From: Chloroflexota bacterium
Lineage (GTDB): Bacteria > Chloroflexota > Limnocylindria > P2-11E
Assembly (NCBI GenBank): GCA_005881885.1
Contig: VBDX01000128.1
Location: 27,809 to 91,808, forward strand
Direction of reading: 5' to 3'
DNA length: 64,000 bases
In this document: piece after piece, positions 1-64,000 of the stretch
Layout: the number at the start of each line of letters is the position of its first letter
Numbering within the stretch: the stretch's first letter is position 1
Translations under genes and position numbers: made by a program
Notes under the pieces: model-generated
Told to the model about the DNA's origin: nothing
Seen by the model: the letters and a program-made list of their open reading frames with translations, nothing else
Databases searched by the model: none

Positions 1-351
1 AATGTGCTGAGTGAGGTCATCGGCGGAAGCAAATTGGAGCGGCTCGTAGATGAGCGGCTGGCCGACGACCGCCGGCGCGACCGCGCGCATTACGGCGACG
101 GCCAGAGCGGCGATCACCCCTCCGGCGGCTGCCCCGATCGCGGCTCCGCGGAGGGAGCCGGCTCGCCGCAGACCGATCGACGCGGCGTCGAGTCGGAGAA
201 GCCGCGCGGCGGCCAGCGACAAGATGAGGAGGGCCGCGCCCGCCACAACGAACTGCCAGCTCCCACCGGGTAGCAGTGCGGTAGGCCCGATGAGCGGATG
301 GAGGAGGTTGCCCCAGAGGATGAGAAACGCCGCGAACAGCCAGATCTTCAC
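1..351 (-). CDS. Membrane protein, probably CPBP (CAAX/Abi) intramembrane protease, N-terminal part; runs off the window edge
   Basis: Manual translation from GTG at 351: MKIWLFAAFLILWGNLLHPLIG...LDAASIGLRR...IYEPLQFASADDLTQHI, open to base 1. Three hydrophobic segments and a typical IGLR motif; the catalytic EExxxR motif is outside the window. Not in the ORF track. Confidence 0.55.
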   Translation of the reverse strand, partial: MKIWLFAAFLILWGNLLHPLIGPTALLPGGSWQFVVAGAALLILSLAAARLLRLDAASIGLRRAGSLRGAAIGAAAGGVIAALAVAVMRAVAPAVVGQPLIYEPLQFASADDLTQHI

Positions 352-370
352 GAGACGTGAGCGCGGGGTG

Positions 371-451
371 TTAGTGGATGGTGAGTCCGGCGACGATGGT
401 GGGGAGCAGCGCTAGCACCGCGAGAGTGATCAGGCGTAGCGCGTTCTTCAT
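371..451 (-). CDS. 26-aa hydrophobic peptide MKNALRLITLAVLALLPTIVAGLTIH
   Basis: ATG..TAA ORF filling the gap between mfd and the CPBP-like gene; basic N-terminus followed by a hydrophobic core; no clear SD. Confidence 0.5.
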   Translation of the reverse strand: MKNALRLITLAVLALLPTIVAGLTIH

Positions 452-505
452 CGTGATGTGGGACGATGACAGAACGCTGCCTCTTGTGGTTGCACGCGCG
501 TCTCA

Positions 506-3500
506 TCAGGCGGCGAGTCGGTCGAGCAATCCGGTGAGAGCGTCGCGCCAATCGCCCTTCGCATCGAGCACCGAAAGTCGGACCTGTCGCTGGCCCGCCT
601 GCGCGCGAGGGAACGAACGGACGACTCGCTCGCGTTCGGCTGGCTGTATGTCTCGTCCTAGTACTACGCGCAGCTCGGCGCCGCGCGCGCGCACTTCGGT
701 CGCGCCGGCCCTCACCGCACGGATCTTGACCTCGACCCCGTACAGGAGGTTTCGTACCGGTTCGGGCGGCGCTCCGTAACGATCGCGGAGCTCCTCGCGG
801 AGCCCGCCGAGGTCGTCCAGGGTCGCGAGGCCCGCGATCCGCCGATAAAGCTCGAGCTTGCGCTGGCGGCTGGGTACGTACTCGTCGGGGATGGCGGTCG
901 AGAGCGCCAGATCGACCGTGATCTCCGGCAGGGCGGCCGCCCGGGGCGCGCCTCGCTGCTCGTTGACCGCCTCCTCGAGGAGCTGGGTGTAGAGCTCGAA
1001 CCCCACAGCGGTGACGTGACCGTGCTGCTCGGCGCCCAGGATGTTCCCGGCGCCGCGGATCTCGAGGTCGTGCATCGCGATCTTGAAGCCCGCGCCAAGC
1101 TCGCTCGCCTCGAAGACCGCTTGCAGGCGCTTGCGTGCCTGCTCGGTCAGGTGCTGCTCTTTTGTGTAGAGAAGGTAGGCGTAGGCCTTCTCGGCGCTCC
1201 GGCCGACCCTGCCGCGGAGCTGGTAGAGCTGGGCCAGGCCGAGTGTGCCGGCGCGGTTGATGACGATCGTGTTGACGTTCGGGATGTCCAGGCCGGACTC
1301 GATGATCGTCGTGCAGACGAGCACGTCGTGCTCGGCGTCGGCGAACTCCACCATGACCCGCTCGAGCTTGCGCTCGTCCATCTGGCCATGCGCGACGACG
1401 TAGCGCGCGGTCGGGACGAGCTGGCGCAGGCGGTGGGCTTCCTGCTCGATGCCCTGGACCCGGTTGTGGACGTAGTAGACCTGGCCCCCGCGATCGACCT
1501 CGCGCACGATCGCCTCGCGCAGGACGTCGTCGCTCCGTTCGACGACGTGCGTCTCGATCGGCTGTCTATTCTCGGGCGGAGTCTCGATCACGCTGATGTC
1601 ACGCACGCCGGAGAGCGCCATGTGGAGCGTGCGGGGGATCGGCGTCGCGGTCATCGAGAGCACGTCGACCTCGGTGCGCATCTGCTTGAGCCGCTCCTTG
1701 TGCTTCACGCCGAAGCGGTGCTCCTCATCGATGACCACCAGGCCGAGATCGCGGAAATGCACGTCCTTCTGCAGCACCCGGTGCGTGCCGACCACGATGT
1801 CGATCTCGCCCGTGCCGAGTGCAGCGGCCACCGCGCGCTGCTCGACCGGCGAACGGAAGCGCGAGAGCATCTCGACGCTGACCGGGAAGGTCGCGAGCCG
1901 CTCGGCAAACGTCTCGTAGTGCTGCTGGGCCAGGACCGTCGTCGGCACGACGATCGCGACCTGCTTCCCGTCCTGGACCGCCTTGAAGGACGCCCGCAGC
2001 GCGACCTCCGTCTTGCCATACCCGACGTCGCCGACGATCAGCCGGTCCATCGGCCGGCCGCGCTCCATATCGCGCTTGGTGTCCTCGATGGCCTGCAGCT
2101 GGTCGGGTGTTTCCGTGTACGGGAAGGCGTTCTCCATCTCGATCTGCCACGGGGTGTCGCGTCCGAACGCGAACCCCTGCGTCGCCTCGCGCGCCGCGTA
2201 GAGACGCAAGAGCTCGCGCGCGATCTCCTCCGCGGCCTTCTTCGCTTTGCGCTTCGTCGCGAGCCACTCGCGGCCGCCGAGCGTTGATAGGCCCGGAGGC
2301 GTCCCGCCGACGTAGCGGGTGACCTTGTCGACCCGCTCGGTGGGGAGCGCGACCACGTCCGTGCCGGCGAAACGGAGCTCGAGGTACTCGCGCACGACCC
2401 CGGCCACCTCGCGCGTGACGAAGCGCTCGAACCGCGCGATGCCGTGGTCCTCGTGCACGACGTGGTCTCCGGGCTTGAGGTCCGCGAGGAAAGAGCCCAT
2501 CTGCACGCGCCGGCGGCGCCGCTCCGGGTGACGGGGTTTCCGGAAGCCGAAGACCTCGGCGTCGGTGAAGACGCGCAGGTCGAGCTCGGGGACGGCGAAG
2601 CCCTCCGCGAGTGGCACCCGCGCCACGACGAGCGAGCCCGCCGCCGGCGAGTCTTCTACCGTCTCGCGCGCTACCGCTTGGATATCCCGGTCGGCGAGAA
2701 GCTCGGCGAGGCGGGCCGCCTGCGGGGTCGCGACGAGGCGCGTTCCACCGCCTGAGCCCGCGACCTCGCGGAGGAACTGGTCGAGCCGCCCCGCGTAGCT
2801 CGTCAGGCCCGACCAGCCAAGGCGCACGGCGCCCCGCGCGGGCCGCACGCGGACGGCGCCGTGCCGCTCGGCGAGCTCTTCGACACGCGATCGAGACACG
2901 TACGGGGGCGGGAAGACACTGACCGGGAGCCCCTGGCCGGCGAGCTCATCCCTTTTCTCTTCGGCCTGCGCCTCGAGCGCGTCGTGCGCGAGCTCGAGCT
3001 CTACGGTGTCCTCGAATACGACGGTCGCGCGATCGCCGAGGTGATCGAGGAGCGACGCGGTCGCGCCCAGAGGTGGAGCAAAGGCATCGGCGCCGGGCGT
3101 GTACCCGCCCTCGCGCAGGGAATCGACCAGACGCGCGTAGGGCGAAAGGTCGGCACCATCAGGGGGCTCCGCCGCCCGGCCCCCGCCCCCCGGCCAATTC
3201 GCTGAGGCCAGACGCTCGGCGAGCTCGGGCGCACGCTCCATCGAGAATTCGCGGGCCGGCAAGACGACGAGTTGATCCTGGGGCGATTGCGAGCGCTGCG
3301 TGACCGGATCGAACGCGCGGAGCGTCTCGATCTCGTCGCCGAAGAGCTCGACGCGAGCGGGCTGCTCGGCCGAGGCCGGATAGATGTCGATGATCCCGCC
3401 GCGCCGCGAGAAGGTGCCCGGCTCGCTCACCTCCGTGACCGGCTCGTAGCCGAGATCGAAGAGCCACGCCGCCGTCTCCTGCCAGGAGAGCCGATCGCCC

Positions 3501-3991
3501 GCGCGAAGGGTGCGACCGCGTCGCGCGAGCTCCTCGGGCGGGATGGTGTGCTCAAGCAACGCGCGCAAGCTCGTGACGACGGCGACCGGAGCTTGCGCGC
3601 TCGCGAGCCGCCACAGCGTGAGGAGCCGCTGGTGCACCGCCGTGCCCGACGGCGCACTCACCTCAAACGGCATCGTCTCGCGCTCCGGGAACGCGAGGAC
3701 GCGTTCGTCGCCGAGCCACCCGGCGAGCTCCGCGCGCCAGCGGCGCGCGCGATCTTCGCTCGGTGCGACGAGAGCGATGGTGCGGCCGCTGTTCGCGACC
3801 AGCGCCGACCACGCGAACGCGCGCGCGCCGGCGGTCGCGTCCGTGACCGAGACGCTCTCGCGATCCCCGAGCCGTGAGGCGAGCTCGCGGTAACGCTCGC
3901 TGCGCTCGGCGAGTGCGACGATCCCACCGAGCCGCACGCTGGACAGCGTGGGGGTGGTGGAAGGGGCAAAGGCCCCTCCAAGGTCAGCCAT
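506..3991 (-). CDS. mfd: Transcription-repair coupling factor
   Basis: UvrB-like N-terminus, CarD-like RID (DHVVHEDHGI), GDVGYGKT, DEEHRFG, SMTATPIPRT, QLRGRVGR, TRCF domain; start set at the ATG overlapping the pth stop. Confidence 0.97.
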   Translation of the reverse strand: MADLGGAFAPSTTPTLSSVRLGGIVALAERSERYRELASRLGDRESVSVTDATAGARAFAWSALVANSGRTIALVAPSEDRARRWRAELAGWLGDERVLAFPERETMPFEVSAPSGTAVHQRLLTLWRLASAQAPVAVVTSLRALLEHTIPPEELARRGRTLRAGDRLSWQETAAWLFDLGYEPVTEVSEPGTFSRRGGIIDIYPASAEQPARVELFGDEIETLRAFDPVTQRSQSPQDQLVVLPAREFSMERAPELAERLASANWPGGGGRAAEPPDGADLSPYARLVDSLREGGYTPGADAFAPPLGATASLLDHLGDRATVVFEDTVELELAHDALEAQAEEKRDELAGQGLPVSVFPPPYVSRSRVEELAERHGAVRVRPARGAVRLGWSGLTSYAGRLDQFLREVAGSGGGTRLVATPQAARLAELLADRDIQAVARETVEDSPAAGSLVVARVPLAEGFAVPELDLRVFTDAEVFGFRKPRHPERRRRRVQMGSFLADLKPGDHVVHEDHGIARFERFVTREVAGVVREYLELRFAGTDVVALPTERVDKVTRYVGGTPPGLSTLGGREWLATKRKAKKAAEEIARELLRLYAAREATQGFAFGRDTPWQIEMENAFPYTETPDQLQAIEDTKRDMERGRPMDRLIVGDVGYGKTEVALRASFKAVQDGKQVAIVVPTTVLAQQHYETFAERLATFPVSVEMLSRFRSPVEQRAVAAALGTGEIDIVVGTHRVLQKDVHFRDLGLVVIDEEHRFGVKHKERLKQMRTEVDVLSMTATPIPRTLHMALSGVRDISVIETPPENRQPIETHVVERSDDVLREAIVREVDRGGQVYYVHNRVQGIEQEAHRLRQLVPTARYVVAHGQMDERKLERVMVEFADAEHDVLVCTTIIESGLDIPNVNTIVINRAGTLGLAQLYQLRGRVGRSAEKAYAYLLYTKEQHLTEQARKRLQAVFEASELGAGFKIAMHDLEIRGAGNILGAEQHGHVTAVGFELYTQLLEEAVNEQRGAPRAAALPEITVDLALSTAIPDEYVPSRQRKLELYRRIAGLATLDDLGGLREELRDRYGAPPEPVRNLLYGVEVKIRAVRAGATEVRARGAELRVVLGRDIQPAERERVVRSFPRAQAGQRQVRLSVLDAKGDWRDALTGLLDRLAA

Positions 3992-4604
3992 TGAACCGCT
4001 CCATCGCACGTGGCAGGCCCTCGCGGACCGCGACCTCGACAGCCTCTGCCGCACGCGCGAAGGTCGCCTCGGCGGTCGCCCGTTCGTCGGCGGCGAAGGG
4101 CGTCAGGACGTACTCGACGAGATCGGGGATCTCGGCGGCTGGATCGGTCGGCGCCACACCGACGCGCAGACGCGGAAAGTCCTCGCCGATGGCCGACACG
4201 ATCGAGCGCATGCCGTTGTGGGTACCCGGACCGCCGCGCTCGCGCAGGCGGATCTTGCCGAGTGGAAGGTCCACCTCATCGAAGATCACGAGGAGGGCGG
4301 CTGGATCGACGCGATAGCGATCGAGCAGCTTGCGGACCGCGCGGCCGGAGTCGTTCATGAAAGTCTGCGGACGAGCGATCGCGATCCGCACGCCGTCGAT
4401 CGCGCCTTCGGCAATGCGGGAGTCCGCCGCTTTCAGAGCGAATTCCGCGCGCGAGCGCTTCGCAAGCCGCGACGCCACCTGAAAGCCCGCGTTATGACGC
4501 GTCGCCGCGTAACCCTCGCCGGGGTTGCCGAGCCCCACGACGATGCGGTCCACGCGCGGCGGCGAGGCAGCACCTCGACCGAACAGCTTCGCGAATCGCG
4601 CCAT
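3984..4604 (-). CDS. pth: Peptidyl-tRNA hydrolase
   Basis: VGLGNPG..Y..TRHNAGF, PQTFMNDSG, GTHNGMRSI; conserved pth-mfd order. Confidence 0.96.
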   Translation of the reverse strand: MARFAKLFGRGAASPPRVDRIVVGLGNPGEGYAATRHNAGFQVASRLAKRSRAEFALKAADSRIAEGAIDGVRIAIARPQTFMNDSGRAVRKLLDRYRVDPAALLVIFDEVDLPLGKIRLRERGGPGTHNGMRSIVSAIGEDFPRLRVGVAPTDPAAEIPDLVEYVLTPFAADERATAEATFARAAEAVEVAVREGLPRAMERFNG

Positions 4605-4657
4605 CGAGCCTCCAAAACGCCGAAACGCCCCGTCCACTCGGACGGGGCCACGGACGC

Positions 4658-5530
4658 TTATTTCAGATCAACGATAGCGTCCGCGAGCGCGCGGGTGGAG
4701 CGCTCGGTGATCGGATCGACCACCAGGATCGCCTCGTCTGCCCCGGCCGCCTCGAGCGCGCGGAGATGCGAGGCGAGCTTTTCAACTCTGACCGGCGGAA
4801 CCTCGTGCGGCCGCTCGCTCGCACCGTCCTCCGCGGTGACCAGGACGCATGCGCTGTACCTCACCTCACCGGGCTGCCGACCAGCTCGCCGGCAGGCAGC
4901 ATCGATCTCGAGACGGCGCGACGCGAAACCTTCGGGGCTGTTGCCATACCAGCTGTACCAGGTGTTCCACACATCGACGTGCGGAAGGGCGATCCCGAGC
5001 ATTCGCGCTCCACTGGACCCGAGCATCAGCGGTATGCGACGCGGCGGTCGGGGTAGGAGCACCGCGTCGTCGACACTGTGAAACCGGCCGTGGAATGTGA
5101 CGCGCTCTCCGGCGATCAAGCGGCGGACGATCTCGAACGCCTCCTCGAACCGAGAAGCCAGCCGGTCGTAAGGGATCCCGAATGCCCGAAACTCAGGCTC
5201 GTTCCAGCCCGCGCCGAGACCGAGCACGAGCCGCCCACCGCTCACTTCGTCGACGGAGGCGGCCATGCGGGCCAGGATTCCCGGGGCGTGGAACGCCGTC
5301 GCGGCAACGAGCGGGCCGAGTTGGACTCGCGACGTGATCACCGCCAGCGCGGCGAGCTGGGTCCAGGCATCCCAGGGTCCGCGGTCGGGCCGCTTGTCGC
5401 TGCGGTAGAGCAGATGGTCGCCCACCCAGATCGATTCGAAGCCCGAGTCCTCCGCGGCACGCGCGATCGCGACGACCTCCGGCCAGCGCACCTCGCGCTC
5501 GACCTCGGGTAGCTGAATTCCGATGCGCAC
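4658..5530 (-). CDS. LLM class flavin-dependent oxidoreductase
   Basis: GFESIWVGDH, SGGRLVLGLGAGW luciferase-like motifs. Confidence 0.9.
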   Translation of the reverse strand: MRIGIQLPEVEREVRWPEVVAIARAAEDSGFESIWVGDHLLYRSDKRPDRGPWDAWTQLAALAVITSRVQLGPLVAATAFHAPGILARMAASVDEVSGGRLVLGLGAGWNEPEFRAFGIPYDRLASRFEEAFEIVRRLIAGERVTFHGRFHSVDDAVLLPRPPRRIPLMLGSSGARMLGIALPHVDVWNTWYSWYGNSPEGFASRRLEIDAACRRAGRQPGEVRYSACVLVTAEDGASERPHEVPPVRVEKLASHLRALEAAGADEAILVVDPITERSTRALADAIVDLK

Positions 5531-5644
5531 GGCGCTCGACGATATCGCTGCGAGACCGACGCCTTCGCTGCCCGGATCTTTTCGGTCGGGGAATGGATCG
5601 GACGACCCTGCCCTATCAGGATGGCGAAGTGCGCGCGGTTCGTC

Positions 5645-6421
5645 TTATGGCCGGCAGCTGGATGAGGGCAGGGTCGGTCGGGGTTGCGGTGTTGGACCCG
5701 AAACGAATACGTACGCCGCGCCGGCCCACCGATATTGTCGTCCCACCTCGCCTTCCTGGATCCTCGACGCGCCGACCGCCCGGGTCCAGACCATAAGATC
5801 GCCGCGCGTCGTCAGGTCGATCAGCTCCCCCTCCATCACCTCAGCGACGCTGCATCCATCCCAAGCGACGACTCGGCTCAACGCCGTGCAACACACGAAA
5901 CCGGGCGGCAGGTTGACGGTCACGAACGTGTAGGCGAACTGCTCGCTGAGGCTGTCCGCGGGGCGGAAGGTCTTGACCCATCGGAGTTCCAATGCCGGAC
6001 GCATCTCCGCGGCCGTCGGCTCATACGGCCAGGAATGCGTAACGTCCGGATACTCCGCGCCGCCCACCGTCCGCTTCCAGATCTGCAGCTCGTCGTACAG
6101 GCGACCGTCGCGTTGGACGAGCTCCAACGACACGCGTAGCGGCGCAGTCCCCGGAATGAACGCAACACGCGCCAGCTCCTGACAGAGCGTAAATGGGACC
6201 CCCTCGGCAAAGGACGGGGGAAGGATGGGCGGGGGGTTCGAGGGACAGTTCACCGCTGTCGCCGGGACGACCGGCGATGCGGCCGGCGACGCGGCCGGCG
6301 ACGCGGCTACGAACGGCAGAGCCGTGACCGGAGGGATGAAGGTCGGTGACGTGCGTTCGCGCGCGCCACAGCCCGTCAAGACGAACAGGGCGACGACAAG
6401 TGCGGCCATCCGTCGATCCAC
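5645..6421 (-). CDS. Hypothetical lipoprotein
   Basis: Lipobox LTGC, Pro/Ala-rich linker (ASPA repeats), several Cys. Confidence 0.65.
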   Translation of the reverse strand: MDRRMAALVVALFVLTGCGARERTSPTFIPPVTALPFVAASPAASPAASPVVPATAVNCPSNPPPILPPSFAEGVPFTLCQELARVAFIPGTAPLRVSLELVQRDGRLYDELQIWKRTVGGAEYPDVTHSWPYEPTAAEMRPALELRWVKTFRPADSLSEQFAYTFVTVNLPPGFVCCTALSRVVAWDGCSVAEVMEGELIDLTTRGDLMVWTRAVGASRIQEGEVGRQYRWAGAAYVFVSGPTPQPRPTLPSSSCRP

Positions 6422-6511
6422 GAAAGGGATGATGGCCGTCGTCGGTCTCAGATCGGCATCGGGCCGACGTATCGTGCGTCGATGGATGGTCGCTACCGCG
6501 AACCAAACGTG

Positions 6512-7129
6512 ATGCGTTTCGCCGCGGCGTTCGCGCTCACGGCGATCGCCGCCGCGAGCTGCGCGCGGTCGAGCCCGCCGGCGACCGCGCCCGCCACCGC
6601 GAGCCAGGCCGTCCGCAGTGCGCCCCAGAAAGTGATACTCCAGGCCTCGGACGTCCCCGCCGATTACCTGCTCGAGACGGACGATGCGATGAGCCCACAG
6701 CAGCTCGCCGACGGCCTCTCCACGAGCACCAAGATGCTCGAGCAGCGCGGCGCCTCGGGCTACGTCCGCGCGTTCAAGCAGCCCGATCAGCAGTTCCGCT
6801 GCTGCCTCATCGACAGCATCCTGATCACGACGAGTGATGCGAACGCTGCGAGGGCCGTCTTCGTGGACTTCCGTGCGAGCGCCCTTGCCCTGGGGTCGAC
6901 CGAGACGGACCTCGGCGAGAAGGTGGGCGATGATTCACGCGTGCTCGTATTCCAACAGCCGACCGCCGACGGCGACGACCTCACGACCATGACGGTCCTC
7001 TTCCGATACGCGAATGTCGTGGACGCGGTGGAAGTGACGGGGCGCCCCGGGTCGTTTGAGCGCTTTTACGTTCTCGATTTCGCGAGGAAACAGCTCGCGC
7101 GGCTGCGTGCGGACCTGGAGCGCACCTGA
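6512..7129 (+). CDS. Hypothetical lipoprotein
   Basis: MRFAAAFALTAIAAASC signal/lipobox; TGATG coupling to the next gene. Confidence 0.7.
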   Translation: MRFAAAFALTAIAAASCARSSPPATAPATASQAVRSAPQKVILQASDVPADYLLETDDAMSPQQLADGLSTSTKMLEQRGASGYVRAFKQPDQQFRCCLIDSILITTSDANAARAVFVDFRASALALGSTETDLGEKVGDDSRVLVFQQPTADGDDLTTMTVLFRYANVVDAVEVTGRPGSFERFYVLDFARKQLARLRADLERT

Positions 7130-8229
7130 TGCGTTTCCCACGCTTCGACATGGAGCGCATGCAGTCCACCTGGGAGCACAAGATCCGCTACGACCTCTCC
7201 GAGTCCGGTGTCGAAGCGCTCACGCTCGAGGAGATCACGCGCGATCCGAAGGAGCTGATGCGCACCGGGCTCGGCTACGCCGAGGGCGTCGGCCGAGAGG
7301 CGACTCGCGCTCTCGTTGCGTCATTCCACGCCGGCCGCGCGGCCGACGATGTCGTGATCACCACGGGTACGAGCGAGGCGAACTTCCTCGCGCTCGCGAC
7401 GCTCGTGTCCACCGGCGACGAGGTCGTCGTCGTCATGCCGAACTACATGCAAGTGCACGGCATCGCAACCGGCATGCGAGCGCGCGTGCGCGAGGTCTGG
7501 TTACGCGAGGAACATGGTTGGACGATCGACCTCGATGCGCTTCGCGTCGCGGTCAATGCTCGGACCCGCGTCATCTGCGTCTGCCAACCGAACAATCCGA
7601 CGGGCCAGATCCTCTCGCAGGGCGAGGTCGCCGAGATCGTTCGGGTCGCCGACCGTCACGGTACGTGGATCCTCGCGGACGAGGTCTATCGCGGCGCGGA
7701 GCGATCGGGCGAAGAGAGCCCGACGTTCAGCGGACGCGGCGAGCGGATCATCGTGACCGGCGGGCTCTCCAAGGTCTATGGGTTGCCGGGCCTGCGGATT
7801 GGCTGGCTCGTCGCGCCACCGGAGCGGGTCGAGGACGCGCTCGAGATCAAGGACTACACCACCATCGCTCCCGCGACGATCTCCGAGGTGCTCGCGGAGA
7901 TCGCGCTCGAGCGGCGCAAGCAGCTCCTCGAGCGCGCGCGGTTCTTGGTCAACGACCGCTGGCCGATGCTCGAGGATTGGGCCGGCGGCCGCTCGCGCGA
8001 GCTTCACTGGACCGCGCCGGCCGCGGGCGCGATCTGCTTCTTCAGCTACAAGTACCCGATCGATTCGATGGCGCTCGTGGATCGGCTCATCCGCGAGTAC
8101 AGCACGATGATCGTCCCCGGCATCCATTTCCGCGCGGAGCGTCACTTGCGCATCGGGTTCGGCATGGTTCCACGCGTTCTTCACTCCGGTCTCGCGGCGA
8201 TCGACCGTCTGCTGACGTCGCTCGACTGA
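7129..8229 (+). CDS. PLP-dependent aminotransferase class I/II
   Basis: PNNPTG, ADEVYRG, GLSKVYGLPGLRIGW (PLP lysine). Confidence 0.93.
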   Translation: MRFPRFDMERMQSTWEHKIRYDLSESGVEALTLEEITRDPKELMRTGLGYAEGVGREATRALVASFHAGRAADDVVITTGTSEANFLALATLVSTGDEVVVVMPNYMQVHGIATGMRARVREVWLREEHGWTIDLDALRVAVNARTRVICVCQPNNPTGQILSQGEVAEIVRVADRHGTWILADEVYRGAERSGEESPTFSGRGERIIVTGGLSKVYGLPGLRIGWLVAPPERVEDALEIKDYTTIAPATISEVLAEIALERRKQLLERARFLVNDRWPMLEDWAGGRSRELHWTAPAAGAICFFSYKYPIDSMALVDRLIREYSTMIVPGIHFRAERHLRIGFGMVPRVLHSGLAAIDRLLTSLD

Positions 8230-8281
8230 ACGGCACAGAGGTTGCACGACCGCCGGGCAAGCTCGCACCCGGGAGGTCGGC

Positions 8282-8428
8282 ATGACCATCACGATCTCGC
8301 TCATCCTCGTGGTCGTCGCACTCATCTGCGGCATCCTCATGCTCGTATCGGGCCGCTGGTCTCGCTATCCGCTCGCCGCGATCGCGATCATCTGCCTGGC
8401 GCTCAATCAGAGCGGTTTCATCAAATAG
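8282..8428 (+). CDS. 48-aa two-TM small membrane protein
   Basis: GGGAGG SD 5 nt before ATG; MTITISLILVVVALICGILMLVSGRWSRYPLAAIAIICLALNQSGFIK; absent from the ORF track. Confidence 0.75.
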   Translation: MTITISLILVVVALICGILMLVSGRWSRYPLAAIAIICLALNQSGFIK

Positions 8429-8473
8429 CCAAAACCCGGTAGCCGCGGTCGCCTGCCTGTTACCCGGGCTACC

Positions 8474-9322
8474 ATGCGCCCAGAAATGGCGGCTCGCCCG
8501 CTCCATCTGTTCGAGGCCGGCGTGGTCACCGAGCAGCAGTTCGTCGGTCTTGGGGAGGCGCCTGGCGTTCTCGCCCCGCTGCTCGCCGACCGCCTCGGCT
8601 GCGAGAAGCGGGTCCGCATCCCGTTCAACCCGCGCGATCGTTGGCTGACCGCGGCGCGCGAGGCCTGCCGCACGCTCGCCGACGGAGTGCTTGCCTCTTT
8701 GCGCGAGGGCGCAGGTACCGCGGTCATCGGCGGCGAGTGCACCCTCGTCGCCGGCGCGCTTTCGGGAGCGCTCGGCGCTGACCCGGAGATCTCGCTCGTG
8801 TACTTCGACGCGCACGGCGACTTCAACACCCTCGCGACCACACCGTCGCACTACGTGTCCGGGATGGTCCTCGCGCACCTCTGTGGCCGCTCGGTCGCGC
8901 CGCTCCTCTTCCCCGGCTCGCGGCGGATCGCCGAGGAGCGTGTGGCGCTCGTCGGCGCGCGCGCGCTCGATGGCGGCGAGAAGGGAAACCTCGATCGCTC
9001 GCGGGTGCTCCGGATCGCCTTCGACCCGGACCATTCGGAGGCGCCCGGACTCGGGGCGTGGGCGCGCCGCCGCTCGGTCTGGCTGCACGTCGACATCGAC
9101 GTCGTGGACCCGCGCGAATTCCCGGCCGTGGCCTTCGCCGCCGTCGGCGGGCCATCGCTGTCCTCGCTCGCCGACGTGCTCCGTCAGCTCTTCTCGGTCG
9201 CGGATGTGAAGGGCTTCTCGCTCTGTGGCTACGACGCGCGCGCGGATGCGAGCCGCAAGCTGGCGGCGCCGCTCGTCGACGTATTCGCGAACGCCATACC
9301 GAAGGTCCCGGTCCGGGCCTAA
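8474..9322 (+). CDS. Arginase/ureohydrolase family protein
   Basis: GGECT, YFDAHGDFNT, LHVDIDVVDP metal-binding motifs. Confidence 0.88.
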   Translation: MRPEMAARPLHLFEAGVVTEQQFVGLGEAPGVLAPLLADRLGCEKRVRIPFNPRDRWLTAAREACRTLADGVLASLREGAGTAVIGGECTLVAGALSGALGADPEISLVYFDAHGDFNTLATTPSHYVSGMVLAHLCGRSVAPLLFPGSRRIAEERVALVGARALDGGEKGNLDRSRVLRIAFDPDHSEAPGLGAWARRRSVWLHVDIDVVDPREFPAVAFAAVGGPSLSSLADVLRQLFSVADVKGFSLCGYDARADASRKLAAPLVDVFANAIPKVPVRA

Positions 9323-10023
9323 GCCTCGCGTCCCGCGCGCGCCGCGATCTCGCGGCGGTGCTCCCACTCGTGCTCGAGCATGCGGCGGATCACGCGGAAT
9401 GCCGAGTACGTCGACTGGCCGGTCCTACGCACCCGCTTGCGCTCGGCCGGCGTGAGCGCCGCGAGACGCGTGAGCGCGGCTCGCCGTGCTTCGGCAAGGG
9501 CGACCCGCAGATCCAGCTCGCCGCGCTCAGCGGCGTTCGTCGGATCGCCCATCGTCTTCAGGGGACTGACCAGCGCGTAGACGTAGCCCTTGTCCGCTGC
9601 CAGGACGTGCAAAAGGATGTCGTGAAGGGAGCGTCCCTTCGGTGGCTTGGCGCGAAGTCGCCGGTCGTCGATCCCCTTCACAAGGGCGAGCAGATCCTCG
9701 CGCGACCACTCGAGCCACCGCAGATAGCGAGCCAAATCGCTCGGGGCCAGCGGTCTCAGGTCCGGTGGAAAGATCGCCTGTCCGGAGAAGAGACCCTCGG
9801 TGTTGTGCTCGGCGACGCGCGTCCCGATCGTTTCGTTCGCGTCGACCTTCTCGCCGTGGCGCTTGAGGTACCGAAGGTACGCACGGATCGCGTCGGGTGT
9901 CGCCGACACCGCCTCGTCGGTCGTCTTGCCGTTCGCGACGCAGCCTAGGAGCTCGGGCACGTGGACGAGGGTGGTCTTCTTCTGCGGCCCCGACTCGAGA
10001 TAAAGGGCGTACGTATGGGTCGT
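9319..10023 (-). CDS. HicB-like N-terminal domain plus DinB-like domain protein; start uncertain
   Basis: YALYLESGP...VHVPELLGCVANGKTTDEA (HicB-like); DinB-like ILLHV...MLEHEWEH. The frame extends 21 codons upstream of the GTG at 9960 to an ACG. Confidence 0.75.
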   Translation of the reverse strand, partial: TTHTYALYLESGPQKKTTLVHVPELLGCVANGKTTDEAVSATPDAIRAYLRYLKRHGEKVDANETIGTRVAEHNTEGLFSGQAIFPPDLRPLAPSDLARYLRWLEWSREDLLALVKGIDDRRLRAKPPKGRSLHDILLHVLAADKGYVYALVSPLKTMGDPTNAAERGELDLRVALAEARRAALTRLAALTPAERKRVRRTGQSTYSAFRVIRRMLEHEWEHRREIAARAGREA

Positions 10024-10031
10024 CGAGGCCG

Positions 10032-10217
10032 CTACTCGCCGTCGAGCGTGTTACCGATGGTGAGCTCGCGCATCCAGTCCTCGAGCAGCCTGCCCATGCG
10101 ATCGATCGGTACTGGGGCGCTCTTCGACACGCGGCGGTAGCGCGGCGGTTCGGGAAGCGGCCGCGCCGCCCAGTGCCCCGCCTGTACGCGAGCGAGATCC
10201 TGAGCGGTCGCGGCCAT
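10032..10217 (-). CDS. 61-aa hypothetical protein directly downstream of glnA
   Basis: Strong SD (AGGAGGG) overlapping the glnA stop; fills the intergenic gap. Confidence 0.7.
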   Translation of the reverse strand: MAATAQDLARVQAGHWAARPLPEPPRYRRVSKSAPVPIDRMGRLLEDWMRELTIGNTLDGE

Positions 10218-10231
10218 CTTCTCGGTCCCTC

Positions 10232-11698
10232 CTAAACGTCCGAATACAGGTAGAACTCGTACGGGTGCGGACGGAGCGCGACTTCCTTCGCGCTGGCGCG
10301 CTTGATCGAGAGCCAGGCCTCGATGAGATCTTCGGTGAACACGTTCCCGCGCATGAGGAAGTCACGATCGGCGTCAAGCGCGTCGAGCACTTCTTCGAGC
10401 GAGCCCGGTGTTTGCTTCACACGCTTCTTCGCTTCGCCCTCGAGCTCGTAAAGGTCGACGTCCATCGGCGTTGGCGGCTCGATCCGGTTGATCACGCCGT
10501 CGAGACCGGCCATGAGGCAGGCCGAGAACGAGAGGTACGGGTTGCATGACGGATCGGGCGCGCGGAACTCGAGGCGGCGCGCCTCCGGCTTGTCGAAGTA
10601 CGTCGGGATGCGCACGCACGCGGAGCGGTTCCGCATCGAGTACACGAGGTTGATCGGCGCCTCGTACCCGGGGACGAGTCGGCGGTAGCTGTTTGTGGTC
10701 GGAGCGGCGAACGCGAGGATCGCCGGCGCGTGCTTCAAGAGTCCGCCGATGTAGTGACGCGCGGTCGTGGAGAGAAGTGCGTAGCCCTCCCGGTCGTAGA
10801 AAAGGTTCGATCCGTTCTTCCAGAGGCTCTGGTGCGTGTGCATCCCCGAGCCGTTGTCGCCGAAGAGCGGCTTGGGCATGAACGTGACGACGTAGCCGTT
10901 CTTCGCGGCAACGTTCTTGGTCACGTACTTGTACTTGAGGACCTTGTCCGCCATCTCCACGAGCGTGGAGAAGCGCATGTCGATCTCGGTCTGGCCGGCC
11001 GTGCCCACCTCGTGGTGGTGGACCTCGACGGCGATGCCCGCATCGATGAGCGCGCGGACCATCTTCGAGCGAAGGTCTTGGAGCTTGTCCGTCGGCGGGA
11101 CCGGGAAGTAGCCCTCCTTGTAGCGCGGCCGGTGCGCGAGGTTCGACACCCCGCCGTCCTTGCCGGAGTTCCAGATGCCTTCCTCGGAGTCGATGTAGTA
11201 GTAACCGCTGTTCTGGGTCTGATCGAAACGGACCGAGTTGAAGATGTAGAACTCGATCTCCGGTCCCCAGAACGACGTATCGGCGATGCCCGTGGTCGGG
11301 AGGAATTCCTCCGCCTTCTTCGCGACATACCGCGGGTCGCGCGAGTACGGCTTTCGGGTCAGTGGGTCGATGACATCGCAGGTGATGTTCAGTGTCTTGA
11401 TCTCGAGGACCGGATCGATGAAGACGGCGTTCGCGTCGGGCATGAGGAGCATGTCGCTCTCGTGAATGTGCTGGAAGCCGCGGATGGACGATCCGTCGAA
11501 CCCGATGCCGTCGGCGAAGAGGCCCTCCGAGAGCTCTTCGACCGGGATCGAGAAGTGCTGCTGCGTACCCGGCAGGTCGACGAAGCGCAGGTCGACGATC
11601 TTGACCTGCTGGTCCTTCGCGAGCTTGAGGATGTCTTTGGGCGAGGTCTTCGGTTGCGCGGGTGCCGCCGTCGCGGGCCGCTCCATCGTCAGCGTCAT
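10232..11698 (-). CDS. glnA: Glutamine synthetase type I
   Basis: [43 protein letters not shown], adenylylation-site-like DLYEL; start at the ATG after a GGGGAG SD. Confidence 0.97.
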
Positions 11699-11764
11699 CT
11701 GCAACTCCCCACGGGTTATGTCCGAACAAGCGTCTAGCCAGCGGTGTGCGAGGTGAACTGCCGG

Positions 11765-11788
11765 TTCGGTCGTGATTGGGTCGTGATT
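11765..11788 (-). promoter_or_regulatory. Tandem direct-repeat box (AATCACGACC x2, 11-bp period) upstream of glnA
   Basis: GGTCGTGATT at 11768-11777 and 11779-11788; shares CACGACCGAA with the amtB upstream region. Confidence 0.6.
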
Positions 11789-11827
11789 CAGTAGCGGAGG
11801 TCGCACTGGTTCCCGGCCGACCGTCAG

Positions 11828-11863
11828 TTGACACTTACGTAAGTCTATGCTTACGCTTCCCCC
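11828..11863 (+). promoter_or_regulatory. Sigma70-type leaderless promoter with palindromic operator for the ArsR gene
   Basis: TTGACA-N18-TACGCT-N6-ATG; perfect palindrome ACTTACGTAAGT at 11833-11844. Confidence 0.75.
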
Positions 11864-12199
11864 ATGGACGCCTTCGCCGCGCTCGGAGAACCGCGGCGGC
11901 GCGAGATCCTCCGACTCGTCTCCGCGGCCGAGCTCTCGGTCGGGGAGATCGCGCGCCGCTTCGAGGTCACCCGGCCGGCGATCTCACAGCACCTGCGTGT
12001 CCTGAAGGAGGCGGGCCTCGTGACCGAGCGCCGAAACGGCACGAAGCGCCTGTATCGCGCGCGCCCGGAGACCATCGCCGAGCTTCGCGCGTATCTCGAA
12101 GCGTTCTGGGACGACAGCCTCAGGTCTTTGAAAGCCGCCGCGGAGCAAGAGGAACAACAAAGGAGGACAAGGCATGGCCGTCGACACGAAAGTCATTGA
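11864..12199 (+). CDS. ArsR/SmtB family transcriptional regulator
   Basis: [37 protein letters not shown]. Confidence 0.92.
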
Positions 12200-12629
12200 G
12201 CGCGTCATCACGATCCAAGCGCCGCCCGAGACCGTATTTCGTCTCCTGACGGATCCGGTGCAGTACGTCCGCTGGAAGGGCAAGCTCGCCGAGCTCGAGC
12301 CCCGTCCGGGCGGCACGTTCCGAGTCGAATTCGCGAGCACCACGGACGTCGTCACTGGCAAGTTCGTCGAGGTCATCCCGGGACGGCGCGTCGTCTTCAC
12401 CTGGGGCTGGGAGGGGAGCGAGGTCGTGCCCGCCGGCGCGAGCACGGTCGAGATCGACCTCGAGCGCGAAGGAACCGGTACGCGACTGCGCCTCATCCAT
12501 CGCGGGCTTCCGGAGGGCGCGATCGCGAGCCACGCCGCGGGCTGGGACTACTTCCTGCCGCGCCTCGAGGACGTCGCCGAGGGGAGGCAACCGCGCGAAG
12601 CCGCACACCACACCGACGCCAACGAATAA
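12174..12629 (+). CDS. SRPBCC/AHSA1 domain protein
   Basis: APPETVFRLLTDP...RW, VFTWGW, GWDYFL; typical ArsR partner. Confidence 0.88.
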   Translation: MAVDTKVIERVITIQAPPETVFRLLTDPVQYVRWKGKLAELEPRPGGTFRVEFASTTDVVTGKFVEVIPGRRVVFTWGWEGSEVVPAGASTVEIDLEREGTGTRLRLIHRGLPEGAIASHAAGWDYFLPRLEDVAEGRQPREAAHHTDANE

Positions 12630-12646
12630 AGGGGAGGAATCACCAC

Positions 12647-12994
12647 ATGGGCGCGCCCATCACGCACGTCGAGATCAACACGAAGGAATCGAAGAAGCTC
12701 CAGGACTTCTACAGCAAGCTCTTCGATTGGCACATGGACACGAACAACCCGATGGGCTACGCGATGGTCGACACGCACGCCGGGAAGGGCATCGGCGCCG
12801 GGATCGGGCAGTCACAGAACGGCCGGAACTTCGTGACGTTCTACGTCGACGTCACCGATCTCGAAGGCACTCTGAAGAAGGCTGAAGGCCTCGGCGCGAA
12901 GACCGTGCTCAAGCCGACGCAGACCGGCCCGGTCACCGTCGCGATGTTCGCCGACCCCGAGGGCAACGTCATCGGACTCGCCAAGGGCATGTGA
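12647..12994 (+). CDS. VOC/glyoxalase family protein
   Basis: HVEI...FYSKLFDW, FYVDV.D, FADPEGNVIGL; GGAGG SD. Confidence 0.9.
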   Translation: MGAPITHVEINTKESKKLQDFYSKLFDWHMDTNNPMGYAMVDTHAGKGIGAGIGQSQNGRNFVTFYVDVTDLEGTLKKAEGLGAKTVLKPTQTGPVTVAMFADPEGNVIGLAKGM

Positions 12995-13066
12995 TCCGCT
13001 GAGGATGCGGGCCGCGGGAGCGTCGAGGCGCGCTCTCGCGGCCGTCGGTGGCACGAAACGGCCGAA

Positions 13067-13086
13067 ATCAGATTGTCTGATATGCT
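13067..13086 (+). promoter_or_regulatory. Inverted-repeat operator and -10 box of the vapBC locus
   Basis: ATCAGA-N3-TCTGAT overlapping TATGCT, 7 nt before the GTG start. Confidence 0.65.
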
Positions 13087-13093
13087 TGGCCGT

Positions 13094-13387
13094 GTGGCGA
13101 AACGGATCACCGCAACCGAGGCGTCGCGGAGCTTTTCGGAGATTCTCGACGCGGTGGAGCATCGAAGCGAGGAGTTCCTCGTCGAGCGGCACGGCAGACC
13201 CATAGCCGCGGTTACGCCCGCGCGCGGGGTGACGCCGACACGCGCGACGTGGGCCGATGTGCTTCGTCTCTTCCATGAGGGTCCGCAACCCGATCCAAGG
13301 TTCGCGCGTGACATGGCCCGCATCCTCCGATCGCGGCCGGCCATGCCGAAGGATCCGTGGGGACGATCCTCGACACGTCGGTCCTGA
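13094..13387 (+). CDS. Phd/YefM family antitoxin
   Basis: ITATEASRSFSEILDAVE...FLVERHGRPIA. Confidence 0.85.
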   Translation: MAKRITATEASRSFSEILDAVEHRSEEFLVERHGRPIAAVTPARGVTPTRATWADVLRLFHEGPQPDPRFARDMARILRSRPAMPKDPWGRSSTRRS

Positions 13388-13743
13388 TCGACATCGAGCG
13401 CGGCGCACGGGCGCTCGCGTCGGCTGAGGACGTCGCGATCGCCGCAATCACAGCGTCCGAGCTCCTTCAAGGAGTTCTGCGCGCTGACGATCAGCATCGG
13501 CTGCAACGGGAATCGTTCGTGGAAGGGATCCTCGCGACGGTCCCGACCATTCCGTTCTCATTGCGTATCGCCCGCGTACACGCCGAGCTTTGGGCACAGC
13601 AAATTGCGGCCGGCCGCAAGCTCGAGGCGCACGATCTGTTGGTGGCTTCAACCGCCGTCTCGCTCGGCTGGGACCTCGCGACTCTTAATCGGCGCCACTT
13701 CGCTGGCATCCGTGGCCTGCGGCTGACTCAGCATGGGGCGTAG
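13357..13743 (+). CDS. vapC: PIN-domain (VapC) toxin
   Basis: ILDTSVLI, ITASELLQG, HDLLVASTA, TLNRRHF. Confidence 0.88.
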   Translation: MGTILDTSVLIDIERGARALASAEDVAIAAITASELLQGVLRADDQHRLQRESFVEGILATVPTIPFSLRIARVHAELWAQQIAAGRKLEAHDLLVASTAVSLGWDLATLNRRHFAGIRGLRLTQHGA

Positions 13744-13767
13744 CAAGCTCACCGACTTCTCGACGGT

Positions 13768-13788
13768 CGCCACGACCGAATCGCAACC
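13768..13788 (+). promoter_or_regulatory. Direct-repeat box upstream of amtB matching the glnA box
   Basis: cgcCACGACC-g-AATCgCaACC, 11-bp period; 7/10 and 8/10 matches to AATCACGACC. Confidence 0.5.
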
Positions 13789-13843
13789 TTCGTAGCGCCC
13801 ATCCGTCGCTGACCGGGGCATGCCGGTCGCTCAGGCTTCCGGC

Positions 13844-15067
13844 ATGGACAAGATCAACGCTGGCGACACCGCCTGGCTTCTCGCGTCGGCCGCGCTCGTC
13901 ATGCTCATGACCCCGGCGCTCGGGTTCTTCTACGGCGGCCTCGTCCGGCGGAAGAACGTCCTCGCGACGATTATGCACAGCTTCTTCATCCTCTGCCTCA
14001 TCAGCGTGCAGTGGGTCCTCTGGGGCTACACGCTCGCGTTCGGTCCGGATATCGGTGGGATCATCGGCGGCCTCGACTGGGCGGCGCTCAGAGGCGTCGG
14101 CCAGGACCCGGGTCCGTACGCGCCGACCGTCCCGCACGAGGCGTACATGGTCTTCCAGATGATGTTCGCGGTCATCACGCCGGCGCTCATCACCGGGGCA
14201 TTCGCCGAGCGCAAGCGCTTCAAGGCCTTCGTCGTCTTCACGCTGCTCTGGGCGACCTTCGTCTACGACCCGGTCGCGCACTGGGTCTGGGGCGGTGGTT
14301 GGCTCGGTCAGCTCGGCGCGCTCGACTTCGCCGGCGGCACGGTGGTGCACATCACGAGCGGCGTCTCGGCGCTCGTCGCCGCACTTGTCCTCGGCCGTCG
14401 CGTCGGCTTCGGCCGCGAGGCCATGGACCCCCACGACGCGACCATGACCGTCCTCGGCGCGTCACTCCTCTGGTTCGGTTGGTTCGGATTCAACGCCGGG
14501 AGCGCGATCACCGCGGGCGGTCTCGCGGCGAACGCGTTCGTCGTGACGAATACCGCGGCGGCGATGGCCGCGCTCACCTGGATGACGGTCTCGTGGCTCC
14601 ACAAGGGCGCGCCGAGCGTGCTCGGTGCCGCGGCCGGCGCGGTCGCAGGGCTTGTGGCGATCACCCCGGCATCGGGCTATGTCGATGTCTCAGCGTCGAT
14701 CCTCATCGGCCTCGGCGCGGGCATCTTCTGCTACACCGCGATCCAGATCACCAAGCGCTTCAAGGTCGACGACGCGCTCGACGTGTTCGGGGTCCACGGC
14801 GTCGGCGGGGCCTGGGGCGCGCTCGCGACGGGCGTCTTCGCAACCGTCGCGGTGAACAGCGCGGCGAAGGACGGGCTCCTCGCCGGCAACCCCGGGCAGC
14901 TAGGGATCCAGGCGATCGCGGTGCTCGCGTCCATCGCGTACTCGGCGGTCATGACGTTCGTGATCCTGAAGCTCATCGACCTCTTCGTCGGACTGCGCGT
15001 GCCCGAGAGCGAGGAAGTGCTCGGTCTCGACGCGTCGCAACACCGCGAAGCGGCGTACCAGATCTAA
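13844..15067 (+). CDS. amtB: Ammonium transporter
   Basis: GDTAW, LGFFYGGLVR.KN, DFAGGTVVH, WFGWFGFNAGS, DDALDVFGVHG. Confidence 0.97.
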   Translation: MDKINAGDTAWLLASAALVMLMTPALGFFYGGLVRRKNVLATIMHSFFILCLISVQWVLWGYTLAFGPDIGGIIGGLDWAALRGVGQDPGPYAPTVPHEAYMVFQMMFAVITPALITGAFAERKRFKAFVVFTLLWATFVYDPVAHWVWGGGWLGQLGALDFAGGTVVHITSGVSALVAALVLGRRVGFGREAMDPHDATMTVLGASLLWFGWFGFNAGSAITAGGLAANAFVVTNTAAAMAALTWMTVSWLHKGAPSVLGAAAGAVAGLVAITPASGYVDVSASILIGLGAGIFCYTAIQITKRFKVDDALDVFGVHGVGGAWGALATGVFATVAVNSAAKDGLLAGNPGQLGIQAIAVLASIAYSAVMTFVILKLIDLFVGLRVPESEEVLGLDASQHREAAYQI

Positions 15068-15079
15068 AGGAGGGCTCCG

Positions 15080-15190
15080 ATGGAGTTCCTGGCATTCGCA
15101 TCCTTCGCGATCCTGGTGGTCGGTTGGCTCGTGGCTCCGTCGAAGACGGTCACCCCGGTCAGCCACGCGGAGGAGCGCAAAGCGGCATAA
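15080..15190 (+). CDS. 36-aa single-TM small protein after amtB
   Basis: AAGGAGG SD; MEFLAFASFAILVVGWLVAPSKTVTPVSHAEERKAA; absent from the ORF track. Confidence 0.75.
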   Translation: MEFLAFASFAILVVGWLVAPSKTVTPVSHAEERKAA

Positions 15191-15216
15191 GCGCCGCGAC
15201 CCATATTTGGTCGACT

Positions 15217-15250
15217 GAGGACCAGGCTCCGCGAGGGGCTTGGTCCTCTT
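15217..15250 (+). terminator. Hairpin ending the amtB-small ORF transcript
   Basis: GAGGACCAGGCTCC/GGGGCTTGGTCCTC stem with a short T run. Confidence 0.6.
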
Positions 15251-15293
15251 CGTGTCCAGCGCTCGGCGTACACTCGAACGCGTACAACTGAAT

Positions 15294-15386
15294 ACGACGG
15301 GGGAGCGCCCGACGAAAGGGGCGCTGAGAGTGCGGATAGCCGCAGACCCCAGAACCTGATCTGAGTAATGTCAGCGTAGGGAGTCG
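15294..15386 (+). ncRNA. TPP riboswitch
   Basis: GGGAG..GCTGAGA...ACCC..GAACCTGATC..TAATG..AGCGTAGGGA consensus, upstream of thiamine genes. Confidence 0.95.
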
Positions 15387-15406
15387 AGAGGCGTGAAACC
15401 ACCTAC

Positions 15407-15436
15407 GAGCGGCGCTCAGGGCGCCGCTTTTGTTTT
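15407..15436 (+). terminator. Riboswitch expression-platform intrinsic terminator
   Basis: GAGCGGCGC-tcagg-GCGCCGCTT followed by TTGTTTT. Confidence 0.8.
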
Positions 15437-15464
15437 GCCGGGGTCCAGTCGGGGGTCGAAACCC

Positions 15465-15488
15465 GGGGGACGGGGGGCAGAGCCCCCC
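15465..15488. repeat. GC-rich palindromic REP-like element
   Basis: GGGGGACGGGGGGCAGAGCCCCCC; related copies at 3162-3185 and 58990-59013. Confidence 0.55.
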
Positions 15489-15494
15489 GCTCGC

Positions 15495-16142
15495 ATGACG
15501 GCGGTCGTGGTCGCGCACGGCGACGTTCTACCTTCGGATCGCGCTGCGATCGATGACAAGGACCTCGTGGTCGCGGCGGACGGCGGCGCCCTCGTCCTCG
15601 AGCGCTGGAAGATCCTTCCCCATCTGGTCGTGGGCGACATGGACTCGCTCGGCGACGCGGGCGTGGAGCGCCTCGCGCGGCAGGGCATCGGCGTCGCGAA
15701 GTTCCCCGCGGCGAAAGACGAGTCCGATCTCGAGCTCGCCGTCGCGCACGCCATCGCGGCGGGAGCGAAGGAGATCGTCCTCCTCGGCGCGCTCGGGGGT
15801 CCGCGCCTCGACCACGAGACCGCGAACCTGCTGCTCCTCGCCGATCCGGGGTACGACGGCGTTCAGATCGAGGCACGACGCGGCGCGATGCGCGTCCGGG
15901 CGCTGCGCGGCGCCGGATCGCTCACGCTCGAGGGTCCGGTGGGCACCCTCGTCACGCTGCTGCCCGTGGCAGGCGACGCGGAGGGGGTGCGAACCGAAGG
16001 GCTCCGCTATCCCCTCGCAAGCGAGACGCTCCGACTGGGCAAGTCCCGCGGCCTGAGCAACGAGATCGCGGCGTCGCCGGCGAAGGTCTCGCTCGACATC
16101 GGAACGCTTCTTGTTTTCGAGACCCCACCGGGAGGTGCATGA
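15495..16142 (+). CDS. thiN: Thiamine diphosphokinase
   Basis: AADGGA, VGDMDS, KDESDLELA, GALGGPRLDH, GLRYPL, RGLSNE. Confidence 0.93.
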   Translation: MTAVVVAHGDVLPSDRAAIDDKDLVVAADGGALVLERWKILPHLVVGDMDSLGDAGVERLARQGIGVAKFPAAKDESDLELAVAHAIAAGAKEIVLLGALGGPRLDHETANLLLLADPGYDGVQIEARRGAMRVRALRGAGSLTLEGPVGTLVTLLPVAGDAEGVRTEGLRYPLASETLRLGKSRGLSNEIAASPAKVSLDIGTLLVFETPPGGA

Positions 16143-16143
16143 C

Positions 16144-16758
16144 GTGACGCAAGTGCGAACCGAGTCCCAGGACACGCAAGCCGAAGCGCCGCCATTCTTC
16201 GGCGCGCGCATCTCGCTCCATCCGATGACCGACCGCTACGGGCCGGTGATCCTCGAGGCGATCGAAGGTCTCCGGGACACCGGGCTCGAGGTTGAGACCG
16301 ACGACGTGAGCACGTTCATCGGCGGCGACCGCAACCGTGTCTTCCGCGAGCTCGAGCGCATATTCGCCACTGCCGCGCGGACCGGCGAGCACGTCGTCAT
16401 GACCGTTCTTCTCTCCCATGGCTGCCCCGGCGAGACGTACTGCGAAGCGACCGGAGAAGTACGCATGCCCGGGCCGACGAAGGCGAGCCCAGGCAAGAGC
16501 GGTGTCGACGTGAGCGCGCAGTGGTCGCTCTACCCGCTCGGCAGCGAGGGTTACATGCAGGTCATCTACCGCGAGATCGACCGTACGAAGACGGCCGGCG
16601 TGTTTGCGAAGGGCGCGCACTTCGTCTCCACGCTGCATGGCGACCTGGCCGACGTGCTGGGCGCGATCCGCACGTCCTTCGACGCAGCGTGCGCGGACAC
16701 CGGGCACGTCGTCGCACACGCCACCTTGTCCGCGAACAGTCCCTCTGGGAGGTCGTGA
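16144..16758 (+). CDS. ykoF: YkoF-type thiamine/HMP-binding protein
   Basis: Duplicated SLHPM/SLYPL domains, HVV..TLSANSPS; TPP operon context. Confidence 0.85.
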   Translation: MTQVRTESQDTQAEAPPFFGARISLHPMTDRYGPVILEAIEGLRDTGLEVETDDVSTFIGGDRNRVFRELERIFATAARTGEHVVMTVLLSHGCPGETYCEATGEVRMPGPTKASPGKSGVDVSAQWSLYPLGSEGYMQVIYREIDRTKTAGVFAKGAHFVSTLHGDLADVLGAIRTSFDAACADTGHVVAHATLSANSPSGRS

Positions 16759-16759
16759 C

Positions 16760-17869
16760 ATGCGCAGCTTCTCCATCGCCCGCGCGGTCGCGCTCGTGGG
16801 CGCGCTCGTCGCGCTCATCGCGTTCTTCCTGCCCTGGGTCATCTACGCCCGGCAGAGCTTCAGCGGCGCCGAGCTCGCGAGCACGCTCTCGCCGGCGCTC
16901 GCTTCGGTCAAGGGCGGCGGGATCAAAGGGCTCGACCTGGGCCTCTGGGCGGTCGCGCTCGCGGCGGCGCTCGCGGCGGTCTTCGTGCTCGTCTCGTGGG
17001 CGCGTGCAGCGGATCCGACCGAGGGCCGCTACCGACTCTGGGCCGCGGCCGCGGCGATCACGGGCCTCGCCTTCGGGATGCTGTTTCTGGCGAGCGGTCT
17101 GCTGGGCGGGACGCCGGATATCAACTTCGCGCCCGCCGCGATCCGCACCGACAACGCGGTGAAGGCCACGGTCGCGAAGGCGATCGGCGCGGGCGATTTC
17201 GTCGGCATCGGCGTCGGTGTGTATCTGGCGATCGTCGGCTTCGCAGCGGCCGCGATCGGCGCGATCCTCGCGCGCCCGGCGCGTGACGAGCGCGTCTGGC
17301 GAACGCAGGACTACGTGCTCCTGGCGATCCTCGCGGTCGTGTTCGGGGCGATCTACTGGGCCTGGCTCGGCCCCTACCTGGGCATCGAGACGATCCTCGC
17401 CGGCGTCAGCGCGCAGTTCGGACAGGAGCTCCTCTTCGGGCTCTGGTTCGTCAGCGGTCTGCTCGGTGGATACATCATTCGCCGGCCCGGCGCCGCGTTC
17501 CTCTCCGAGACGCTCGCCGCATTCGCCGAGGTGCTCCTTGGCGCGCCGGCGGGCCCCGTGCTCATCGTCACCGGCTTCATGCAGGCGCTCGGTCCCGAGC
17601 TCACGTTCGCCGCGACCGGCTACCGGCGCTGGGGCTGGGGCACGATGGCCGTCGCGGGCATCGCGGCCGGCGTCGTCGCGCTCCCCTGGAATTGGCTGCG
17701 CCTCGGTTACTTCGCCCTCGACCCGGGCGTCATGGCCGGACTCTTCATCACCCGCGTCGTCGCCGGCGCGCTCGCCGGACTGGCGGCGAAGGCGATCGGC
17801 GATCTCGTGGCGGCGACCGGCTCGCTCAACTACTTCGCGCTGGGCCGGGAGCGAGTGCAGGAAGTGTGA
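16760..17869 (+). CDS. ECF transporter S component (YkoE-like) with extra N-terminal membrane domain
   Basis: C-terminal WRTQDYVLLAILAVVFG...GLWF...IRRPGAAF..ETLAA..E; about 175-aa hydrophobic N-terminal extension. Confidence 0.85.
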   Translation: MRSFSIARAVALVGALVALIAFFLPWVIYARQSFSGAELASTLSPALASVKGGGIKGLDLGLWAVALAAALAAVFVLVSWARAADPTEGRYRLWAAAAAITGLAFGMLFLASGLLGGTPDINFAPAAIRTDNAVKATVAKAIGAGDFVGIGVGVYLAIVGFAAAAIGAILARPARDERVWRTQDYVLLAILAVVFGAIYWAWLGPYLGIETILAGVSAQFGQELLFGLWFVSGLLGGYIIRRPGAAFLSETLAAFAEVLLGAPAGPVLIVTGFMQALGPELTFAATGYRRWGWGTMAVAGIAAGVVALPWNWLRLGYFALDPGVMAGLFITRVVAGALAGLAAKAIGDLVAATGSLNYFALGRERVQEV

Positions 17870-19527
17870 CCTCCGCGTTCGCGCGCGCCGAGTCGCTCAC
17901 CATCCGTCACGTGGGGCGGAAGCGGCCGGCGCTCCGCGACCTGGATTTCGCATGGGAGGAGGGCGAGCGGCTCCTCCTGCTCGGCCCGAGCGGTGCCGGG
18001 AAGAGCACGCTCGCGCTCTGCCTGGATGGGGTAATCCCGCACGCGCTCGATGCGCACTGGGAGAGTGGGCGCCTGACCGTGAATGGCCGCGACACGCGCA
18101 GCGCATCGCTCGCCGAGCTCACGCAGGAGGTGGGCGTCCTCTTCCAGGACCCCGAGACCCAGCTCGTGATGCTCGAGACCGACGACGAGATCGCCTTCGG
18201 GCTCGAAAACCTCGGCCTACCGCGGGACGAGATGGCCGAGCGCATCGTGGAAGCTCGCGCGTCCACCGGCCTCGGGCCCGCGACACCGCGACGGCTTGAT
18301 GCCCTCTCCGGCGGGACGAAGCAACGCGTGGCCCTCGCCTCGCTTTTGGCCATGCGGCCTCGAGCGCTCGTGCTCGACGAGCCGACGGCGAATCTGGATC
18401 CGATCGGCGCGCGCGAGGTCATCACCGCGGTCGCCGCGCTCGCTATTCGGCGCGAGCGCTCGTTCCTTGTGGTCGAGCACCGCCTCGACCCGCTCCTCCG
18501 ATTCATCGATCGAGTCGCGGTGCTCGGGGACGACGGCAGGCTCGCGCTCGCCGGCGATCCCGAAACGGTGTTCATGCGACGCGCCGACGAGCTCGATCGA
18601 CTCGGGGTCTGGCAGCCCGAACTCGCCGAGCTCGCTCGACTCCTAGGCGCGGAGGAGATGCCAGGCGACGTCGACGAGGCTGCGGACCTCCTCATCGATC
18701 GGTGGCCGCGCGGCGCTTCGGCCCCGCGCGAGGCACACGTGCCTGGACGGATCACCGTCGCCGCGCGCGGCGTGGCGCACCGTTACCGCGGAGACGACCG
18801 TGATGCGGTGACTGGTGCGTCGCTCGAGCTGCACGAAGCCGAGATCTCCGCGATCGTCGGCGCCAACGGCGCGGGGAAGAGCACGCTCGGCCTGCTCCTC
18901 GCCGGTGTATTACGTCCTTCGCGTGGGATGGTCGACGCGACCGCCGACGTCGCGTATGTCTTCCAGTATCCCGAACGTGGCTTCCTTGCAGCAACCGTCC
19001 GCGGTGAGATGCGCTACGCCGCTACCACCGGCCGCCAGATCGCGCGCGATCCAGATGTCCTTCTCGAGCGCTTCGGCCTAGCGCGTCTCGCGGAAGCGAA
19101 TCCGCACTCGCTCTCGCACGGCGAGAAACGGCGGCTGTCCGTCGCGAGCGCTCTCGTCACCAGCCCGGCCGTGCTGATCCTCGACGAGCCGACGTTCGGC
19201 CAGGACCTTCGGAACACGCGCGAACTCATGACGATCCTGCGCGAGGAACGCGACCGCGGGACGACGGTCGTTCTCATCACGCACGACCTCTCGCTCGTCG
19301 CCGAGCTTGCCGACCGCGCCGTTGCGATGTCCGAGGGCAGGATCGGCTTCGACGGGACGCCCGCGGAGCTCTTCGCGCGCGCGGATCTTGCGAGGTTCGG
19401 GCTGGCGCTGCCTCCTGTGGCCGACGCGTTCGCGCGCGCCGGAGCGCGAGACAGCTCGATCTCGCCGGTCACCGGGCTTGGCGCGGCACGCGAAGCGCTC
19501 GCCTCGCGGGAGCTGGTGCGCCTGTGA
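17866..19527 (+). CDS. ECF transporter duplicated ATPase (YkoD-like)
   Basis: Two Walker A motifs (GPSGAGKST, GANGAGKST), LSGG/LSHG signatures, LDEPT; GTGA overlap. Confidence 0.92.
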   Translation: MTSAFARAESLTIRHVGRKRPALRDLDFAWEEGERLLLLGPSGAGKSTLALCLDGVIPHALDAHWESGRLTVNGRDTRSASLAELTQEVGVLFQDPETQLVMLETDDEIAFGLENLGLPRDEMAERIVEARASTGLGPATPRRLDALSGGTKQRVALASLLAMRPRALVLDEPTANLDPIGAREVITAVAALAIRRERSFLVVEHRLDPLLRFIDRVAVLGDDGRLALAGDPETVFMRRADELDRLGVWQPELAELARLLGAEEMPGDVDEAADLLIDRWPRGASAPREAHVPGRITVAARGVAHRYRGDDRDAVTGASLELHEAEISAIVGANGAGKSTLGLLLAGVLRPSRGMVDATADVAYVFQYPERGFLAATVRGEMRYAATTGRQIARDPDVLLERFGLARLAEANPHSLSHGEKRRLSVASALVTSPAVLILDEPTFGQDLRNTRELMTILREERDRGTTVVLITHDLSLVAELADRAVAMSEGRIGFDGTPAELFARADLARFGLALPPVADAFARAGARDSSISPVTGLGAAREALASRELVRL

Positions 19528-20300
19528 ACGTACTCGCGCGTCGCGATCCGGCGGTGAAGCTCGCGGTGACGCTGGCGATCTCGCTCGTTCTGCTCTTCGT
19601 CATCGACCCCGTCACCCCGCTACTCTTCCTCGCCGTCGCGATCGCCGCAGCGGTCGCGGGAGGTGCCCGCCTGAGCACGATCGTCCGCGCTCTCGTGCCG
19701 CTCTCGGTACTTGGCATTGGCTTCGTGTGGAGCAACGCGGTGTTCGCCGCGACGCACGAGCCCCCAACGTGGACCATCGGGCCCTTTCACGCGACCGAGG
19801 CCGGTCTGCGCTTCGGGCTGGCCATCGCGCTCCGGGGTCTCGCGATCGGAATGCTGTCACTCGCGTTCGTATGGACGACCGATCCGACCGATCTCGTGGT
19901 GAGCCTCATCCGCCACGCGCATCTTCCGTTTCGGATCGGCTATCCGTTGCTCGCCGGCTACCGCTTCCTGCCGTTCTTCGCCGACGAGTACGCGCAGGTC
20001 CGCATCGCGCGACGAGTGCGCGGGTCGGTCGCGCGCGGTCCGTTCGGCCGCATCCGCGAGGCGACCGGAGAGCTGGTCACGCTCCTGTCGGACGCGACCC
20101 GGCGCGCGACTCGGATCGCGATCGCCATGGACGCCCGCGCGTTCGCCGGTGCGCGGGAGCGCACCTACTGGCGCGAGGCGCCCCTCACACTCGGCGATCT
20201 CGTCTTCGTGATCGTGGCGATCGGTTTCGTGGCGGGGCTCCTCGCGTTCTCAGGCGCGATGGGCTGGCTCCGCCTGTGGGACGGGCACTTCTCGGCCTAG
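19524..20300 (+). CDS. ECF transporter T component (YkoC-like)
   Basis: DPAVKL, WTTDP, ARRVRG and AMDARAF motifs. Confidence 0.9.
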   Translation: MNVLARRDPAVKLAVTLAISLVLLFVIDPVTPLLFLAVAIAAAVAGGARLSTIVRALVPLSVLGIGFVWSNAVFAATHEPPTWTIGPFHATEAGLRFGLAIALRGLAIGMLSLAFVWTTDPTDLVVSLIRHAHLPFRIGYPLLAGYRFLPFFADEYAQVRIARRVRGSVARGPFGRIREATGELVTLLSDATRRATRIAIAMDARAFAGARERTYWREAPLTLGDLVFVIVAIGFVAGLLAFSGAMGWLRLWDGHFSA

Positions 20301-20332
20301 AGGACCAGATCGCAGCGCCGCTCGCGTCATTG

Positions 20333-20584
20333 TCAGCGGTAGACATCCTTGCGGTGTCTCACCACGTGGAGGTGGACTTCTCGTGCCCCCACGTCGTAGC
20401 GGATCCGGTAGTCGCCGACCCTCCAGCGCCATCGCCCGATCCGGGGACCGTGCAGCTTGCGACCGCGATAAGGGTCGGCACGCAGGCGGGCCAGCGCCTT
20501 TAGGACTTGTTCTTGGATCGGCCTTGGGAGCTTGCGGAAGTCGCTCTCGAATACCTTCGAGGGGATGATCTCGAAGGTCGGCAG
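20333..20584 (-). CDS. relE: RelE/ParE family toxin with CTG start
   Basis: (L/M)PTFEIIPSKVFESDFRKLP...PYRGRKLHG...RWRVGDYRIRYDV...HVVRHRKDVYR, 83 aa; GGAG 7 nt before the CTG; missed by the ORF track. Confidence 0.85.
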   Translation of the reverse strand: MPTFEIIPSKVFESDFRKLPRPIQEQVLKALARLRADPYRGRKLHGPRIGRWRWRVGDYRIRYDVGAREVHLHVVRHRKDVYR

Positions 20585-20878
20585 CTAGCGGCTCCGGTAA
20601 ATCGCTCGCAGCGCTGCGAGACTGCTCACCTCGCCGCGCCGGATCTGCGCCGCTGACGTCCGAAGGGCCTTCTTCAGCGCGGGATCGCGCTCCTCCGCCC
20701 GAAGCTCAAGGAGCTCTTCGTACTCGCCGAGCGGCACCAGTGCTACTTTCGGAAGGCCCTTCTTCGTAAGGACAAAGCTCTGACCCTGCTCGCTGGCAAG
20801 ACGGATGAGCCGACCTAGGTGTGTGCGAGCGGTGAACGCATTCACGATCGTCGGTGCCTTGGGTGCCTTCGCCGCCAT
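20585..20878 (-). CDS. Phd/YefM family antitoxin
   Basis: VNAFTARTHLGRLI...FVLTKKGLPKVALVPLGEYEEL; AAGGAG SD; palindrome AACTAGTT at 20917-20924 next to a TAGGCT -10. Confidence 0.85.
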   Translation of the reverse strand: MAAKAPKAPTIVNAFTARTHLGRLIRLASEQGQSFVLTKKGLPKVALVPLGEYEELLELRAEERDPALKKALRTSAAQIRRGEVSSLAALRAIYRSR

Positions 20879-21027
20879 CGCAACTCCTTTTTCCAGCGCC
20901 AGCCGCAGCCTATCTTAACTAGTTGAAATCGAAGGGGGGAAGCGGATGCTGGTGGTTACCGCGGCGGAGCTATTTTCCATTTTTGCTAATCGACCCAGAA
21001 AAGGCCGGGCTGTATGTTGCGCTGTAT

Positions 21028-21270
21028 ATGCCAGCAATACGCACGCAGGTCTATCTGACAAAGGAACAGCGCCAGAAGCTCGATTCGCGACGCCGGCGTG
21101 AGCATAAGACGCTGGCGGCGGTGGTTCGCGACGCCATCGATGCCTACGTCAGCAAGGAGAAACCAGCAGACGTGCGGAAGACCCTCGACGAGACCTTCGG
21201 GGTAGCCCCAAAGTTCAGCGTTCCATCTCGCGACGAGTGGGGGCAGTATGCCCGGCGCGTCCGAACGTAA
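21028..21270 (+). CDS. CopG/ribbon-helix-helix antitoxin
   Basis: RTQVYLT.EQ...L......TLAAVVRDAIDAY; GCTGTAT direct repeats upstream. Confidence 0.8.
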   Translation: MPAIRTQVYLTKEQRQKLDSRRRREHKTLAAVVRDAIDAYVSKEKPADVRKTLDETFGVAPKFSVPSRDEWGQYARRVRT

Positions 21271-21400
21271 CGTCCTTCTCGACACCGACGTCTTCGTCGA
21301 CCACGTGCGCGGAGCGCCCGGGGTTCCCGGTCCGCCAAAAGCGCCGAGGTTTGAGGCGGCTTTTCGACCGTTGGAGAGGGGAGTAGTCCGCCGAAAGTAG
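21248..21400 (+). pseudogene. Truncated PIN/VapC toxin
   Basis: Overlapping ATG; VLLDTDVFVDHVRG PIN start, then unrelated sequence and a stop after 50 aa. Confidence 0.7.
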
Positions 21401-21518
21401 GCACCGATCGGAGTCGGTTCATCTGCTTCATTTCCCAACGTGCCACAAGTCGCCAAGCCGAGCTCGGTTGTTCGCGTCGATCTCCCATCACGTTGTAGTG
21501 CCACCATTCGGTGTTCCC

Positions 21519-21955
21519 GATCACGGGCGCCGAGCGCCTCGTCCACCCGCGCCCCCGGGGACGCCAGAGAGTGCCCCGAGATGCTGCGTGACGTTACGGG
21601 CGTAGCCACGGGGAATGAGCCCCCGTGGCCAGGGCGAATGCGACGACGGTCACGAAGAGAAGGCCAAGTGCGATGAAGATCGCAGACGCGACGTAGGCGA
21701 AGAGCCGCACGAGCTCGGCGGGATAGTCGCGTGAGATCGAGGCGAACGCGATGACCGCCACGACCAGCCAACCAATCGAGATACAGATCGAGAGCGCACG
21801 TATGAATCGCAGCCAACTGGCCGCGCCGTAGGGCCACCGGTACTGCGGGGTCGTCAGGTTTCGCATCTGCCCCGCCAGATGCGGGGCAGGAGCGCGGTCA
21901 CTGCGAGCGCCCCGATCGCGAGAATGACGGCTGACACGATCGCAGCCGTGCTCAT
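21519..21955 (-). pseudogene. Frameshifted small membrane protein
   Basis: MSTAAIVSAVILAIGALAVTALLPRIWRG continues in another frame as QMRNLTTPQYRWPYG...two TMs; possible second shift near the C-terminus. Confidence 0.45.
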
Positions 21956-21989
21956 TACTGCCTTCCGGCGGGAGCCGCTGTGGCACTCC

Positions 21990-22367
21990 TCACTTCGGAC
22001 AGTCGAGCTTGCCGTCCACGATCACGACACGACGGTTCAGGCCGTGCAACTCCTCGTAGCTATAGCTGTGACAGAAGACGAGGCGACCGGCGTCGTCGTT
22101 GGCGCGTAGCGTGACGGGCGAACTGTCCTTGAAGTGCCAAGCCGTGACGCGCTCCTCGCCCGCCGCCAAGTGCGTCACGAGATCTCGCCCGCTGTCCTCG
22201 CCTATCTCCGTCAGAGTGAGTCGAATCGAGGTGTCGTTTCTGATGCGAACGTCCGTGCCAGGATCTCCGACACGCGGAGGCGGACCTGTGAGAACACATG
22301 CGCTCAATGTGAGCGCCACGACCAGATACGCGAGTCCGCGCAACAAGGTCAACGACCGATCGACCAT
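21990..22367 (-). CDS. Hypothetical lipoprotein
   Basis: Lipobox LSAC; beta-rich domain with a Cys pair. Confidence 0.65.
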   Translation of the reverse strand: MVDRSLTLLRGLAYLVVALTLSACVLTGPPPRVGDPGTDVRIRNDTSIRLTLTEIGEDSGRDLVTHLAAGEERVTAWHFKDSSPVTLRANDDAGRLVFCHSYSYEELHGLNRRVVIVDGKLDCPK

Positions 22368-22529
22368 GGATACTGCCAGCCTTCCGGAGCTGCACCATTC
22401 GGCGACGAGGGCACCGCGGACGCTCCCCCGCTTTCTCGACAGCTATCGTTCCCGACCGAACGTGGCGCTGGGCGGCCACACCCGGATGTGTCGCTTCCTC
22501 GGCGTCAACGACGTGTCTGGGGATCACAC

Positions 22530-23198
22530 CTAACCGAGCCGGTATCCGACTCCGCGCACGTTCGCGAGCGGGGGCGCGCCCGCTGAATCGAGCTTCGAGC
22601 GAAGCCGCGCGAGATGCGCCTTGAGCCACTCCGGGTCGGGGTCGCGCTCCTCCGGCCAGCCCGCGCGAAGCAACGCGCGGCGCTCCAGGACTTCACCCGG
22701 CCGCGCGGCGAGCGCCGCGAGGAGACGGAACTCCGTCGGGGTGAGGTCGAGGGACTGACCATCGACGCTCGCGACGTGCGTCTTCGGATCCACACGCAGC
22801 CGCCCGATCGAAGCGGCGCTCTGCGCGCGCGCCGCCGGACCCGCACGCCGGAGAAGCGCGCGCACGCGCGAGGCGAGCTCCCTCCGGCTGAAAGGCTTCT
22901 CGAGATAGTCGTCCGCGCCGAGGTCGAGCAGCTTCGCGCGCTCCTCGGCACCGCGCTCCCCGGTCAGCATGAGGATCGGCGTCTGCGCCGACGCGCGGAT
23001 CCGTCTGCAGACCTCGTCGCCGGAGAGTCTCGGCAGCTTGCGGTCGAGGATCACGAGATCGGGCGAATCTTCGGCGTGACGGCGTAACGCGGTCTCACCG
23101 TCGTACGCGGTGACGATCTCGTAGCCCTCCTCGCCGAGGAGAGCGGCGACCATGCCGACGAACTGGCGATCGTCGTCGACGACGAGGATGTTGCTCAA
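22530..23198 (-). CDS. OmpR/PhoB family response regulator
   Basis: ILVVDDD, LVILD, GADDYLEKPF; winged helix LTPTEFRLL...NVRGVGY. Confidence 0.93.
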   Translation of the reverse strand: MSNILVVDDDRQFVGMVAALLGEEGYEIVTAYDGETALRRHAEDSPDLVILDRKLPRLSGDEVCRRIRASAQTPILMLTGERGAEERAKLLDLGADDYLEKPFSRRELASRVRALLRRAGPAARAQSAASIGRLRVDPKTHVASVDGQSLDLTPTEFRLLAALAARPGEVLERRALLRAGWPEERDPDPEWLKAHLARLRSKLDSAGAPPLANVRGVGYRLG

Positions 23199-24853
23199 CG
23201 CGTCGCGGACGCCGTGCCCGCGCGCGCCAGCGGGAGCGTGAAGGCGAAGACCGCGCCCCCGCCCGGCGCATCCTCGAGCCAGAGATCACCGCCTTGGCCC
23301 TCGACGACTCGACGCGCGGCGAAGAGGCCGATGCCCGATCCGGCAATGTCGTCGTGGGCGACGCCGCGTGCGTACGGCTCGAAGATGCGTGCGCGGTCCT
23401 GCGGCGGCACTCCGGGCCCTTCGTCCCGCACGCGCACGATCGCGCGGTCGTCGGCGCCCTCGATGCGCACCGCGATGCGTGTCCCCTCGGGCGCGTACTT
23501 CGTCGCGTTGTGTACGAGGCCGGCGACGACCTCCGCCGTGCGGCGCTTGTCGCCGCGGACGAACAGCGGCTGGCCGGCACGCGGACCGGTCAGCTTGTGG
23601 CGCCGCGCCATCGGCGCGACCTCTTTCAGGGCGACGGCGACCGTTGCGCGCAGATCGAAGCGCGCGCGGCGCAGCGAAAGCTCCGGACGATCGGTGCGAA
23701 CGCCGGCGAGGATGCGGTCGACGAGATGATCGAGACGCTCGACCTGCGCCGTCGCCTCCGAGACCGGCAGCTTCGTCTTCTTCATCCCGTTCTTGTCAGC
23801 GAGGAGCTCGAGGTAGCCGCGGATGACCGAGAGCGGTGTCCGCAGATCGTGCGTGACGACGGCGACGAAGTCGGCGCGCGCGCGCTCGAGCTCGCGTAGG
23901 CTCTCGGTGGTTTTGCGCTCGAGCGCGTAGAGCGACGCCTTGTCGATCGCGAGCGCGGCCTGATTGGCGAGCGCGCCGACGAAGCGGACCTCCTCCTCGA
24001 GAAACTCCTTGTAGTCGGGCACCTGCAATACCACCGCGCCGAGGAGCCGGTCGTTCGCTATGAGCGGCATCGCGATGTGATCGAACGCGACGATCGGCCG
24101 GCGCTCGGCGATCGCACGGTGGGCGGCGTGCGTCGCGGTGCGCTGCAGCTCACCCGAGCGCGAGCGCTCGCGGTCCTCGCCCTCCTCGCGGAGGAGGATC
24201 GCGCCCGACGCGCCAGGGTAGACGCGCACCAAGCGGTCGACGACCAGGGAGAGCACCTCGTCGAGATCGAGCGTCGATGTCAACACATTGGAGACCTCGA
24301 AGAGTGCGGAGACCTCACGGAGCTTGCGATCCGACTCGCGCTGGAGACGACCCTTCTCGATGATCCCGGCGACCTGGTTCGCGATCGTCTGCAGGAAGTC
24401 GATCTCTTCGCGCCCGAAATCGCGCGGCTCGACGGTCTGCACGTTCATCACCCCGATGACTTCGTCGCGCGCGACGACCGGGACTGAGAGCATCGACACA
24501 AAGCGCTTCTCGTCCACCTCCGGGACCCACTTCCAGCGCGGCTCGGCGCGCACATCACGTGCGGCGAGAGGCACGCGCGCGTTCGCGACCCACCCGACGA
24601 TGCCCTCGCCGAGTCTCAGCGCGGCGCGTCCGATGCCTCCGCGATTCAGTCCATTCGTCGCGACGAGCCGCAACACGCCTTCGGGTTTCTCGAGGAGATA
24701 CAGAGATGACACTTCGGCGCCCATCGCGTCGGTGGTGCGGCCGATAACGATGCGGAGCATCTCGTCCCAGTCCCGCGCGGAGGCGGCGAGCTGGGTGACC
24801 TCGTGAAGGAACGAGAGCTCACGAAGCTTTCGCTCCGGATCGGATGCGGTCAT
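23195..24853 (-). CDS. Two-GAF sensor histidine kinase
   Basis: GAF1 resembles the PtsP GAF; THDLRTPL H-box, NATKY, DEGPG, GSGIGL; no TM segments. Confidence 0.92.
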   Translation of the reverse strand: MTASDPERKLRELSFLHEVTQLAASARDWDEMLRIVIGRTTDAMGAEVSSLYLLEKPEGVLRLVATNGLNRGGIGRAALRLGEGIVGWVANARVPLAARDVRAEPRWKWVPEVDEKRFVSMLSVPVVARDEVIGVMNVQTVEPRDFGREEIDFLQTIANQVAGIIEKGRLQRESDRKLREVSALFEVSNVLTSTLDLDEVLSLVVDRLVRVYPGASGAILLREEGEDRERSRSGELQRTATHAAHRAIAERRPIVAFDHIAMPLIANDRLLGAVVLQVPDYKEFLEEEVRFVGALANQAALAIDKASLYALERKTTESLRELERARADFVAVVTHDLRTPLSVIRGYLELLADKNGMKKTKLPVSEATAQVERLDHLVDRILAGVRTDRPELSLRRARFDLRATVAVALKEVAPMARRHKLTGPRAGQPLFVRGDKRRTAEVVAGLVHNATKYAPEGTRIAVRIEGADDRAIVRVRDEGPGVPPQDRARIFEPYARGVAHDDIAGSGIGLFAARRVVEGQGGDLWLEDAPGGGAVFAFTLPLARAGTASATR

Positions 24854-24883
24854 CGGTGAATTCTAGAAATAGACTCACAACCA

Positions 24884-25813
24884 ATGAAGACGGTGCTGCG
24901 AACCGACAAGCTGACCAAGCGGTTCGGCGAGCTCGTCGCGGTGGACCGCATCGATCTCGAGGTCTGCGAGGGAGAAGTGTTCGGCTTCCTGGGGCCCAAC
25001 GGCGCTGGGAAGACCACCACGCTGCGACTGCTCTGTGCCCTGATCGGGCCCACCTCAGGCTCCGCCGAAGTCGCCGGATTCCGGCTCGGCCGCGACGATC
25101 CGAAGATCCGCGCGAGCGTCGGCATCCTCACCGAGCAGCCGGGTCTGTACGAGCGCCAGTCGGCCTGGGAGAACCTCGTCTTCTACGCCACCCTCTATGG
25201 CCTCACGACCGCGGAGGCCGGCTCACAGGCCGAGCGATACCTCCGGCTCATGGGCCTCTGGGAGCGCCGCACCGAGCCCGTCGCCACATTCTCACGCGGC
25301 ATGAAGCAGAAAATGGCCATCGCGCGAGCGGCGCTGCACGAGCCGCGACTCCTCTTCCTCGACGAGCCGACCACCGGTCTCGACCCTGACGCGGCGAAGA
25401 CCGTCCGCGAATTCATCGTGCAGCTTCGCGGCGAAGGGCGCACGGTCTTCCTTTGTACGCACAACCTCGACGAGGCCGATCGCCTCTGCGACCGCATCGC
25501 CTTCTTCCGTCGGAACGTCATCCGCATCGCCGATCCCGACGAGCTTCGCGCGGAGCTCTACGGCCGCGCGACCGAGATCCGCCTCATGCCGGCCCCCCGT
25601 CCCGAAGACCTGGCGCGGGTGAGGGCCGTGCCCGGCGTCCGTGAAGCGCGCTTCGAGAATGGCTCGATCGTCGTGGCCTCCGCCGATCCTCTCCATACGA
25701 ATCCCCTGCTGATCCGCGCGCTCGTCGAAGGCGGAGCACAGATCGCGTTCGTCACGGAGCGCAAGGCGCATCTCGAGGACGTCTATTTGAAGATCGTGGA
25801 GCCGATCGAATGA
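24884..25813 (+). CDS. ABC-2 exporter ATP-binding protein
   Basis: GPNGAGKTT, FSRGMKQK, LDEPTTGLD. Confidence 0.92.
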   Translation: MKTVLRTDKLTKRFGELVAVDRIDLEVCEGEVFGFLGPNGAGKTTTLRLLCALIGPTSGSAEVAGFRLGRDDPKIRASVGILTEQPGLYERQSAWENLVFYATLYGLTTAEAGSQAERYLRLMGLWERRTEPVATFSRGMKQKMAIARAALHEPRLLFLDEPTTGLDPDAAKTVREFIVQLRGEGRTVFLCTHNLDEADRLCDRIAFFRRNVIRIADPDELRAELYGRATEIRLMPAPRPEDLARVRAVPGVREARFENGSIVVASADPLHTNPLLIRALVEGGAQIAFVTERKAHLEDVYLKIVEPIE

Positions 25814-26625
25814 CCGCGATCGTCGCCGCGAGCCCCGCGCGACCGACGCTCGTGCGCGCGGTCTGCGTCCGCGAGTGGCGCGAGGCGCTCAGCAACAAGC
25901 TGCTCGTCGGCATGACGCTCCTTCCGCCGGTGGTGATCCTCGCGACCGGCGTGCTGGCCGTGGCGGCCGCCGCGATCAACCCGCCCAGCGAGCACGACGT
26001 GCAGGCGCTGTACGCCGCCGCGCCCGCCGCCGCTGGCCTCGACCCGAAGGAGGCGGTGCAGGGCTTCATCGCGACGTACTTCCTCATCCTGTTCATGCTC
26101 ATTCCCACCGTCGTGCCGCTCACGATGGCCATCTACTCGGTCATCGGCGAGAAGAGCGCGCGCACGCTCGAGCCGCTCCTCGCGACGCCCGTCGGCGTCG
26201 GCGATCTCCTCTTCGCGAAGAGCCTCGCCTCCACCGTGCCGAGCGTCCTCGTCACCTGGATCGCGTACGCGATCTACCTCGGATCGGTCATCGCACTCGG
26301 CTCCCGAGCGGCTCAGAACGCGGTCACCGCACCGCGCTGGATCCTCGCGATCGTCGTGATGGTGCCGCTGCTCACGCTCCTCTCGGTGAACCTCGGGATC
26401 CTCATCTCCACGCGGGTGAACGACGTGCGCGTCGCGCAGCAGATCGGCGGCCTCGTCGTCGTGCCGGTCGTGGCGCTCGGGATCGCGCAGGTGACCGGTC
26501 GCGTCGTGCTCGACAATGGCGCCTTCCTGCAGATGTCGGCGTTCCTCATCGTGGTCGACGTCGCGGTCTTCTGGCTGGCGAAGGTCGCGTTCCAGCGCGA
26601 GAACATACTCGTGCGCTGGAGGTGA
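25810..26625 (+). CDS. ABC-2 exporter permease
   Basis: Six TMs, GEK..RTLEPLLATP. Confidence 0.88.
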   Translation: MTAIVAASPARPTLVRAVCVREWREALSNKLLVGMTLLPPVVILATGVLAVAAAAINPPSEHDVQALYAAAPAAAGLDPKEAVQGFIATYFLILFMLIPTVVPLTMAIYSVIGEKSARTLEPLLATPVGVGDLLFAKSLASTVPSVLVTWIAYAIYLGSVIALGSRAAQNAVTAPRWILAIVVMVPLLTLLSVNLGILISTRVNDVRVAQQIGGLVVVPVVALGIAQVTGRVVLDNGAFLQMSAFLIVVDVAVFWLAKVAFQRENILVRWR

Positions 26626-26631
26626 GCACGA

Positions 26632-26907
26632 TTGGCCGAGTACAGGTGCTCCTTCTGCGGCAAACGCCAGGATCAGGTCCGGAAGCTCATCGCCGGCGGA
26701 GGCCGCCCCGGCACCTTCATCTGCGATGAGTGCGTTCGCCTCTGCAACGAGATCCTCGATGACGAGGGACCGCTGGCGACGTCGCGCGAGCTCCCGCCAT
26801 CGAAGCCAAGGCGACGCTGGCCGTGGCAGCTCGCTCGCGGCATCGCGCGGACGCTGACCACCGTCGGCGGCAAGCCTTCGCTGGAGTCGTGGCAGCCGCC
26901 GCGCTGA
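26632..26907 (+). CDS. Stand-alone ClpX C4-type zinc-finger protein
   Basis: CSFCGK...V.KLIAG....FICDECV.LC.EIL; GGAGGTG SD, TTG start; no ATPase domain. Confidence 0.85.
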
Positions 26908-26913
26908 CGAGTG

Positions 26914-28590
26914 CTAGGGCGCTGGCGAGGGACTCGGCGACTTGCCGCGGAGCGGCAAAGTGATGGGCAGCGACGGCTTCGGGATCGTGATCGTCGGGAA
27001 CTCGAAGCGCGGCGAGGGCGTCGGTGTCGTGCTCTGCGAGGTCGGGATCGGACGGCCACCTTCGTCGTCGGGATAGGTTCGCGGACCTTGTATCTCGACG
27101 GTCGTGCTCACCGGCTCGCTCAGTACCGCGCTGCCGTCGCTCAGCTCATATGTGAGCCGGTAAATCCCGAGTACGTTCGGCGCTAGGAAGGAGACGAAGA
27201 ATGTCCCGGTCGCGCCCGCCTTGAGCGCGCCGACCGGGCTCGAGCCCTGCTCCACCGTGCGGTTCGTGCGCGGATCGATGACGCGCCAGCCGATCGAGAG
27301 CGGACGGTCGGTCGCGCCAGCGATCGCGGCGTAGTTCACGACCAAGAGCGACGCCTCGCTGCGGTGAAGCTGGCGCGGCATCCCGATCTGCGCCGTGACG
27401 ACGTAGGGCTGATGCGCGCGCACCGTGAACTTCGCGGTCGCCGCGCCCGACGGTGCGAGCGCGTTCCCGCTAGCGTCGGTCAGCCCGATGGTCACCGTGT
27501 AGGTCCCGGGCTGCTTCGGGACGGCGACGTCGATGCTGACGTTCTGCGTCTGGTTTGGCAGGAGGGCCGGAAGCGTCTGCGGTTGGGCCGAGCTCGTCAG
27601 CAGCTGGCCCTGGCTGTTACGGAGCTCCCAGATGAGGCCGACCGAACCCGGGCCGCTCGCGGTCCACGCGCGCGTGCCGACATTCGTGATCGGCACGATG
27701 ACGCGCGACTGTGTGCCGACATCCACAGCGATCGCGTTCTTCGCGACCTGGTATCGCGCGTTCGCCGATGGCTCGAGGATCGCGCTGTACACGGAGGCGC
27801 CGACCGATGAGATGAAGTTGTCCGCATCCTCGTCGAGCGCGTCCCAAGTCATCGCGACGACGACGCGCGGGCCGCTCTTCGTGTAGATGATCCCGGCGTC
27901 GTGCGTTGCGCCCACGAGATTGCCGGTCTTGTGTGCTACGACGACCCCTGCGGGTAGCTGCGCGGGGAGGCGGTTGTTGATCTGCTGGCGCTCGAGCCGG
28001 GCGAGCATCCGGTCCGACGCGGCCGGCGAGATGAGCTGGCGCCTGGCGAGGAGCGTGAAGAACATTCCGACCGCGCGCGGTGTCGCCCAGTGGTCCTCGC
28101 TCTCATCAAGCGCGACGTGGAAGTCGGCGATCCCAGCCTTCTGGAGCGTCACGTCGACGTTCGCTCCGCCCAGGATGTGCCAGAGCGCCAGCGCCGCGCC
28201 ATTGTCGGAGATCGTGATCATCGCCTCGAGCGCCTCGTCCAGCGTGAGCTGGGTGCCCGCCTCCTCGAACGAGCCGTCGGCGGTGACGTCCTCTGGCTGG
28301 ATGACGACCTGGTCGTTGTAGTGGAGCTGGCCGGCGTCGACGCGGCGCTCGGCTTCGGCAAGGACGCCGAGCTTGTAGAGCGAGGCCGCGATCACCTGTT
28401 CGTCAGGGTCGTGCATGAAGAGCGGTGTCGGAACGTTCGGATCGCTGACCCAGATACCAGCGCCACCGGGAAAGGACGCGACCAGGCCGTCGAGCTGACG
28501 GATCAGGTCGGCCGTACTCGCCTCTGCGCGGACGGGCGCGACGAGGCCGAGAACCAGGCAGACCGCCAGCGTGAAACCGACCCCGCGCAT
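26914..28590 (-). CDS. Secreted class A beta-lactamase-like serine hydrolase with C-terminal Ig-like domains
   Basis: Signal peptide; SLYK, SDN, HKTG motifs; two beta-sandwich repeats and a Pro-rich tail. Confidence 0.85.
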   Translation of the reverse strand: MRGVGFTLAVCLVLGLVAPVRAEASTADLIRQLDGLVASFPGGAGIWVSDPNVPTPLFMHDPDEQVIAASLYKLGVLAEAERRVDAGQLHYNDQVVIQPEDVTADGSFEEAGTQLTLDEALEAMITISDNGAALALWHILGGANVDVTLQKAGIADFHVALDESEDHWATPRAVGMFFTLLARRQLISPAASDRMLARLERQQINNRLPAQLPAGVVVAHKTGNLVGATHDAGIIYTKSGPRVVVAMTWDALDEDADNFISSVGASVYSAILEPSANARYQVAKNAIAVDVGTQSRVIVPITNVGTRAWTASGPGSVGLIWELRNSQGQLLTSSAQPQTLPALLPNQTQNVSIDVAVPKQPGTYTVTIGLTDASGNALAPSGAATAKFTVRAHQPYVVTAQIGMPRQLHRSEASLLVVNYAAIAGATDRPLSIGWRVIDPRTNRTVEQGSSPVGALKAGATGTFFVSFLAPNVLGIYRLTYELSDGSAVLSEPVSTTVEIQGPRTYPDDEGGRPIPTSQSTTPTPSPRFEFPTITIPKPSLPITLPLRGKSPSPSPAP

Positions 28591-28624
28591 CCAGCAGAGG
28601 TAACGGCATCCAGCGCGCCGTGTT

Positions 28625-29095
28625 TCAGGGCTTAACCGAGTTTTGACGCGTCGCATCGTGCCCGAGCCGGAGCATTTCGCGGTAGCCAGCCGGTGTCTCG
28701 TCTTCGTAGCCCACAAGGTGCAGGGCGCCGTGTGCGGCCAGGAAGGCGACCTCCGACTCGAGCGGTCGGCGGCGCCGCTTGGCCTGCCGCCGGGCTTGGG
28801 ACGGGCTGATGAGGATGTCCCCGAGCCGAAGCACGCCGTCGGGGTCTTCGTCCAGGTGCGGCCTCGCCTCGGCGCCGCGGACCCCGCGCGGCAGCCGCTG
28901 GCCGAAGGAAAGCACGTCGGTCGTCCGGTCAATCCGGCGGTGCCTGCGGTTGAGCTCGCGCATCTGGGCGTCGTCGACGAACGCGAGGGCGACCTCGCTC
29001 TCGCGCGGAAGTCGCAGCGGACGGAGCGCGGCCCGGATGACTCGGCGGACCGGGGCGAGGTCGCAGGGCGCCTCGCCGGCGACGGCGATGCGCAC
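28625..29095 (-). CDS. ybeY: rRNA maturation RNase YbeY
   Basis: ELNRRHR..DRTTDVLSF, LGDILIS, HGALHLVGY (third His replaced by Asp). Confidence 0.9.
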   Translation of the reverse strand: MRIAVAGEAPCDLAPVRRVIRAALRPLRLPRESEVALAFVDDAQMRELNRRHRRIDRTTDVLSFGQRLPRGVRGAEARPHLDEDPDGVLRLGDILISPSQARRQAKRRRRPLESEVAFLAAHGALHLVGYEDETPAGYREMLRLGHDATRQNSVKP

Positions 29096-29102
29096 CGCGC
29101 TC

Positions 29103-31202
29103 TTAGCCGCTCGCCGCGGGCTTGATGCGAGTGATGCGGTCTTCGGGGTACGGGATGCGCTCGTGGTACACGCCGAGGAGCAGCTCGCAGAACGCGTCCT
29201 TGGTCTTCTGCACGTCGCGGAAGGTCAGGTCGCATTCGTCGAGCTGTCCGTCCGCGACGCGCTCGTCGATGATCCGCTCGACCATGCTGCGGATCGTCTC
29301 GGGGTTCTTTTCGGACAGCGATCGCACCGAGGCCTCGGTGCCGTCGGCGAGCATGACGATGCCGGCCTCTTTGCTGCGGGGGCGCGGGCCGGGATAGCGG
29401 AAGGAGCGCTCGTCGGGCGCCTGGCCGCGCTGCTGCGCGAGTTGGAAGAAGTACTTCACGACGCTCGTGCCGTGGTGCCCCGGGATCATTTCGCGGATCT
29501 GCGCGGGCAGGTGGTAGCGGTCGGCGAGCGCGAGGCCGTCCTTGATGTGCGCCGCGACGATCCCCGCCGACACGAGCGGGTCGAGCTCGTCGTGCGGATT
29601 CCCACCAGTCTGGTTCTCGATGAACGCGGTGGGGTTCCGCATCTTCCCGATGTCGTGGTAGTAGGCCCCCACTCTGGCAACGAGCGGATCCGCACCGATC
29701 ACCTCCGCGGCGCGCTCGGCGAGGTTCCCGACGAGCAGCGAGTGATGGTAGGTGCCGGGGGTCCGCAGCAGGAGCTGACGCAGCAGCGGATGGTTCGGGT
29801 CGCTCAGCTCGCGAAGCTCGAACACCGTGGGAATACGGAAGACATGCCCGAGGATCGCCATGCCGGCGAAGGCGAGGAGGCCCGAGCCGAGACCGCTCAC
29901 CAGGGCGCCGCCCAGTAGCTGCGCGACGCCGAGGGGGTCCTCCGCGCGGCCGACGAGGACGAAGGCGATGATGACACCCGCGGCCCCCGTCGCGACGGCG
30001 ACGGCGCCCACGGCGAACTCGCGCGCGGTCGTCGCGCGGTGGACCGCGGCCATGCCGAGGAGCGCCGGCACGAGCACGTAGGCGACGAGCTCGACCTGGC
30101 TGGACATGATCCCGACGTGGAGCGCGCCCGCGATCTGTGTCGCGAGCGCGGTCCGCCCGCCGACCAGGACGGTGAGCATCATCGCGATCGCCGCGAACGG
30201 CGCGTAGTAGACGGCCACGGTGTGGGTCGGGACGAGCGTGCGACCCGCCGCGGTGAGCACCAGGAGCGAGACGACGACGAGGATCATCTTGCGATCGTCG
30301 AGCCAGGCCTCGGTCGCGTAGCGCTCGATGAACAGGGCAAGGACGCCCGCGATGAGGGCCGCCCAGAGGAGCAGCCCGATGGCGCCGCGCCAGTCCGCTC
30401 CTTCATTGGCGAGGCCGAGGGCCCGAAGCTTTTCCACCTCGAGCTTGTTGACGACCTCGTCCGTCCTCACGATGGCCTCGCCGGCTGTCACCTGGACCTG
30501 CACCGGCGTCACGGCGTTGCGCGCGTCCTGCTGCGCGAGGTTCGTCGCGAGCTGGTCAACCTTGACGTTGGCGTCGAGGTTCTGCTTGACGATCTCGGTG
30601 CCGGCGCGCTTCTGCCGGTCGGTCCATCCGGAAGGCAGCGCCTTCACGGCGTCGGCCTTGACCGCATCGAGCTGCTCGGCCCGAATGCCTTGCGCGTAGA
30701 ACGACCGGAGCGCGCTGTCCAGCGTGGACGCCACCTGGTCCCACTCCGGTTGCGTCATGTCAACGATGTCCGTGGCGATCGCCGTCGTCAGCGCGACATC
30801 CGGCAAGCGCGTGAGCGCGGTGATCTTCTGGTCGCGCGTCTGCGCGGCCTCGGTGCGGATGCGTCCGATCGCGGCCACGGAGCCTTGCAGCCGCGTGCTC
30901 GCGCTGACGAGGATCGCGGGATCCGTGGTGTACTGCTTCTGCACCGCCCCGGCGACCCTCTCGCGCTCGGCATCCGTGAGGGACTCCGAGACGAACGAGA
31001 CGCTCCGTGGCGCGCGGATCGCGCCCTTCGCCACCTCGCCAACGCTGTACGTCACCGTGGCGGGCGGCGCGAGAAGCAGCGCGATCGCGGTGAGGATGCC
31101 GGCGATGACCACGAACGCGCCTGCGCGGGCGCGTGGGTCGGTGCGCACGGCAGTGCGCAGGCGCGCAAGGCGCGGGTCCCCGGCCCGGATACGACGGATC
31201 AC
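29103..31202 (-). CDS. 7TM-HDIG phosphohydrolase (PgpH-like c-di-AMP phosphodiesterase)
   Basis: Extracytoplasmic 7TMR-HDED region, TM bundle, PGTYHHS, YYHDIGK, HHGT, MLAD; phoH-HD-ybeY synteny; GTGA-coupled start. Confidence 0.9.
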
Positions 31203-32170
31203 TTCTGTGCGCCGCCCTTCTCGAAGCGATCGTACGCCCGCACGATGCGGGCGACGAGCTCGTGGCGAACGACATCGCGATCGTCGAAGTCGACCATGGC
31301 GATCCCTTCGACGCCGTCGAGAATCTCGCGGGCGAGGACCATGCCGCTGCGGTCTCCGGCGAGGTCGATCTGCGTGACGTCTCCGGTCACGACGGCCTGC
31401 GAACCGAAGCCAAGCCGAGTGAGGAACATCTTCATCTGCTGCGGCGTGGTGTTCTGCGCCTCGTCCAGGATGATGAACGCCTCGTTCAACGTCCGGCCAC
31501 GCATGTACGCCAGCGGGGCGACCTCGATCTCGCCGCGCTCCTGCGCGCGGGCGAAGCGCTCGGGAGGCATGAGCTCGTAGAGCGCGTCGTACAGCGGCCG
31601 CAGGTAGGGATCGATCTTTTCTTGCAGATCGCCGGGCAGGAAGCCGAGCCGCTCCCCCGCCTCGACCGCGGGGCGCGTCAGGATGAGCCGGCTCACCTTG
31701 CGATCGCGGAGCGCGGCGACGCCCATCGCGACCGCCAGATAGCTCTTCCCGGTGCCGGCTGGTCCTTTCGCGAACACCAGGTCGTACTTGCGGATCGCAT
31801 CGATGTAGCGGCGCTGGTTCTCCGACTGCGGAGCGATCCGCTTTCCGCGCACGGTCGTCGCGACGATGTCGCGCATCTCGGCAGGGGCGACGACCGGCGC
31901 TTCCTTGGCGTCGCCGATCAGTCGCTCGAGCGCGGGCTTGCGCAGCGACTGATCGCGGCCCGAGAGCGTGCGCATCGCGCCGACGAGATCGCCGACGCGC
32001 GCGACCGCCTGCGCGTCGCCGCTGATGCGCAGCTCCGCGCCGCGCGAGACGATCTTCACGCTGAACTCGCGCTCCAAGCGATCGATGTTCGCCTCGTTGT
32101 CCCCGGTGACGAACATCATCTCGTCCGGGTCCGGGATCAGGATCGTGATCTGCGAAGGCGCCGCGGTCAT
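31199..32170 (-). CDS. phoH: PhoH family ATPase
   Basis: [34 protein letters not shown]. Confidence 0.95.
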
Positions 32171-32706
32171 GCCGCGCCCTCCTTGAGGAGCGCACCGACC
32201 ACACCGGAGACCACCTTGCCGTCGGCGCGGCCTTTCGTCTCCGCGATCACTTTTGGCATGACGAGCTTCGTGTCCTGCGGACCCTTCGCGCCCGTCTCGG
32301 CGATAACGCGGCGCGCGATCTCGCGGATCTTCGATTCGTCCAACTGCTCAGGCAGGTACGCGTTGATGAACCCCAGCTCTTTCTCCTCTTTCTCCACCAG
32401 ATCGTCGCGTCCGCCTTTGCGGAACGCCTCGATCGAATCGCGCCGCATCTTCGCTTGCTTCGTCAGCACTCCTTCGACCGCGGCGTCATCGAGCTCGCTG
32501 GGCCTGTGCTGCGCGAGCCACGCCTGACGCGCGGCCTCGTCCTTGCCTTCAGCGGTCAGGCGATCGACCGCGGCACCGAGTTGGGCCTTCTCCTCGTTCT
32601 GGATCGCGGCGAGGAGAAAGCGCACCGTGTCGCGTCGGAGGATCTCGCCTGAGCGCATGGCGGTCTTGAGGTCGCCCTCGAGCCTCTGCTTCAGTTGCGC
32701 GCCGAT
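32167..32706 (-). CDS. yqeY: GatB/YqeY domain protein; probable ATC start
   Basis: [16 protein letters not shown]-terminus lies upstream of ATG 32658; [26 protein letters not shown]; AGGAG 9 nt before the ATC. Confidence 0.88.
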
Positions 32707-32738
32707 CGGGTCTTGCTCCTAGCGCCTACGGCCGCTTG

Positions 32739-32906
32739 TCACCGTTTGCGACGTTTCGCCTCTTTGCGCTTGCGGCGCGCGGCGGGGCGCTCGTAGAACT
32801 CGCGGCGGCGGGCTTCCGCGAGGATCCCGGCCTGCTGGATCTTCTTGTTGAAACGGCGAAGCGCGGCCTCAAACGACTCGCCATCACCGACGATCACTTC
32901 CGACAA
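32739..32906 (-). CDS. rpsU: 30S ribosomal protein S21
   Basis: [30 protein letters not shown]; TTG start with SD. Confidence 0.95.
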
Positions 32907-33007
32907 TGGTTGCTGGTCACCCCGCCTTCTTTTCAAAGGAAACCGGCCTCCCGAGGCCGGACTGTGCGAATGATAGTCGCCCACCAGGCCGGTCAATACG
33001 CGCATCT

Positions 33008-33361
33008 TTACCTATCCCAAGGCGACCAGGGAGCACCCAGTGGGCGGCCGGCCAGAACGTGGAAGTGCAGGTGCTCCACGGCCTGCCCGCCCTCCCGTCC
33101 GGTGTTCGAGACGACGCGGAAGCCGCGCGCGGCGTAGCCCGCATCCTTTGCGATCTTCGTTGCCACCTCTACCAGGTGCCCGATGAGCGCAGGGTCGTCG
33201 GCGTCGGCGAGCGAGGCGATGTGGCGCCGCGGAATCACCAGTACGTGGAGGGGCGCCTTTGGCTGGAGGTCCTTGAACGCCATGGTCTGCTCGTCCTCGG
33301 CGACCATCGTTGCCGGGGCCTCGCCCCGAGCGATCTTGCAGAAGACGCAGTTATCCGTCAC
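33008..33361 (-). CDS. Histidine triad (HIT) protein
   Basis: [24 protein letters not shown]. Confidence 0.93.
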
Positions 33362-33786
33362 CGCCGCTCCTCCCTGATGTACGTGAGGCTGTGGTGCGCG
33401 ACGAGCTCGCCGGACCCATCGAACGTGCGTGCCTCGCCGAAAGCGATGCGCCTACCCGCACGGAGGACCACCGCATCGCAGACGAGATCGCCGCGCGCGC
33501 CGCGGAGAAAGCTGGTGGACATGTGAATGGTGAGCGCGAGCGGCTCCTCGCCGACGACGGTCATGAGCGCGATCCAAAAGGCGACATCCGCGGCGCCCAT
33601 GGCACAGGCACCCTGAAGCGTGCCTCCGGGACGCACGAACTCTTCCTTAAAGGGAAGTCGGACGCGCGCGCTCCCGGGCGCGAGCGAGTCGACGCGGTAC
33701 CCCCACGCGCGGGCGAACGGGGTCTCGACCAGGAGCTGTTGCGCCCGCTCGGCGTTGATGCGTAGCTCGGCCGCGGCTACTCCCAT
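33358..33786 (-). CDS. PaaI family thioesterase
   Basis: Hotdog fold: GGTLQGA..MGAAD, TSFLR, GRRIAFGE. Confidence 0.85.
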   Translation of the reverse strand: MGVAAAELRINAERAQQLLVETPFARAWGYRVDSLAPGSARVRLPFKEEFVRPGGTLQGACAMGAADVAFWIALMTVVGEEPLALTIHMSTSFLRGARGDLVCDAVVLRAGRRIAFGEARTFDGSGELVAHHSLTYIREERR

Positions 33787-34869
33787 GTGCGCAGGTCCCG
33801 CATCTTGGGCGCACCGTCGGCGAGCGCATCGGCTCGCTCGACATCCGGCCGAACCTTGATCACGTCCTGGACGTTCTGGGCGAGCCGCGTCGCATCAAGC
33901 TCGCCGGCCGCGACGACGCGGAGCGTGAGCAGGTCGCGCGCGCCATCACGCGTGACGACCATCTGCCAGCGGCTCACCTCAGGGAACCGTGCGATGACTT
34001 CGTCGACCTGGCGCGGATGGACGAACATGCCACGTACCTTCACCGCGTCGCCGACGCGGCCGACGATGCGCACGATCCGCTCCCCGGTGCGCCCGCAGGG
34101 GCAGGGCTCCTCGGTGAGCAGCGCGAGGTCCCCGGTGCCGAAGCGAATGATCGGGTAGGTCCGCTCGTTCACGGTGGCGACGACCTCGCCGACGGCGCCG
34201 CTCGGGAGCGCCTCGCCAGTCCGCGGGTCGACGATCTCCACGACCGCGTCAGTGGGGACATGCATCCCCTCGCGTTCGAGGCATTCGTAGCCGAGGGCGC
34301 CGAGATCGGCTGTGCCGTAGCCCTGGCATACCGTCGGACCGAGGTCCTGGAGCTCACGTCGCAGCGAGGGCGGAAGCATCTCGCCCGCGACGAACGCCCG
34401 GCGGAGCGTCAAGTCCCGCGCGCCGAGCTCGGCCGCCTTCTCGTAGAGGATGCGCAGCGCGCTCGGCGTGCCCACGTAGCCGGTGGCCGCGAGCCCCCGC
34501 AGCATCTGGACCTGCAGCTCCGTATTGCCTGTACCTGCGGGGATCACTGTGCAGCCAAGTTCGCGGAGGGCGCCGTCGAACATCCAGCCCAGCGGCGTGC
34601 CGTGGTAGCTCACCGCGCAGTGGACGACCATGCCCGCTTCGAAACCGGCCGCGCGCAGCGGCCCCGCCCACCGCCAGTAGTCGGGCGCGAGCCCCTGCGG
34701 ATCAAACAGCGGCCCAGGCGAGAGGAACGCGCGAGCGACGTCGGCCGGGGGCACGCCGAATGGCCGGCGCGTGGTCGTACGCATGTGCGACGAGCGCGCG
34801 TAGCCACCGCTCGCGGTATTCGCCGCGCTCTGTGGCGGTGAGGCGCTCCGGCTCGGTCAGGAGAGCCAT
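33777..34869 (-). pseudogene. Phenylacetate-CoA-ligase-like protein split by a frameshift/deletion
   Basis: N-terminus MALLTEPERL...LVAHAYDHAPAIRR (ATG 34869) is out of frame with the main body PFGVPP..FLSPGP...YGTADLG...RFGTGDL...KVRGMFV. Confidence 0.75.
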
Positions 34870-35648
34870 CGCTTCCTGCGTTTGTAGTGCTTCACCTCAC
34901 GGTACGAGCGCTTCTCGCCGACGGCGGTGAGCCCGAGGTAGAACTCCTTCACGTCCTCATTCGCGCGCAGGGTCTCCGCGGGACCTTCCAGGACCACGCG
35001 ACCTCCCTCCATCAGAAAGCCGTGGTGCGCGATGCCCAGCGCGGCGCGCGCGTTCTGCTCGACCAGCAGGATGGTGGTGCCGCGCTCCTGGTTGATCCGC
35101 CGGATGATGCGGAAGATCTCCTCAACGAGCATCGGCGAGAGCCCGAGCGAGGGCTCGTCGAGGAGCATGAGCCGCGGGCGGGCCATGAGCGCGCGGCCGA
35201 TAGCGAGCATCTGCTGCTCGCCACCGGAGAGGTAGCCGGCGGTCCCGCTTCGCCGCTCTCCGAGCGGCGGGAAGTAGCCGTAGACGGCGGCGAGATCGCC
35301 ATTGATGCCGCCGTCGCGCCGCGTGTGCGCGCCGGCGAGGAGGTTCTCCTCCACGGTGAGGTGCTCGAAGACGCGTCGGCCCTCGAGCACGTGGAAGACC
35401 CCGCGTCGGACAATCTCCGAAGGGTCGAGCCGGTCGAGCCGCACGCCGTCCAGCTCGACCGACCCTTCGGTGACCTCGCCTTCCTCGGTCCGCAGTAGTC
35501 CAGATATCGCCTTGAGCGTCGTGCTTTTGCCAGCCCCATTCGCGCCGAGCAGCGCGACGATCCGCCCATCCGGGACCTCGAGCGAGAGTCCCTTCAGGAC
35601 GAGGATCACCTTGTCGTACATGACCTCGACGTTGTTGAGGGCCAGCAT
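34857..35648 (-). CDS. Branched-chain amino acid-type ABC ATPase (LivF-like)
   Basis: GANGAGKST, LSGGEQQML, LDEPSLGL, EQNA. Confidence 0.92.
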   Translation of the reverse strand: MLALNNVEVMYDKVILVLKGLSLEVPDGRIVALLGANGAGKSTTLKAISGLLRTEEGEVTEGSVELDGVRLDRLDPSEIVRRGVFHVLEGRRVFEHLTVEENLLAGAHTRRDGGINGDLAAVYGYFPPLGERRSGTAGYLSGGEQQMLAIGRALMARPRLMLLDEPSLGLSPMLVEEIFRIIRRINQERGTTILLVEQNARAALGIAHHGFLMEGGRVVLEGPAETLRANEDVKEFYLGLTAVGEKRSYREVKHYKRRKRWLS

Positions 35649-35651
35649 TGG

Positions 35652-36842
35652 CTATCGCGCGGTGGCAGCGGTGAGGTCCACCAGGCGGACCCACTTGCCG
35701 CCCTGCGCCTTGTAGATACGGGACGCGAGCGCGCCGCGGTGGCTCTTGTCGCTGAACGTGATCTTGTCGGTGATGCCTCCGGTGTCGTAGTCCTTGATCG
35801 ACTCGAGCGCGGCCTTGAGCTTCTCACCGCTGATGTCGCCCTGGACGCGCCGGAGACCTTCGGACATGACCTTCATCGTGAGCCAGCCCTGCACATAGTT
35901 CACCGGCTGTTTGCGCCAGTCCTTCTTCTGCTTGTCGTTCCAGTCCTTGATCTCCTTGAGTCCCGAGGCTTCCTCGGAGAGCCCGACGAATGGGACCACC
36001 GCGAGCATCCCTTCCGCCGCAGTTCCGGCGAGCTCGAGGGTCTTCTCGCCGAAGCCCCAGTTCAGCGTCGCGAGCGCGGTCTTGTCGAGGCCGGCCGTCT
36101 TCGCGCTCTTGGCCTCCACCGCGACGGGCGCGGAGGTGTTCTGCATGAGGATGAAGTCGGGGGCGGCCGACTTCACCGCGAGCAGTTGCGGCGACATGTC
36201 GAGCGCGTTAGAGGCGACGACGATGTCGGGCGTGTTGACGATTCCGTTTTCCTGCATGAACTTCTTGGCGTCCTCGACGGGCGACTTCCCGAACGCGTTG
36301 TCGCCGTAGCTGAGCGACACCTTCGCGGGGCTCGAGCCCTTCCAGTTGTCCTTGATGTACTTGAGCATCACCCTGGCCTGGTCCGAATAGGTCTGGCCGA
36401 TCATGAAGTTGTACGGCGTCTTGGTGACGTCGGCGACAAGATCGGCGGAATAGGACGCCGACATGAAGGGCAGCTTGTCCTTTGTGATCTTCGGCGTCAT
36501 CGCGATGGTGTCGCCGGTTCCCCAGCCCATGATCGAGACGACCTGTTCCTGCGTCACGAGGCGGTTGTAGAGCTCCTCGGCCCGCGGGATCTGATACGCG
36601 TAGTCGTCGCTCACCAGCTGGATCTGCCGACCGTTCACGCCGCCCTTGTCGTTGATGAATGCGACGAAGTCCTTCACCCCCTCGGAATACGGCACGCCGA
36701 CGTCCGACGTGGCGCCGGTGAGGTCGAAGATCCCGCCGATCTTGATCGGCTCTTTCGACGTCGCCGGTCCGCCGCCCGTGGTGCCACCGCACGCTGCGAT
36801 GGTGAGCGCAAGGACCGCGAGGATGGGAATGGCGCGTCTCAT
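35652..36842 (-). CDS. ABC transporter substrate-binding lipoprotein (LivK-like)
   Basis: Lipobox IAAC, IKIG..DLTG, GGVNGR.I.L...D. Confidence 0.9.
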   Translation of the reverse strand: MRRAIPILAVLALTIAACGGTTGGGPATSKEPIKIGGIFDLTGATSDVGVPYSEGVKDFVAFINDKGGVNGRQIQLVSDDYAYQIPRAEELYNRLVTQEQVVSIMGWGTGDTIAMTPKITKDKLPFMSASYSADLVADVTKTPYNFMIGQTYSDQARVMLKYIKDNWKGSSPAKVSLSYGDNAFGKSPVEDAKKFMQENGIVNTPDIVVASNALDMSPQLLAVKSAAPDFILMQNTSAPVAVEAKSAKTAGLDKTALATLNWGFGEKTLELAGTAAEGMLAVVPFVGLSEEASGLKEIKDWNDKQKKDWRKQPVNYVQGWLTMKVMSEGLRRVQGDISGEKLKAALESIKDYDTGGITDKITFSDKSHRGALASRIYKAQGGKWVRLVDLTAATAR

Positions 36843-36857
36843 GTCGCGAACCCCCTT

Positions 36858-37916
36858 TCAGTATTTGAACGGCCAGAGCCGGAAGTAGTCCTTGATGTCC
36901 CGCCAGACCTTTGCGATCCCTCGGGGCTCGAGGATGAGGAAACCGATGATCGCGACGCCGAATGCCGCCTCCTTAAGCACGTTGACGTTGAGCGCGATAC
37001 CGGGAACGCTTCGAGCGACCGTGGCGAGGGCGATGGGCAGGAGCCGGATGAACGCGGCCCCGTACAACGAGCCGCTCACGGTGCCCAGACCGCCGATGAT
37101 GACCATGCCGAGGTACTCGATCGAGACTGCCAGGTTGAAGTTCTCGGGACTCACGATGAGGTCATGGTGCGCCTGGAGCGCGCCGGCCGCACCGACGATG
37201 AACGAGCTCACCATGAAGGCGGTGATCTTGTAACGAAACACGTCGACGCCCACGACGGACGCCGCGACGTCCTGGTCGCGGATGGCAATGAAGGCTCTGC
37301 CGGCGCGGCTGCGGAAGAGATTCGCGCAGCCGAGCACGGCGAGCGCCACCGCGGCGAGCGTGAGGAAGTAGTAGGCCCGCTCGGTATCGAACACGAGCGG
37401 CCCGAGGGCCGGCGCGGGGATCCCGAAGATCCCCTGGCTGCCGCCGGTCACGGGAACGAGATGGATCATGAACCACTCGATCACCACCTGGGCGGCGAGC
37501 GTCGCGATGACTAGGTAGAGGCCCTTGAGGCGCAGCGACGGAATGCCGAAGATGCCGCCGACCGCCGCGGTCACGAGCCCGGCGGCCGGGAGCGCTACCC
37601 AGAACGGGACGCCGATCCTCGTCGTCAGGTACGCGCTCGTGTAGGCGCCGACGCCGAGGAACGCGCCCTGCGCCACCGAGATCTGGCCGGTGAAGCCGAC
37701 GAGGACGTTCAGTCCGAGCGCGCCGACAGCGGCGATCCCGACCTGGTTCGCGATCGACAGCTCGTACCTTCCGGCGAGAGCGCCGAAGGCGAGCGCCGCG
37801 AATATGACGATCGCGATGCGGGCGCGTGCGAGCGGCGTCGGCCGCAGCGCCATGTCAGCGGCATATGTCGTGTGGAAGGTGCCGCACTCGCGCCGCCAGG
37901 CGATGGCGCTAGACAC
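36858..37916 (-). CDS. ABC permease (LivM-like)
   Basis: GLN.LVGFTGQIS, LRLKGLYL.IATLA, GRAFIAIRD. Confidence 0.9.
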   Translation of the reverse strand: MSSAIAWRRECGTFHTTYAADMALRPTPLARARIAIVIFAALAFGALAGRYELSIANQVGIAAVGALGLNVLVGFTGQISVAQGAFLGVGAYTSAYLTTRIGVPFWVALPAAGLVTAAVGGIFGIPSLRLKGLYLVIATLAAQVVIEWFMIHLVPVTGGSQGIFGIPAPALGPLVFDTERAYYFLTLAAVALAVLGCANLFRSRAGRAFIAIRDQDVAASVVGVDVFRYKITAFMVSSFIVGAAGALQAHHDLIVSPENFNLAVSIEYLGMVIIGGLGTVSGSLYGAAFIRLLPIALATVARSVPGIALNVNVLKEAAFGVAIIGFLILEPRGIAKVWRDIKDYFRLWPFKY

Positions 37917-38805
37917 GTTCGATCCGTTCCTTGCCGAAGAGGCCGTACGGCTTCACGAGCAGGATCAGGACGAGGAATACGAACGGCGCGACGTCGCGCA
38001 CCCCGCCCCCTAGCGGAACGTCGAGGTAGCCGGCGGAGAGCGTTTCGAGCACGCCGACGATGACCCCGCCGACCGCCGCGCCGATGATCGAATCGAGGCC
38101 GCCGACGATGGCCACGGGCAGCGCCTTGAGGCCTAACGTCGCGAGCAGGATGCCGGTCCCCTGGATCGACGCGAGAAGGATCCCGCCGATCGAGGAGACG
38201 ATCGCCGCGATGACCCAGGAGGTCGCGAACACGAACCGCACGTTGATGCCCATCGACAGAGCCGCCTGCTGGTCGTCGGCGACGGCGCGCATGGCGATGC
38301 CGACTCGCGTGTAGCGGAAGGCCAGCGCGAAGAGGGCGACGAGCGCCATCGCGATCCCGAAGGACCAGAGGAACTCCAGCGAGACGGAGAGCGGTCCGAT
38401 CTGGGCCGACTCCTTCGGAAGCACGTCCGGATACACGCGGTACTCGGTGCCCCAGATTCCGATCACGATCGAGCGAAGCAGGATCGCGAGCCCGATGGTC
38501 ACCATGATCACCGAGATGGCCGGCTCTCCGATGAGCGGACGCAGCGCCACGCGCTCGATCGTGATACCCAGCACGATGGAAAAGGCGAGGGTGATCAGAA
38601 ACGCGACCGGCACGGGCAGGCCGATCTGGGCGATGAGCCCGTACGAGACGTACGCGCCGAGGAGAAGCATCTCCCCCTGTGCCAGGTTGAGCACATCGGT
38701 CGCCTTGTATATGAGGACGAAGCCGAGTGCGATGAGCGCGTAGACGCCGCCGATGGCGACGCCGCCGATGAGGAGCTGCAGAACGAGGGTGAGGTCAGGC
38801 GACAC
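37909..38805 (-). CDS. ABC permease (LivH-like)
   Basis: YALIALGFVLIY..T.VLNLAQG, GIAMRA, KPYGLFG. Confidence 0.9.
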   Translation of the reverse strand: MSPDLTLVLQLLIGGVAIGGVYALIALGFVLIYKATDVLNLAQGEMLLLGAYVSYGLIAQIGLPVPVAFLITLAFSIVLGITIERVALRPLIGEPAISVIMVTIGLAILLRSIVIGIWGTEYRVYPDVLPKESAQIGPLSVSLEFLWSFGIAMALVALFALAFRYTRVGIAMRAVADDQQAALSMGINVRFVFATSWVIAAIVSSIGGILLASIQGTGILLATLGLKALPVAIVGGLDSIIGAAVGGVIVGVLETLSAGYLDVPLGGGVRDVAPFVFLVLILLVKPYGLFGKERIERV

Positions 38806-40693
38806 GCTCGCCTCCCATGGTGTGGACGCGGAGGGGCACACGCATGACCGTCGCCTTCCCTGTCTGGTACCGCACCTCGGTCTCGACGAGGATCTCCGCG
38901 CGCTCGCCGTAGAGGCCCGCGATGAGATCCGCGTAACGCTCCTCGACGAATCGGCGCCTCACCTTGCGCGTGCGGGTGAGCTCCTCGTCGTCCGGATCGA
39001 GCTCCTTGTGCAGGAGGACGAACCGGACGATCTTGGCCGCGCGCGGGAGCTCGCGGTTGACACGGTCGACGTGGTGGGAGACGAGCTCGTACACCTGGGC
39101 CTTCTGGGCGAGATCGGTGTACGTCGTGTAGGTGATCTGCCGTGTCTCCGCCCACTTGCCGACGTTCGCCATGTCGATGTTCACGAGCGCGCCGACGAAG
39201 GGGCGGTTCTGCCCCACCACCACAGCTTCCTTCACGTACGGTGAGAACTTCAGCTTGTTCTCGATGTACTGCGGCGAGAACTTCGATCCGTCCGCGAGCG
39301 TCATGACGTCGGCCATGCGGTCGATGACAACGAGGTGGCCGTCCTCATCGATGAGCCCCGAGTCGCCCGAGTGCAGCCAGCCGTCGCGCAGCGACTTGGC
39401 CGTCGCCTGGGGGTTCTTGTAGTAGCCCTGGAACACGCTCGGGCTGCGCGAGACGATCTCCCCAGAGTCGGAGATGCGGACATCGGTCTCGGGTATGGGT
39501 TTCCCGACGGTCTCGAACTTCACGTCACCGTCGCGGTGGAGCACGGAGATCCCGGCGATCTCGGTCTGACCGTAGATCTGTTTCAGGTTCACGCCGAGCG
39601 CGTGAAAGAAGCGGAAGGCATCCGGCCCGAGCGCCGCACCGCCGGTGTACGCGCGACGCAGGCGTGAGAGGCCGAGCGAGTCCTTGAGTGGCGCGAGGAC
39701 GAGCACGTCGGCGGCGGCCTCGCGAACTCGTCCGAGCGCTCCGGGACGCGCCCGGGCGAATGCGCGCGCGGCCCGCTCGTAACCGATCTTGAGGGCGAGA
39801 TCGTAGAAGCGTCGCTTGATCCAAGGGCTGTCCTCGATCTTGACCTGCACCGTCGAGAGGAGGTTTTCCCAGATGCGCGGCGGAGCGAACATGACGTGCG
39901 GCCCGATCTCACGGATGTTCTGCTGCACGGTGTCCGGCTCCTCCGGAAAGTTCACCGTGAATCCGACCGTGAGCGCCGCGGCGACGGACATCATCTGCTC
40001 GCCGATCCACGCGAGCGGTAGGAACGACACGAATTCGTCCCGCTCTCCCACCGGGTCGACGGACATCAGATTCCCGGCCATGCGGGTCATGTTCTCGTGC
40101 GTGAGCATCGCGCCCTTCGGCTCTCCGGTCGTCCCCGACGTGTAGCAGATGAGCGCGAGTTCGCCGGCCTGCCCGCGCGCGAGCTCTTCGGCGAAGCGCT
40201 CGGTCGGGACACCATCGCCGAGTCGCTGCACCTCGGTGAAGGGCAGCAGCGTGTATCGCGCGTACGAGCGCAGGCCGCGCGGGTCGTAGAACACGATCTT
40301 CTTGACGCGGGGGATGCGCGCCCCCGCCTCGAGGAGCTTGTCGACCTGCTCTTGGTCTTCCACGACGACGATCCGCGCGTCGGAGTGGTCGATGACGAAG
40401 GCGAGCTCTGAAGCGACAGCGTCCTGGTAAAGCCCGACGGAGGCGCCGCCGAGCGCCTGTGCCGCGAGCTCGGCGACCACCCATTCGGGCCGGTTATCAC
40501 CGACGATGGCGAGTTTGTCGCCGCGCTCGAAGCCGAGCTGGATCAAGCCGAGCGCGAACCGCCGGACGTTCTCGAGGTAGGCCGCCCAGGTGGTCTCGCG
40601 CCATATGCCGAGCTCCTTCTCGCGCAGCGCGACGCGCCCATCGCCCCAGCGCTCGGCGTTGCGCAGGAGGAGCTGGGGCAGCGTGTCGGTCAC
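38795..40693 (-). CDS. Long-chain acyl-CoA synthetase (AMP-binding)
   Basis: YTSGTTGEPKG, YGQTE, GWLHSGD, ELTRTRKVRR. Confidence 0.92.
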   Translation of the reverse strand: MTDTLPQLLLRNAERWGDGRVALREKELGIWRETTWAAYLENVRRFALGLIQLGFERGDKLAIVGDNRPEWVVAELAAQALGGASVGLYQDAVASELAFVIDHSDARIVVVEDQEQVDKLLEAGARIPRVKKIVFYDPRGLRSYARYTLLPFTEVQRLGDGVPTERFAEELARGQAGELALICYTSGTTGEPKGAMLTHENMTRMAGNLMSVDPVGERDEFVSFLPLAWIGEQMMSVAAALTVGFTVNFPEEPDTVQQNIREIGPHVMFAPPRIWENLLSTVQVKIEDSPWIKRRFYDLALKIGYERAARAFARARPGALGRVREAAADVLVLAPLKDSLGLSRLRRAYTGGAALGPDAFRFFHALGVNLKQIYGQTEIAGISVLHRDGDVKFETVGKPIPETDVRISDSGEIVSRSPSVFQGYYKNPQATAKSLRDGWLHSGDSGLIDEDGHLVVIDRMADVMTLADGSKFSPQYIENKLKFSPYVKEAVVVGQNRPFVGALVNIDMANVGKWAETRQITYTTYTDLAQKAQVYELVSHHVDRVNRELPRAAKIVRFVLLHKELDPDDEELTRTRKVRRRFVEERYADLIAGLYGERAEILVETEVRYQTGKATVMRVPLRVHTMGGERVA

Positions 40694-41505
40694 GCCACCG
40701 GCTCCGCGGCGATAGCCCGCTCGGCCGCGCGGATGGCCTCCGACTCCTCCCCGAGGTAGGCCTTGATGACGTTCGGGTCCGCGCGCACTTCATCCGGCGT
40801 GCCCTGGGCGATCTTCTTCCCGAAGTCCAGGACGGCCACGTGACTCGAGATGTCCATCACGACGCCCATGTCGTGCTCGATAAGGACCACGGTGACCCCA
40901 CGCTCCTCATTGATGTCCAGAACGAACCGCGCCATGTCCTCCTTCTCCTCTAGATTCATGCCGGCCATCGGCTCGTCGAGGAGCAGCAAGCGTGGCTCGA
41001 CCGCGAGCGCGCGGCCAAGCTCTACGCGTTTCTGGAGTCCGTACGGGAGTGTCCCGACGACGTGTTTCCGGATGTGCTCGATCTCGAGGAAGTCGATGAT
41101 GTCCTCCACGACCTCGCGGTTGCGGACCTCCTCGGCGCGCGCGCGGCCCCAATAGACGGCGCCATCCAAGACGCCACCTCGCATGTGCACATGGCGTCCG
41201 AGCATGAGGTTGTCGAGAACGCTCATGCCCGCGAAGAGCTCGATGTTCTGGAACGACCGCGCGACCCCGAGCTTCGCGACTCGGTACGGTGCGAGTCCGG
41301 TGATGTCGCGTCCTTCGAGGGTGATCCGCCCTCGCTGCGGCCGGTACAGTCCGGAGACGGCATTCAGGAGCGAGGTCTTCCCAGCGCCATTCGGGCCGAT
41401 GATGGCGAAGATCTCGCCGCGCTCGACGTCGATGGAGACGCCCGCGAGCGCCACGACACCGCCGAATCGCAAGTGCAGATCTGCGGCGCTGAACTGGGCG
41501 CTCAT
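40690..41505 (-). CDS. ABC ATPase (LivG-like)
   Basis: FGGVVAL, GPNGAGKTS, LPYG.QKRVELGRAL, EHDM, AYLG. Confidence 0.92.
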   Translation of the reverse strand: MSAQFSAADLHLRFGGVVALAGVSIDVERGEIFAIIGPNGAGKTSLLNAVSGLYRPQRGRITLEGRDITGLAPYRVAKLGVARSFQNIELFAGMSVLDNLMLGRHVHMRGGVLDGAVYWGRARAEEVRNREVVEDIIDFLEIEHIRKHVVGTLPYGLQKRVELGRALAVEPRLLLLDEPMAGMNLEEKEDMARFVLDINEERGVTVVLIEHDMGVVMDISSHVAVLDFGKKIAQGTPDEVRADPNVIKAYLGEESEAIRAAERAIAAEPVA

Positions 41506-41546
41506 CCCCCGGGCGAGCATAGACGCAGGCGTGCGAGAGTACGCAC

Positions 41547-42215
41547 ATACCGTTCGTCGCCGTCGCGATCGCGTACCTCGCCGCCTCGATCTCGTTCCCG
41601 TATTGGATCGCGCGCGCGAAAGGCGTCGATCTGCGAGCGACCGGATCGCGCAAGCTCGGTGGATCCAATCTCGCGCACGCCGTAACGCCACTGCACGGTA
41701 TAGCCGGGGGGCTGCTCGACGGCGCGAAGGGCTTCGCCGCCGTCGTCATCGCGCGGATGCTCGGGCTACCGCTCGAGACACAGCTCCTCTGCGGCCTCGC
41801 CGCGATCGCGGGACAGATGTGGCCGGTCTTCCATCAGTTCGACGGTGGCCGCGCGAACGCCACCGCCTGGGGCTTTCAGCTCGCGGCGGACTGGATCGGC
41901 TTTCTGATCGCATGGATCCCGGTCGTCGCCGCGGCCGCGCTTCGCATCACGGTGCGGCCGCGACCGAAACGGCTCCTGCCCCTCGCGAACCTTCTCTCGT
42001 ACGCCGTCTTCCCCGCGGTCATCTGGGAACAGGAGGGCGTGACGCCGACGGTACTGGCCGGACTCGCGGCGCTCGGGCTTGTCATTGCGCGCCGTCTCAC
42101 CGCAGGCTTGCGCGAGGACCTCGCGACCGGCGCCCCAGCGGCGCGGGTCATCGCGAATCGCGCGCTCTTCGATCGCAGCGAATTGCAGGAGCGCGGGCTC
42201 GTGGCGATCACGTGA
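41547..42215 (+). CDS. plsY: Glycerol-3-phosphate acyltransferase PlsY family; start anomalous
   Basis: AYLAASI.F...KGVDLR..GS..LGGSN, D.AKG, FDGGRANAT; conserved N-terminus lies 70 codons upstream of the first ATG. Confidence 0.8.
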   Translation: MPFVAVAIAYLAASISFPYWIARAKGVDLRATGSRKLGGSNLAHAVTPLHGIAGGLLDGAKGFAAVVIARMLGLPLETQLLCGLAAIAGQMWPVFHQFDGGRANATAWGFQLAADWIGFLIAWIPVVAAAALRITVRPRPKRLLPLANLLSYAVFPAVIWEQEGVTPTVLAGLAALGLVIARRLTAGLREDLATGAPAARVIANRALFDRSELQERGLVAIT

Positions 42216-42231
42216 CCTCGGCCGTATCTCG

Positions 42232-42822
42232 ATGAGCAGGCTTCACGCGCTCACCGATGGAGTGTTCGCCATCGCGATGACCCTTCTCGTCCTCAAGCTT
42301 CACGTGCCTGACGTGGCTTCCACTGGGGACTTCATTTCTGGGCTCGCGGCACTGGTCCCGAGCCTCTTCAGCTTCACGCTCTCTTTCGCCGTCCTCGGCG
42401 CCTATTGGCTCGGTACGGTCTGGAGCCTCGCGCCGGTCCGGCACGTCGACCGCCCGCTGCTCCTTCTGAATCTGCTCACGCTCCTATTCATCACGCTCGT
42501 TCCGTTCACGACCGCCGTGCTCGCGCGCTATCCGGACCAGCCCGGCGCGGTGATCTTGTATGGCACGCATCTCACGCTTCTCGGCCTGGCGCAATACGTG
42601 AGCTGGTCGTAGCTCAGGGCGAATCCAAGGTTGCTCGAATCGCCGGTGACGCCGGGTGAGGCCGCGGCGAGGACGCGTCGGATCCTATTCGGGCCGGTCG
42701 GGTTCGTCGCCGCGATGGTGGTTGCGCTGGTTAGCCCGCGTGCGGGCTACGCGGTCTACTACATCGTGCTCTTCGCCTACATCTTCACAGCCGCCCGCGA
42801 CCGCTCGGTCATCGGACACTGA
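42232..42822 (+). pseudogene. TMEM175 family K+ channel with in-frame TAG
   Basis: RLHALTDGVFAIAMTLLVL signature; TAG at 42610-42612, then the same frame continues with two further TMs. Confidence 0.8.
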
Positions 42823-42846
42823 TCCACGCGGACGCCTGACGAAGCC

Positions 42847-43545
42847 TCAACTCAGTAGGGCTAGTGCCTGCGCGACGCAACCGATAGCCGCAGTCTCGCT
42901 CCGAAGATTCCGCGGCCCGAGGGACACCGTGATCGCGCCGTGCTCTCGAGCCAACTGAATCTCTTCGGGCCCGATCCCGCCCTCGGGTCCGATGATGATG
43001 CTGAGATCGCCCCGTGGAAGCGCATCCTGCAAGCGACGCACCGGCTCTCCTTCCCAGGCGATCAAAGCGCCCTCGTTAAGCACCTCGAAGAGGTTGCCCC
43101 ATTCGCGCAGCTCAACGATCGCGGGCACGCGGCCGCGCCGCGCGGTCTCTGCTGCCTCACGCGCGATCCGCTGCCAGCGCTGGCGCTTCGCCGAGCTCAA
43201 CGAGCGGACGACGGAGCGCGCTGACACGAACGGCACGATGGTGCGAACGCCGAGCTGGGTCACCGCCTCGACGACCTCTTCATCGTGGTCGCCCTTGAGC
43301 AGCGGAAGGGCCAGCGTCAGGTTGAACGGCAGCTCCGCTTCAGATGCGCAGCGCTGGATTACGCGGCCGTGCGTCTCGCGATCGTTGACGTCTTGCAGCT
43401 CCACCGACGCCTCCATCCCGTTGCGGACGAGGATGATCACCTCGCCCGGGCGCAGACGAAGCACGTTCGCGATCTGATGCGCCCTTTCCCCGCGTAGCAC
43501 CGGGTTGTCCGGGATCTCCTCATCGACGAAGAAGCGATGGGTCAC
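42847..43545 (-). CDS. rsmE: 16S rRNA m3U1498 methyltransferase
   Basis: HRFFV, HQIANVLRL, IIGPEGG, LGPRNLRSETA; follows prmA. Confidence 0.93.
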   Translation of the reverse strand: MTHRFFVDEEIPDNPVLRGERAHQIANVLRLRPGEVIILVRNGMEASVELQDVNDRETHGRVIQRCASEAELPFNLTLALPLLKGDHDEEVVEAVTQLGVRTIVPFVSARSVVRSLSSAKRQRWQRIAREAAETARRGRVPAIVELREWGNLFEVLNEGALIAWEGEPVRRLQDALPRGDLSIIIGPEGGIGPEEIQLAREHGAITVSLGPRNLRSETAAIGCVAQALALLS

Positions 43546-44408
43546 GCGGTCAGGATGAGGCGAACCCAGTCCGAACGCTCGATGCGGTCGACGACACCGA
43601 GCCCCTGCGCCGAAAACGCGTCGAGGACCTCGGGTTCGGCCTGCGTGGTAATTCCCGCGGCGACGAGCGTTGCGGAAGTGCGCAACCGTGCGCGCAGGTG
43701 AGACGCGACCTGAACGAGGACGGGGCCGACGAGATTCGCGAGAACCATGTCGAACGTCCCTACGACATCGGCCACCGAGCCGGCGCGAATGTCGACTGAC
43801 ACATCGTTCCCTTTCGCGTTTTCCGTCGCCGCGCGCACCGCTAGCGGGTCGATGTCCACCGCGACGACTTTCCCCGCACCGCGCTTCGCGGCGGCGATAG
43901 CGAGGATCCCCGAGCCGGTGCCGACGTCGAGCACACGTGCTCCGTCGAGTGGCAGCCGCGACAGTACCTCGAGGCACTGCTGCGTCGTCGGATGGAGCCC
44001 GGTGCCGAATGCCATCCCGGGGTCGAGCACGAGCGCGATCGCGCCATCGTCGCGCGCGTCAGACCAGGTTGGACGGACGAGGAACGCGCCGATGCGAATC
44101 GGCGTGAACGATTCCTTCCAGGCCTCGAGCCAATCCGCGTCTTCGATCTGACGCACCGCGAGCTCGCCGATCGGCCCGAGGCCGAAAGCCTGGAGATGTC
44201 CGAGCGCGTCGCGCACATCGGAGACCTTCGCGAAGGCCTCCGCATCCTCGACGAGATACGCCTTCACGGTGTGATCGGCGCCGCCCGGCGAGTCGAGGGG
44301 CAGCTCGACGGCGATGCCGTTGTGACCGAAACGGCTCAGGATCTCGCTGACCGCTTCGACAGCCTCGGCGTGGGCGGGGACCGCGACCTCGAGCCAGCGC
44401 GGATGCGT
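43542..44408 (-). CDS. prmA: Ribosomal protein L11 methyltransferase; probable ACG start
   Basis: WLEV..EAV, DW..AWK, LDPGMAFGTGLHPTT, LDVGTGSGILA. Confidence 0.93.
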   Translation of the reverse strand, partial: THPRWLEVAVPAHAEAVEAVSEILSRFGHNGIAVELPLDSPGGADHTVKAYLVEDAEAFAKVSDVRDALGHLQAFGLGPIGELAVRQIEDADWLEAWKESFTPIRIGAFLVRPTWSDARDDGAIALVLDPGMAFGTGLHPTTQQCLEVLSRLPLDGARVLDVGTGSGILAIAAAKRGAGKVVAVDIDPLAVRAATENAKGNDVSVDIRAGSVADVVGTFDMVLANLVGPVLVQVASHLRARLRTSATLVAAGITTQAEPEVLDAFSAQGLGVVDRIERSDWVRLILTA

Positions 44409-44410
44409 GC

Positions 44411-45508
44411 CTAGCTCCCGCCCATCGCGTCTTTGATGCGGCCGAAGAGATCCTGATCGCCGTCCTGCGACGTCGCATCCTCGATGTCGCGCAGCTGGGT
44501 GTAGAGACGGCGCTGCTCTTTGCTCAGGGTCCGCGGGACGACGACGTCGAGGTAGACAAGCTGATCGCCGTGGCCCGAGCCCCCGAGGTGCGGGACGCCC
44601 TTCCCGCGCACGCGCACCATCTGCCCGTTCTGAGCGCCGGGCGGAATCCGCACCTTTGCTTCGCCCCCTTCGATCGTCGGAACGCTGATCTCGTCGCCGA
44701 GCGCCGCCTGCGCCGGCGAGATGCGCGCGAGGTGCACGAGGTCGTCGCCCTCGCGGCGGAAGAGCTCGTGCTCTTTGAGGCGGATCAGCACGTAGAGATC
44801 GCCGGTCGGCCCGCCGCGCATGCCGGCCTCGCCCTCGCCGGCGACGCGAAGCTGCTGCCCGTCGTCGATGCCCGCGAGGATCGTGAGCGTGATCTCGCGG
44901 TCCTTTCGCTCGCGGCCCTCGCCGCGGCAGCGCGTGCAGACCTTGTCGACCGTCTTTCCTGCGCCGCCGCAGCGCGGGCAGGTCGACACGTTGACGAAGC
45001 GGCCGAAGACCGACTGCTGGACCTGGCGGACCTCGCCGCGCCCGTTGCACGTGCCGCAGGTCGAGATCGACGACCCGGGCTCGGCGCCCGACCCATTGCA
45101 GCGTTCGCAGGTCTCCAGGCGCGGGACCCTGATGATCCGCTCTCGTCCCTCGACCGCGTCGAGGAGGTCGATCTCGATCTCCATACGCAGGTCCGCGCCG
45201 CGCATCGGACCGCGCGGCTCGCGGCGCCTGAGGTCGCCTCCGAAAAAGGTTTCGAAGAGGTCGCCGATGCCGAAGTCGCCGAGACCGCCGGCGGTGGAGC
45301 CGAACATGTCGTAGCGCTGGCGGCGCTGCGGGTCGGCAAGCACCTCATAGGCCTCGGTGACCTGCTTGAAGCGCTCCGCCGCGTCCGGAGCCCCGTTCAC
45401 ATCGGGGTGGTACTGCCGGGCGAGCTTGCGGTAGGCACTGCGGATCTGTTCGTCCGTCGCGTTCCGCGAGACGCCCAGTAGCGCGTAGTAGTCGGCTGTC
45501 GTCGCCAT
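44411..45508 (-). CDS. dnaJ: Chaperone DnaJ
   Basis: J domain with HPD, four CxxCxGxG repeats, GDLYV. Confidence 0.97.
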   Translation of the reverse strand: MATTADYYALLGVSRNATDEQIRSAYRKLARQYHPDVNGAPDAAERFKQVTEAYEVLADPQRRQRYDMFGSTAGGLGDFGIGDLFETFFGGDLRRREPRGPMRGADLRMEIEIDLLDAVEGRERIIRVPRLETCERCNGSGAEPGSSISTCGTCNGRGEVRQVQQSVFGRFVNVSTCPRCGGAGKTVDKVCTRCRGEGRERKDREITLTILAGIDDGQQLRVAGEGEAGMRGGPTGDLYVLIRLKEHELFRREGDDLVHLARISPAQAALGDEISVPTIEGGEAKVRIPPGAQNGQMVRVRGKGVPHLGGSGHGDQLVYLDVVVPRTLSKEQRRLYTQLRDIEDATSQDGDQDLFGRIKDAMGGS

Positions 45509-45529
45509 CACCTGTCATTATCCCGGCCC

Positions 45530-46033
45530 ATGGACGTGCTCCCGCGTCTTGCCGTGCAGTGGCTTCACGTCACGGCCGGCGTCCTATGGATCGGCGGCGG
45601 CTTCTACACGATCTTGGTACAGCTCCCCGCGCTCCTCGCGGCGCCGCCCGCGGCGCGCGGGGCGGTCATGGCGAGCCTCGTCCCGCGGCAGTTCAAGTAC
45701 ATCCTGCGGGTCGCCGAGATCACGATCGTGACCGGCTTGCTCAATCTGTTCATCTCCGGGCGCGGTCAGGAGCTGACGCGACTCGACACCCGGTGGTCGT
45801 GGGCGATCCTCGCGGGGATCCTCCTCGCGGTCGGGATCTACGCGGCGACGCGCGCGACGATCGTCCGGTGGGCGTACCGCATGCTCGAGGTCGGCCCGCG
45901 CGCTGCCGCCGGCGACAGCGGGGCCGCGGCGGAGATGGGCGTGCTTGGCGCGCGCATCCGGCGCTTTGGCTATTTCCAGCTCGCCGTGGGCACGCTAATC
46001 CTTCTGGCGATGGTGACCGCCCGATTTAGCTGA
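45530..46033 (+). CDS. Four-TM membrane protein (CopD-like N-terminus)
   Basis: WLHV.AGVLWIGG motif, four hydrophobic segments. Confidence 0.7.
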   Translation: MDVLPRLAVQWLHVTAGVLWIGGGFYTILVQLPALLAAPPAARGAVMASLVPRQFKYILRVAEITIVTGLLNLFISGRGQELTRLDTRWSWAILAGILLAVGIYAATRATIVRWAYRMLEVGPRAAAGDSGAAAEMGVLGARIRRFGYFQLAVGTLILLAMVTARFS

Positions 46034-47119
46034 GTCGGCGCGTGGGGCAACGGCGACCGGGAGGACTGCCTTCAGTTTGGGGCCAGCGATGTAGCGACGC
46101 GACGACGTGACGCCACTCGCAGAGAGATAACCCGAGCGCACCGCAACCCCCAGGTCGCGGGTCGCACTCGGACCTGTCCGACCGCTGATCGAACGGTAAT
46201 CGCTGGGGCGGATACTTCCATTGATCCATGCGAAGACGAGAGCGTCCGTCAATTGGGGAGTCAGCGCGCCGCTTGCCACTTCGTCACGAAGCACACGCAG
46301 AAGCTCAGTGACTCCCTTCACCCGAGTGAGCACGTGTTCAGCTGCGCCCGTGATGGCCCTTAGAAAGTAGGCGACGAAGGGCGTCGCGTCGTATCCACGG
46401 CTGTAGCTGGCGCCGAGCGTTTCTCGGATCGCGGCGAAGTATTCGCGTCGCTGCAGATCGAGATAAGCATCGACCGAGACAAGGCCATCCAGCGCGTACC
46501 CATGATGAATGAGGAGAAGTCGCGCAAGCGCCCGCGCCGTGCGGCCGTTTCCGTCGTAGAAAGGGTGGATTCCAACGAGCTCTAGGTGCGCGAGGGCAGC
46601 TGCGATCGCCGGATGCTCACGACTAGTGCCGTCGCGCAGCCACTGGCCAAAGCGGTGCATCACATCGGGGACATCGCCGGATAGCGCAGTGGCGAAGATG
46701 ATGTTCCCGTCGGCGTCACCGACTCTGTTTTCGCCGGTACGGTATTCGCCGGGCCGGAGAATGGGGTCGATGTCGTCAAGAACGCGTTTGTGAATCTCCC
46801 GGATCACGCGCTCATCGACGACAAGCCCTTCGTCCGGGCCCACCTCATCGACAAACGACAGCGCCTCGCGCGTCGCAAGCACTTCGAGTGCGTCCTTCTG
46901 TTGCGTTACAGGCATGCGCTCTAGCAGTTCCTCGACCTCAAGGTCGCTAAGGCTGTTCCCCTCAATCCGGGTAGTGCCGTGGATCGTCCGGACCCAAGCT
47001 CGATGCCGAAACCAGTCTCGGTAGCGCGGATCGATTCCGAGGTTCGCGAAGAGCCAGCGGAAATCCTCCAGACTCGCGAGAGCGGACGCGGCTACCTGCT
47101 TGTCTAGACGGTAGTCCAT
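45995..47119 (-). CDS. Fic family protein with C-terminal HTH
   Basis: HPFYDGNGRTAR active-site motif; N-terminal TTRIEGN inhibitory motif; ATRDL HTH; visibly lower GC. Confidence 0.92.
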   Translation of the reverse strand: MDYRLDKQVAASALASLEDFRWLFANLGIDPRYRDWFRHRAWVRTIHGTTRIEGNSLSDLEVEELLERMPVTQQKDALEVLATREALSFVDEVGPDEGLVVDERVIREIHKRVLDDIDPILRPGEYRTGENRVGDADGNIIFATALSGDVPDVMHRFGQWLRDGTSREHPAIAAALAHLELVGIHPFYDGNGRTARALARLLLIHHGYALDGLVSVDAYLDLQRREYFAAIRETLGASYSRGYDATPFVAYFLRAITGAAEHVLTRVKGVTELLRVLRDEVASGALTPQLTDALVFAWINGSIRPSDYRSISGRTGPSATRDLGVAVRSGYLSASGVTSSRRYIAGPKLKAVLPVAVAPRADSAKSGGHHRQKD

Positions 47120-47130
47120 TGTCTTTTGCT

Positions 47131-47179
47131 CTCTTTCACTGATGGAAGTGTAGTCGAGTCTCTTCCATCAGTGGAAGAG
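47131..47179. promoter_or_regulatory. 18-bp inverted repeat upstream of fic
   Basis: CTCTTTCACTGATGGAAG-N13-CTTCCATCAGTGGAAGAG (1 mismatch). Confidence 0.65.
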
Positions 47180-47281
47180 GGACGGTGCCTCTTCCACGAC
47201 CAGTTTCACGGTCCAAGGAACTCTGTTGCGACCGCGTCGTCCTTATCAGCATTCCCGGCCTTGGCCGGAGAGGAGGCTGGT

Positions 47282-48310
47282 ATGCGACGGTTCCTCGCGG
47301 GCCTCGCCGCGGTCGTTGCGGCGCTCATCGGTACGACACAGCCGGCCGCAGCCTGCGCGGGTCTCATCGGCCCCAACGGCGCGGTCAACCTGCTCCGCAC
47401 CTCCACGTTCGCGGGTTATCACGACGGTGTCGAGCACTACGTCACCGCGTTCAAGTTCGCCGGCGGCTCCGGCCAGTTCGGCTCCCTCATCCCGCTCCCC
47501 GGCATCCCGAGCTCCGTCGAAAAGGGCGGGGACTGGACCCTGCAGCGCCTGATCCGTGAGACCACGCCGGCCAAGGAGGCGGTCTTCTTCCGCTCCGTGG
47601 GGGCGCCCCTTGCGGCCGATGCTCAGGTCATCCTCCAGGTGCGCATCGACGCGCTCGACATCACCGTCCTCAAGGGCGGCGGCGCCGAAGTCGGGCGCTG
47701 GGCCACTGACCACGGCTTCCGTCTCCCCCCGGCCGCGCCCGAAGTCCTCGACTTCTACGCGGCGCGCAGCCCGATCTTCCTCGCGGCGGTCTTCGACGCT
47801 GACGCGGCGAAGGCGCGCGGTCAGCGGATCGGCGACGGCACGCCGGTTCACATCACCATCCCCACCGCGAACCCATGGGTGCCGCTGCGCATCCTCGCGC
47901 TCGGCAAGAACGGCGAGGACCGCATCGACGCGGACGTCTACCTCCTCACCGACCAGCGTCCCGCGCTGCTCCCCTACCCGTTCGCCAACGGCATGCGTCT
48001 CGACCACAGCGCGCCGGCGACGGTGTCGCTGCTCACCGACCTGCGCTCGGACAAAGGCATGGACTGGATCCCGCAGTCCGGGTGGCTCACGAAGGTCGCG
48101 ATCGAGGCGTCGGCGAGCCAGCTCACGTATGACCTCGCGGTCGATGTCAAGGGCGCGAGCCCATCGCGCGTCGCCGCGGGACTTGAAGCGCCCGCAAGCG
48201 CGCCGGCTCCTTCGAAGCCCAACGCGGACACGGTCGCGCTCGTCGGCATCGCACTCGCCGCGCTCGGCGCCATCGTTCTCTTGCGCCGGTCGCAGACGGT
48301 CTCGGCGTGA
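47282..48310 (+). CDS. Secreted membrane-anchored protein, DUF2330-like
   Basis: Signal peptide ending AAACAG, FG.LIPLP..P, W..DHGF, C-terminal TM with Arg tail. Confidence 0.7.
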   Translation: MRRFLAGLAAVVAALIGTTQPAAACAGLIGPNGAVNLLRTSTFAGYHDGVEHYVTAFKFAGGSGQFGSLIPLPGIPSSVEKGGDWTLQRLIRETTPAKEAVFFRSVGAPLAADAQVILQVRIDALDITVLKGGGAEVGRWATDHGFRLPPAAPEVLDFYAARSPIFLAAVFDADAAKARGQRIGDGTPVHITIPTANPWVPLRILALGKNGEDRIDADVYLLTDQRPALLPYPFANGMRLDHSAPATVSLLTDLRSDKGMDWIPQSGWLTKVAIEASASQLTYDLAVDVKGASPSRVAAGLEAPASAPAPSKPNADTVALVGIALAALGAIVLLRRSQTVSA

Positions 48311-48714
48311 TCCTTCGCACTTTCGTCGCGCTGGCGCTCGCCGCACTCGCGGCGGGCGCCTGCGCGCCGGCCAACGCAGCGCTCCCCACAAACATCGGCA
48401 TCCGCATCCACTACTCGCGCTTCGACCAGACAAAGATCGAAGTGCCGATGGGCGTGCCGGTGACGTTCACGCTGGTCAACGACGATCCCATCGAGCACGA
48501 GTGGCTCATCGGCGACGAGGCGTTCCACGCACGCCATCGCACCGGTACCGAGGCGGTGCACGGCGATCGTCCCAACGAGGTCTCGTTGCCCCCATTCGCC
48601 ACGAAGACGACGACGCTGACGTTCGACAAGCCAGGGGCGCTCACGTTCATTTGCCACTTCCCGCAGCACGAGGCCTACGGGATGGTCGGCGTGGTGATGG
48701 TGACGCCCGGCTAG
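48307..48714 (+). CDS. Cupredoxin lipoprotein
   Basis: Lipobox AGAC; HE...CHFPQHEAYGM type-1 copper ligands. Confidence 0.85.
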   Translation: MILRTFVALALAALAAGACAPANAALPTNIGIRIHYSRFDQTKIEVPMGVPVTFTLVNDDPIEHEWLIGDEAFHARHRTGTEAVHGDRPNEVSLPPFATKTTTLTFDKPGALTFICHFPQHEAYGMVGVVMVTPG

Positions 48715-48778
48715 CCGCGTACGAGTTCGGCACCGCAACTCGGATGCCCCGACGACCCCAACGAGCGATGCTCTCCTC

Positions 48779-49900
48779 ATGCGGTTCGCGATCGTCACGG
48801 GCGTGCTGGTCCTCCTCGGGACCTCGTGCGCACCGACGTCCGCGGAGACAACGCCCGCACCTCCGTCCGCGCAGGCATCGGCGGTGGCGCCGCGCAGCGC
48901 GCCCGCCGCATCGCAAGCGGTGAGACTGAGCCGTCCGGCGCCATACCACGGCGATCCGCCGGTCCTCTTGCGCGCGGTGCCCGAGGCAGGAACCTTCACC
49001 TCCAGGGCAGGGCGATGGCGCTACGACGGCGTGCGCGGGGCGCTCGAGCAAGTCGCCGCGGTCGACGAGCCGCTAGAGCATCCGGCACCCGTAGGGACGC
49101 TCGTCGCGGTCGAGCGCCAAACACGGACACCGGGCGGATTCGCGATCTCCAACGCGCTAGCGATTCGCGATGCAGCCGGCGGCCCGGAGCGCGTCGTCTA
49201 CCGGGCTCCCGAGCTCTTCTACTGGTCGGGCTGGTCGCCCGATGGCCGATACGTCGCGCTCTGGGAGGTCGATTCCTACAGCGGCTCGGTCGATCTCGAC
49301 GGCCGGCCGCTCCTGGTGATCGAGGCGACGACCGGCCATCGGTACGATCTCGGGCGGACGCTCCTGAACGGCACCACAGCCTGGACGCCGCCGCACACGT
49401 TCGCCTTCGTCGCCGGCCTCGGGAGGGATGTCTGGAAAGACAAGACGCTCAGATTGTGGTCACCGGAGAATGAGATTCGCGACGTGACCCCTTCTGGCAT
49501 TTCGAGTTTCGCCCCCGCGTGGAGTGCTGACGGCGTCATGCTCTACTACGCGAGCGGGCGGGCGGGCGACTACGATCCGCTCCCCGTATTCGCCGGTCAA
49601 GGCGTCGGGGATCGGCGGATAGCCGTGTATGACGTGGTGACGAGCAAGCTCCGTCCTCTCGCGCATGAGCCGGGCTACGTCGAGGAGGGAGCGCGGCCGT
49701 CCCGCGATGGCACGAAGCTCCTGGTGCTACGCCGCAAGACCGTGGTGGCCACCGACATACGCTCCATCCCCGACGCGCCGCTCGAGGTCTGGCTGACGGA
49801 TCCGAACGGCGGACACGGCGTCGCGCTCATGCGGATCACGAAGACCTTCGGCTACTACGGGTGGGATCCCGGGCCGAGCGAGTGGGAGTGGAGCGAATAG
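48779..49900 (+). CDS. Lipoprotein with TolB/PD40-like beta-propeller
   Basis: Lipobox GTSC; WSPDG, PAWSADG, PSRDG repeats. Confidence 0.75.
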   Translation: MRFAIVTGVLVLLGTSCAPTSAETTPAPPSAQASAVAPRSAPAASQAVRLSRPAPYHGDPPVLLRAVPEAGTFTSRAGRWRYDGVRGALEQVAAVDEPLEHPAPVGTLVAVERQTRTPGGFAISNALAIRDAAGGPERVVYRAPELFYWSGWSPDGRYVALWEVDSYSGSVDLDGRPLLVIEATTGHRYDLGRTLLNGTTAWTPPHTFAFVAGLGRDVWKDKTLRLWSPENEIRDVTPSGISSFAPAWSADGVMLYYASGRAGDYDPLPVFAGQGVGDRRIAVYDVVTSKLRPLAHEPGYVEEGARPSRDGTKLLVLRRKTVVATDIRSIPDAPLEVWLTDPNGGHGVALMRITKTFGYYGWDPGPSEWEWSE

Positions 49901-49903
49901 CGC

Positions 49904-50101
49904 CTAGATCGTCGGTTGCTCCTCGATCCGCGCGTAGCGCGCAGGTTCCGCGATAAAGGCGGAGCGGCAGGCCTTGCTGCAGAAGACGTAGCGAATTCCC
50001 CCATGCTCGGTCTCGAGGCCGAGATCGTGGGCCTGCTCGGGATCGACCTCCATCTCGCATACCGGGTCGATCTCATCGATGGGCTCTGCTTCGTACGGCA
50101 C
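49904..50101 (-). CDS. YHS domain protein
   Basis: DPVCEMEVD...G.RYVFCS.AC...F...PARY; GGAGG SD. Confidence 0.85.
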   Translation of the reverse strand: MPYEAEPIDEIDPVCEMEVDPEQAHDLGLETEHGGIRYVFCSKACRSAFIAEPARYARIEEQPTI

Positions 50102-50115
50102 AGCGCACCTCCCCC

Positions 50116-50154
50116 AAACAAGAAGCGACGGCGCGACTTTCGCCGCGCCGTCGC
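50116..50154 (-). terminator. Intrinsic terminator after dnaK
   Basis: GCGACGGCGCGGC-gaaa-GTCGCGCCGTCGC followed by TTCTTGTTT on the minus strand. Confidence 0.75.
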
Positions 50155-50180
50155 ATCCTGCGCTTTCGATGCTGGGTTTG

Positions 50181-52115
50181 CTAGGACTGCTCTTTGAACT
50201 CGCCCTCGATGGTGTCGCCGTCCTTCTTCGCGCCGGCTCCGGCGGGCTCGCCTTCGGGCTGCTCGGCCCCGGGCTGACCCTGCGGCTCGGCCTGTTGCTT
50301 GGTCTGCTCCTGCTGGTACATGACCTCGCCGATCTTCGTCGAGGCTGCCCGTAGTGCCTCAGTCGCGGACTTGATCCGCTCGACGTCGTCCGTCTTGAGG
50401 GCATCGCGTAGCGCCGCGAGCTTCTCCTCGACGTCCTTCTTCGTGTCCGCGGGGACCTTGTCGCCAAGGTCCTTGAGGGTCTTCTCGATGGAGTAGGCCA
50501 TCGTGTCGCCCTGGTTGCGCGCCTCGATCTTCTCGCGGTTGCGCCGGTCCTCCTCCGCGTGCGCCTCGGCGTCCTTCACCAGTCGCTGGACCTCGTCCTT
50601 GGAGAGGCCGCTCGACGCCGTGATGGTGACGTGCTGCTCGCGGCCGGTCGCCTTGTCGCGCGCCTTGACGTTCACGATGCCGTTCGCATCGATGTCGAAC
50701 GTCACCTCGATCTGCGGGATCCCGCGGGGTGCGGGCGCGATGCCATCGAGGATGAACCGCGCGAGGCTCTTGTTGTCCGCGGCGAGCTCCCGCTCGCCCT
50801 GCGTCACGTGGATCTCCACCTGCGTCTGCGCATCCGAGGCGGTCGTGAAGATCTGCGACTTGGACGTCGGGATGGTCGTGTTCCGCTCGATCAGCTTGGT
50901 GGCAACGCCACCGAGGGTCTCGATCCCGAGCGAGAGCGGCGTGACGTCCAGCAGAAGGACGTCCTTGACCTCGCCCTTGAGCACGCCGGCCTGGATCGCC
51001 GCGCCGATGGCGACGACCTCGTCCGGGTTGACGCTCTGGTTCGGTTGCTTTCCGTTGAAGAGCTTCTTGACGGTCTCGATGACGAGCGGCATCCGCGTTT
51101 GGCCGCCGACGAGTACCACCTCGTCGATCTGGTCGGGGTTCACGCCTGCGTCCTTGAGCGCCTGCTTCACCGACGGGATGGTCTTTTCGACCAGATCCCC
51201 GACGAGCTGCTCGAGCTTGCTCCGCGTGAGCGTCATGACGAGGTGCTTCGGACCCGACTGGTCCGCGGTGATGAACGGAAGGTTGACCTCCGACTGCTGC
51301 GTCGAGGAGAGCTCGATCTTGGCCTTCTCCGCAGCCTCCTTGAGCCGCTGCAGCGCCTGCCGGTCGGATCGCAGGTCGATGCCCTGGTCCTTCTTGAACT
51401 CTTCAACGAGCCAATCGATGACCCGCTGGTCGAAGTCGTCGCCGCCAAGGTGCGTGTCACCGTTGGTGGCCTTTACCTCGAAGACCCCTTCGCCGAGCTG
51501 CAGCACCGAGATGTCGAACGTGCCGCCGCCCAGGTCGTAGACCGCGATGATCTCGTCCTTCTTCTTGTCGAGCCCGTACGCGAGAGAGGCCGCCGTGGGC
51601 TCGTTGATGATTCGGAGGACCTCGAGTCCGGCGATCTGGCCCGCATCCTTGGTGGCTTGTCGCTGCTGGTCGTCGAAGTACGCCGGAACGGTGATGACCG
51701 CCTGCGTCACCTTGTCGCCGAGGTAGGCCTCCGAATCGGTCTTGAGCTTCTGGAGGATCATCGCCGAGACCTCCGGCGGGGTGAGCTTCTTGCCGTTACC
51801 GAGGACGATCTCGAGACCGCCGTTCGACGCCTGCTCGATCTTGTACGGGACCATCTTCATGGTGCGCTGGACCTCGGGATCGGAGAACCTCCGTCCCATG
51901 AGGCGCTTGACCGAGTAGATCGTGTTCTCGGGGTTCGTGATCGCCTGCCGTTTCGCGAGCTGGCCGACGAGGCGCTCCCCGGTCTTGGTGAACGCCACGA
52001 CGGACGGCGTGATCCGTCCGCCCTCCGCGTTCGGGATGATCGTCGGCTCGCCACCTTCCATGTAGGCGGCGGCCGAGTTGGTGGTTCCGAGGTCGATGCC
52101 GATGACTTTTGCCAT
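50181..52115 (-). CDS. dnaK: Chaperone DnaK
   Basis: [33 protein letters not shown]. Confidence 0.98.
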
Positions 52116-52116
52116 G

Positions 52117-52707
52117 TCAGTTCTTCTCCTTGCCTTCGCTCCCGCTCGACACCGTCACCAAAGCGGGACGGATGACCCGGTCGTGGAGTCGATATGCCTT
52201 CTGATGCTCCTGGATGACCGTCCCCTCCGGCTTGTCGGACGGGACATGCGCGACCGCTTCGTGCTTGTACGGGTCGAACGGCTGCCCGATGGAGTCGATG
52301 CCCTCGAGCCCCTCGGCCTCGAGGATGGCGCGAAGCTTCCGTTCGATGAGCCACATGCCCTCGACCCACGCGGTCCCCTTGAGCTCGTCCGGGATCGTGG
52401 CGAGGGCGCGGTCGTACCCGTCGAGCACGTCGAGGAGCTTCGCGATCAGATCGGACTTCGCGAACTTCGCAAACTCCGCGCGCTCGGCCTCGTTCCGCTT
52501 GCGGTAGTTGGCGAAGTCCGCGGCCATCCGCTTGAGATCGTTCGTAAGCTCTTCAGCTTTCTGGTCGGAGCTCGAAGGCTCCGCCTGGCGAGCCGCGTGC
52601 GCGGCGTTCATCTCCTGTTCCTCCGCGAGGTCCGTATGCCCGTTACCACCGCGGTCGCGCTTGCGCTGCTCGAGCAGCTCCTCGGCGCGACGCACCTTGT
52701 CGTCCAT
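52117..52707 (-). CDS. grpE: Nucleotide exchange factor GrpE
   Basis: [27 protein letters not shown]. Confidence 0.95.
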
Positions 52708-53759
52708 CACTGACCCTCCATGACTCGCACGAGGTCGCTCATGAGCGACCCCACATAGCGGACCGCGCCGATCGACCGCGCGTAGTCCATCCGCGTCGGC
52801 CCGACAACCCCAACGAACCCGATCACATCCGCGTCGGCTCCATAGCGGCCGACGACCAGGCTGCAACCGCGAAGCGACTCGTGCCGGTGCTCGCGGCCGA
52901 TCGTGATGTGGACCTCCCCTGCACCAAGGTCGAGCGGCAGGATCTCGGCCAGACGCGTGTGATCCTCGAAGAGGCTGAGCATCTCGCGGCCGCGATCGCC
53001 CTGGGCGAACTCGGGCTGGGCAAGGATGTTCTGGAATCCGTCCACGTAGAGCTCGCGCGCGCGGAAGGCGTCGTGCTCTTCGAGGATGCGGATGAGAGCA
53101 CGGACCACATCCGCGTCTGCGCCCTTCTCGCTCTCGACGCACTGTTGCATCGCCGCGGCGTTCGCGCTCGCCAGCGAGTCCGTGAGGCGTGCCGATAGCG
53201 CGTGGAGGTGCTCTGGGGTCGTCGGCGTCCCCAGCTCGAGGACCTGCTGGCGCACAGCGCCACCATCGAGGACCGCCACGAGTAGCACGCGGCGCTCATG
53301 GATCGGCACCACTTCGAGGTGTTTCAGCGTCGCTCGCTTCGCGGCCGGCGGCGTGACCAGGGACGCCTCGGCGGTTAGCCGGGCAAGGCTCGACGCCGCC
53401 ACGCGCAGCCACGCTCCCGTGTCGGTGAGGGCCTGCTGGAACTGATGGGACACGGTGACTTGTTCCTCCGCACGCAGCCCCGACATCGGCATGAGGCTCT
53501 CGATGAAGTAGCGGTAGCCGAGATCGGTCGGGACCCGTCCCGCCGAGGTGTGCGGGTGGGTCAAAAGGCCCAGCTCCTCGAGATCGGCGAGCTCGTTCCG
53601 CACCGTCGCCGGTGAGACGTCCAGGTGGTATGTCCGTACCAGCTGGGCAGACGCCACCGGCTCGGCCGTCGCGATGTGCTCGCGAATGACTGCCGCGAGC
53701 AGGTCCCGCGCACGCTGGTCAAGCTCCGGAAAGACCACAGAATCGGGTTTCTTCGACAA
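52707..53759 (-). CDS. hrcA: Heat-inducible repressor HrcA
   Basis: SPATVRNELADLE, PHTSAGRVPT..GYR, GVVGPTRMDY. Confidence 0.96.
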   Translation of the reverse strand: MSKKPDSVVFPELDQRARDLLAAVIREHIATAEPVASAQLVRTYHLDVSPATVRNELADLEELGLLTHPHTSAGRVPTDLGYRYFIESLMPMSGLRAEEQVTVSHQFQQALTDTGAWLRVAASSLARLTAEASLVTPPAAKRATLKHLEVVPIHERRVLLVAVLDGGAVRQQVLELGTPTTPEHLHALSARLTDSLASANAAAMQQCVESEKGADADVVRALIRILEEHDAFRARELYVDGFQNILAQPEFAQGDRGREMLSLFEDHTRLAEILPLDLGAGEVHITIGREHRHESLRGCSLVVGRYGADADVIGFVGVVGPTRMDYARSIGAVRYVGSLMSDLVRVMEGQ

Positions 53760-53786
53760 TTAGCACTCTCCCGTCGAGAGTGCTAA
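53760..53786. promoter_or_regulatory. CIRCE element
   Basis: Perfect TTAGCACTC-N9-GAGTGCTAA abutting the hrcA TTG start. Confidence 0.97.
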
Positions 53787-53787
53787 A

Positions 53788-53817
53788 AGCCTATCAGGGG
53801 CCCTTCGGCCGCGTCAA
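53788..53817 (-). promoter_or_regulatory. Sigma70-type promoter of the hrcA operon
   Basis: TTGACG-N18-TAGGCT immediately upstream of CIRCE. Confidence 0.75.
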
Positions 53818-53906
53818 GAGCGGGCCTGCGCGTGCGGGGAGCAAGAAGGCTGGCACGCCCTCTGCGGCTACGAGGGATTCATCCGGCACGCAGGAGGGCC
53901 TTTTTA

Positions 53907-54326
53907 GTGTTATCCGAATTCAAGGCGTGGCTGCTCAAGGCGAACGTTCTCGCGCTGGCTCTCGCGTTCATCATCGGCGTCGCGTTGGCGGCGGTCGTCA
54001 ACTCGCTCGTCAAAGACATCATCATGCCGCCGGTCGGGCTGCTGCTCGGTGGGGTGGACTTCAACAACCTCTTCATCGACCTCTCGGGCAAGCACCCCGC
54101 AAGCCTGAAGGCGGCGCAGGACGGGGGCTTGGCGACGCTCAACTACGGCGTGTTCATCAACACCGTGATCACGTTCATCATCGTGGCACTGGTCGTCTTC
54201 CTGATCGCTCGCACGTTCGTGAAGACTGTTCCGACGAAGGTCTGCCCGCGCTGCGCCGCGGATGACCTCCCGATGGCGGCAACACGCTGTCCGCATTGCA
54301 CGAGCGACATTCCTCGAGCCGCCTAG
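53907..54326 (+). CDS. mscL: Large-conductance mechanosensitive channel with C-terminal Cys4 knuckle
   Basis: EFK..L..NV..LA.AFIIG.A...VV.SLV.DIIMP, NYG.FI..I.FII; CPRC..RCPHCTS. Confidence 0.92.
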   Translation: MLSEFKAWLLKANVLALALAFIIGVALAAVVNSLVKDIIMPPVGLLLGGVDFNNLFIDLSGKHPASLKAAQDGGLATLNYGVFINTVITFIIVALVVFLIARTFVKTVPTKVCPRCAADDLPMAATRCPHCTSDIPRAA

Positions 54327-54382
54327 CACTCAACTCGGTCAGGCGTCTGCCGTCGCAAGGAAGGGCCTCGCCGAGCGCGACC

Positions 54383-54775
54383 CTAAGCGGCGGTCGGCGA
54401 CAGCAGGGCCCGCACGCGCGAGACCAGATCGTCCAGATCGAACGGCTTGGTCACGTAGTCAGCCGCGCCAAGCTCGGTCGCGTACAGACGCTCGGAAAGG
54501 CCGAAAATCGCGGTCACGACCACCACCGGTATCCGGGCGATGCGGCCATCGGCACGGAGCTCGCGCAGTACCGAGAAGCCGTCCCGCTTGGGCATCATCA
54601 GGTCGAGGACCATGCACGACGGACTCAGGTCGTCGACGTCGCGCATGGCCTCGTCGCCGTCGTGCGCGAGCTTCGCATCCAGCCCTTCGTCCTTCAGTGC
54701 CGTCATGATCACGTCGCCCAGCGCCGGGTCGTCCTCGACGACCAAGACCAGCGGCCGCTTGCGATTGGTGGCCAC
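54383..54775 (-). CDS. Single-domain response regulator
   Basis: VLVVEDD, LDLMMP, TA, DYVTKPF; TAGTG coupling to the Crp gene. Confidence 0.9.
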   Translation of the reverse strand: MATNRKRPLVLVVEDDPALGDVIMTALKDEGLDAKLAHDGDEAMRDVDDLSPSCMVLDLMMPKRDGFSVLRELRADGRIARIPVVVVTAIFGLSERLYATELGAADYVTKPFDLDDLVSRVRALLSPTAA

Positions 54776-55452
54776 TAGAACCGGATCTCCTTCTGGAGGC
54801 GGTCGGCATCTTTGATCGCGATCCGGCGCCGGCGGATCGCGATGATCTCGCGGCGCTCGAGATCGCCAAGAACGCGGTTCACGGAGACGCGAGACGCGCC
54901 GATGAACGCCGCGAGCTCGTCTTGCGTCAGCGTGAGCTCGTTGCCGTCTCCTCCGGTCGACCGTGCGAGGTCCAGCAGGTATTTCGCGACACGGCTCGGC
55001 ACGTCGAGAAAGATCAGGTCCTCGACGCGGTCGGAGAGGCGTCGGATCGTCCGCGCGAGCGTCTCGAGAACGACCCGGAACGAGGCCGGATGCGATTCCA
55101 GGTAGGCCAGAAAGTCGTCCCCTGCGAGGAGCGCGGCGCGCGTCTCCTCGAGGGCGGTCGCGCTCGCCGAGCGGGGACTCCGGTCGAACAGCGCGAGCTC
55201 CCCAAAGAACTCCCCGGGACGCATGATCGCCACAAGCGCCTCTTGACCGAACTCGCCGGGGAGCGCGATCTTCACGGCGCCGTCCAGGACCATGTACAGG
55301 TGGGTGCCGGGATCGTCCTTGCGAAAGATCGTCTCGCCGCGCCGGTACTGCTTGGTCCGGACGCGGTCGCCGAGCTCGGCGAGCTCGCCGTCGGGGAGTC
55401 GCGAGAAGAGCGGCAGCCGGCGAAGGTACTCGGCCACCTGCTGCTCAGGCAT
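54775..55452 (-). CDS. Crp/Fnr family regulator
   Basis: FGELALFD.SPRSASA cNMP pocket; LTQDELA.FIGASR.SVNR.L HTH; leaderless TAGAAT-N6-ATG. Confidence 0.93.
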   Translation of the reverse strand: MPEQQVAEYLRRLPLFSRLPDGELAELGDRVRTKQYRRGETIFRKDDPGTHLYMVLDGAVKIALPGEFGQEALVAIMRPGEFFGELALFDRSPRSASATALEETRAALLAGDDFLAYLESHPASFRVVLETLARTIRRLSDRVEDLIFLDVPSRVAKYLLDLARSTGGDGNELTLTQDELAAFIGASRVSVNRVLGDLERREIIAIRRRRIAIKDADRLQKEIRF

Positions 55453-55502
55453 CGGGCGATTCTATGGTCCGAACTTGACGTCCCCACCATCATGAGCGCC
55501 CC

Positions 55503-56423
55503 ATGGACGAGGCGAACGAGCGAACGGCGGTCACCATCGGCGAGGCGTATGTATCCGGCGCGTTGACCGCGCTCGACGACGCGCCGCGTACGAAGCTCTT
55601 CTACGAGCTGCTTGCGGAGATCGCCGAGGCCGCGCGTCTTCGCGCATATCTCCCCCATCGCGTCACCGATCCGATGGCGGCCGCTCACCTCGACCCACGA
55701 GCGGTCTATGAGATCGATCGCGCACACGTTACGGGCGCCGCCGTCCTGATCGCATACGCCGGGATACCGTCGTTCGGCGTCGGTATCGAGGTCGAGCTCG
55801 CGCGCGAGCACGGCGTGCCGGTGATCGTCGTCGCCGAGCGGGACCGCCCCATCTCGCGGTTGCTCCTCGGGAATCCCGCGGTGGTCGAAATCGTCCGGTT
55901 CGCCGACCTCGACGGGTTGCGCAAGCAGTTACAGAGCGCGCTCGGGCGGATCGCGACCACACCAGAGGAGAGGATCCGCACTGTCGTCGCCGACGATGTC
56001 GTCGTCCAGCGTTTCATCGCGAGCCTCGGGCACGCTCGCGAGCTTCCCGGCGCGGAGGTGGCCGCCCTCCTCCGGATCGCGGATCTCGACGGCGAGGCCG
56101 CCGTGGCGTTGAAGGAAGCCGTCGCGAGCGGCAGGCTCTTCGGCGCCGGGCTGCGCGACCTGGTCGGACGCTACGCGCTCCGGGGACCCGATCTCGGCGC
56201 GTTCATCCTGCGCGACGTGCTCGAGCGCTCGCTCGCCGAGACCGCGCGCACGCTGGGTATCGACGCGCGCACCGCGAAGCGGCACCTCGGCACGGCGCGC
56301 GCTCGCGTCGGCCTTCCCGATAACGCGGAAGCCTCGACGGTCGCACAATGGCTTGTGACCGAGCTCATCGCGCCGCCGACGCGCGCGCTGCAGCTCCATC
56401 TCTTCACCGGAGGGCGCGCGTAG
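55503..56423 (+). CDS. Nucleoside 2-deoxyribosyltransferase/DNPH1-like domain fused to a sigma70-region-4-like HTH
   Basis: YVSGAL...YLPH...YEID...IAY...PSFGVGIE...GVPV; C-terminal AFILRDV..RSLAETARTLGI...TAKRHL..AR. Confidence 0.75.
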   Translation: MDEANERTAVTIGEAYVSGALTALDDAPRTKLFYELLAEIAEAARLRAYLPHRVTDPMAAAHLDPRAVYEIDRAHVTGAAVLIAYAGIPSFGVGIEVELAREHGVPVIVVAERDRPISRLLLGNPAVVEIVRFADLDGLRKQLQSALGRIATTPEERIRTVVADDVVVQRFIASLGHARELPGAEVAALLRIADLDGEAAVALKEAVASGRLFGAGLRDLVGRYALRGPDLGAFILRDVLERSLAETARTLGIDARTAKRHLGTARARVGLPDNAEASTVAQWLVTELIAPPTRALQLHLFTGGRA

Positions 56424-56425
56424 CC

Positions 56426-56533
56426 ATGGGCAAAGGCCAGAAGAAACAGAAGACAAAGGGCAAGCTCGGGTGGCGCAGCAAGAAGGCCAACCACGGGCGC
56501 AAGCCCGGGATGGGCCGAGGCAGGCGCAACTAG
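56426..56533 (+). CDS. 35-aa basic peptide, bL37-like ribosomal protein
   Basis: MGKGQKKQKTKGKLGWRSKKANHGRKPGMGRGRRN; GGAGG SD; KANHG..P motif. Confidence 0.7.
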   Translation: MGKGQKKQKTKGKLGWRSKKANHGRKPGMGRGRRN

Positions 56534-56535
56534 AG

Positions 56536-56612
56536 GCGAGGGGGCGTCGCTTCGCGCTCCGCTTCGCGTCCGGGGGCCCCTGCCCCGTGGGCCCCTACCC
56601 CTGCCCCCTCGC
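56536..56612. repeat. Palindromic intergenic element between convergent genes
   Basis: GCGAGGGGGC/GCCCCCTCGC arms enclosing two CGCTTCGCG copies. Confidence 0.5.
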
Positions 56613-56623
56613 TCGTTGTTCGC

Positions 56624-57010
56624 CTAGCGGCGCTTTTTCCTGGTCGCGCTGCGTCGTGTCGTGCGCTTCGCGGTGCTGCGGCGGCCGGTCGTCTTGCGGC
56701 GCGCCGTGGTCTTGCGGCGCGTGGTCGTCTTGCGGCCGCGCTTGGCGGTGCTCCGCTTGGCGGTGGTGCGCTTGGCGGTGGCCTTGCGGCGGCCGGTGGA
56801 CCGCTTCGTGGTCGTCTTGCGTCCGCTCGTGGCCTTCTTGGCAGTGGTGCGGCGGCGCGTGGTCCTCTTCCGTCCGCCGCCCATGCTCGACGACGAGCCA
56901 CTCATCGGCGACGGCGGAGGCGGGGTCGGGCTCGTGGGCAGCGGCGTGGGCCAGACGGAACCGGGTTCCTTCTGCGCGGACCAATCGGTGCCTTGGTCTT
57001 CCTGCGTCAT
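56624..57010 (-). CDS. Histone H1/protamine-like Arg-Lys-Thr-rich protein
   Basis: GGGGAGG SD; acidic/Pro-rich N-terminus, then RKTT/TAKR repeats. Confidence 0.75.
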   Translation of the reverse strand: MTQEDQGTDWSAQKEPGSVWPTPLPTSPTPPPPSPMSGSSSSMGGGRKRTTRRRTTAKKATSGRKTTTKRSTGRRKATAKRTTAKRSTAKRGRKTTTRRKTTARRKTTGRRSTAKRTTRRSATRKKRR

Positions 57011-57118
57011 GGTTCCTCCCCGAAATGATCGGCAACGGTCGTGTGGTGATGGCATATCGAATTCGGCGCGCAATCGCAAGCACGGGAACTCATCTCGGTC
57101 CCAGCTTGTATGGGTCAC

Positions 57119-57346
57119 GTGGAGATCGTCGAACAGCAGGACGCTACCTCGGGTGAATGGCGTCCGTGGGAACCGCCGACCTGGCTCGTCGCCCTCGGCC
57201 TCTGCCTGGCGCTCGTCGTGGGATTCGTGCGCGCCGCGGATGTGCGCGATCCCCGCATCGGGCACCAAGCGCTGCCCACGCCGTGCGTTGCGCATACCGC
57301 GCCGGGGCCGAACGACGTCAACTACATCTGGAGCTGGTGCCCTTAG
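57119..57346 (+). CDS. Small single-TM hypothetical protein
   Basis: WRPWEPPTWLVALGLCLALVVGFVR TM segment and C-terminal Cys pair. Confidence 0.5.
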   Translation: MEIVEQQDATSGEWRPWEPPTWLVALGLCLALVVGFVRAADVRDPRIGHQALPTPCVAHTAPGPNDVNYIWSWCP

Positions 57347-58503
57347 GGCAGGAGGCGGACGAAAACCTCGCTCGCCAGCAGCCGTCCGCGCGCCGTAAGC
57401 GACGCACGGTCGCCTGACCAGCGCACAAGCCGCGCGCGCGACACCTCAGCCAGCGCAAACCGCACTCTCGTTACGGCCTCATCCCCGAAGCGGATCCTGT
57501 AACGGCGTAGATCAAGGCCGGTATCAAGCCGTAAGGCGAGCATCGCAGCCTCGGCTCGCGGATCCGACTCGAGGTCGGCAGACCGCGCAGACCCGCTTCG
57601 GGCGTGCGCGATGTACGTGCGCAGCTCGACCGGGTTGGCCGATCGGACGCCTCCAAGGTGGGTGTGCGCGCCCGCGCCGACACCGAGCCAGTCCCGGTCA
57701 CGCCAGTAGCCGAGGTTGTGCAGCGAGCGCTTGCGCGGCCTGGCCCAGTTCGCGATCTCGTAATGGCGGTACCCGCTGCGTGCCAGCACGCCTTCGGCCA
57801 GGCGGTACAACCGCGCGACACCGGCGTCGTCGGGCTGGGCCGCCGCGGTCCGCTGGCGCCAGCGCTCGAGCACCGGCCAGCCGCCCCCGGGCCAGTTCGC
57901 GACCGAGGCTTCCGGGTCGAGACGCAGCTCGAGCGGATAGCACGAGACGTGATCGGGCGCGAGCGCGACCGCCATTTCGAGATCGCGCTGCCAGTCGGCG
58001 ACGGTCTGCCCCGGCCAGCCGAAGATCAGGTCGAGATTGGTGTCGAGACCGGCGTCGCGGGCCGCCACGAGCGCCGCGGTGCTGTCCTGTGGCTGGTGCG
58101 TCCGGCCGAGCGCCCGCAGTCCGCGCGCGTCGAAGCTCTGTGCGCCGAGCGACATCCGCGTGATGCCGAGCGCCAGCCAGGCGTCAAGCCGCACGCGATC
58201 GAGGGTCGCCGGATTGACCTCGATAGTCGCCTCGCGCGGGCGCACGTCGAAAGCTTCGCGCAGCGCCCCGGCGAGTAACTCGATCTCGCTCGGGTCGAGG
58301 AGACTCGGCGTCCCTCCGCCGACGTACAGCGTGCGGATCCGCGGCCGACCGAGCGCCCGCCCCTCGCGGGCGATCTCCTCGCGAAGGGCCTCCAGGTACG
58401 CCACGCGAAGCGTCGTCCTCGCCGGCGCTGTCGCGAAGTCGCAGTACGGGCACCGCGAGGCGCAGAACGGGATGTGGACATACAGACCGATGCCGCGAGT
58501 CAT
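57343..58503 (-). CDS. hemW: Radical SAM heme chaperone HemW
   Basis: LYVHIPFCASRCPYCDF, GGGTPS, HYEIANW, HN..YW. Confidence 0.92.
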   Translation of the reverse strand: MTRGIGLYVHIPFCASRCPYCDFATAPARTTLRVAYLEALREEIAREGRALGRPRIRTLYVGGGTPSLLDPSEIELLAGALREAFDVRPREATIEVNPATLDRVRLDAWLALGITRMSLGAQSFDARGLRALGRTHQPQDSTAALVAARDAGLDTNLDLIFGWPGQTVADWQRDLEMAVALAPDHVSCYPLELRLDPEASVANWPGGGWPVLERWRQRTAAAQPDDAGVARLYRLAEGVLARSGYRHYEIANWARPRKRSLHNLGYWRDRDWLGVGAGAHTHLGGVRSANPVELRTYIAHARSGSARSADLESDPRAEAAMLALRLDTGLDLRRYRIRFGDEAVTRVRFALAEVSRARLVRWSGDRASLTARGRLLASEVFVRLLP

Positions 58504-59030
58504 CTGCGTATCGCCCCGAGCGGATCCGGCAAGCCCGCGTCGACCGAGAGCTCGGCGGTCCGGCCAAGGTCCACGAGCCACTCACGTGACTCGTGCACGA
58601 AGGCCAGGAGGTGGGTGGGCCTCCAGTCGATCTCCGTGACGATCCGCTCTTCGCCGAAGTCGGGCAGGAGCAGGACGTACGCGGTGGCGCGATCGACGAT
58701 CCGGGCGCCGGAGATGCCAAAACCCCCCAGCGTTTCCGCGCCGCCGAGCGCTCCGACGATGGAGTCGCGCAGCGGCGCGACGACCAGAGCGAGCCGCGCG
58801 TCCTCGCCCGAGGGGGCGACCCCCGCGGCGCGGTGAAGAGCGACCGCGGCGCGCGCCGCGTAGTGGCCTTCGAGCAGACCGCGGGTCTCGCGCGAGAGGC
58901 ACGCCCAGATCGCGGCGGCGTCGTCGACCGCGACCGCCCGAAGGAAGGTCGTGGCCGCGAGCTGCGTCGGATGCTCGAACTGGACTTTCGGGGGCCGGGG
59001 GGCGGAGGCCCCCGAGTTCTTGGTGGTCAT
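58500..59030 (-). CDS. Hypothetical protein coupled between lepA and hemW
   Basis: ATGA overlaps at both ends; 176 aa. Confidence 0.75.
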
Positions 59031-60820
59031 GTCTCGTCCCCGATCCGCAGCACCGCGAGAAAGGCCTCCTGGGGGATCTCGACGGACCCCACCATCTTCA
59101 TCCGCTTCTTGCCTTCTTTTTGCTTTTCGAGGAGCTTGCGCTTGCGTGTGATGTCGCCGCCGTAGCACTTCGCGAGCACGTCCTTGCGCTTCGCCTTCAC
59201 CGTCTCGCTGGCGATGACCTTGCCGCCGATCGCCGCCTGGATCCGGACGTCGAACATCTGCTTGGGGATGAGTCCCCGCAGCTTGGAGACGAGCACTCGC
59301 CCCGACAGCTGCGCCCGATCCCGATGCGTGATGATCGAGAGCGCGTCGACCAGGCTGCCGGACACGAGGATGTCGAGGCGGACGAGATCCGCGGCACGGT
59401 ACTCGGCGAACTCGTAGTCGAGCGACGCGTAGCCCTGCGATCGGGACTTCAACTGGTCGTAGAAGTCGACGATCAATTCCGAGAGCGGCATCTCGTATTT
59501 GAGCATCGCCCGCGTCGGATCGACATAGCTCATGTCCAGAAGCGAGGCGCGCTTGTTCTGCGCGACTTCCATGACCGGACCGACGTGCGTCGTCGGGACA
59601 ATGATCGTCACTTTCATCCACGGCTCGCGGATCTCAACGATCGTGCCCGGATCCGGCAACAGCGCGGGGTTGTCGATCGCGACCTCGGCGCCTTTCTGGG
59701 TGATCACGCGGTACTCCACGGACGGCGACGTCGCGATGAGTCCCACGTCGTACTCGCGCTCGAGTCGCTCCTGGACGATCTCGAGATGCAGCAGGCCGAG
59801 GAAACCGGCACGGAAACCGAAGCCCAAAGCCTGCGAGGTCTCGGGCTCGTAGAGGAGCGAGGCGTCGTTGAGCCGGAGCTTCTCGAGCGCGTCCTTGAGC
59901 TCCGGATAGTCCTCGGCGTTCGAAGGATAGAAGCCCGCGAAGACCATCGGCTTCGCCGGACGGTAGCCCGGCAGCGGCTCCGCGGCGGGTCGCGACGCGA
60001 GCGTGAGCGTATCTCCGACGCGGCAATCGGCCACCGCTTTCAGCCCGGTCGCGACGTAACCCACCTCGCCGGTGACGAGACGCTCGATCGGGCGCGCGTC
60101 CGGAACGAATACGCCGAGCTCCAGCAAGTCGCTCTCACGCTCCGTGGCCATCAGGCGGATCCGGTCGCCTGCGGCGAGCGCGCCGTCCACCACGCGGATG
60201 TGCGCGACGACGCCTTTGTACGCGTCGTAGTGCGAGTCGAAGATGAGCGCGCGCAGCGGGGCGTCCGGATCCCCCGTCGGCGCGGGGACGCGCTCGACGA
60301 TCGCGTCGAGGAGCTCCTCCACGCCCGCGCCGGTCTTCCCCGAGGCGAGCAGGATCTCGTCCTCGCGGAAGCCGAGCGTCGTGCGGAGCTCCTCGCGCAC
60401 GACGTCGAGGTCGATGTTCGGAAGGTCGATCTTATTGATGACGGGTATGACCTCGAGGCCCTGCTCCACGGCGAGATATGCGTTCGCGAGCGTCTGGGCC
60501 TCGATCCCCTGCGACGCGTCGACGAGCAGCACTGCGCCTTCGCATGCCGCGAGCGAGCGGCTCACCTCGTACGTGAAGTCAACGTGACCCGGCGTGTCGA
60601 TCAGATTGAGCTCGTGATCTCGCCAGGCCATCCGGACCGCACGCGCCTTGATCGTGATCCCGTGCTCGCGCTCCAGCTCCATCGAGTCGAGGAGCTGCTC
60701 GCGCATCTCCCGGAGCGGCACGGTGCCGGTCGTTTCGAGAAGCCGGTCGGAGAGCGTCGTCTTGCCGTGATCGACATGCGCGATCACGCAGAAGTTGCGG
60801 ATGCGCACGAGGTCGGCCAT
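59027..60820 (-). CDS. lepA: Elongation factor 4
   Basis: [43 protein letters not shown]. Confidence 0.98.
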
Positions 60821-60901
60821 GGCAAGACAGGCTAGGGCGTTAACCTACCGGCCATCTCACGCTCCCCGGTCGGAGGACGGTCGGACTTCGCAGTCTCGGC
60901 G

Positions 60902-61594
60902 ATGGTCTGGCTCATCCTCGTCGGCTTCCTCGTCATCGTCGACCTCTTCATCACGTTCGTCGGCGCGGGGCTCGAGAGCGACCCACGCGCCCAGCTCTTC
61001 TCGCCGCCCGCGATCCTGATCGTCGGCCTCGCGGGTCTGGCCGGCGTCTGGCTCTCGCATCGCACCGGGTTCCCGGCGGCGTGGGCCCCGTCCGCGCCCG
61101 CGCGCTGGCGCTTCGTTTATCCAAGCCTCATCGGGATCGCGATCGGCGTCTTCCTCTCGGTCGCCGACATCTTCCTGCACTGGACCGCGACGTTCTCGAG
61201 TCCCGGTGGAGTCCCGTTCAACGCGCCGTTCCCCGGGTCGCTGCTCTTCTATCCCGGCGGCGCGATCATCGTCGAGGTCTTCTACCGGCTCATCCCGATC
61301 CCGCTCGTGATGTACCTGATCTCGAACCTCGCCCTTCGCGGCCGGTTGCAGGAGCAGGTCTTCTGGGCGCTGGCGGCGCTGACGTCGCTCATCGAACCCA
61401 TATCCCAGGACCTGCCCGACCTTCGAGTCGGGACCGAGCTCGCGGTCGGATTGAACTTCGCCGGCGATTACGTGATGAACCTCGCCCAGGCGATCATGTT
61501 CCGCCGCTACGGCTTCCTCACGTCGATCATCCTTCGCGTCGCGATGTACCTGGTCTGGCACGTCGCGTACGGCAACTTCATCTGCCGCTGCTGA
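60902..61594 (+). CDS. CPBP-like multi-TM membrane protein
   Basis: GGAIIVEVFYRL (degenerate EExxxR), RRYGF...YLVWH. Confidence 0.65.
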   Translation: MVWLILVGFLVIVDLFITFVGAGLESDPRAQLFSPPAILIVGLAGLAGVWLSHRTGFPAAWAPSAPARWRFVYPSLIGIAIGVFLSVADIFLHWTATFSSPGGVPFNAPFPGSLLFYPGGAIIVEVFYRLIPIPLVMYLISNLALRGRLQEQVFWALAALTSLIEPISQDLPDLRVGTELAVGLNFAGDYVMNLAQAIMFRRYGFLTSIILRVAMYLVWHVAYGNFICRC

Positions 61595-61598
61595 TCGG

Positions 61599-63173
61599 TC
61601 ATCCCGGAGCGGCAGCGGGTCCTGGGCGGAGTCGCGTCTTCACGACGGCGATGATTTCGCCGAGCTCGCTTATCTTCAGAAAATACGCGGCACCGAGGTA
61701 AACCATCCCGCCGACCGTCGCCGCCAGCAGCGTCTGAAGGAACAGCACCGGTTTGGACGGATCGACGAGGAGATCGAACGGCAGGTTCGTCAGGCGTATG
61801 AAGCCAAACATCGCGATGCCCATCAGGAGGCTCGCGGACACCTGCTTGAGGCTCGACACGCCGAGTCCGACCAGACGCAGCCGCGCTCTCGTCGCGAGGA
61901 GCATGAGGAGGAGAGCGGCCTCGACGAGCGTCGCGATCGAGTTCGCGAGCGCCAGGCCGTTGATGCCCAGTGGTTGTGCGAGGAGGAGGTCCAGCACCAC
62001 GTTCAGCCCGATCGAGACGAGCGTCAGCGCGAGCGGCGTCGTGGTGTCGCGCGCCGCGAAATAGGCACGGGCGAGGATCTGGATCAGCGCATGCCCGGCG
62101 AGGCCGAGCGAATAGAAGAGGAACGCGGCCTGCGTGAGCTCGCGCTCGCCCGGCCCGAAATTCCCGTACTGGAAGAGCAGGTTCACGATCGGACGGCGGA
62201 GGACGATCATCAAGATGGCCGTCGGCAAGGTGAGGAACAGGATCCAGCGGATCCCCTGCTGGACGGCATCGCGCATCCGGTTCACCTGGCCGAGCGAGGC
62301 GAAGTGCGAGAGCGTTGGGAAGATCGCAGCGCTGATCGCGATCGAGAAGACGCCGAGCGGCAGCATCAAGAGCTGGAAGGCGTAGTTCAGCGCGACGAGG
62401 GAGCCGGTCGGCATGCCCGACGCCAGGAACGTGTCGACGAAGAAGACAATCTGCACCGCGCCGAGCGCGAGGGTCCGCGGGCCCGCGAGGCGAAGTACGT
62501 CGCGCACGCCGGGATGCGCGAGATCCAGCGAGGCTGAGTACCGCGTTCGGCGGAACGTGAGCTCCGGAAGCTGGACCAGCCACATGACGAGCGCCCCGAC
62601 CACGACTCCGAGGGCCGCCGCGTGAATGCCGAGGAAAGGCCAGCCAAAGAGCGTGAAGAGGATGATCACGAGGTTGTAGACAATCGGCGCCGTCGCACCC
62701 GATAGGAACTGGCGATACGAGTTGAGGATGCCGGTCGTCAATGAGCTGAGACCCATGAAGATCGGCGAGAGCAGCATCAGCCGAGTGAGATCGACCGTGA
62801 GGGCGATCTGGCGAGGATCGTTGAACCGCGTGACAAAGGTCGGAACGACGATGGGAGCGAGCAGCCACATCACGGCCGAGAACGCCACAAGGAGCACCAG
62901 CAGAGCGTTCAGCACGCTCGAAGCGACGTGCCAGGCCTCGGCTTCGCGTTCGCGCGCGAGGTAACCCGTGAAGACCGGTATGAACGCGGACGCGAGCGCG
63001 CCTGCGACGAGGAGCCCGAAGATCGCGTCGGGGATCTTGAACGCGGCTATGAACGCATCGAGGTCGGGCGAGCCGCCGAACGTCGCACCGAGCACCGATA
63101 GCCGCAGCCAGCCGAGGACGCGGCTCGCGACGAGCGTCCCGATCATGATCGCGGACGCGCGCGCTACCGACAT
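61599..63173 (-). CDS. murJ: Lipid II flippase MurJ
   Basis: SRVLG.LR, DAF.AAF.IPD, GALASAFIPVF, LPLG.F..AI..A.FP, DT.TP. Confidence 0.95.
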   Translation of the reverse strand: MSVARASAIMIGTLVASRVLGWLRLSVLGATFGGSPDLDAFIAAFKIPDAIFGLLVAGALASAFIPVFTGYLAREREAEAWHVASSVLNALLVLLVAFSAVMWLLAPIVVPTFVTRFNDPRQIALTVDLTRLMLLSPIFMGLSSLTTGILNSYRQFLSGATAPIVYNLVIILFTLFGWPFLGIHAAALGVVVGALVMWLVQLPELTFRRTRYSASLDLAHPGVRDVLRLAGPRTLALGAVQIVFFVDTFLASGMPTGSLVALNYAFQLLMLPLGVFSIAISAAIFPTLSHFASLGQVNRMRDAVQQGIRWILFLTLPTAILMIVLRRPIVNLLFQYGNFGPGERELTQAAFLFYSLGLAGHALIQILARAYFAARDTTTPLALTLVSIGLNVVLDLLLAQPLGINGLALANSIATLVEAALLLMLLATRARLRLVGLGVSSLKQVSASLLMGIAMFGFIRLTNLPFDLLVDPSKPVLFLQTLLAATVGGMVYLGAAYFLKISELGEIIAVVKTRLRPGPAAAPG

Positions 63174-63217
63174 CGGCACCGCCTTGATATTGAGGCATCC
63201 GCTATCGTGCGCAGCCG

Positions 63218-63496
63218 ATGGCAACAAAGAAACGCAAGCGCTCGGCCCTCAAGCGCATCCGGCAGACGCAGCGCCGCACCACCGTCAAGACGATCGGCCG
63301 CTCCGCGGCGCGGACGGCGGTGCGCACGGCACGCGAGGCCATCGCGAAGGGCGGCGAAGCGGCTGCCGACGTGATCGCGGCGGCCGCCAGCGCGCTCGAC
63401 CGCGCGGCCAAGCGCGGCGCGATCCACAAGAACAGCGCGCGTCGCCGACGGAGTCGCATCGCGAAGGCCAGCTCTAAGGCGAAGAAGAAGACCTAG
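63218..63496 (+). CDS. rpsT: 30S ribosomal protein S20
   Basis: SA.KR.RQ..RR, LDRAAK.G.IHKN.A.R..SR. Confidence 0.95.
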   Translation: MATKKRKRSALKRIRQTQRRTTVKTIGRSAARTAVRTAREAIAKGGEAAADVIAAAASALDRAAKRGAIHKNSARRRRSRIAKASSKAKKKT

Positions 63497-63502
63497 ACGC
63501 TC

Positions 63503-63684
63503 GCGATAGCGACCTGCGGGTCCTGTCCCGGCTCGGGTAGGTCTCTCGCTCGCGCACCCTCCCCGCCGGCCGCGTCATTCGCTTCGCTCATGCCGCGGGG
63601 GCGGGTCCCCGGGGCACCCGCGCATCGCGAGAGACCTACTCCTCGCCGTGCCACCCGCAGGCGCGTGCGCCGCTCGTCTATCGC
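63503..63684. repeat. About 180-nt nested inverted-repeat element
   Basis: GCGATAG/CTATCGC, CCTGCGGGT/ACCCGCAGG and GTAGGTCTCTCGC/GCGAGAGACCTAC nested arms; central TCGCTTCGCTC. Confidence 0.65.
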
Positions 63685-63999
63685 TCAGATGGGGACGAAG
63701 TAGGTCTCGCAGGCGAGCTCGACGAGCTCGGGTGTGAGCTCCGCCGGCTTCAGCAGGAAGCGCGCTGCCGCGGAGAGGTGCTGCATCAGGTCCCTCGGGT
63801 GGCACGAGCGGAGCGGGATGTTGCGCTCGCGGCAGTACGCCGCGATCCAATCCGCGGCCTTCGGGTAGAAAGTGATCTTCTGCTTCTCGCAGACGCGGCG
63901 CAGGATCTCGGAGAACTCCTGGTACGTGGGCGGCTTGATCTCGATCTTGTATTGGATGCGCCGCAGGAACGCCTCGTCGACGAGGGATGAGGGCGTACG
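63685..63999 (-). CDS. AAA-type ATPase, C-terminal fragment (start outside the window)
   Basis: Manual translation LVDEAFLRRIQYKI...RSCHPRDL...ACETYFVPI*; not in the ORF track. Confidence 0.75.
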   Translation of the reverse strand, partial: RTPSSLVDEAFLRRIQYKIEIKPPTYQEFSEILRRVCEKQKITFYPKAADWIAAYCRERNIPLRSCHPRDLMQHLSAAARFLLKPAELTPELVELACETYFVPI

Positions 64000-64000
64000 G

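Follow-up and report, generated by a model that had tools for sequence, protein, structure and literature searches.

The window analyzed here is a 64,000-nt stretch of contig VBDX01000128.1 (GCA_005881885.1; positions 27,809 to 91,808, forward strand) from a soil Chloroflexota bacterium (GTDB Limnocylindria; P2-11E). The piece under study, window positions 10032 to 24853, encodes a glutamine synthetase, an ammonium transporter, an OmpR/PhoB-type response regulator, and a sensor histidine kinase with two GAF domains, and a tandem box precedes glnA and amtB (Table 1). For comparison, we used 41 genomes of the class Limnocylindria, with families labeled f1 to f4 and genomes labeled G000 and onward, as well as a set of 151 Chloroflexota genomes.

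Table 1. Features of the nitrogen gene region, in window positions.
Feature	Position	Strand	Details
glnA, type I glutamine synthetase	10232..11698 (ORF to 11806)	-	TIGR00653 650 bits, cutoff 429; start 11698 probable, from alignment and orthologs
Tandem box before glnA	11765..11797	-	Two overlapping registers, 18.4 and 16.7 bits
Tandem GnnAC-n6 box before amtB	13770..13791	+	Two imperfect units; ends 29 nt before ATG 13820; 24.4 bits
amtB, ammonium transporter	13820..15067	+	Pfam; TIGR00836 477 bits, cutoff 343; alternative start 13845
OmpR/PhoB-type response regulator	22530..23198	-	222 aa, TTG start; Response_reg and Trans_reg_C (Pfam)
Soluble sensor histidine kinase	23195..24853	-	552 aa; GAF1, GAF2, HisKA, HATPase_c; Pfam and translation
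Kinase core, HisKA 325-383 (H-box His) and HATPase_c 434-543	23225..23881	-	Pfam; H-box read in translation
GAF2	23924..24286	-	Approximately residues 190-310; unlike the PtsP GAF
GAF1, PtsP/EI-Ntr-type, proposed nitrogen-status sensor	24302..24814	-	Residues 14-184

The kinase belongs to the class I HisKA histidine kinases (PF00512, 51 bits; PF02518, 87 bits; Pfam), and no long hydrophobic stretch was seen when its translation was inspected by eye. An earlier sequence-only reading of this DNA had described it as soluble, with an N-terminal GAF domain, and the coordinates, the domains, and all quoted peptide strings were recovered in the translation. Kinase orthologs are 84 to 97% identical within the genus, 67 to 71% within the family, and 60 to 61% within the order; those of family f3 have a single GAF domain and lack GAF2, their matches resuming at query residue 260.

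The same reading had likened GAF1 to the GAF domain of PtsP (EI-Ntr), and profile comparison bears this out, since GAF1 alone scored 109 bits with the PtsP profile of NCBIfam versus 45 bits with that of NifA; GAF2 alone matched neither. Within its own genome, GAF1 reached 108 bits with the PtsP profile and the next-best GAF domain 39 bits. The closest solved relatives of GAF1 in the PDB are 3trc (E 1e-23), 3ci6 (3e-22), and 3e0y (about 1e-23), with the next match at 3e-8; by their entry names, 3trc and 3ci6 are PtsP GAF domains. Across 15 GAF1 homologs, 20 columns are invariant, and a stretch with a GEG motif, containing two invariant glycines, is aligned with the solved PtsP GAF. Judged by sequence, GAF1 falls within the PtsP GAF subfamily, being closer to its members than to GAF domains of other kinds. 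The whole kinase, matched against the PtsP model NF008283, scored 123 bits over model positions 3 to 174 only, with a cutoff of 583, and Pfam found no PEP-utilizer domain; it is therefore not a PtsP. Neither this genome nor a sample of 10 GAF1-like proteins from the phylum yielded a true PtsP. KdpD (NF007793) was rejected as well, at 120 bits against a cutoff of 1123 and with a match limited to GAF2 and the kinase core, so that the "KdpD" names from one annotation source are misnomers.

The start of the regulator gene overlaps the stop of the kinase gene by 4 bp, and the protein has the domains of the OmpR/PhoB family (PF00072, 99 bits; PF00486, 70 bits; Pfam), which upholds the coupling of the kinase to an OmpR-type regulator claimed earlier. 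Its receiver is canonical, with an acidic pocket at D8 to D10 and with D52, T79, and K101 read in the translation. Regulator matches at the ortholog level (at least 49% identity) track the distribution of the kinase, and the DNA-binding region is conserved across f1 to f3. As a whole protein, the regulator has RegX3, MtrA, PrrA, and PhoP as its best solved relatives, and no GlnR entry occurs among the 39 structure matches with an E of at most 1e-20; when only the DNA-binding domain is compared, MtrA is the top solved relative, with GlnR represented by 8HIH (6th of 59) and 8HML (9th). MtrA (NF040689) is also the best NCBIfam match, but the score of 188 bits stays below the cutoff of 300, and we rejected this identity. 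Likewise rejected were a GlnR ortholog, given the cotranscribed kinase, the canonical receiver, and the missing whole-protein match to GlnR, and an NtrB/NtrC pair, given a regulator without a Sigma54_activat domain and a genome in which PII was not found. Domain content and structure matches thus agree with the earlier view that the pair is distinct from both NtrBC and GlnR.

A box of GnnAC pentamers with a 6-nt spacer is common to the upstream regions of amtB, glnA, and gltB, and of 12 upstream regions searched with an unseeded Gibbs sampler, most yielded it. The 11-bp-period repeats that had been pointed out at glnA and amtB are real, exact at glnA, where TRF reports an 11-bp unit in 1.9 copies at 11768 to 11788, and imperfect at amtB, where the repeat went unreported by TRF and was found by eye, by Gibbs sampling, and by matrix scan. 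TRF lists 13 small arrays in 16 kb, so a 21-bp tandem alone is not unusual; what sets the repeats at glnA and amtB apart from chance is that orthologous promoters conserve them and that they rank high across the genome. Outside the training set, 10 of 15 promoters from genomes with the kinase-regulator pair scored above the 99.9% null (14.1 bits) and 2 more above the 99% null. No amtB or glnA promoter from f4 genomes without the pair (0 of 5) and no amtB paralog (0 of 2) exceeded the 99.9% null, and G164, the sole f4 genome with the pair, has a 19.9-bit site beside gltB. Some promoters scored low despite the presence of the pair (G037 amtB, 5.5 bits; G037 glnA, 4.9 bits; G013 glnA, 10.1 bits). 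A matrix of 17 sites from outside the window's genus ranked the host amtB, gltB, and glnA sites 1st, 3rd, and 7th of 6.7 million positions (1st, 3rd, and 4th among intergenic ones), a test that is not fully independent, since these sites had been located with a matrix that included the two sites of the window. With an earlier small matrix (8 sites, 24 bp), the amtB and glnA sites of the window scored below 11 bits and the top list was mixed.

It is conceivable that sigma-54, together with an NtrC-like activator, drives at least glnA and that the tandem repeat is incidental. This genome encodes sigma-54 and a single full activator of this type (REC-AAA+-HTH_8), but the activator is not near nitrogen genes and has no adjoining kinase. 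The stretch from the glnA box to the start codon does contain a sigma-54-like element, conserved in G017; however, this element has 3 mismatches to the scanned consensus and is therefore outside the 2-mismatch site list, perfect sites exist elsewhere in the genome, and by reading we found no such element in the amtB and gltB upstream regions. The glnA box, in turn, is conserved in another genus (G025, 19.6 bits; G026, 24.5 bits), and we consider control of glnA by sigma-54 to be very improbable.

The regulator gene ends 7.5 kb from the amtB stop and 10.8 kb from the glnA start; the sequence-only reading had placed the kinase 8 to 12 kb from the two genes. Proximity of this order in one window is a weak argument by itself, and the 7.5 kb between the pair and amtB hold unrelated genes (thiamin pyrophosphokinase, an ECF transporter, toxin-antitoxin genes); no glnK follows amtB. 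The gltB gene, overlooked earlier as a member of the regulon, lies on another contig in this genome and 290 kb away in G005, of the same genus. Linkage to nitrogen genes is far tighter in sister genera than in the window. In G023, the kinase, the regulator, gltB, and amtB are contiguous and codirectional; in G024, 261 bp separate the regulator from the start of gltB; and in G022, the kinase, the regulator, two small genes, gltB, amtB, and glnA follow each other on one strand. In G035, two amtB genes lie 570 bp from the regulator end, flanked by argG and argH, and in G029, a paralogous regulator, 42% identical and with the window regulator as its best match in G000, is encoded between amtB and gltB. 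Overall, amtB, gltB, or glnA is found within 10 kb of the pair at 16 of 17 examined loci, covering 10 of the 11 class genera, many of these loci not being independent because the region is syntenic among close relatives. The co-occurrence with nitrogen genes that had been proposed as a check is thus present in relatives of the host.

These data can also be read with the box as a real nitrogen operator bound by another, orphan GlnR-like OmpR protein, while the pair controls something else, for instance the ABC-2 exporter encoded divergently at a distance of 30 bp, and lies near nitrogen genes by inherited gene order. The exporter adjoins the kinase throughout f1, but f2 and f3 keep nitrogen genes, not the exporter, next to the pair. 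Orphans are available, given that 8 of the 18 Trans_reg_C proteins in this genome are encoded more than 3 kb from any kinase; however, the two atypical ones tested, out of the 8, are closest to PrrA or MtrA and not to GlnR. The actinobacterial GlnR is such an orphan with very similar boxes, as described in the available part of PMC10704036. The box is absent from most kinase promoters (none in 7 of 9 genomes checked), but in G023 and G024, gltB and its box come directly after the regulator gene. Finally, where there is no pair there is no box, and the lone f4 genome that has the pair has the box as well, a link that rests on few evolutionary events. We regard recognition by another OmpR protein as unlikely, though deserving of some weight, and proceed with the regulator of the pair as the presumed binding protein.

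PII was found in none of the 41 class genomes, 22 of which are at least 90% complete, and the control search was positive for 13 of the 14 known genomes; this genome also yielded neither GlnD nor GlnE. Within the 151 Chloroflexota genomes, PII was not found in 101, GAF1-like domains occur in 65, and three genomes carry both PII and a GAF1-type regulator. Of 10 GAF1-like proteins sampled at 32 to 42% identity, 9 are GAF-GAF-HisKA_2 kinases. In other classes, GAF1-like modules (44 to 52% identical) form fusions with PucR-type regulators or with other kinases, and glnA, amtB, or gltB lies within 10 kb of 8 of the 11 module loci.

This distribution bears on a further alternative, namely, that the pair regulates amtB, glnA, and gltB but that GAF1 binds another ligand (another amino acid, a nucleotide, or a redox cofactor) or only dimerizes, its likeness to PtsP reflecting shared descent. 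Ligands can differ among GAF domains of one subfamily, and the names of the matched PtsP GAF entries carry no ligand information. GAF1-like modules do occur in many architectures across the phylum; however, in 8 of 11 cases, the closest relatives in other classes neighbor glnA or amtB whatever their output, which fits a nitrogen signal. The GEG-motif stretch, moreover, is kept in all 15 homologs. In EI-Ntr, the glutamine-blind change L83Q lies in a highly conserved GAF region, according to the available part of PMC4848567, and has no mapped equivalent in GAF1. A different ligand thus appears quite unlikely to us, and we favor a nitrogen signal.

On balance, we lean slightly toward the full mechanism, in which the pair is a cytoplasmic two-component system that controls amtB, glnA, and gltB by directly read nitrogen status. 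In EI-Ntr, the GAF domain binds glutamine, and autophosphorylation is inhibited (PMC4848567, available part); by analogy, GAF1 would read the intracellular nitrogen status, with glutamine as the most likely ligand, perhaps together with 2-oxoglutarate. The ligand state would set the autophosphorylation of the HisKA/HATPase core, from which the phosphoryl group would pass to Asp52 of the regulator, the domains and the operon structure being those shown above. Head-to-tail regulator dimers would then occupy two to four GnnAC pentamers at 11-bp spacing immediately upstream of the three genes; box and regulon are those that genome comparison revealed. Binding would probably activate transcription under nitrogen limitation, in analogy to PhoB and GlnR at their boxes.

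The proposed system shares features with several known ones. EI-Ntr (PtsP) has an N-terminal GAF domain of the same subfamily as GAF1 but acts through NPr and EIIA-Ntr, whereas the kinase described here has no PEP-utilizing domain and would signal by a His-Asp relay that ends at a DNA-binding regulator. With NtrB-NtrC it would have in common the two-component control of glnA and amtB by nitrogen status; NtrB, however, takes its signal from PII, and NtrC belongs to the AAA+ activators of sigma-54, in contrast to a kinase with its own GAF sensor and a winged-helix regulator of the OmpR type. Like the GlnR regulon, it has an OmpR-family protein as the presumed master of amtB, glnA, and gltB, and both are found in high-GC Terrabacteria. 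GlnR, an orphan, has an atypical receiver, and neither a kinase nor a signal is known for it, while the regulator studied here has a canonical receiver and a cotranscribed kinase with a metabolite-type sensor. The GlnR box forms given in the available parts of PMC10704036 and PMC10235972, GTnAC-n6-GTnAC and gTnAc-n6-GaAAc, match the box found here in their 5-nt units with A4 and C5, their 6-nt spacer, and their two to four head-to-tail units. MtrA, the closest relative of the regulator by NCBIfam profile and by the structure of the DNA-binding domain, is reported to bind GlnR boxes and to repress nitrogen genes (reference list of PMC10704036; PMC9151340, available part), but its partner is the membrane kinase MtrB, and both the kinase and the gene context differ here.

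Our literature search found no paper describing this system and no nitrogen regulator assigned for Chloroflexota, and we know of none assigned for this phylum, which is abundant in soil and freshwater. Textbook nitrogen control relies on PII with NtrBC, GlnR, TnrA, NtcA, or AmtR. It is of interest that a whole class has amtB, glnA, and gltB although PII was not found in it, that a kinase itself bears the sensor domain of EI-Ntr, that a GlnR-like operator is paired with a cognate kinase, and that the same sensor module is reused with other outputs beside glnA. In Limnocylindria, the system would fill the role played elsewhere by PII with NtrBC or by GlnR. More tentatively, and with some doubt on our part, the GAF1 module, reading glutamine/2-oxoglutarate, may be the master nitrogen control of PII-less Chloroflexota, replacing PII and NtrB, with output through a kinase and an OmpR-type regulator in Limnocylindria or directly through PucR-type DNA-binding domains beside glnA in other classes. 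With a defined operator and small, soluble proteins, the system lends itself to in vitro assays of ligand binding, phosphotransfer, and DNA binding, with no need to culture the organism. Given the resemblance of the operator to the actinobacterial GlnR box, the system, if our reading is true, could serve as a model of "GlnR with its sensor" and would bear on the question of what signal reaches GlnR.

The kinase, OmpR-type regulator, glnA and amtB named in the sequence-only reading were all confirmed as open reading frames by domain calls (see the table), as were the 11-bp-period repeats, with an exact 11-bp unit in 1.9 copies (TRF) upstream of glnA and two imperfect units upstream of amtB. The source genome G000 is a Limnocylindria assembly of 3.36 Mb in 234 contigs, 91.8% complete, and the window, positions 27809-91808 of contig C232, has a G+C content of 66 to 70%. 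The regulator's TTG start and the kinase stop overlap by 4 bp, and its acidic pocket is as usual, with Asp52, Thr79 and Lys101. No long hydrophobic segment was seen in the kinase when its translation was read by eye. On the opposite strand, 30 bp separate the kinase start from that of an ABC-2 exporter gene, which, throughout families f1 and f2 of the class, adjoins a gene for a protein with Beta-lactamase2 and Ig-like domains. The genes between the pair, amtB and glnA have no relation to nitrogen (ArsR, an SRPBCC protein, VapBC, thiamin pyrophosphokinase, an ECF transporter and a Phd-like antitoxin). The stretch between the ECF transporter and the regulator, which holds the antitoxin gene, has low GC3 and looks like variable, inserted DNA.

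A PtsP (EI-Ntr)-like N-terminal GAF domain had been claimed for the kinase, and this was borne out. The PtsP model NF008283 scores 123 bits on the whole kinase, over positions 3 to 174 only; the isolated first GAF (GAF1) gives 109 bits for PtsP versus 45 for NifA, and the isolated GAF2 has no comparable score with either. Against all solved structures, the best three matches of GAF1 were 3trc and 3ci6, which are PtsP GAF domains, and 3e0y (E of ∼1e-23), with the next at 3e-8. In a control with the PtsP model across the source genome, GAF1 reached 108 bits and every other GAF at most 39; a true PtsP was not found in this whole-genome search. Given that 123 bits lies below the model cut-off of 583 but the GAF scores as PtsP-like, the kinase is not a PtsP, yet it bears a PtsP-type GAF. 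Among 15 homologues of GAF1, 20 columns are invariant, several of them also conserved in the alignment of solved PtsP GAFs. In Caulobacter, Sinorhizobium and E. coli, the EI-Ntr GAF binds glutamine, which inhibits autophosphorylation (PMC4848567, in excerpt), and on balance we lean toward GAF1 reading glutamine or 2-oxoglutarate. Elsewhere in the source genome, a single open frame of ∼2286 amino acids encodes a kinase core preceded by at least 10 GAF repeats.

PII (PF00543) was found in none of the 41 genomes of the class, 22 of which are at least 90% complete (the search was positive in 13 of 14 well-known genomes), and searches of the source genome for GlnD and GlnE were negative. Since, among the window's ORFs and domain calls, amtB is also not directly followed by glnK, a direct nitrogen sensor is plausible. 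Lack of PII extends beyond this class: of 151 Chloroflexota genomes at least 85% complete, sampled across the phylum, 50 had PII and in 101, many of which carry amtB, it was not found. A GAF1-like domain occurs in 65 of the 151, and PII and the GAF kinase showed no clean complementarity across this sample.

Matches to the kinase (E ≤1e-40) occur in 31 of the 41 class genomes (f1, 22/24; f2, 2/2; f3, 6/6; f4, 0/7; f5, 0/1), counts that, like those over the class for PII, glnA and the regulator orthologues and those of the synteny survey, take in two genomes flagged as unpublished (G010 and G021), on which no claim depends alone. The orthologues are full length in f1 and f2, and the f3 form has one GAF. 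For synteny, up to 20 kb per side was fetched and the window's proteins were mapped onto the flanks. At 16 of 17 loci, in 10 of 11 genera, amtB, gltB or glnA lies within 10 kb of the pair, upholding the expectation that the pair and nitrogen genes co-occur in relatives. Because gene order among close relatives is inherited by descent, the weight rests on the differing arrangements across families. In the window's genus, the regulator lies 6 to 8 kb from amtB (G005, G016, G017 and G020). Kinase, regulator, gltB and amtB are contiguous in one direction in G023; G022 has kinase, regulator, two small genes, gltB, amtB and glnA on a single strand; gltB starts 261 bp past the regulator in G024, amtB is at 4.3 kb in G025, and 14 kb spans gltB, amtB, regulator and kinase in G026. 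Within f3, G035 has argG, kinase and regulator and, 570 bp on, two amtB genes and argH; the order is argG, kinase, regulator, cyd genes and amtB in G037 and G039, and amtB, a paralogous regulator, gltB, three genes, regulator and kinase in G029. In G031, amtB is at 8 kb and a PEP carboxylase gene is divergent from the kinase; PEP carboxylase is the sole relevant neighbor in G027. The sole f4 genome with the pair (G164) has argH, argG, kinase, regulator and gltB. At E ≤1e-60, searches for orthologues of this type I glnA found none in G023 or in several congeneric genomes, among them the 92% complete G005; other families have only a 42 to 48% identical glutamine synthetase, and the window's glnA may be accessory.

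When 12 upstream regions, drawn from 7 genomes, were given to a Gibbs sampler, most of them proved to share a single motif, which aligns as two to four GnnAC pentamers with 6-nt spacers (here called the box). A scan with a 12-nt core was uninformative (9 exact matches and 269 with one mismatch), and a first 24-bp matrix from 8 sites, excluding those of the window, performed poorly: the window's own sites fell below 11 bits, gltB reached only about rank 10 of the intergenic matches, and the other top matches were mixed (ABC ATPase, ArsR, GMP transferase, PDH E1 and M20 peptidase). It was replaced by a 22-bp matrix from 10 sites, scored on promoters outside the training set against the best scores in 2000 random 600-nt pieces of the source genome (99%, 11.8 bits; 99.9%, 14.1 bits). 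In genomes with the pair, amtB promoters reached 19.3 (G031), 18.4 (G029), 19.6 (G013), 13.4 and 12.0 (G039) and 5.5 bits (G037); glnA promoters, 19.6 (G025), 24.5 (G026), 10.1 (G013) and 4.9 (G037); and gltB promoters, 19.7 (G025), 14.6 (G026), 18.5 (G024), 19.1 (G017) and 15.2 (G000). In f4 genomes without the pair, the scores were 2.9 (G038) and 2.4 (G040) for amtB and 3.3 (G034), 9.3 (G032) and 4.6 (G028) for glnA, and 48% identical amtB paralogues gave 1.4 and 6.6; in G164, which belongs to f4 and has the pair, the intergenic DNA adjoining gltB contains a 19.9-bit site. With a matrix from 17 sites, all in genera other than the window's and themselves located via a matrix trained in part on both sites of the window, amtB ranked 1st (21.2 bits), gltB 3rd (17.7) and glnA 7th (16.4) over all 6.7 million positions of the source genome, and 1st, 3rd and 4th, respectively, among intergenic matches. 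The box is very probably the operator of a nitrogen regulon.

We infer that the window's regulator is the probable binder of the box: its family is known for binding such repeats, its receiver is of the canonical, phosphorylatable kind, conservation of its DNA-binding region extends through f1 to f3, its orthologue-level matches track the kinase, its gene abuts a boxed gltB in two genera, and a paralogue lies between amtB and gltB in G029. In the alignment behind the comparison of DNA-binding regions, the row L049:8223-8951 comes from an ORF called in error and is to be disregarded. Counting against this are eight OmpR-type regulators in the source genome without a neighboring kinase, the presence there of sigma-54 with one NtrC-type activator, and the lack of a box at most kinase promoters. 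In form the box matches the GlnR boxes published for actinobacteria, down to the key A at position 4 (PMC10704036, in excerpt), and RNA polymerase is activated by four GlnR protomers bound head to tail at sites of this kind (PMC10235972). The closest solved relatives of the window's regulator are RegX3, MtrA, PrrA and PhoP; for its DNA-binding domain alone, MtrA leads, with GlnR at 6th (8HIH) and 9th (8HML) of 59. By these comparisons it is not a GlnR orthologue; the search for one, against solved structures, took in two of the eight kinase-less regulators.

The second-best match in the source genome, also second among intergenic ones, is an 18.7-bit box 35 nt upstream of a gene for a stand-alone receiver-domain protein. 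In three genomes of one genus (g13), a strong box (17.6 to 21.3 bits) lies ∼150 nt past the amtB stop in the orientation of amtB; no ORF of at least 30 amino acids follows it in G035. Such a box may signal a similarly controlled small RNA or very short gene. Autoregulation of the kinase was rejected, since no box lies upstream of it in seven of nine genomes. The exceptions are G027 (14.8 bits, toward the kinase) and G031 (14.4 bits, toward PEP carboxylase), where each box is in the intergenic region that the pair shares with a divergent PEP carboxylase gene; these boxes could link the regulon to anaplerotic carbon-skeleton supply. In the window, the glnA box lies in the 165-bp intergenic region common to glnA and the divergent ArsR/SRPBCC genes, and a VapB/VapC pair, present in G017 and lacking in G005 and G016, is inserted immediately 5′ of the amtB box. 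In promoters of f2 and f3, a short element recurs 20 to 60 nt 3′ of the box, and in the window it is immediately 5′ of the glnA box. The spacing of a candidate −10 element 3′ of the box was too heterogeneous to call, and a sigma-54 promoter at glnA was discarded, with only a 3-mismatch element present. Four soil metatranscriptome runs from a single study contain short contigs that match glnA and amtB exactly; these were set aside as evidence, being contigs without start sites and with possible DNA carry-over.

Outside Limnocylindria, we examined 11 loci from other Chloroflexota classes whose GAF is 38 to 52% identical to GAF1 (44 to 52% in 10 of them). Five encode a GAF fused to GGDEF_2 and HTH_30 (PucR-type one-component regulators), four GAF kinases, one a GAF-GGDEF-EAL protein and one a lone GAF. 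At 8 of the 11, glnA, amtB or gltB lies within 10 kb; G093 has GAF-PucR, glnA, amtB and PII in a row, and G067 has glnA at 1.5 kb. The GAFs of the five fusions are 47 to 49% identical to GAF1, and the fusion genes adjoin, or lie within ∼5 kb of, glnA, amtB or amino-acid permease genes, making them candidate one-component nitrogen regulators. The Limnocylindria box was not found in the glnA promoters of these loci, as would follow from a different DNA-binding part. Ten sampled, more distant GAF1-like proteins (32 to 42% identity) comprised nine GAF-GAF-HisKA_2 kinases, one GAF-GAF-PucR protein and no true PtsP.

Coordinates of the features discussed (window positions unless a contig or fetched locus is named)
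Feature	Sequence	Coordinates	Strand	Remark
glnA	window	10232-11698	-	above NCBIfam cut-off
Box upstream of glnA	window	11765-11797	-	
ArsR-family regulator and SRPBCC/Aha1-like protein	window	11864-12629		divergent from glnA
VapB/VapC	window	13073-13743		
amtB	window	13820-15067	+	above NCBIfam cut-off
Box upstream of amtB	window	13770-13791	+	
Low-GC3 DNA	window	20300-22530		
Phd-like antitoxin	window	20585-20878		
Regulator, 222 aa	window	22530-23198	-	Response_reg, Trans_reg_C; TTG start; domain calls
Kinase, 552 aa	window	23195-24853	-	two GAF stretches, HisKA 325-383, HATPase_c 434-543; domain calls
Beta-lactamase2/Ig-like protein, 773 aa	window	26914-29235	-	
Box upstream of gltB	G000:C221			∼150 nt from gltB
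Multi-GAF open frame	G000:C104	600-6900		
Box, 18.7 bits	G000:C228	837-858	-	
Stand-alone receiver protein, 140 aa	L121	380-802	-	
Box downstream of amtB	L047	12460-12481	-	g13
Box downstream of amtB	L048	1051-1072	+	g13
Box downstream of amtB	L046	19446-19467	-	g13
PEP carboxylase	L051	10583-13843		G031
PEP carboxylase	L052	6439-9384		G027
GAF-PucR fusion	L090	6087-8177		
GAF-PucR fusion	L091	8467-10254		
GAF-PucR fusion	L094	10103-11932		
GAF-PucR fusion	L096	9833-11680		
GAF-PucR fusion	L097	8849-10642		

Full-text literature searches on GAF kinases, PucR, GlnR, PII and nitrogen control, some of them directed at Chloroflexi and Limnocylindria, yielded no account of a system of this type. 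Geobacter GnfK/GnfR was set aside as a match, being described as a different system in which GnfK is without a sensor domain and GnfR binds RNA (PMC2995071, in excerpt). The loci of the other classes independently support a nitrogen role for the PtsP-type GAF. Within the limits of sequence comparison, both the nitrogen regulon and its reading as a two-component system sensing nitrogen are supported, with gltB to be added to the proposed glnA and amtB: GAF1 would read nitrogen status and signal through the kinase and regulator to the boxes at all three genes.
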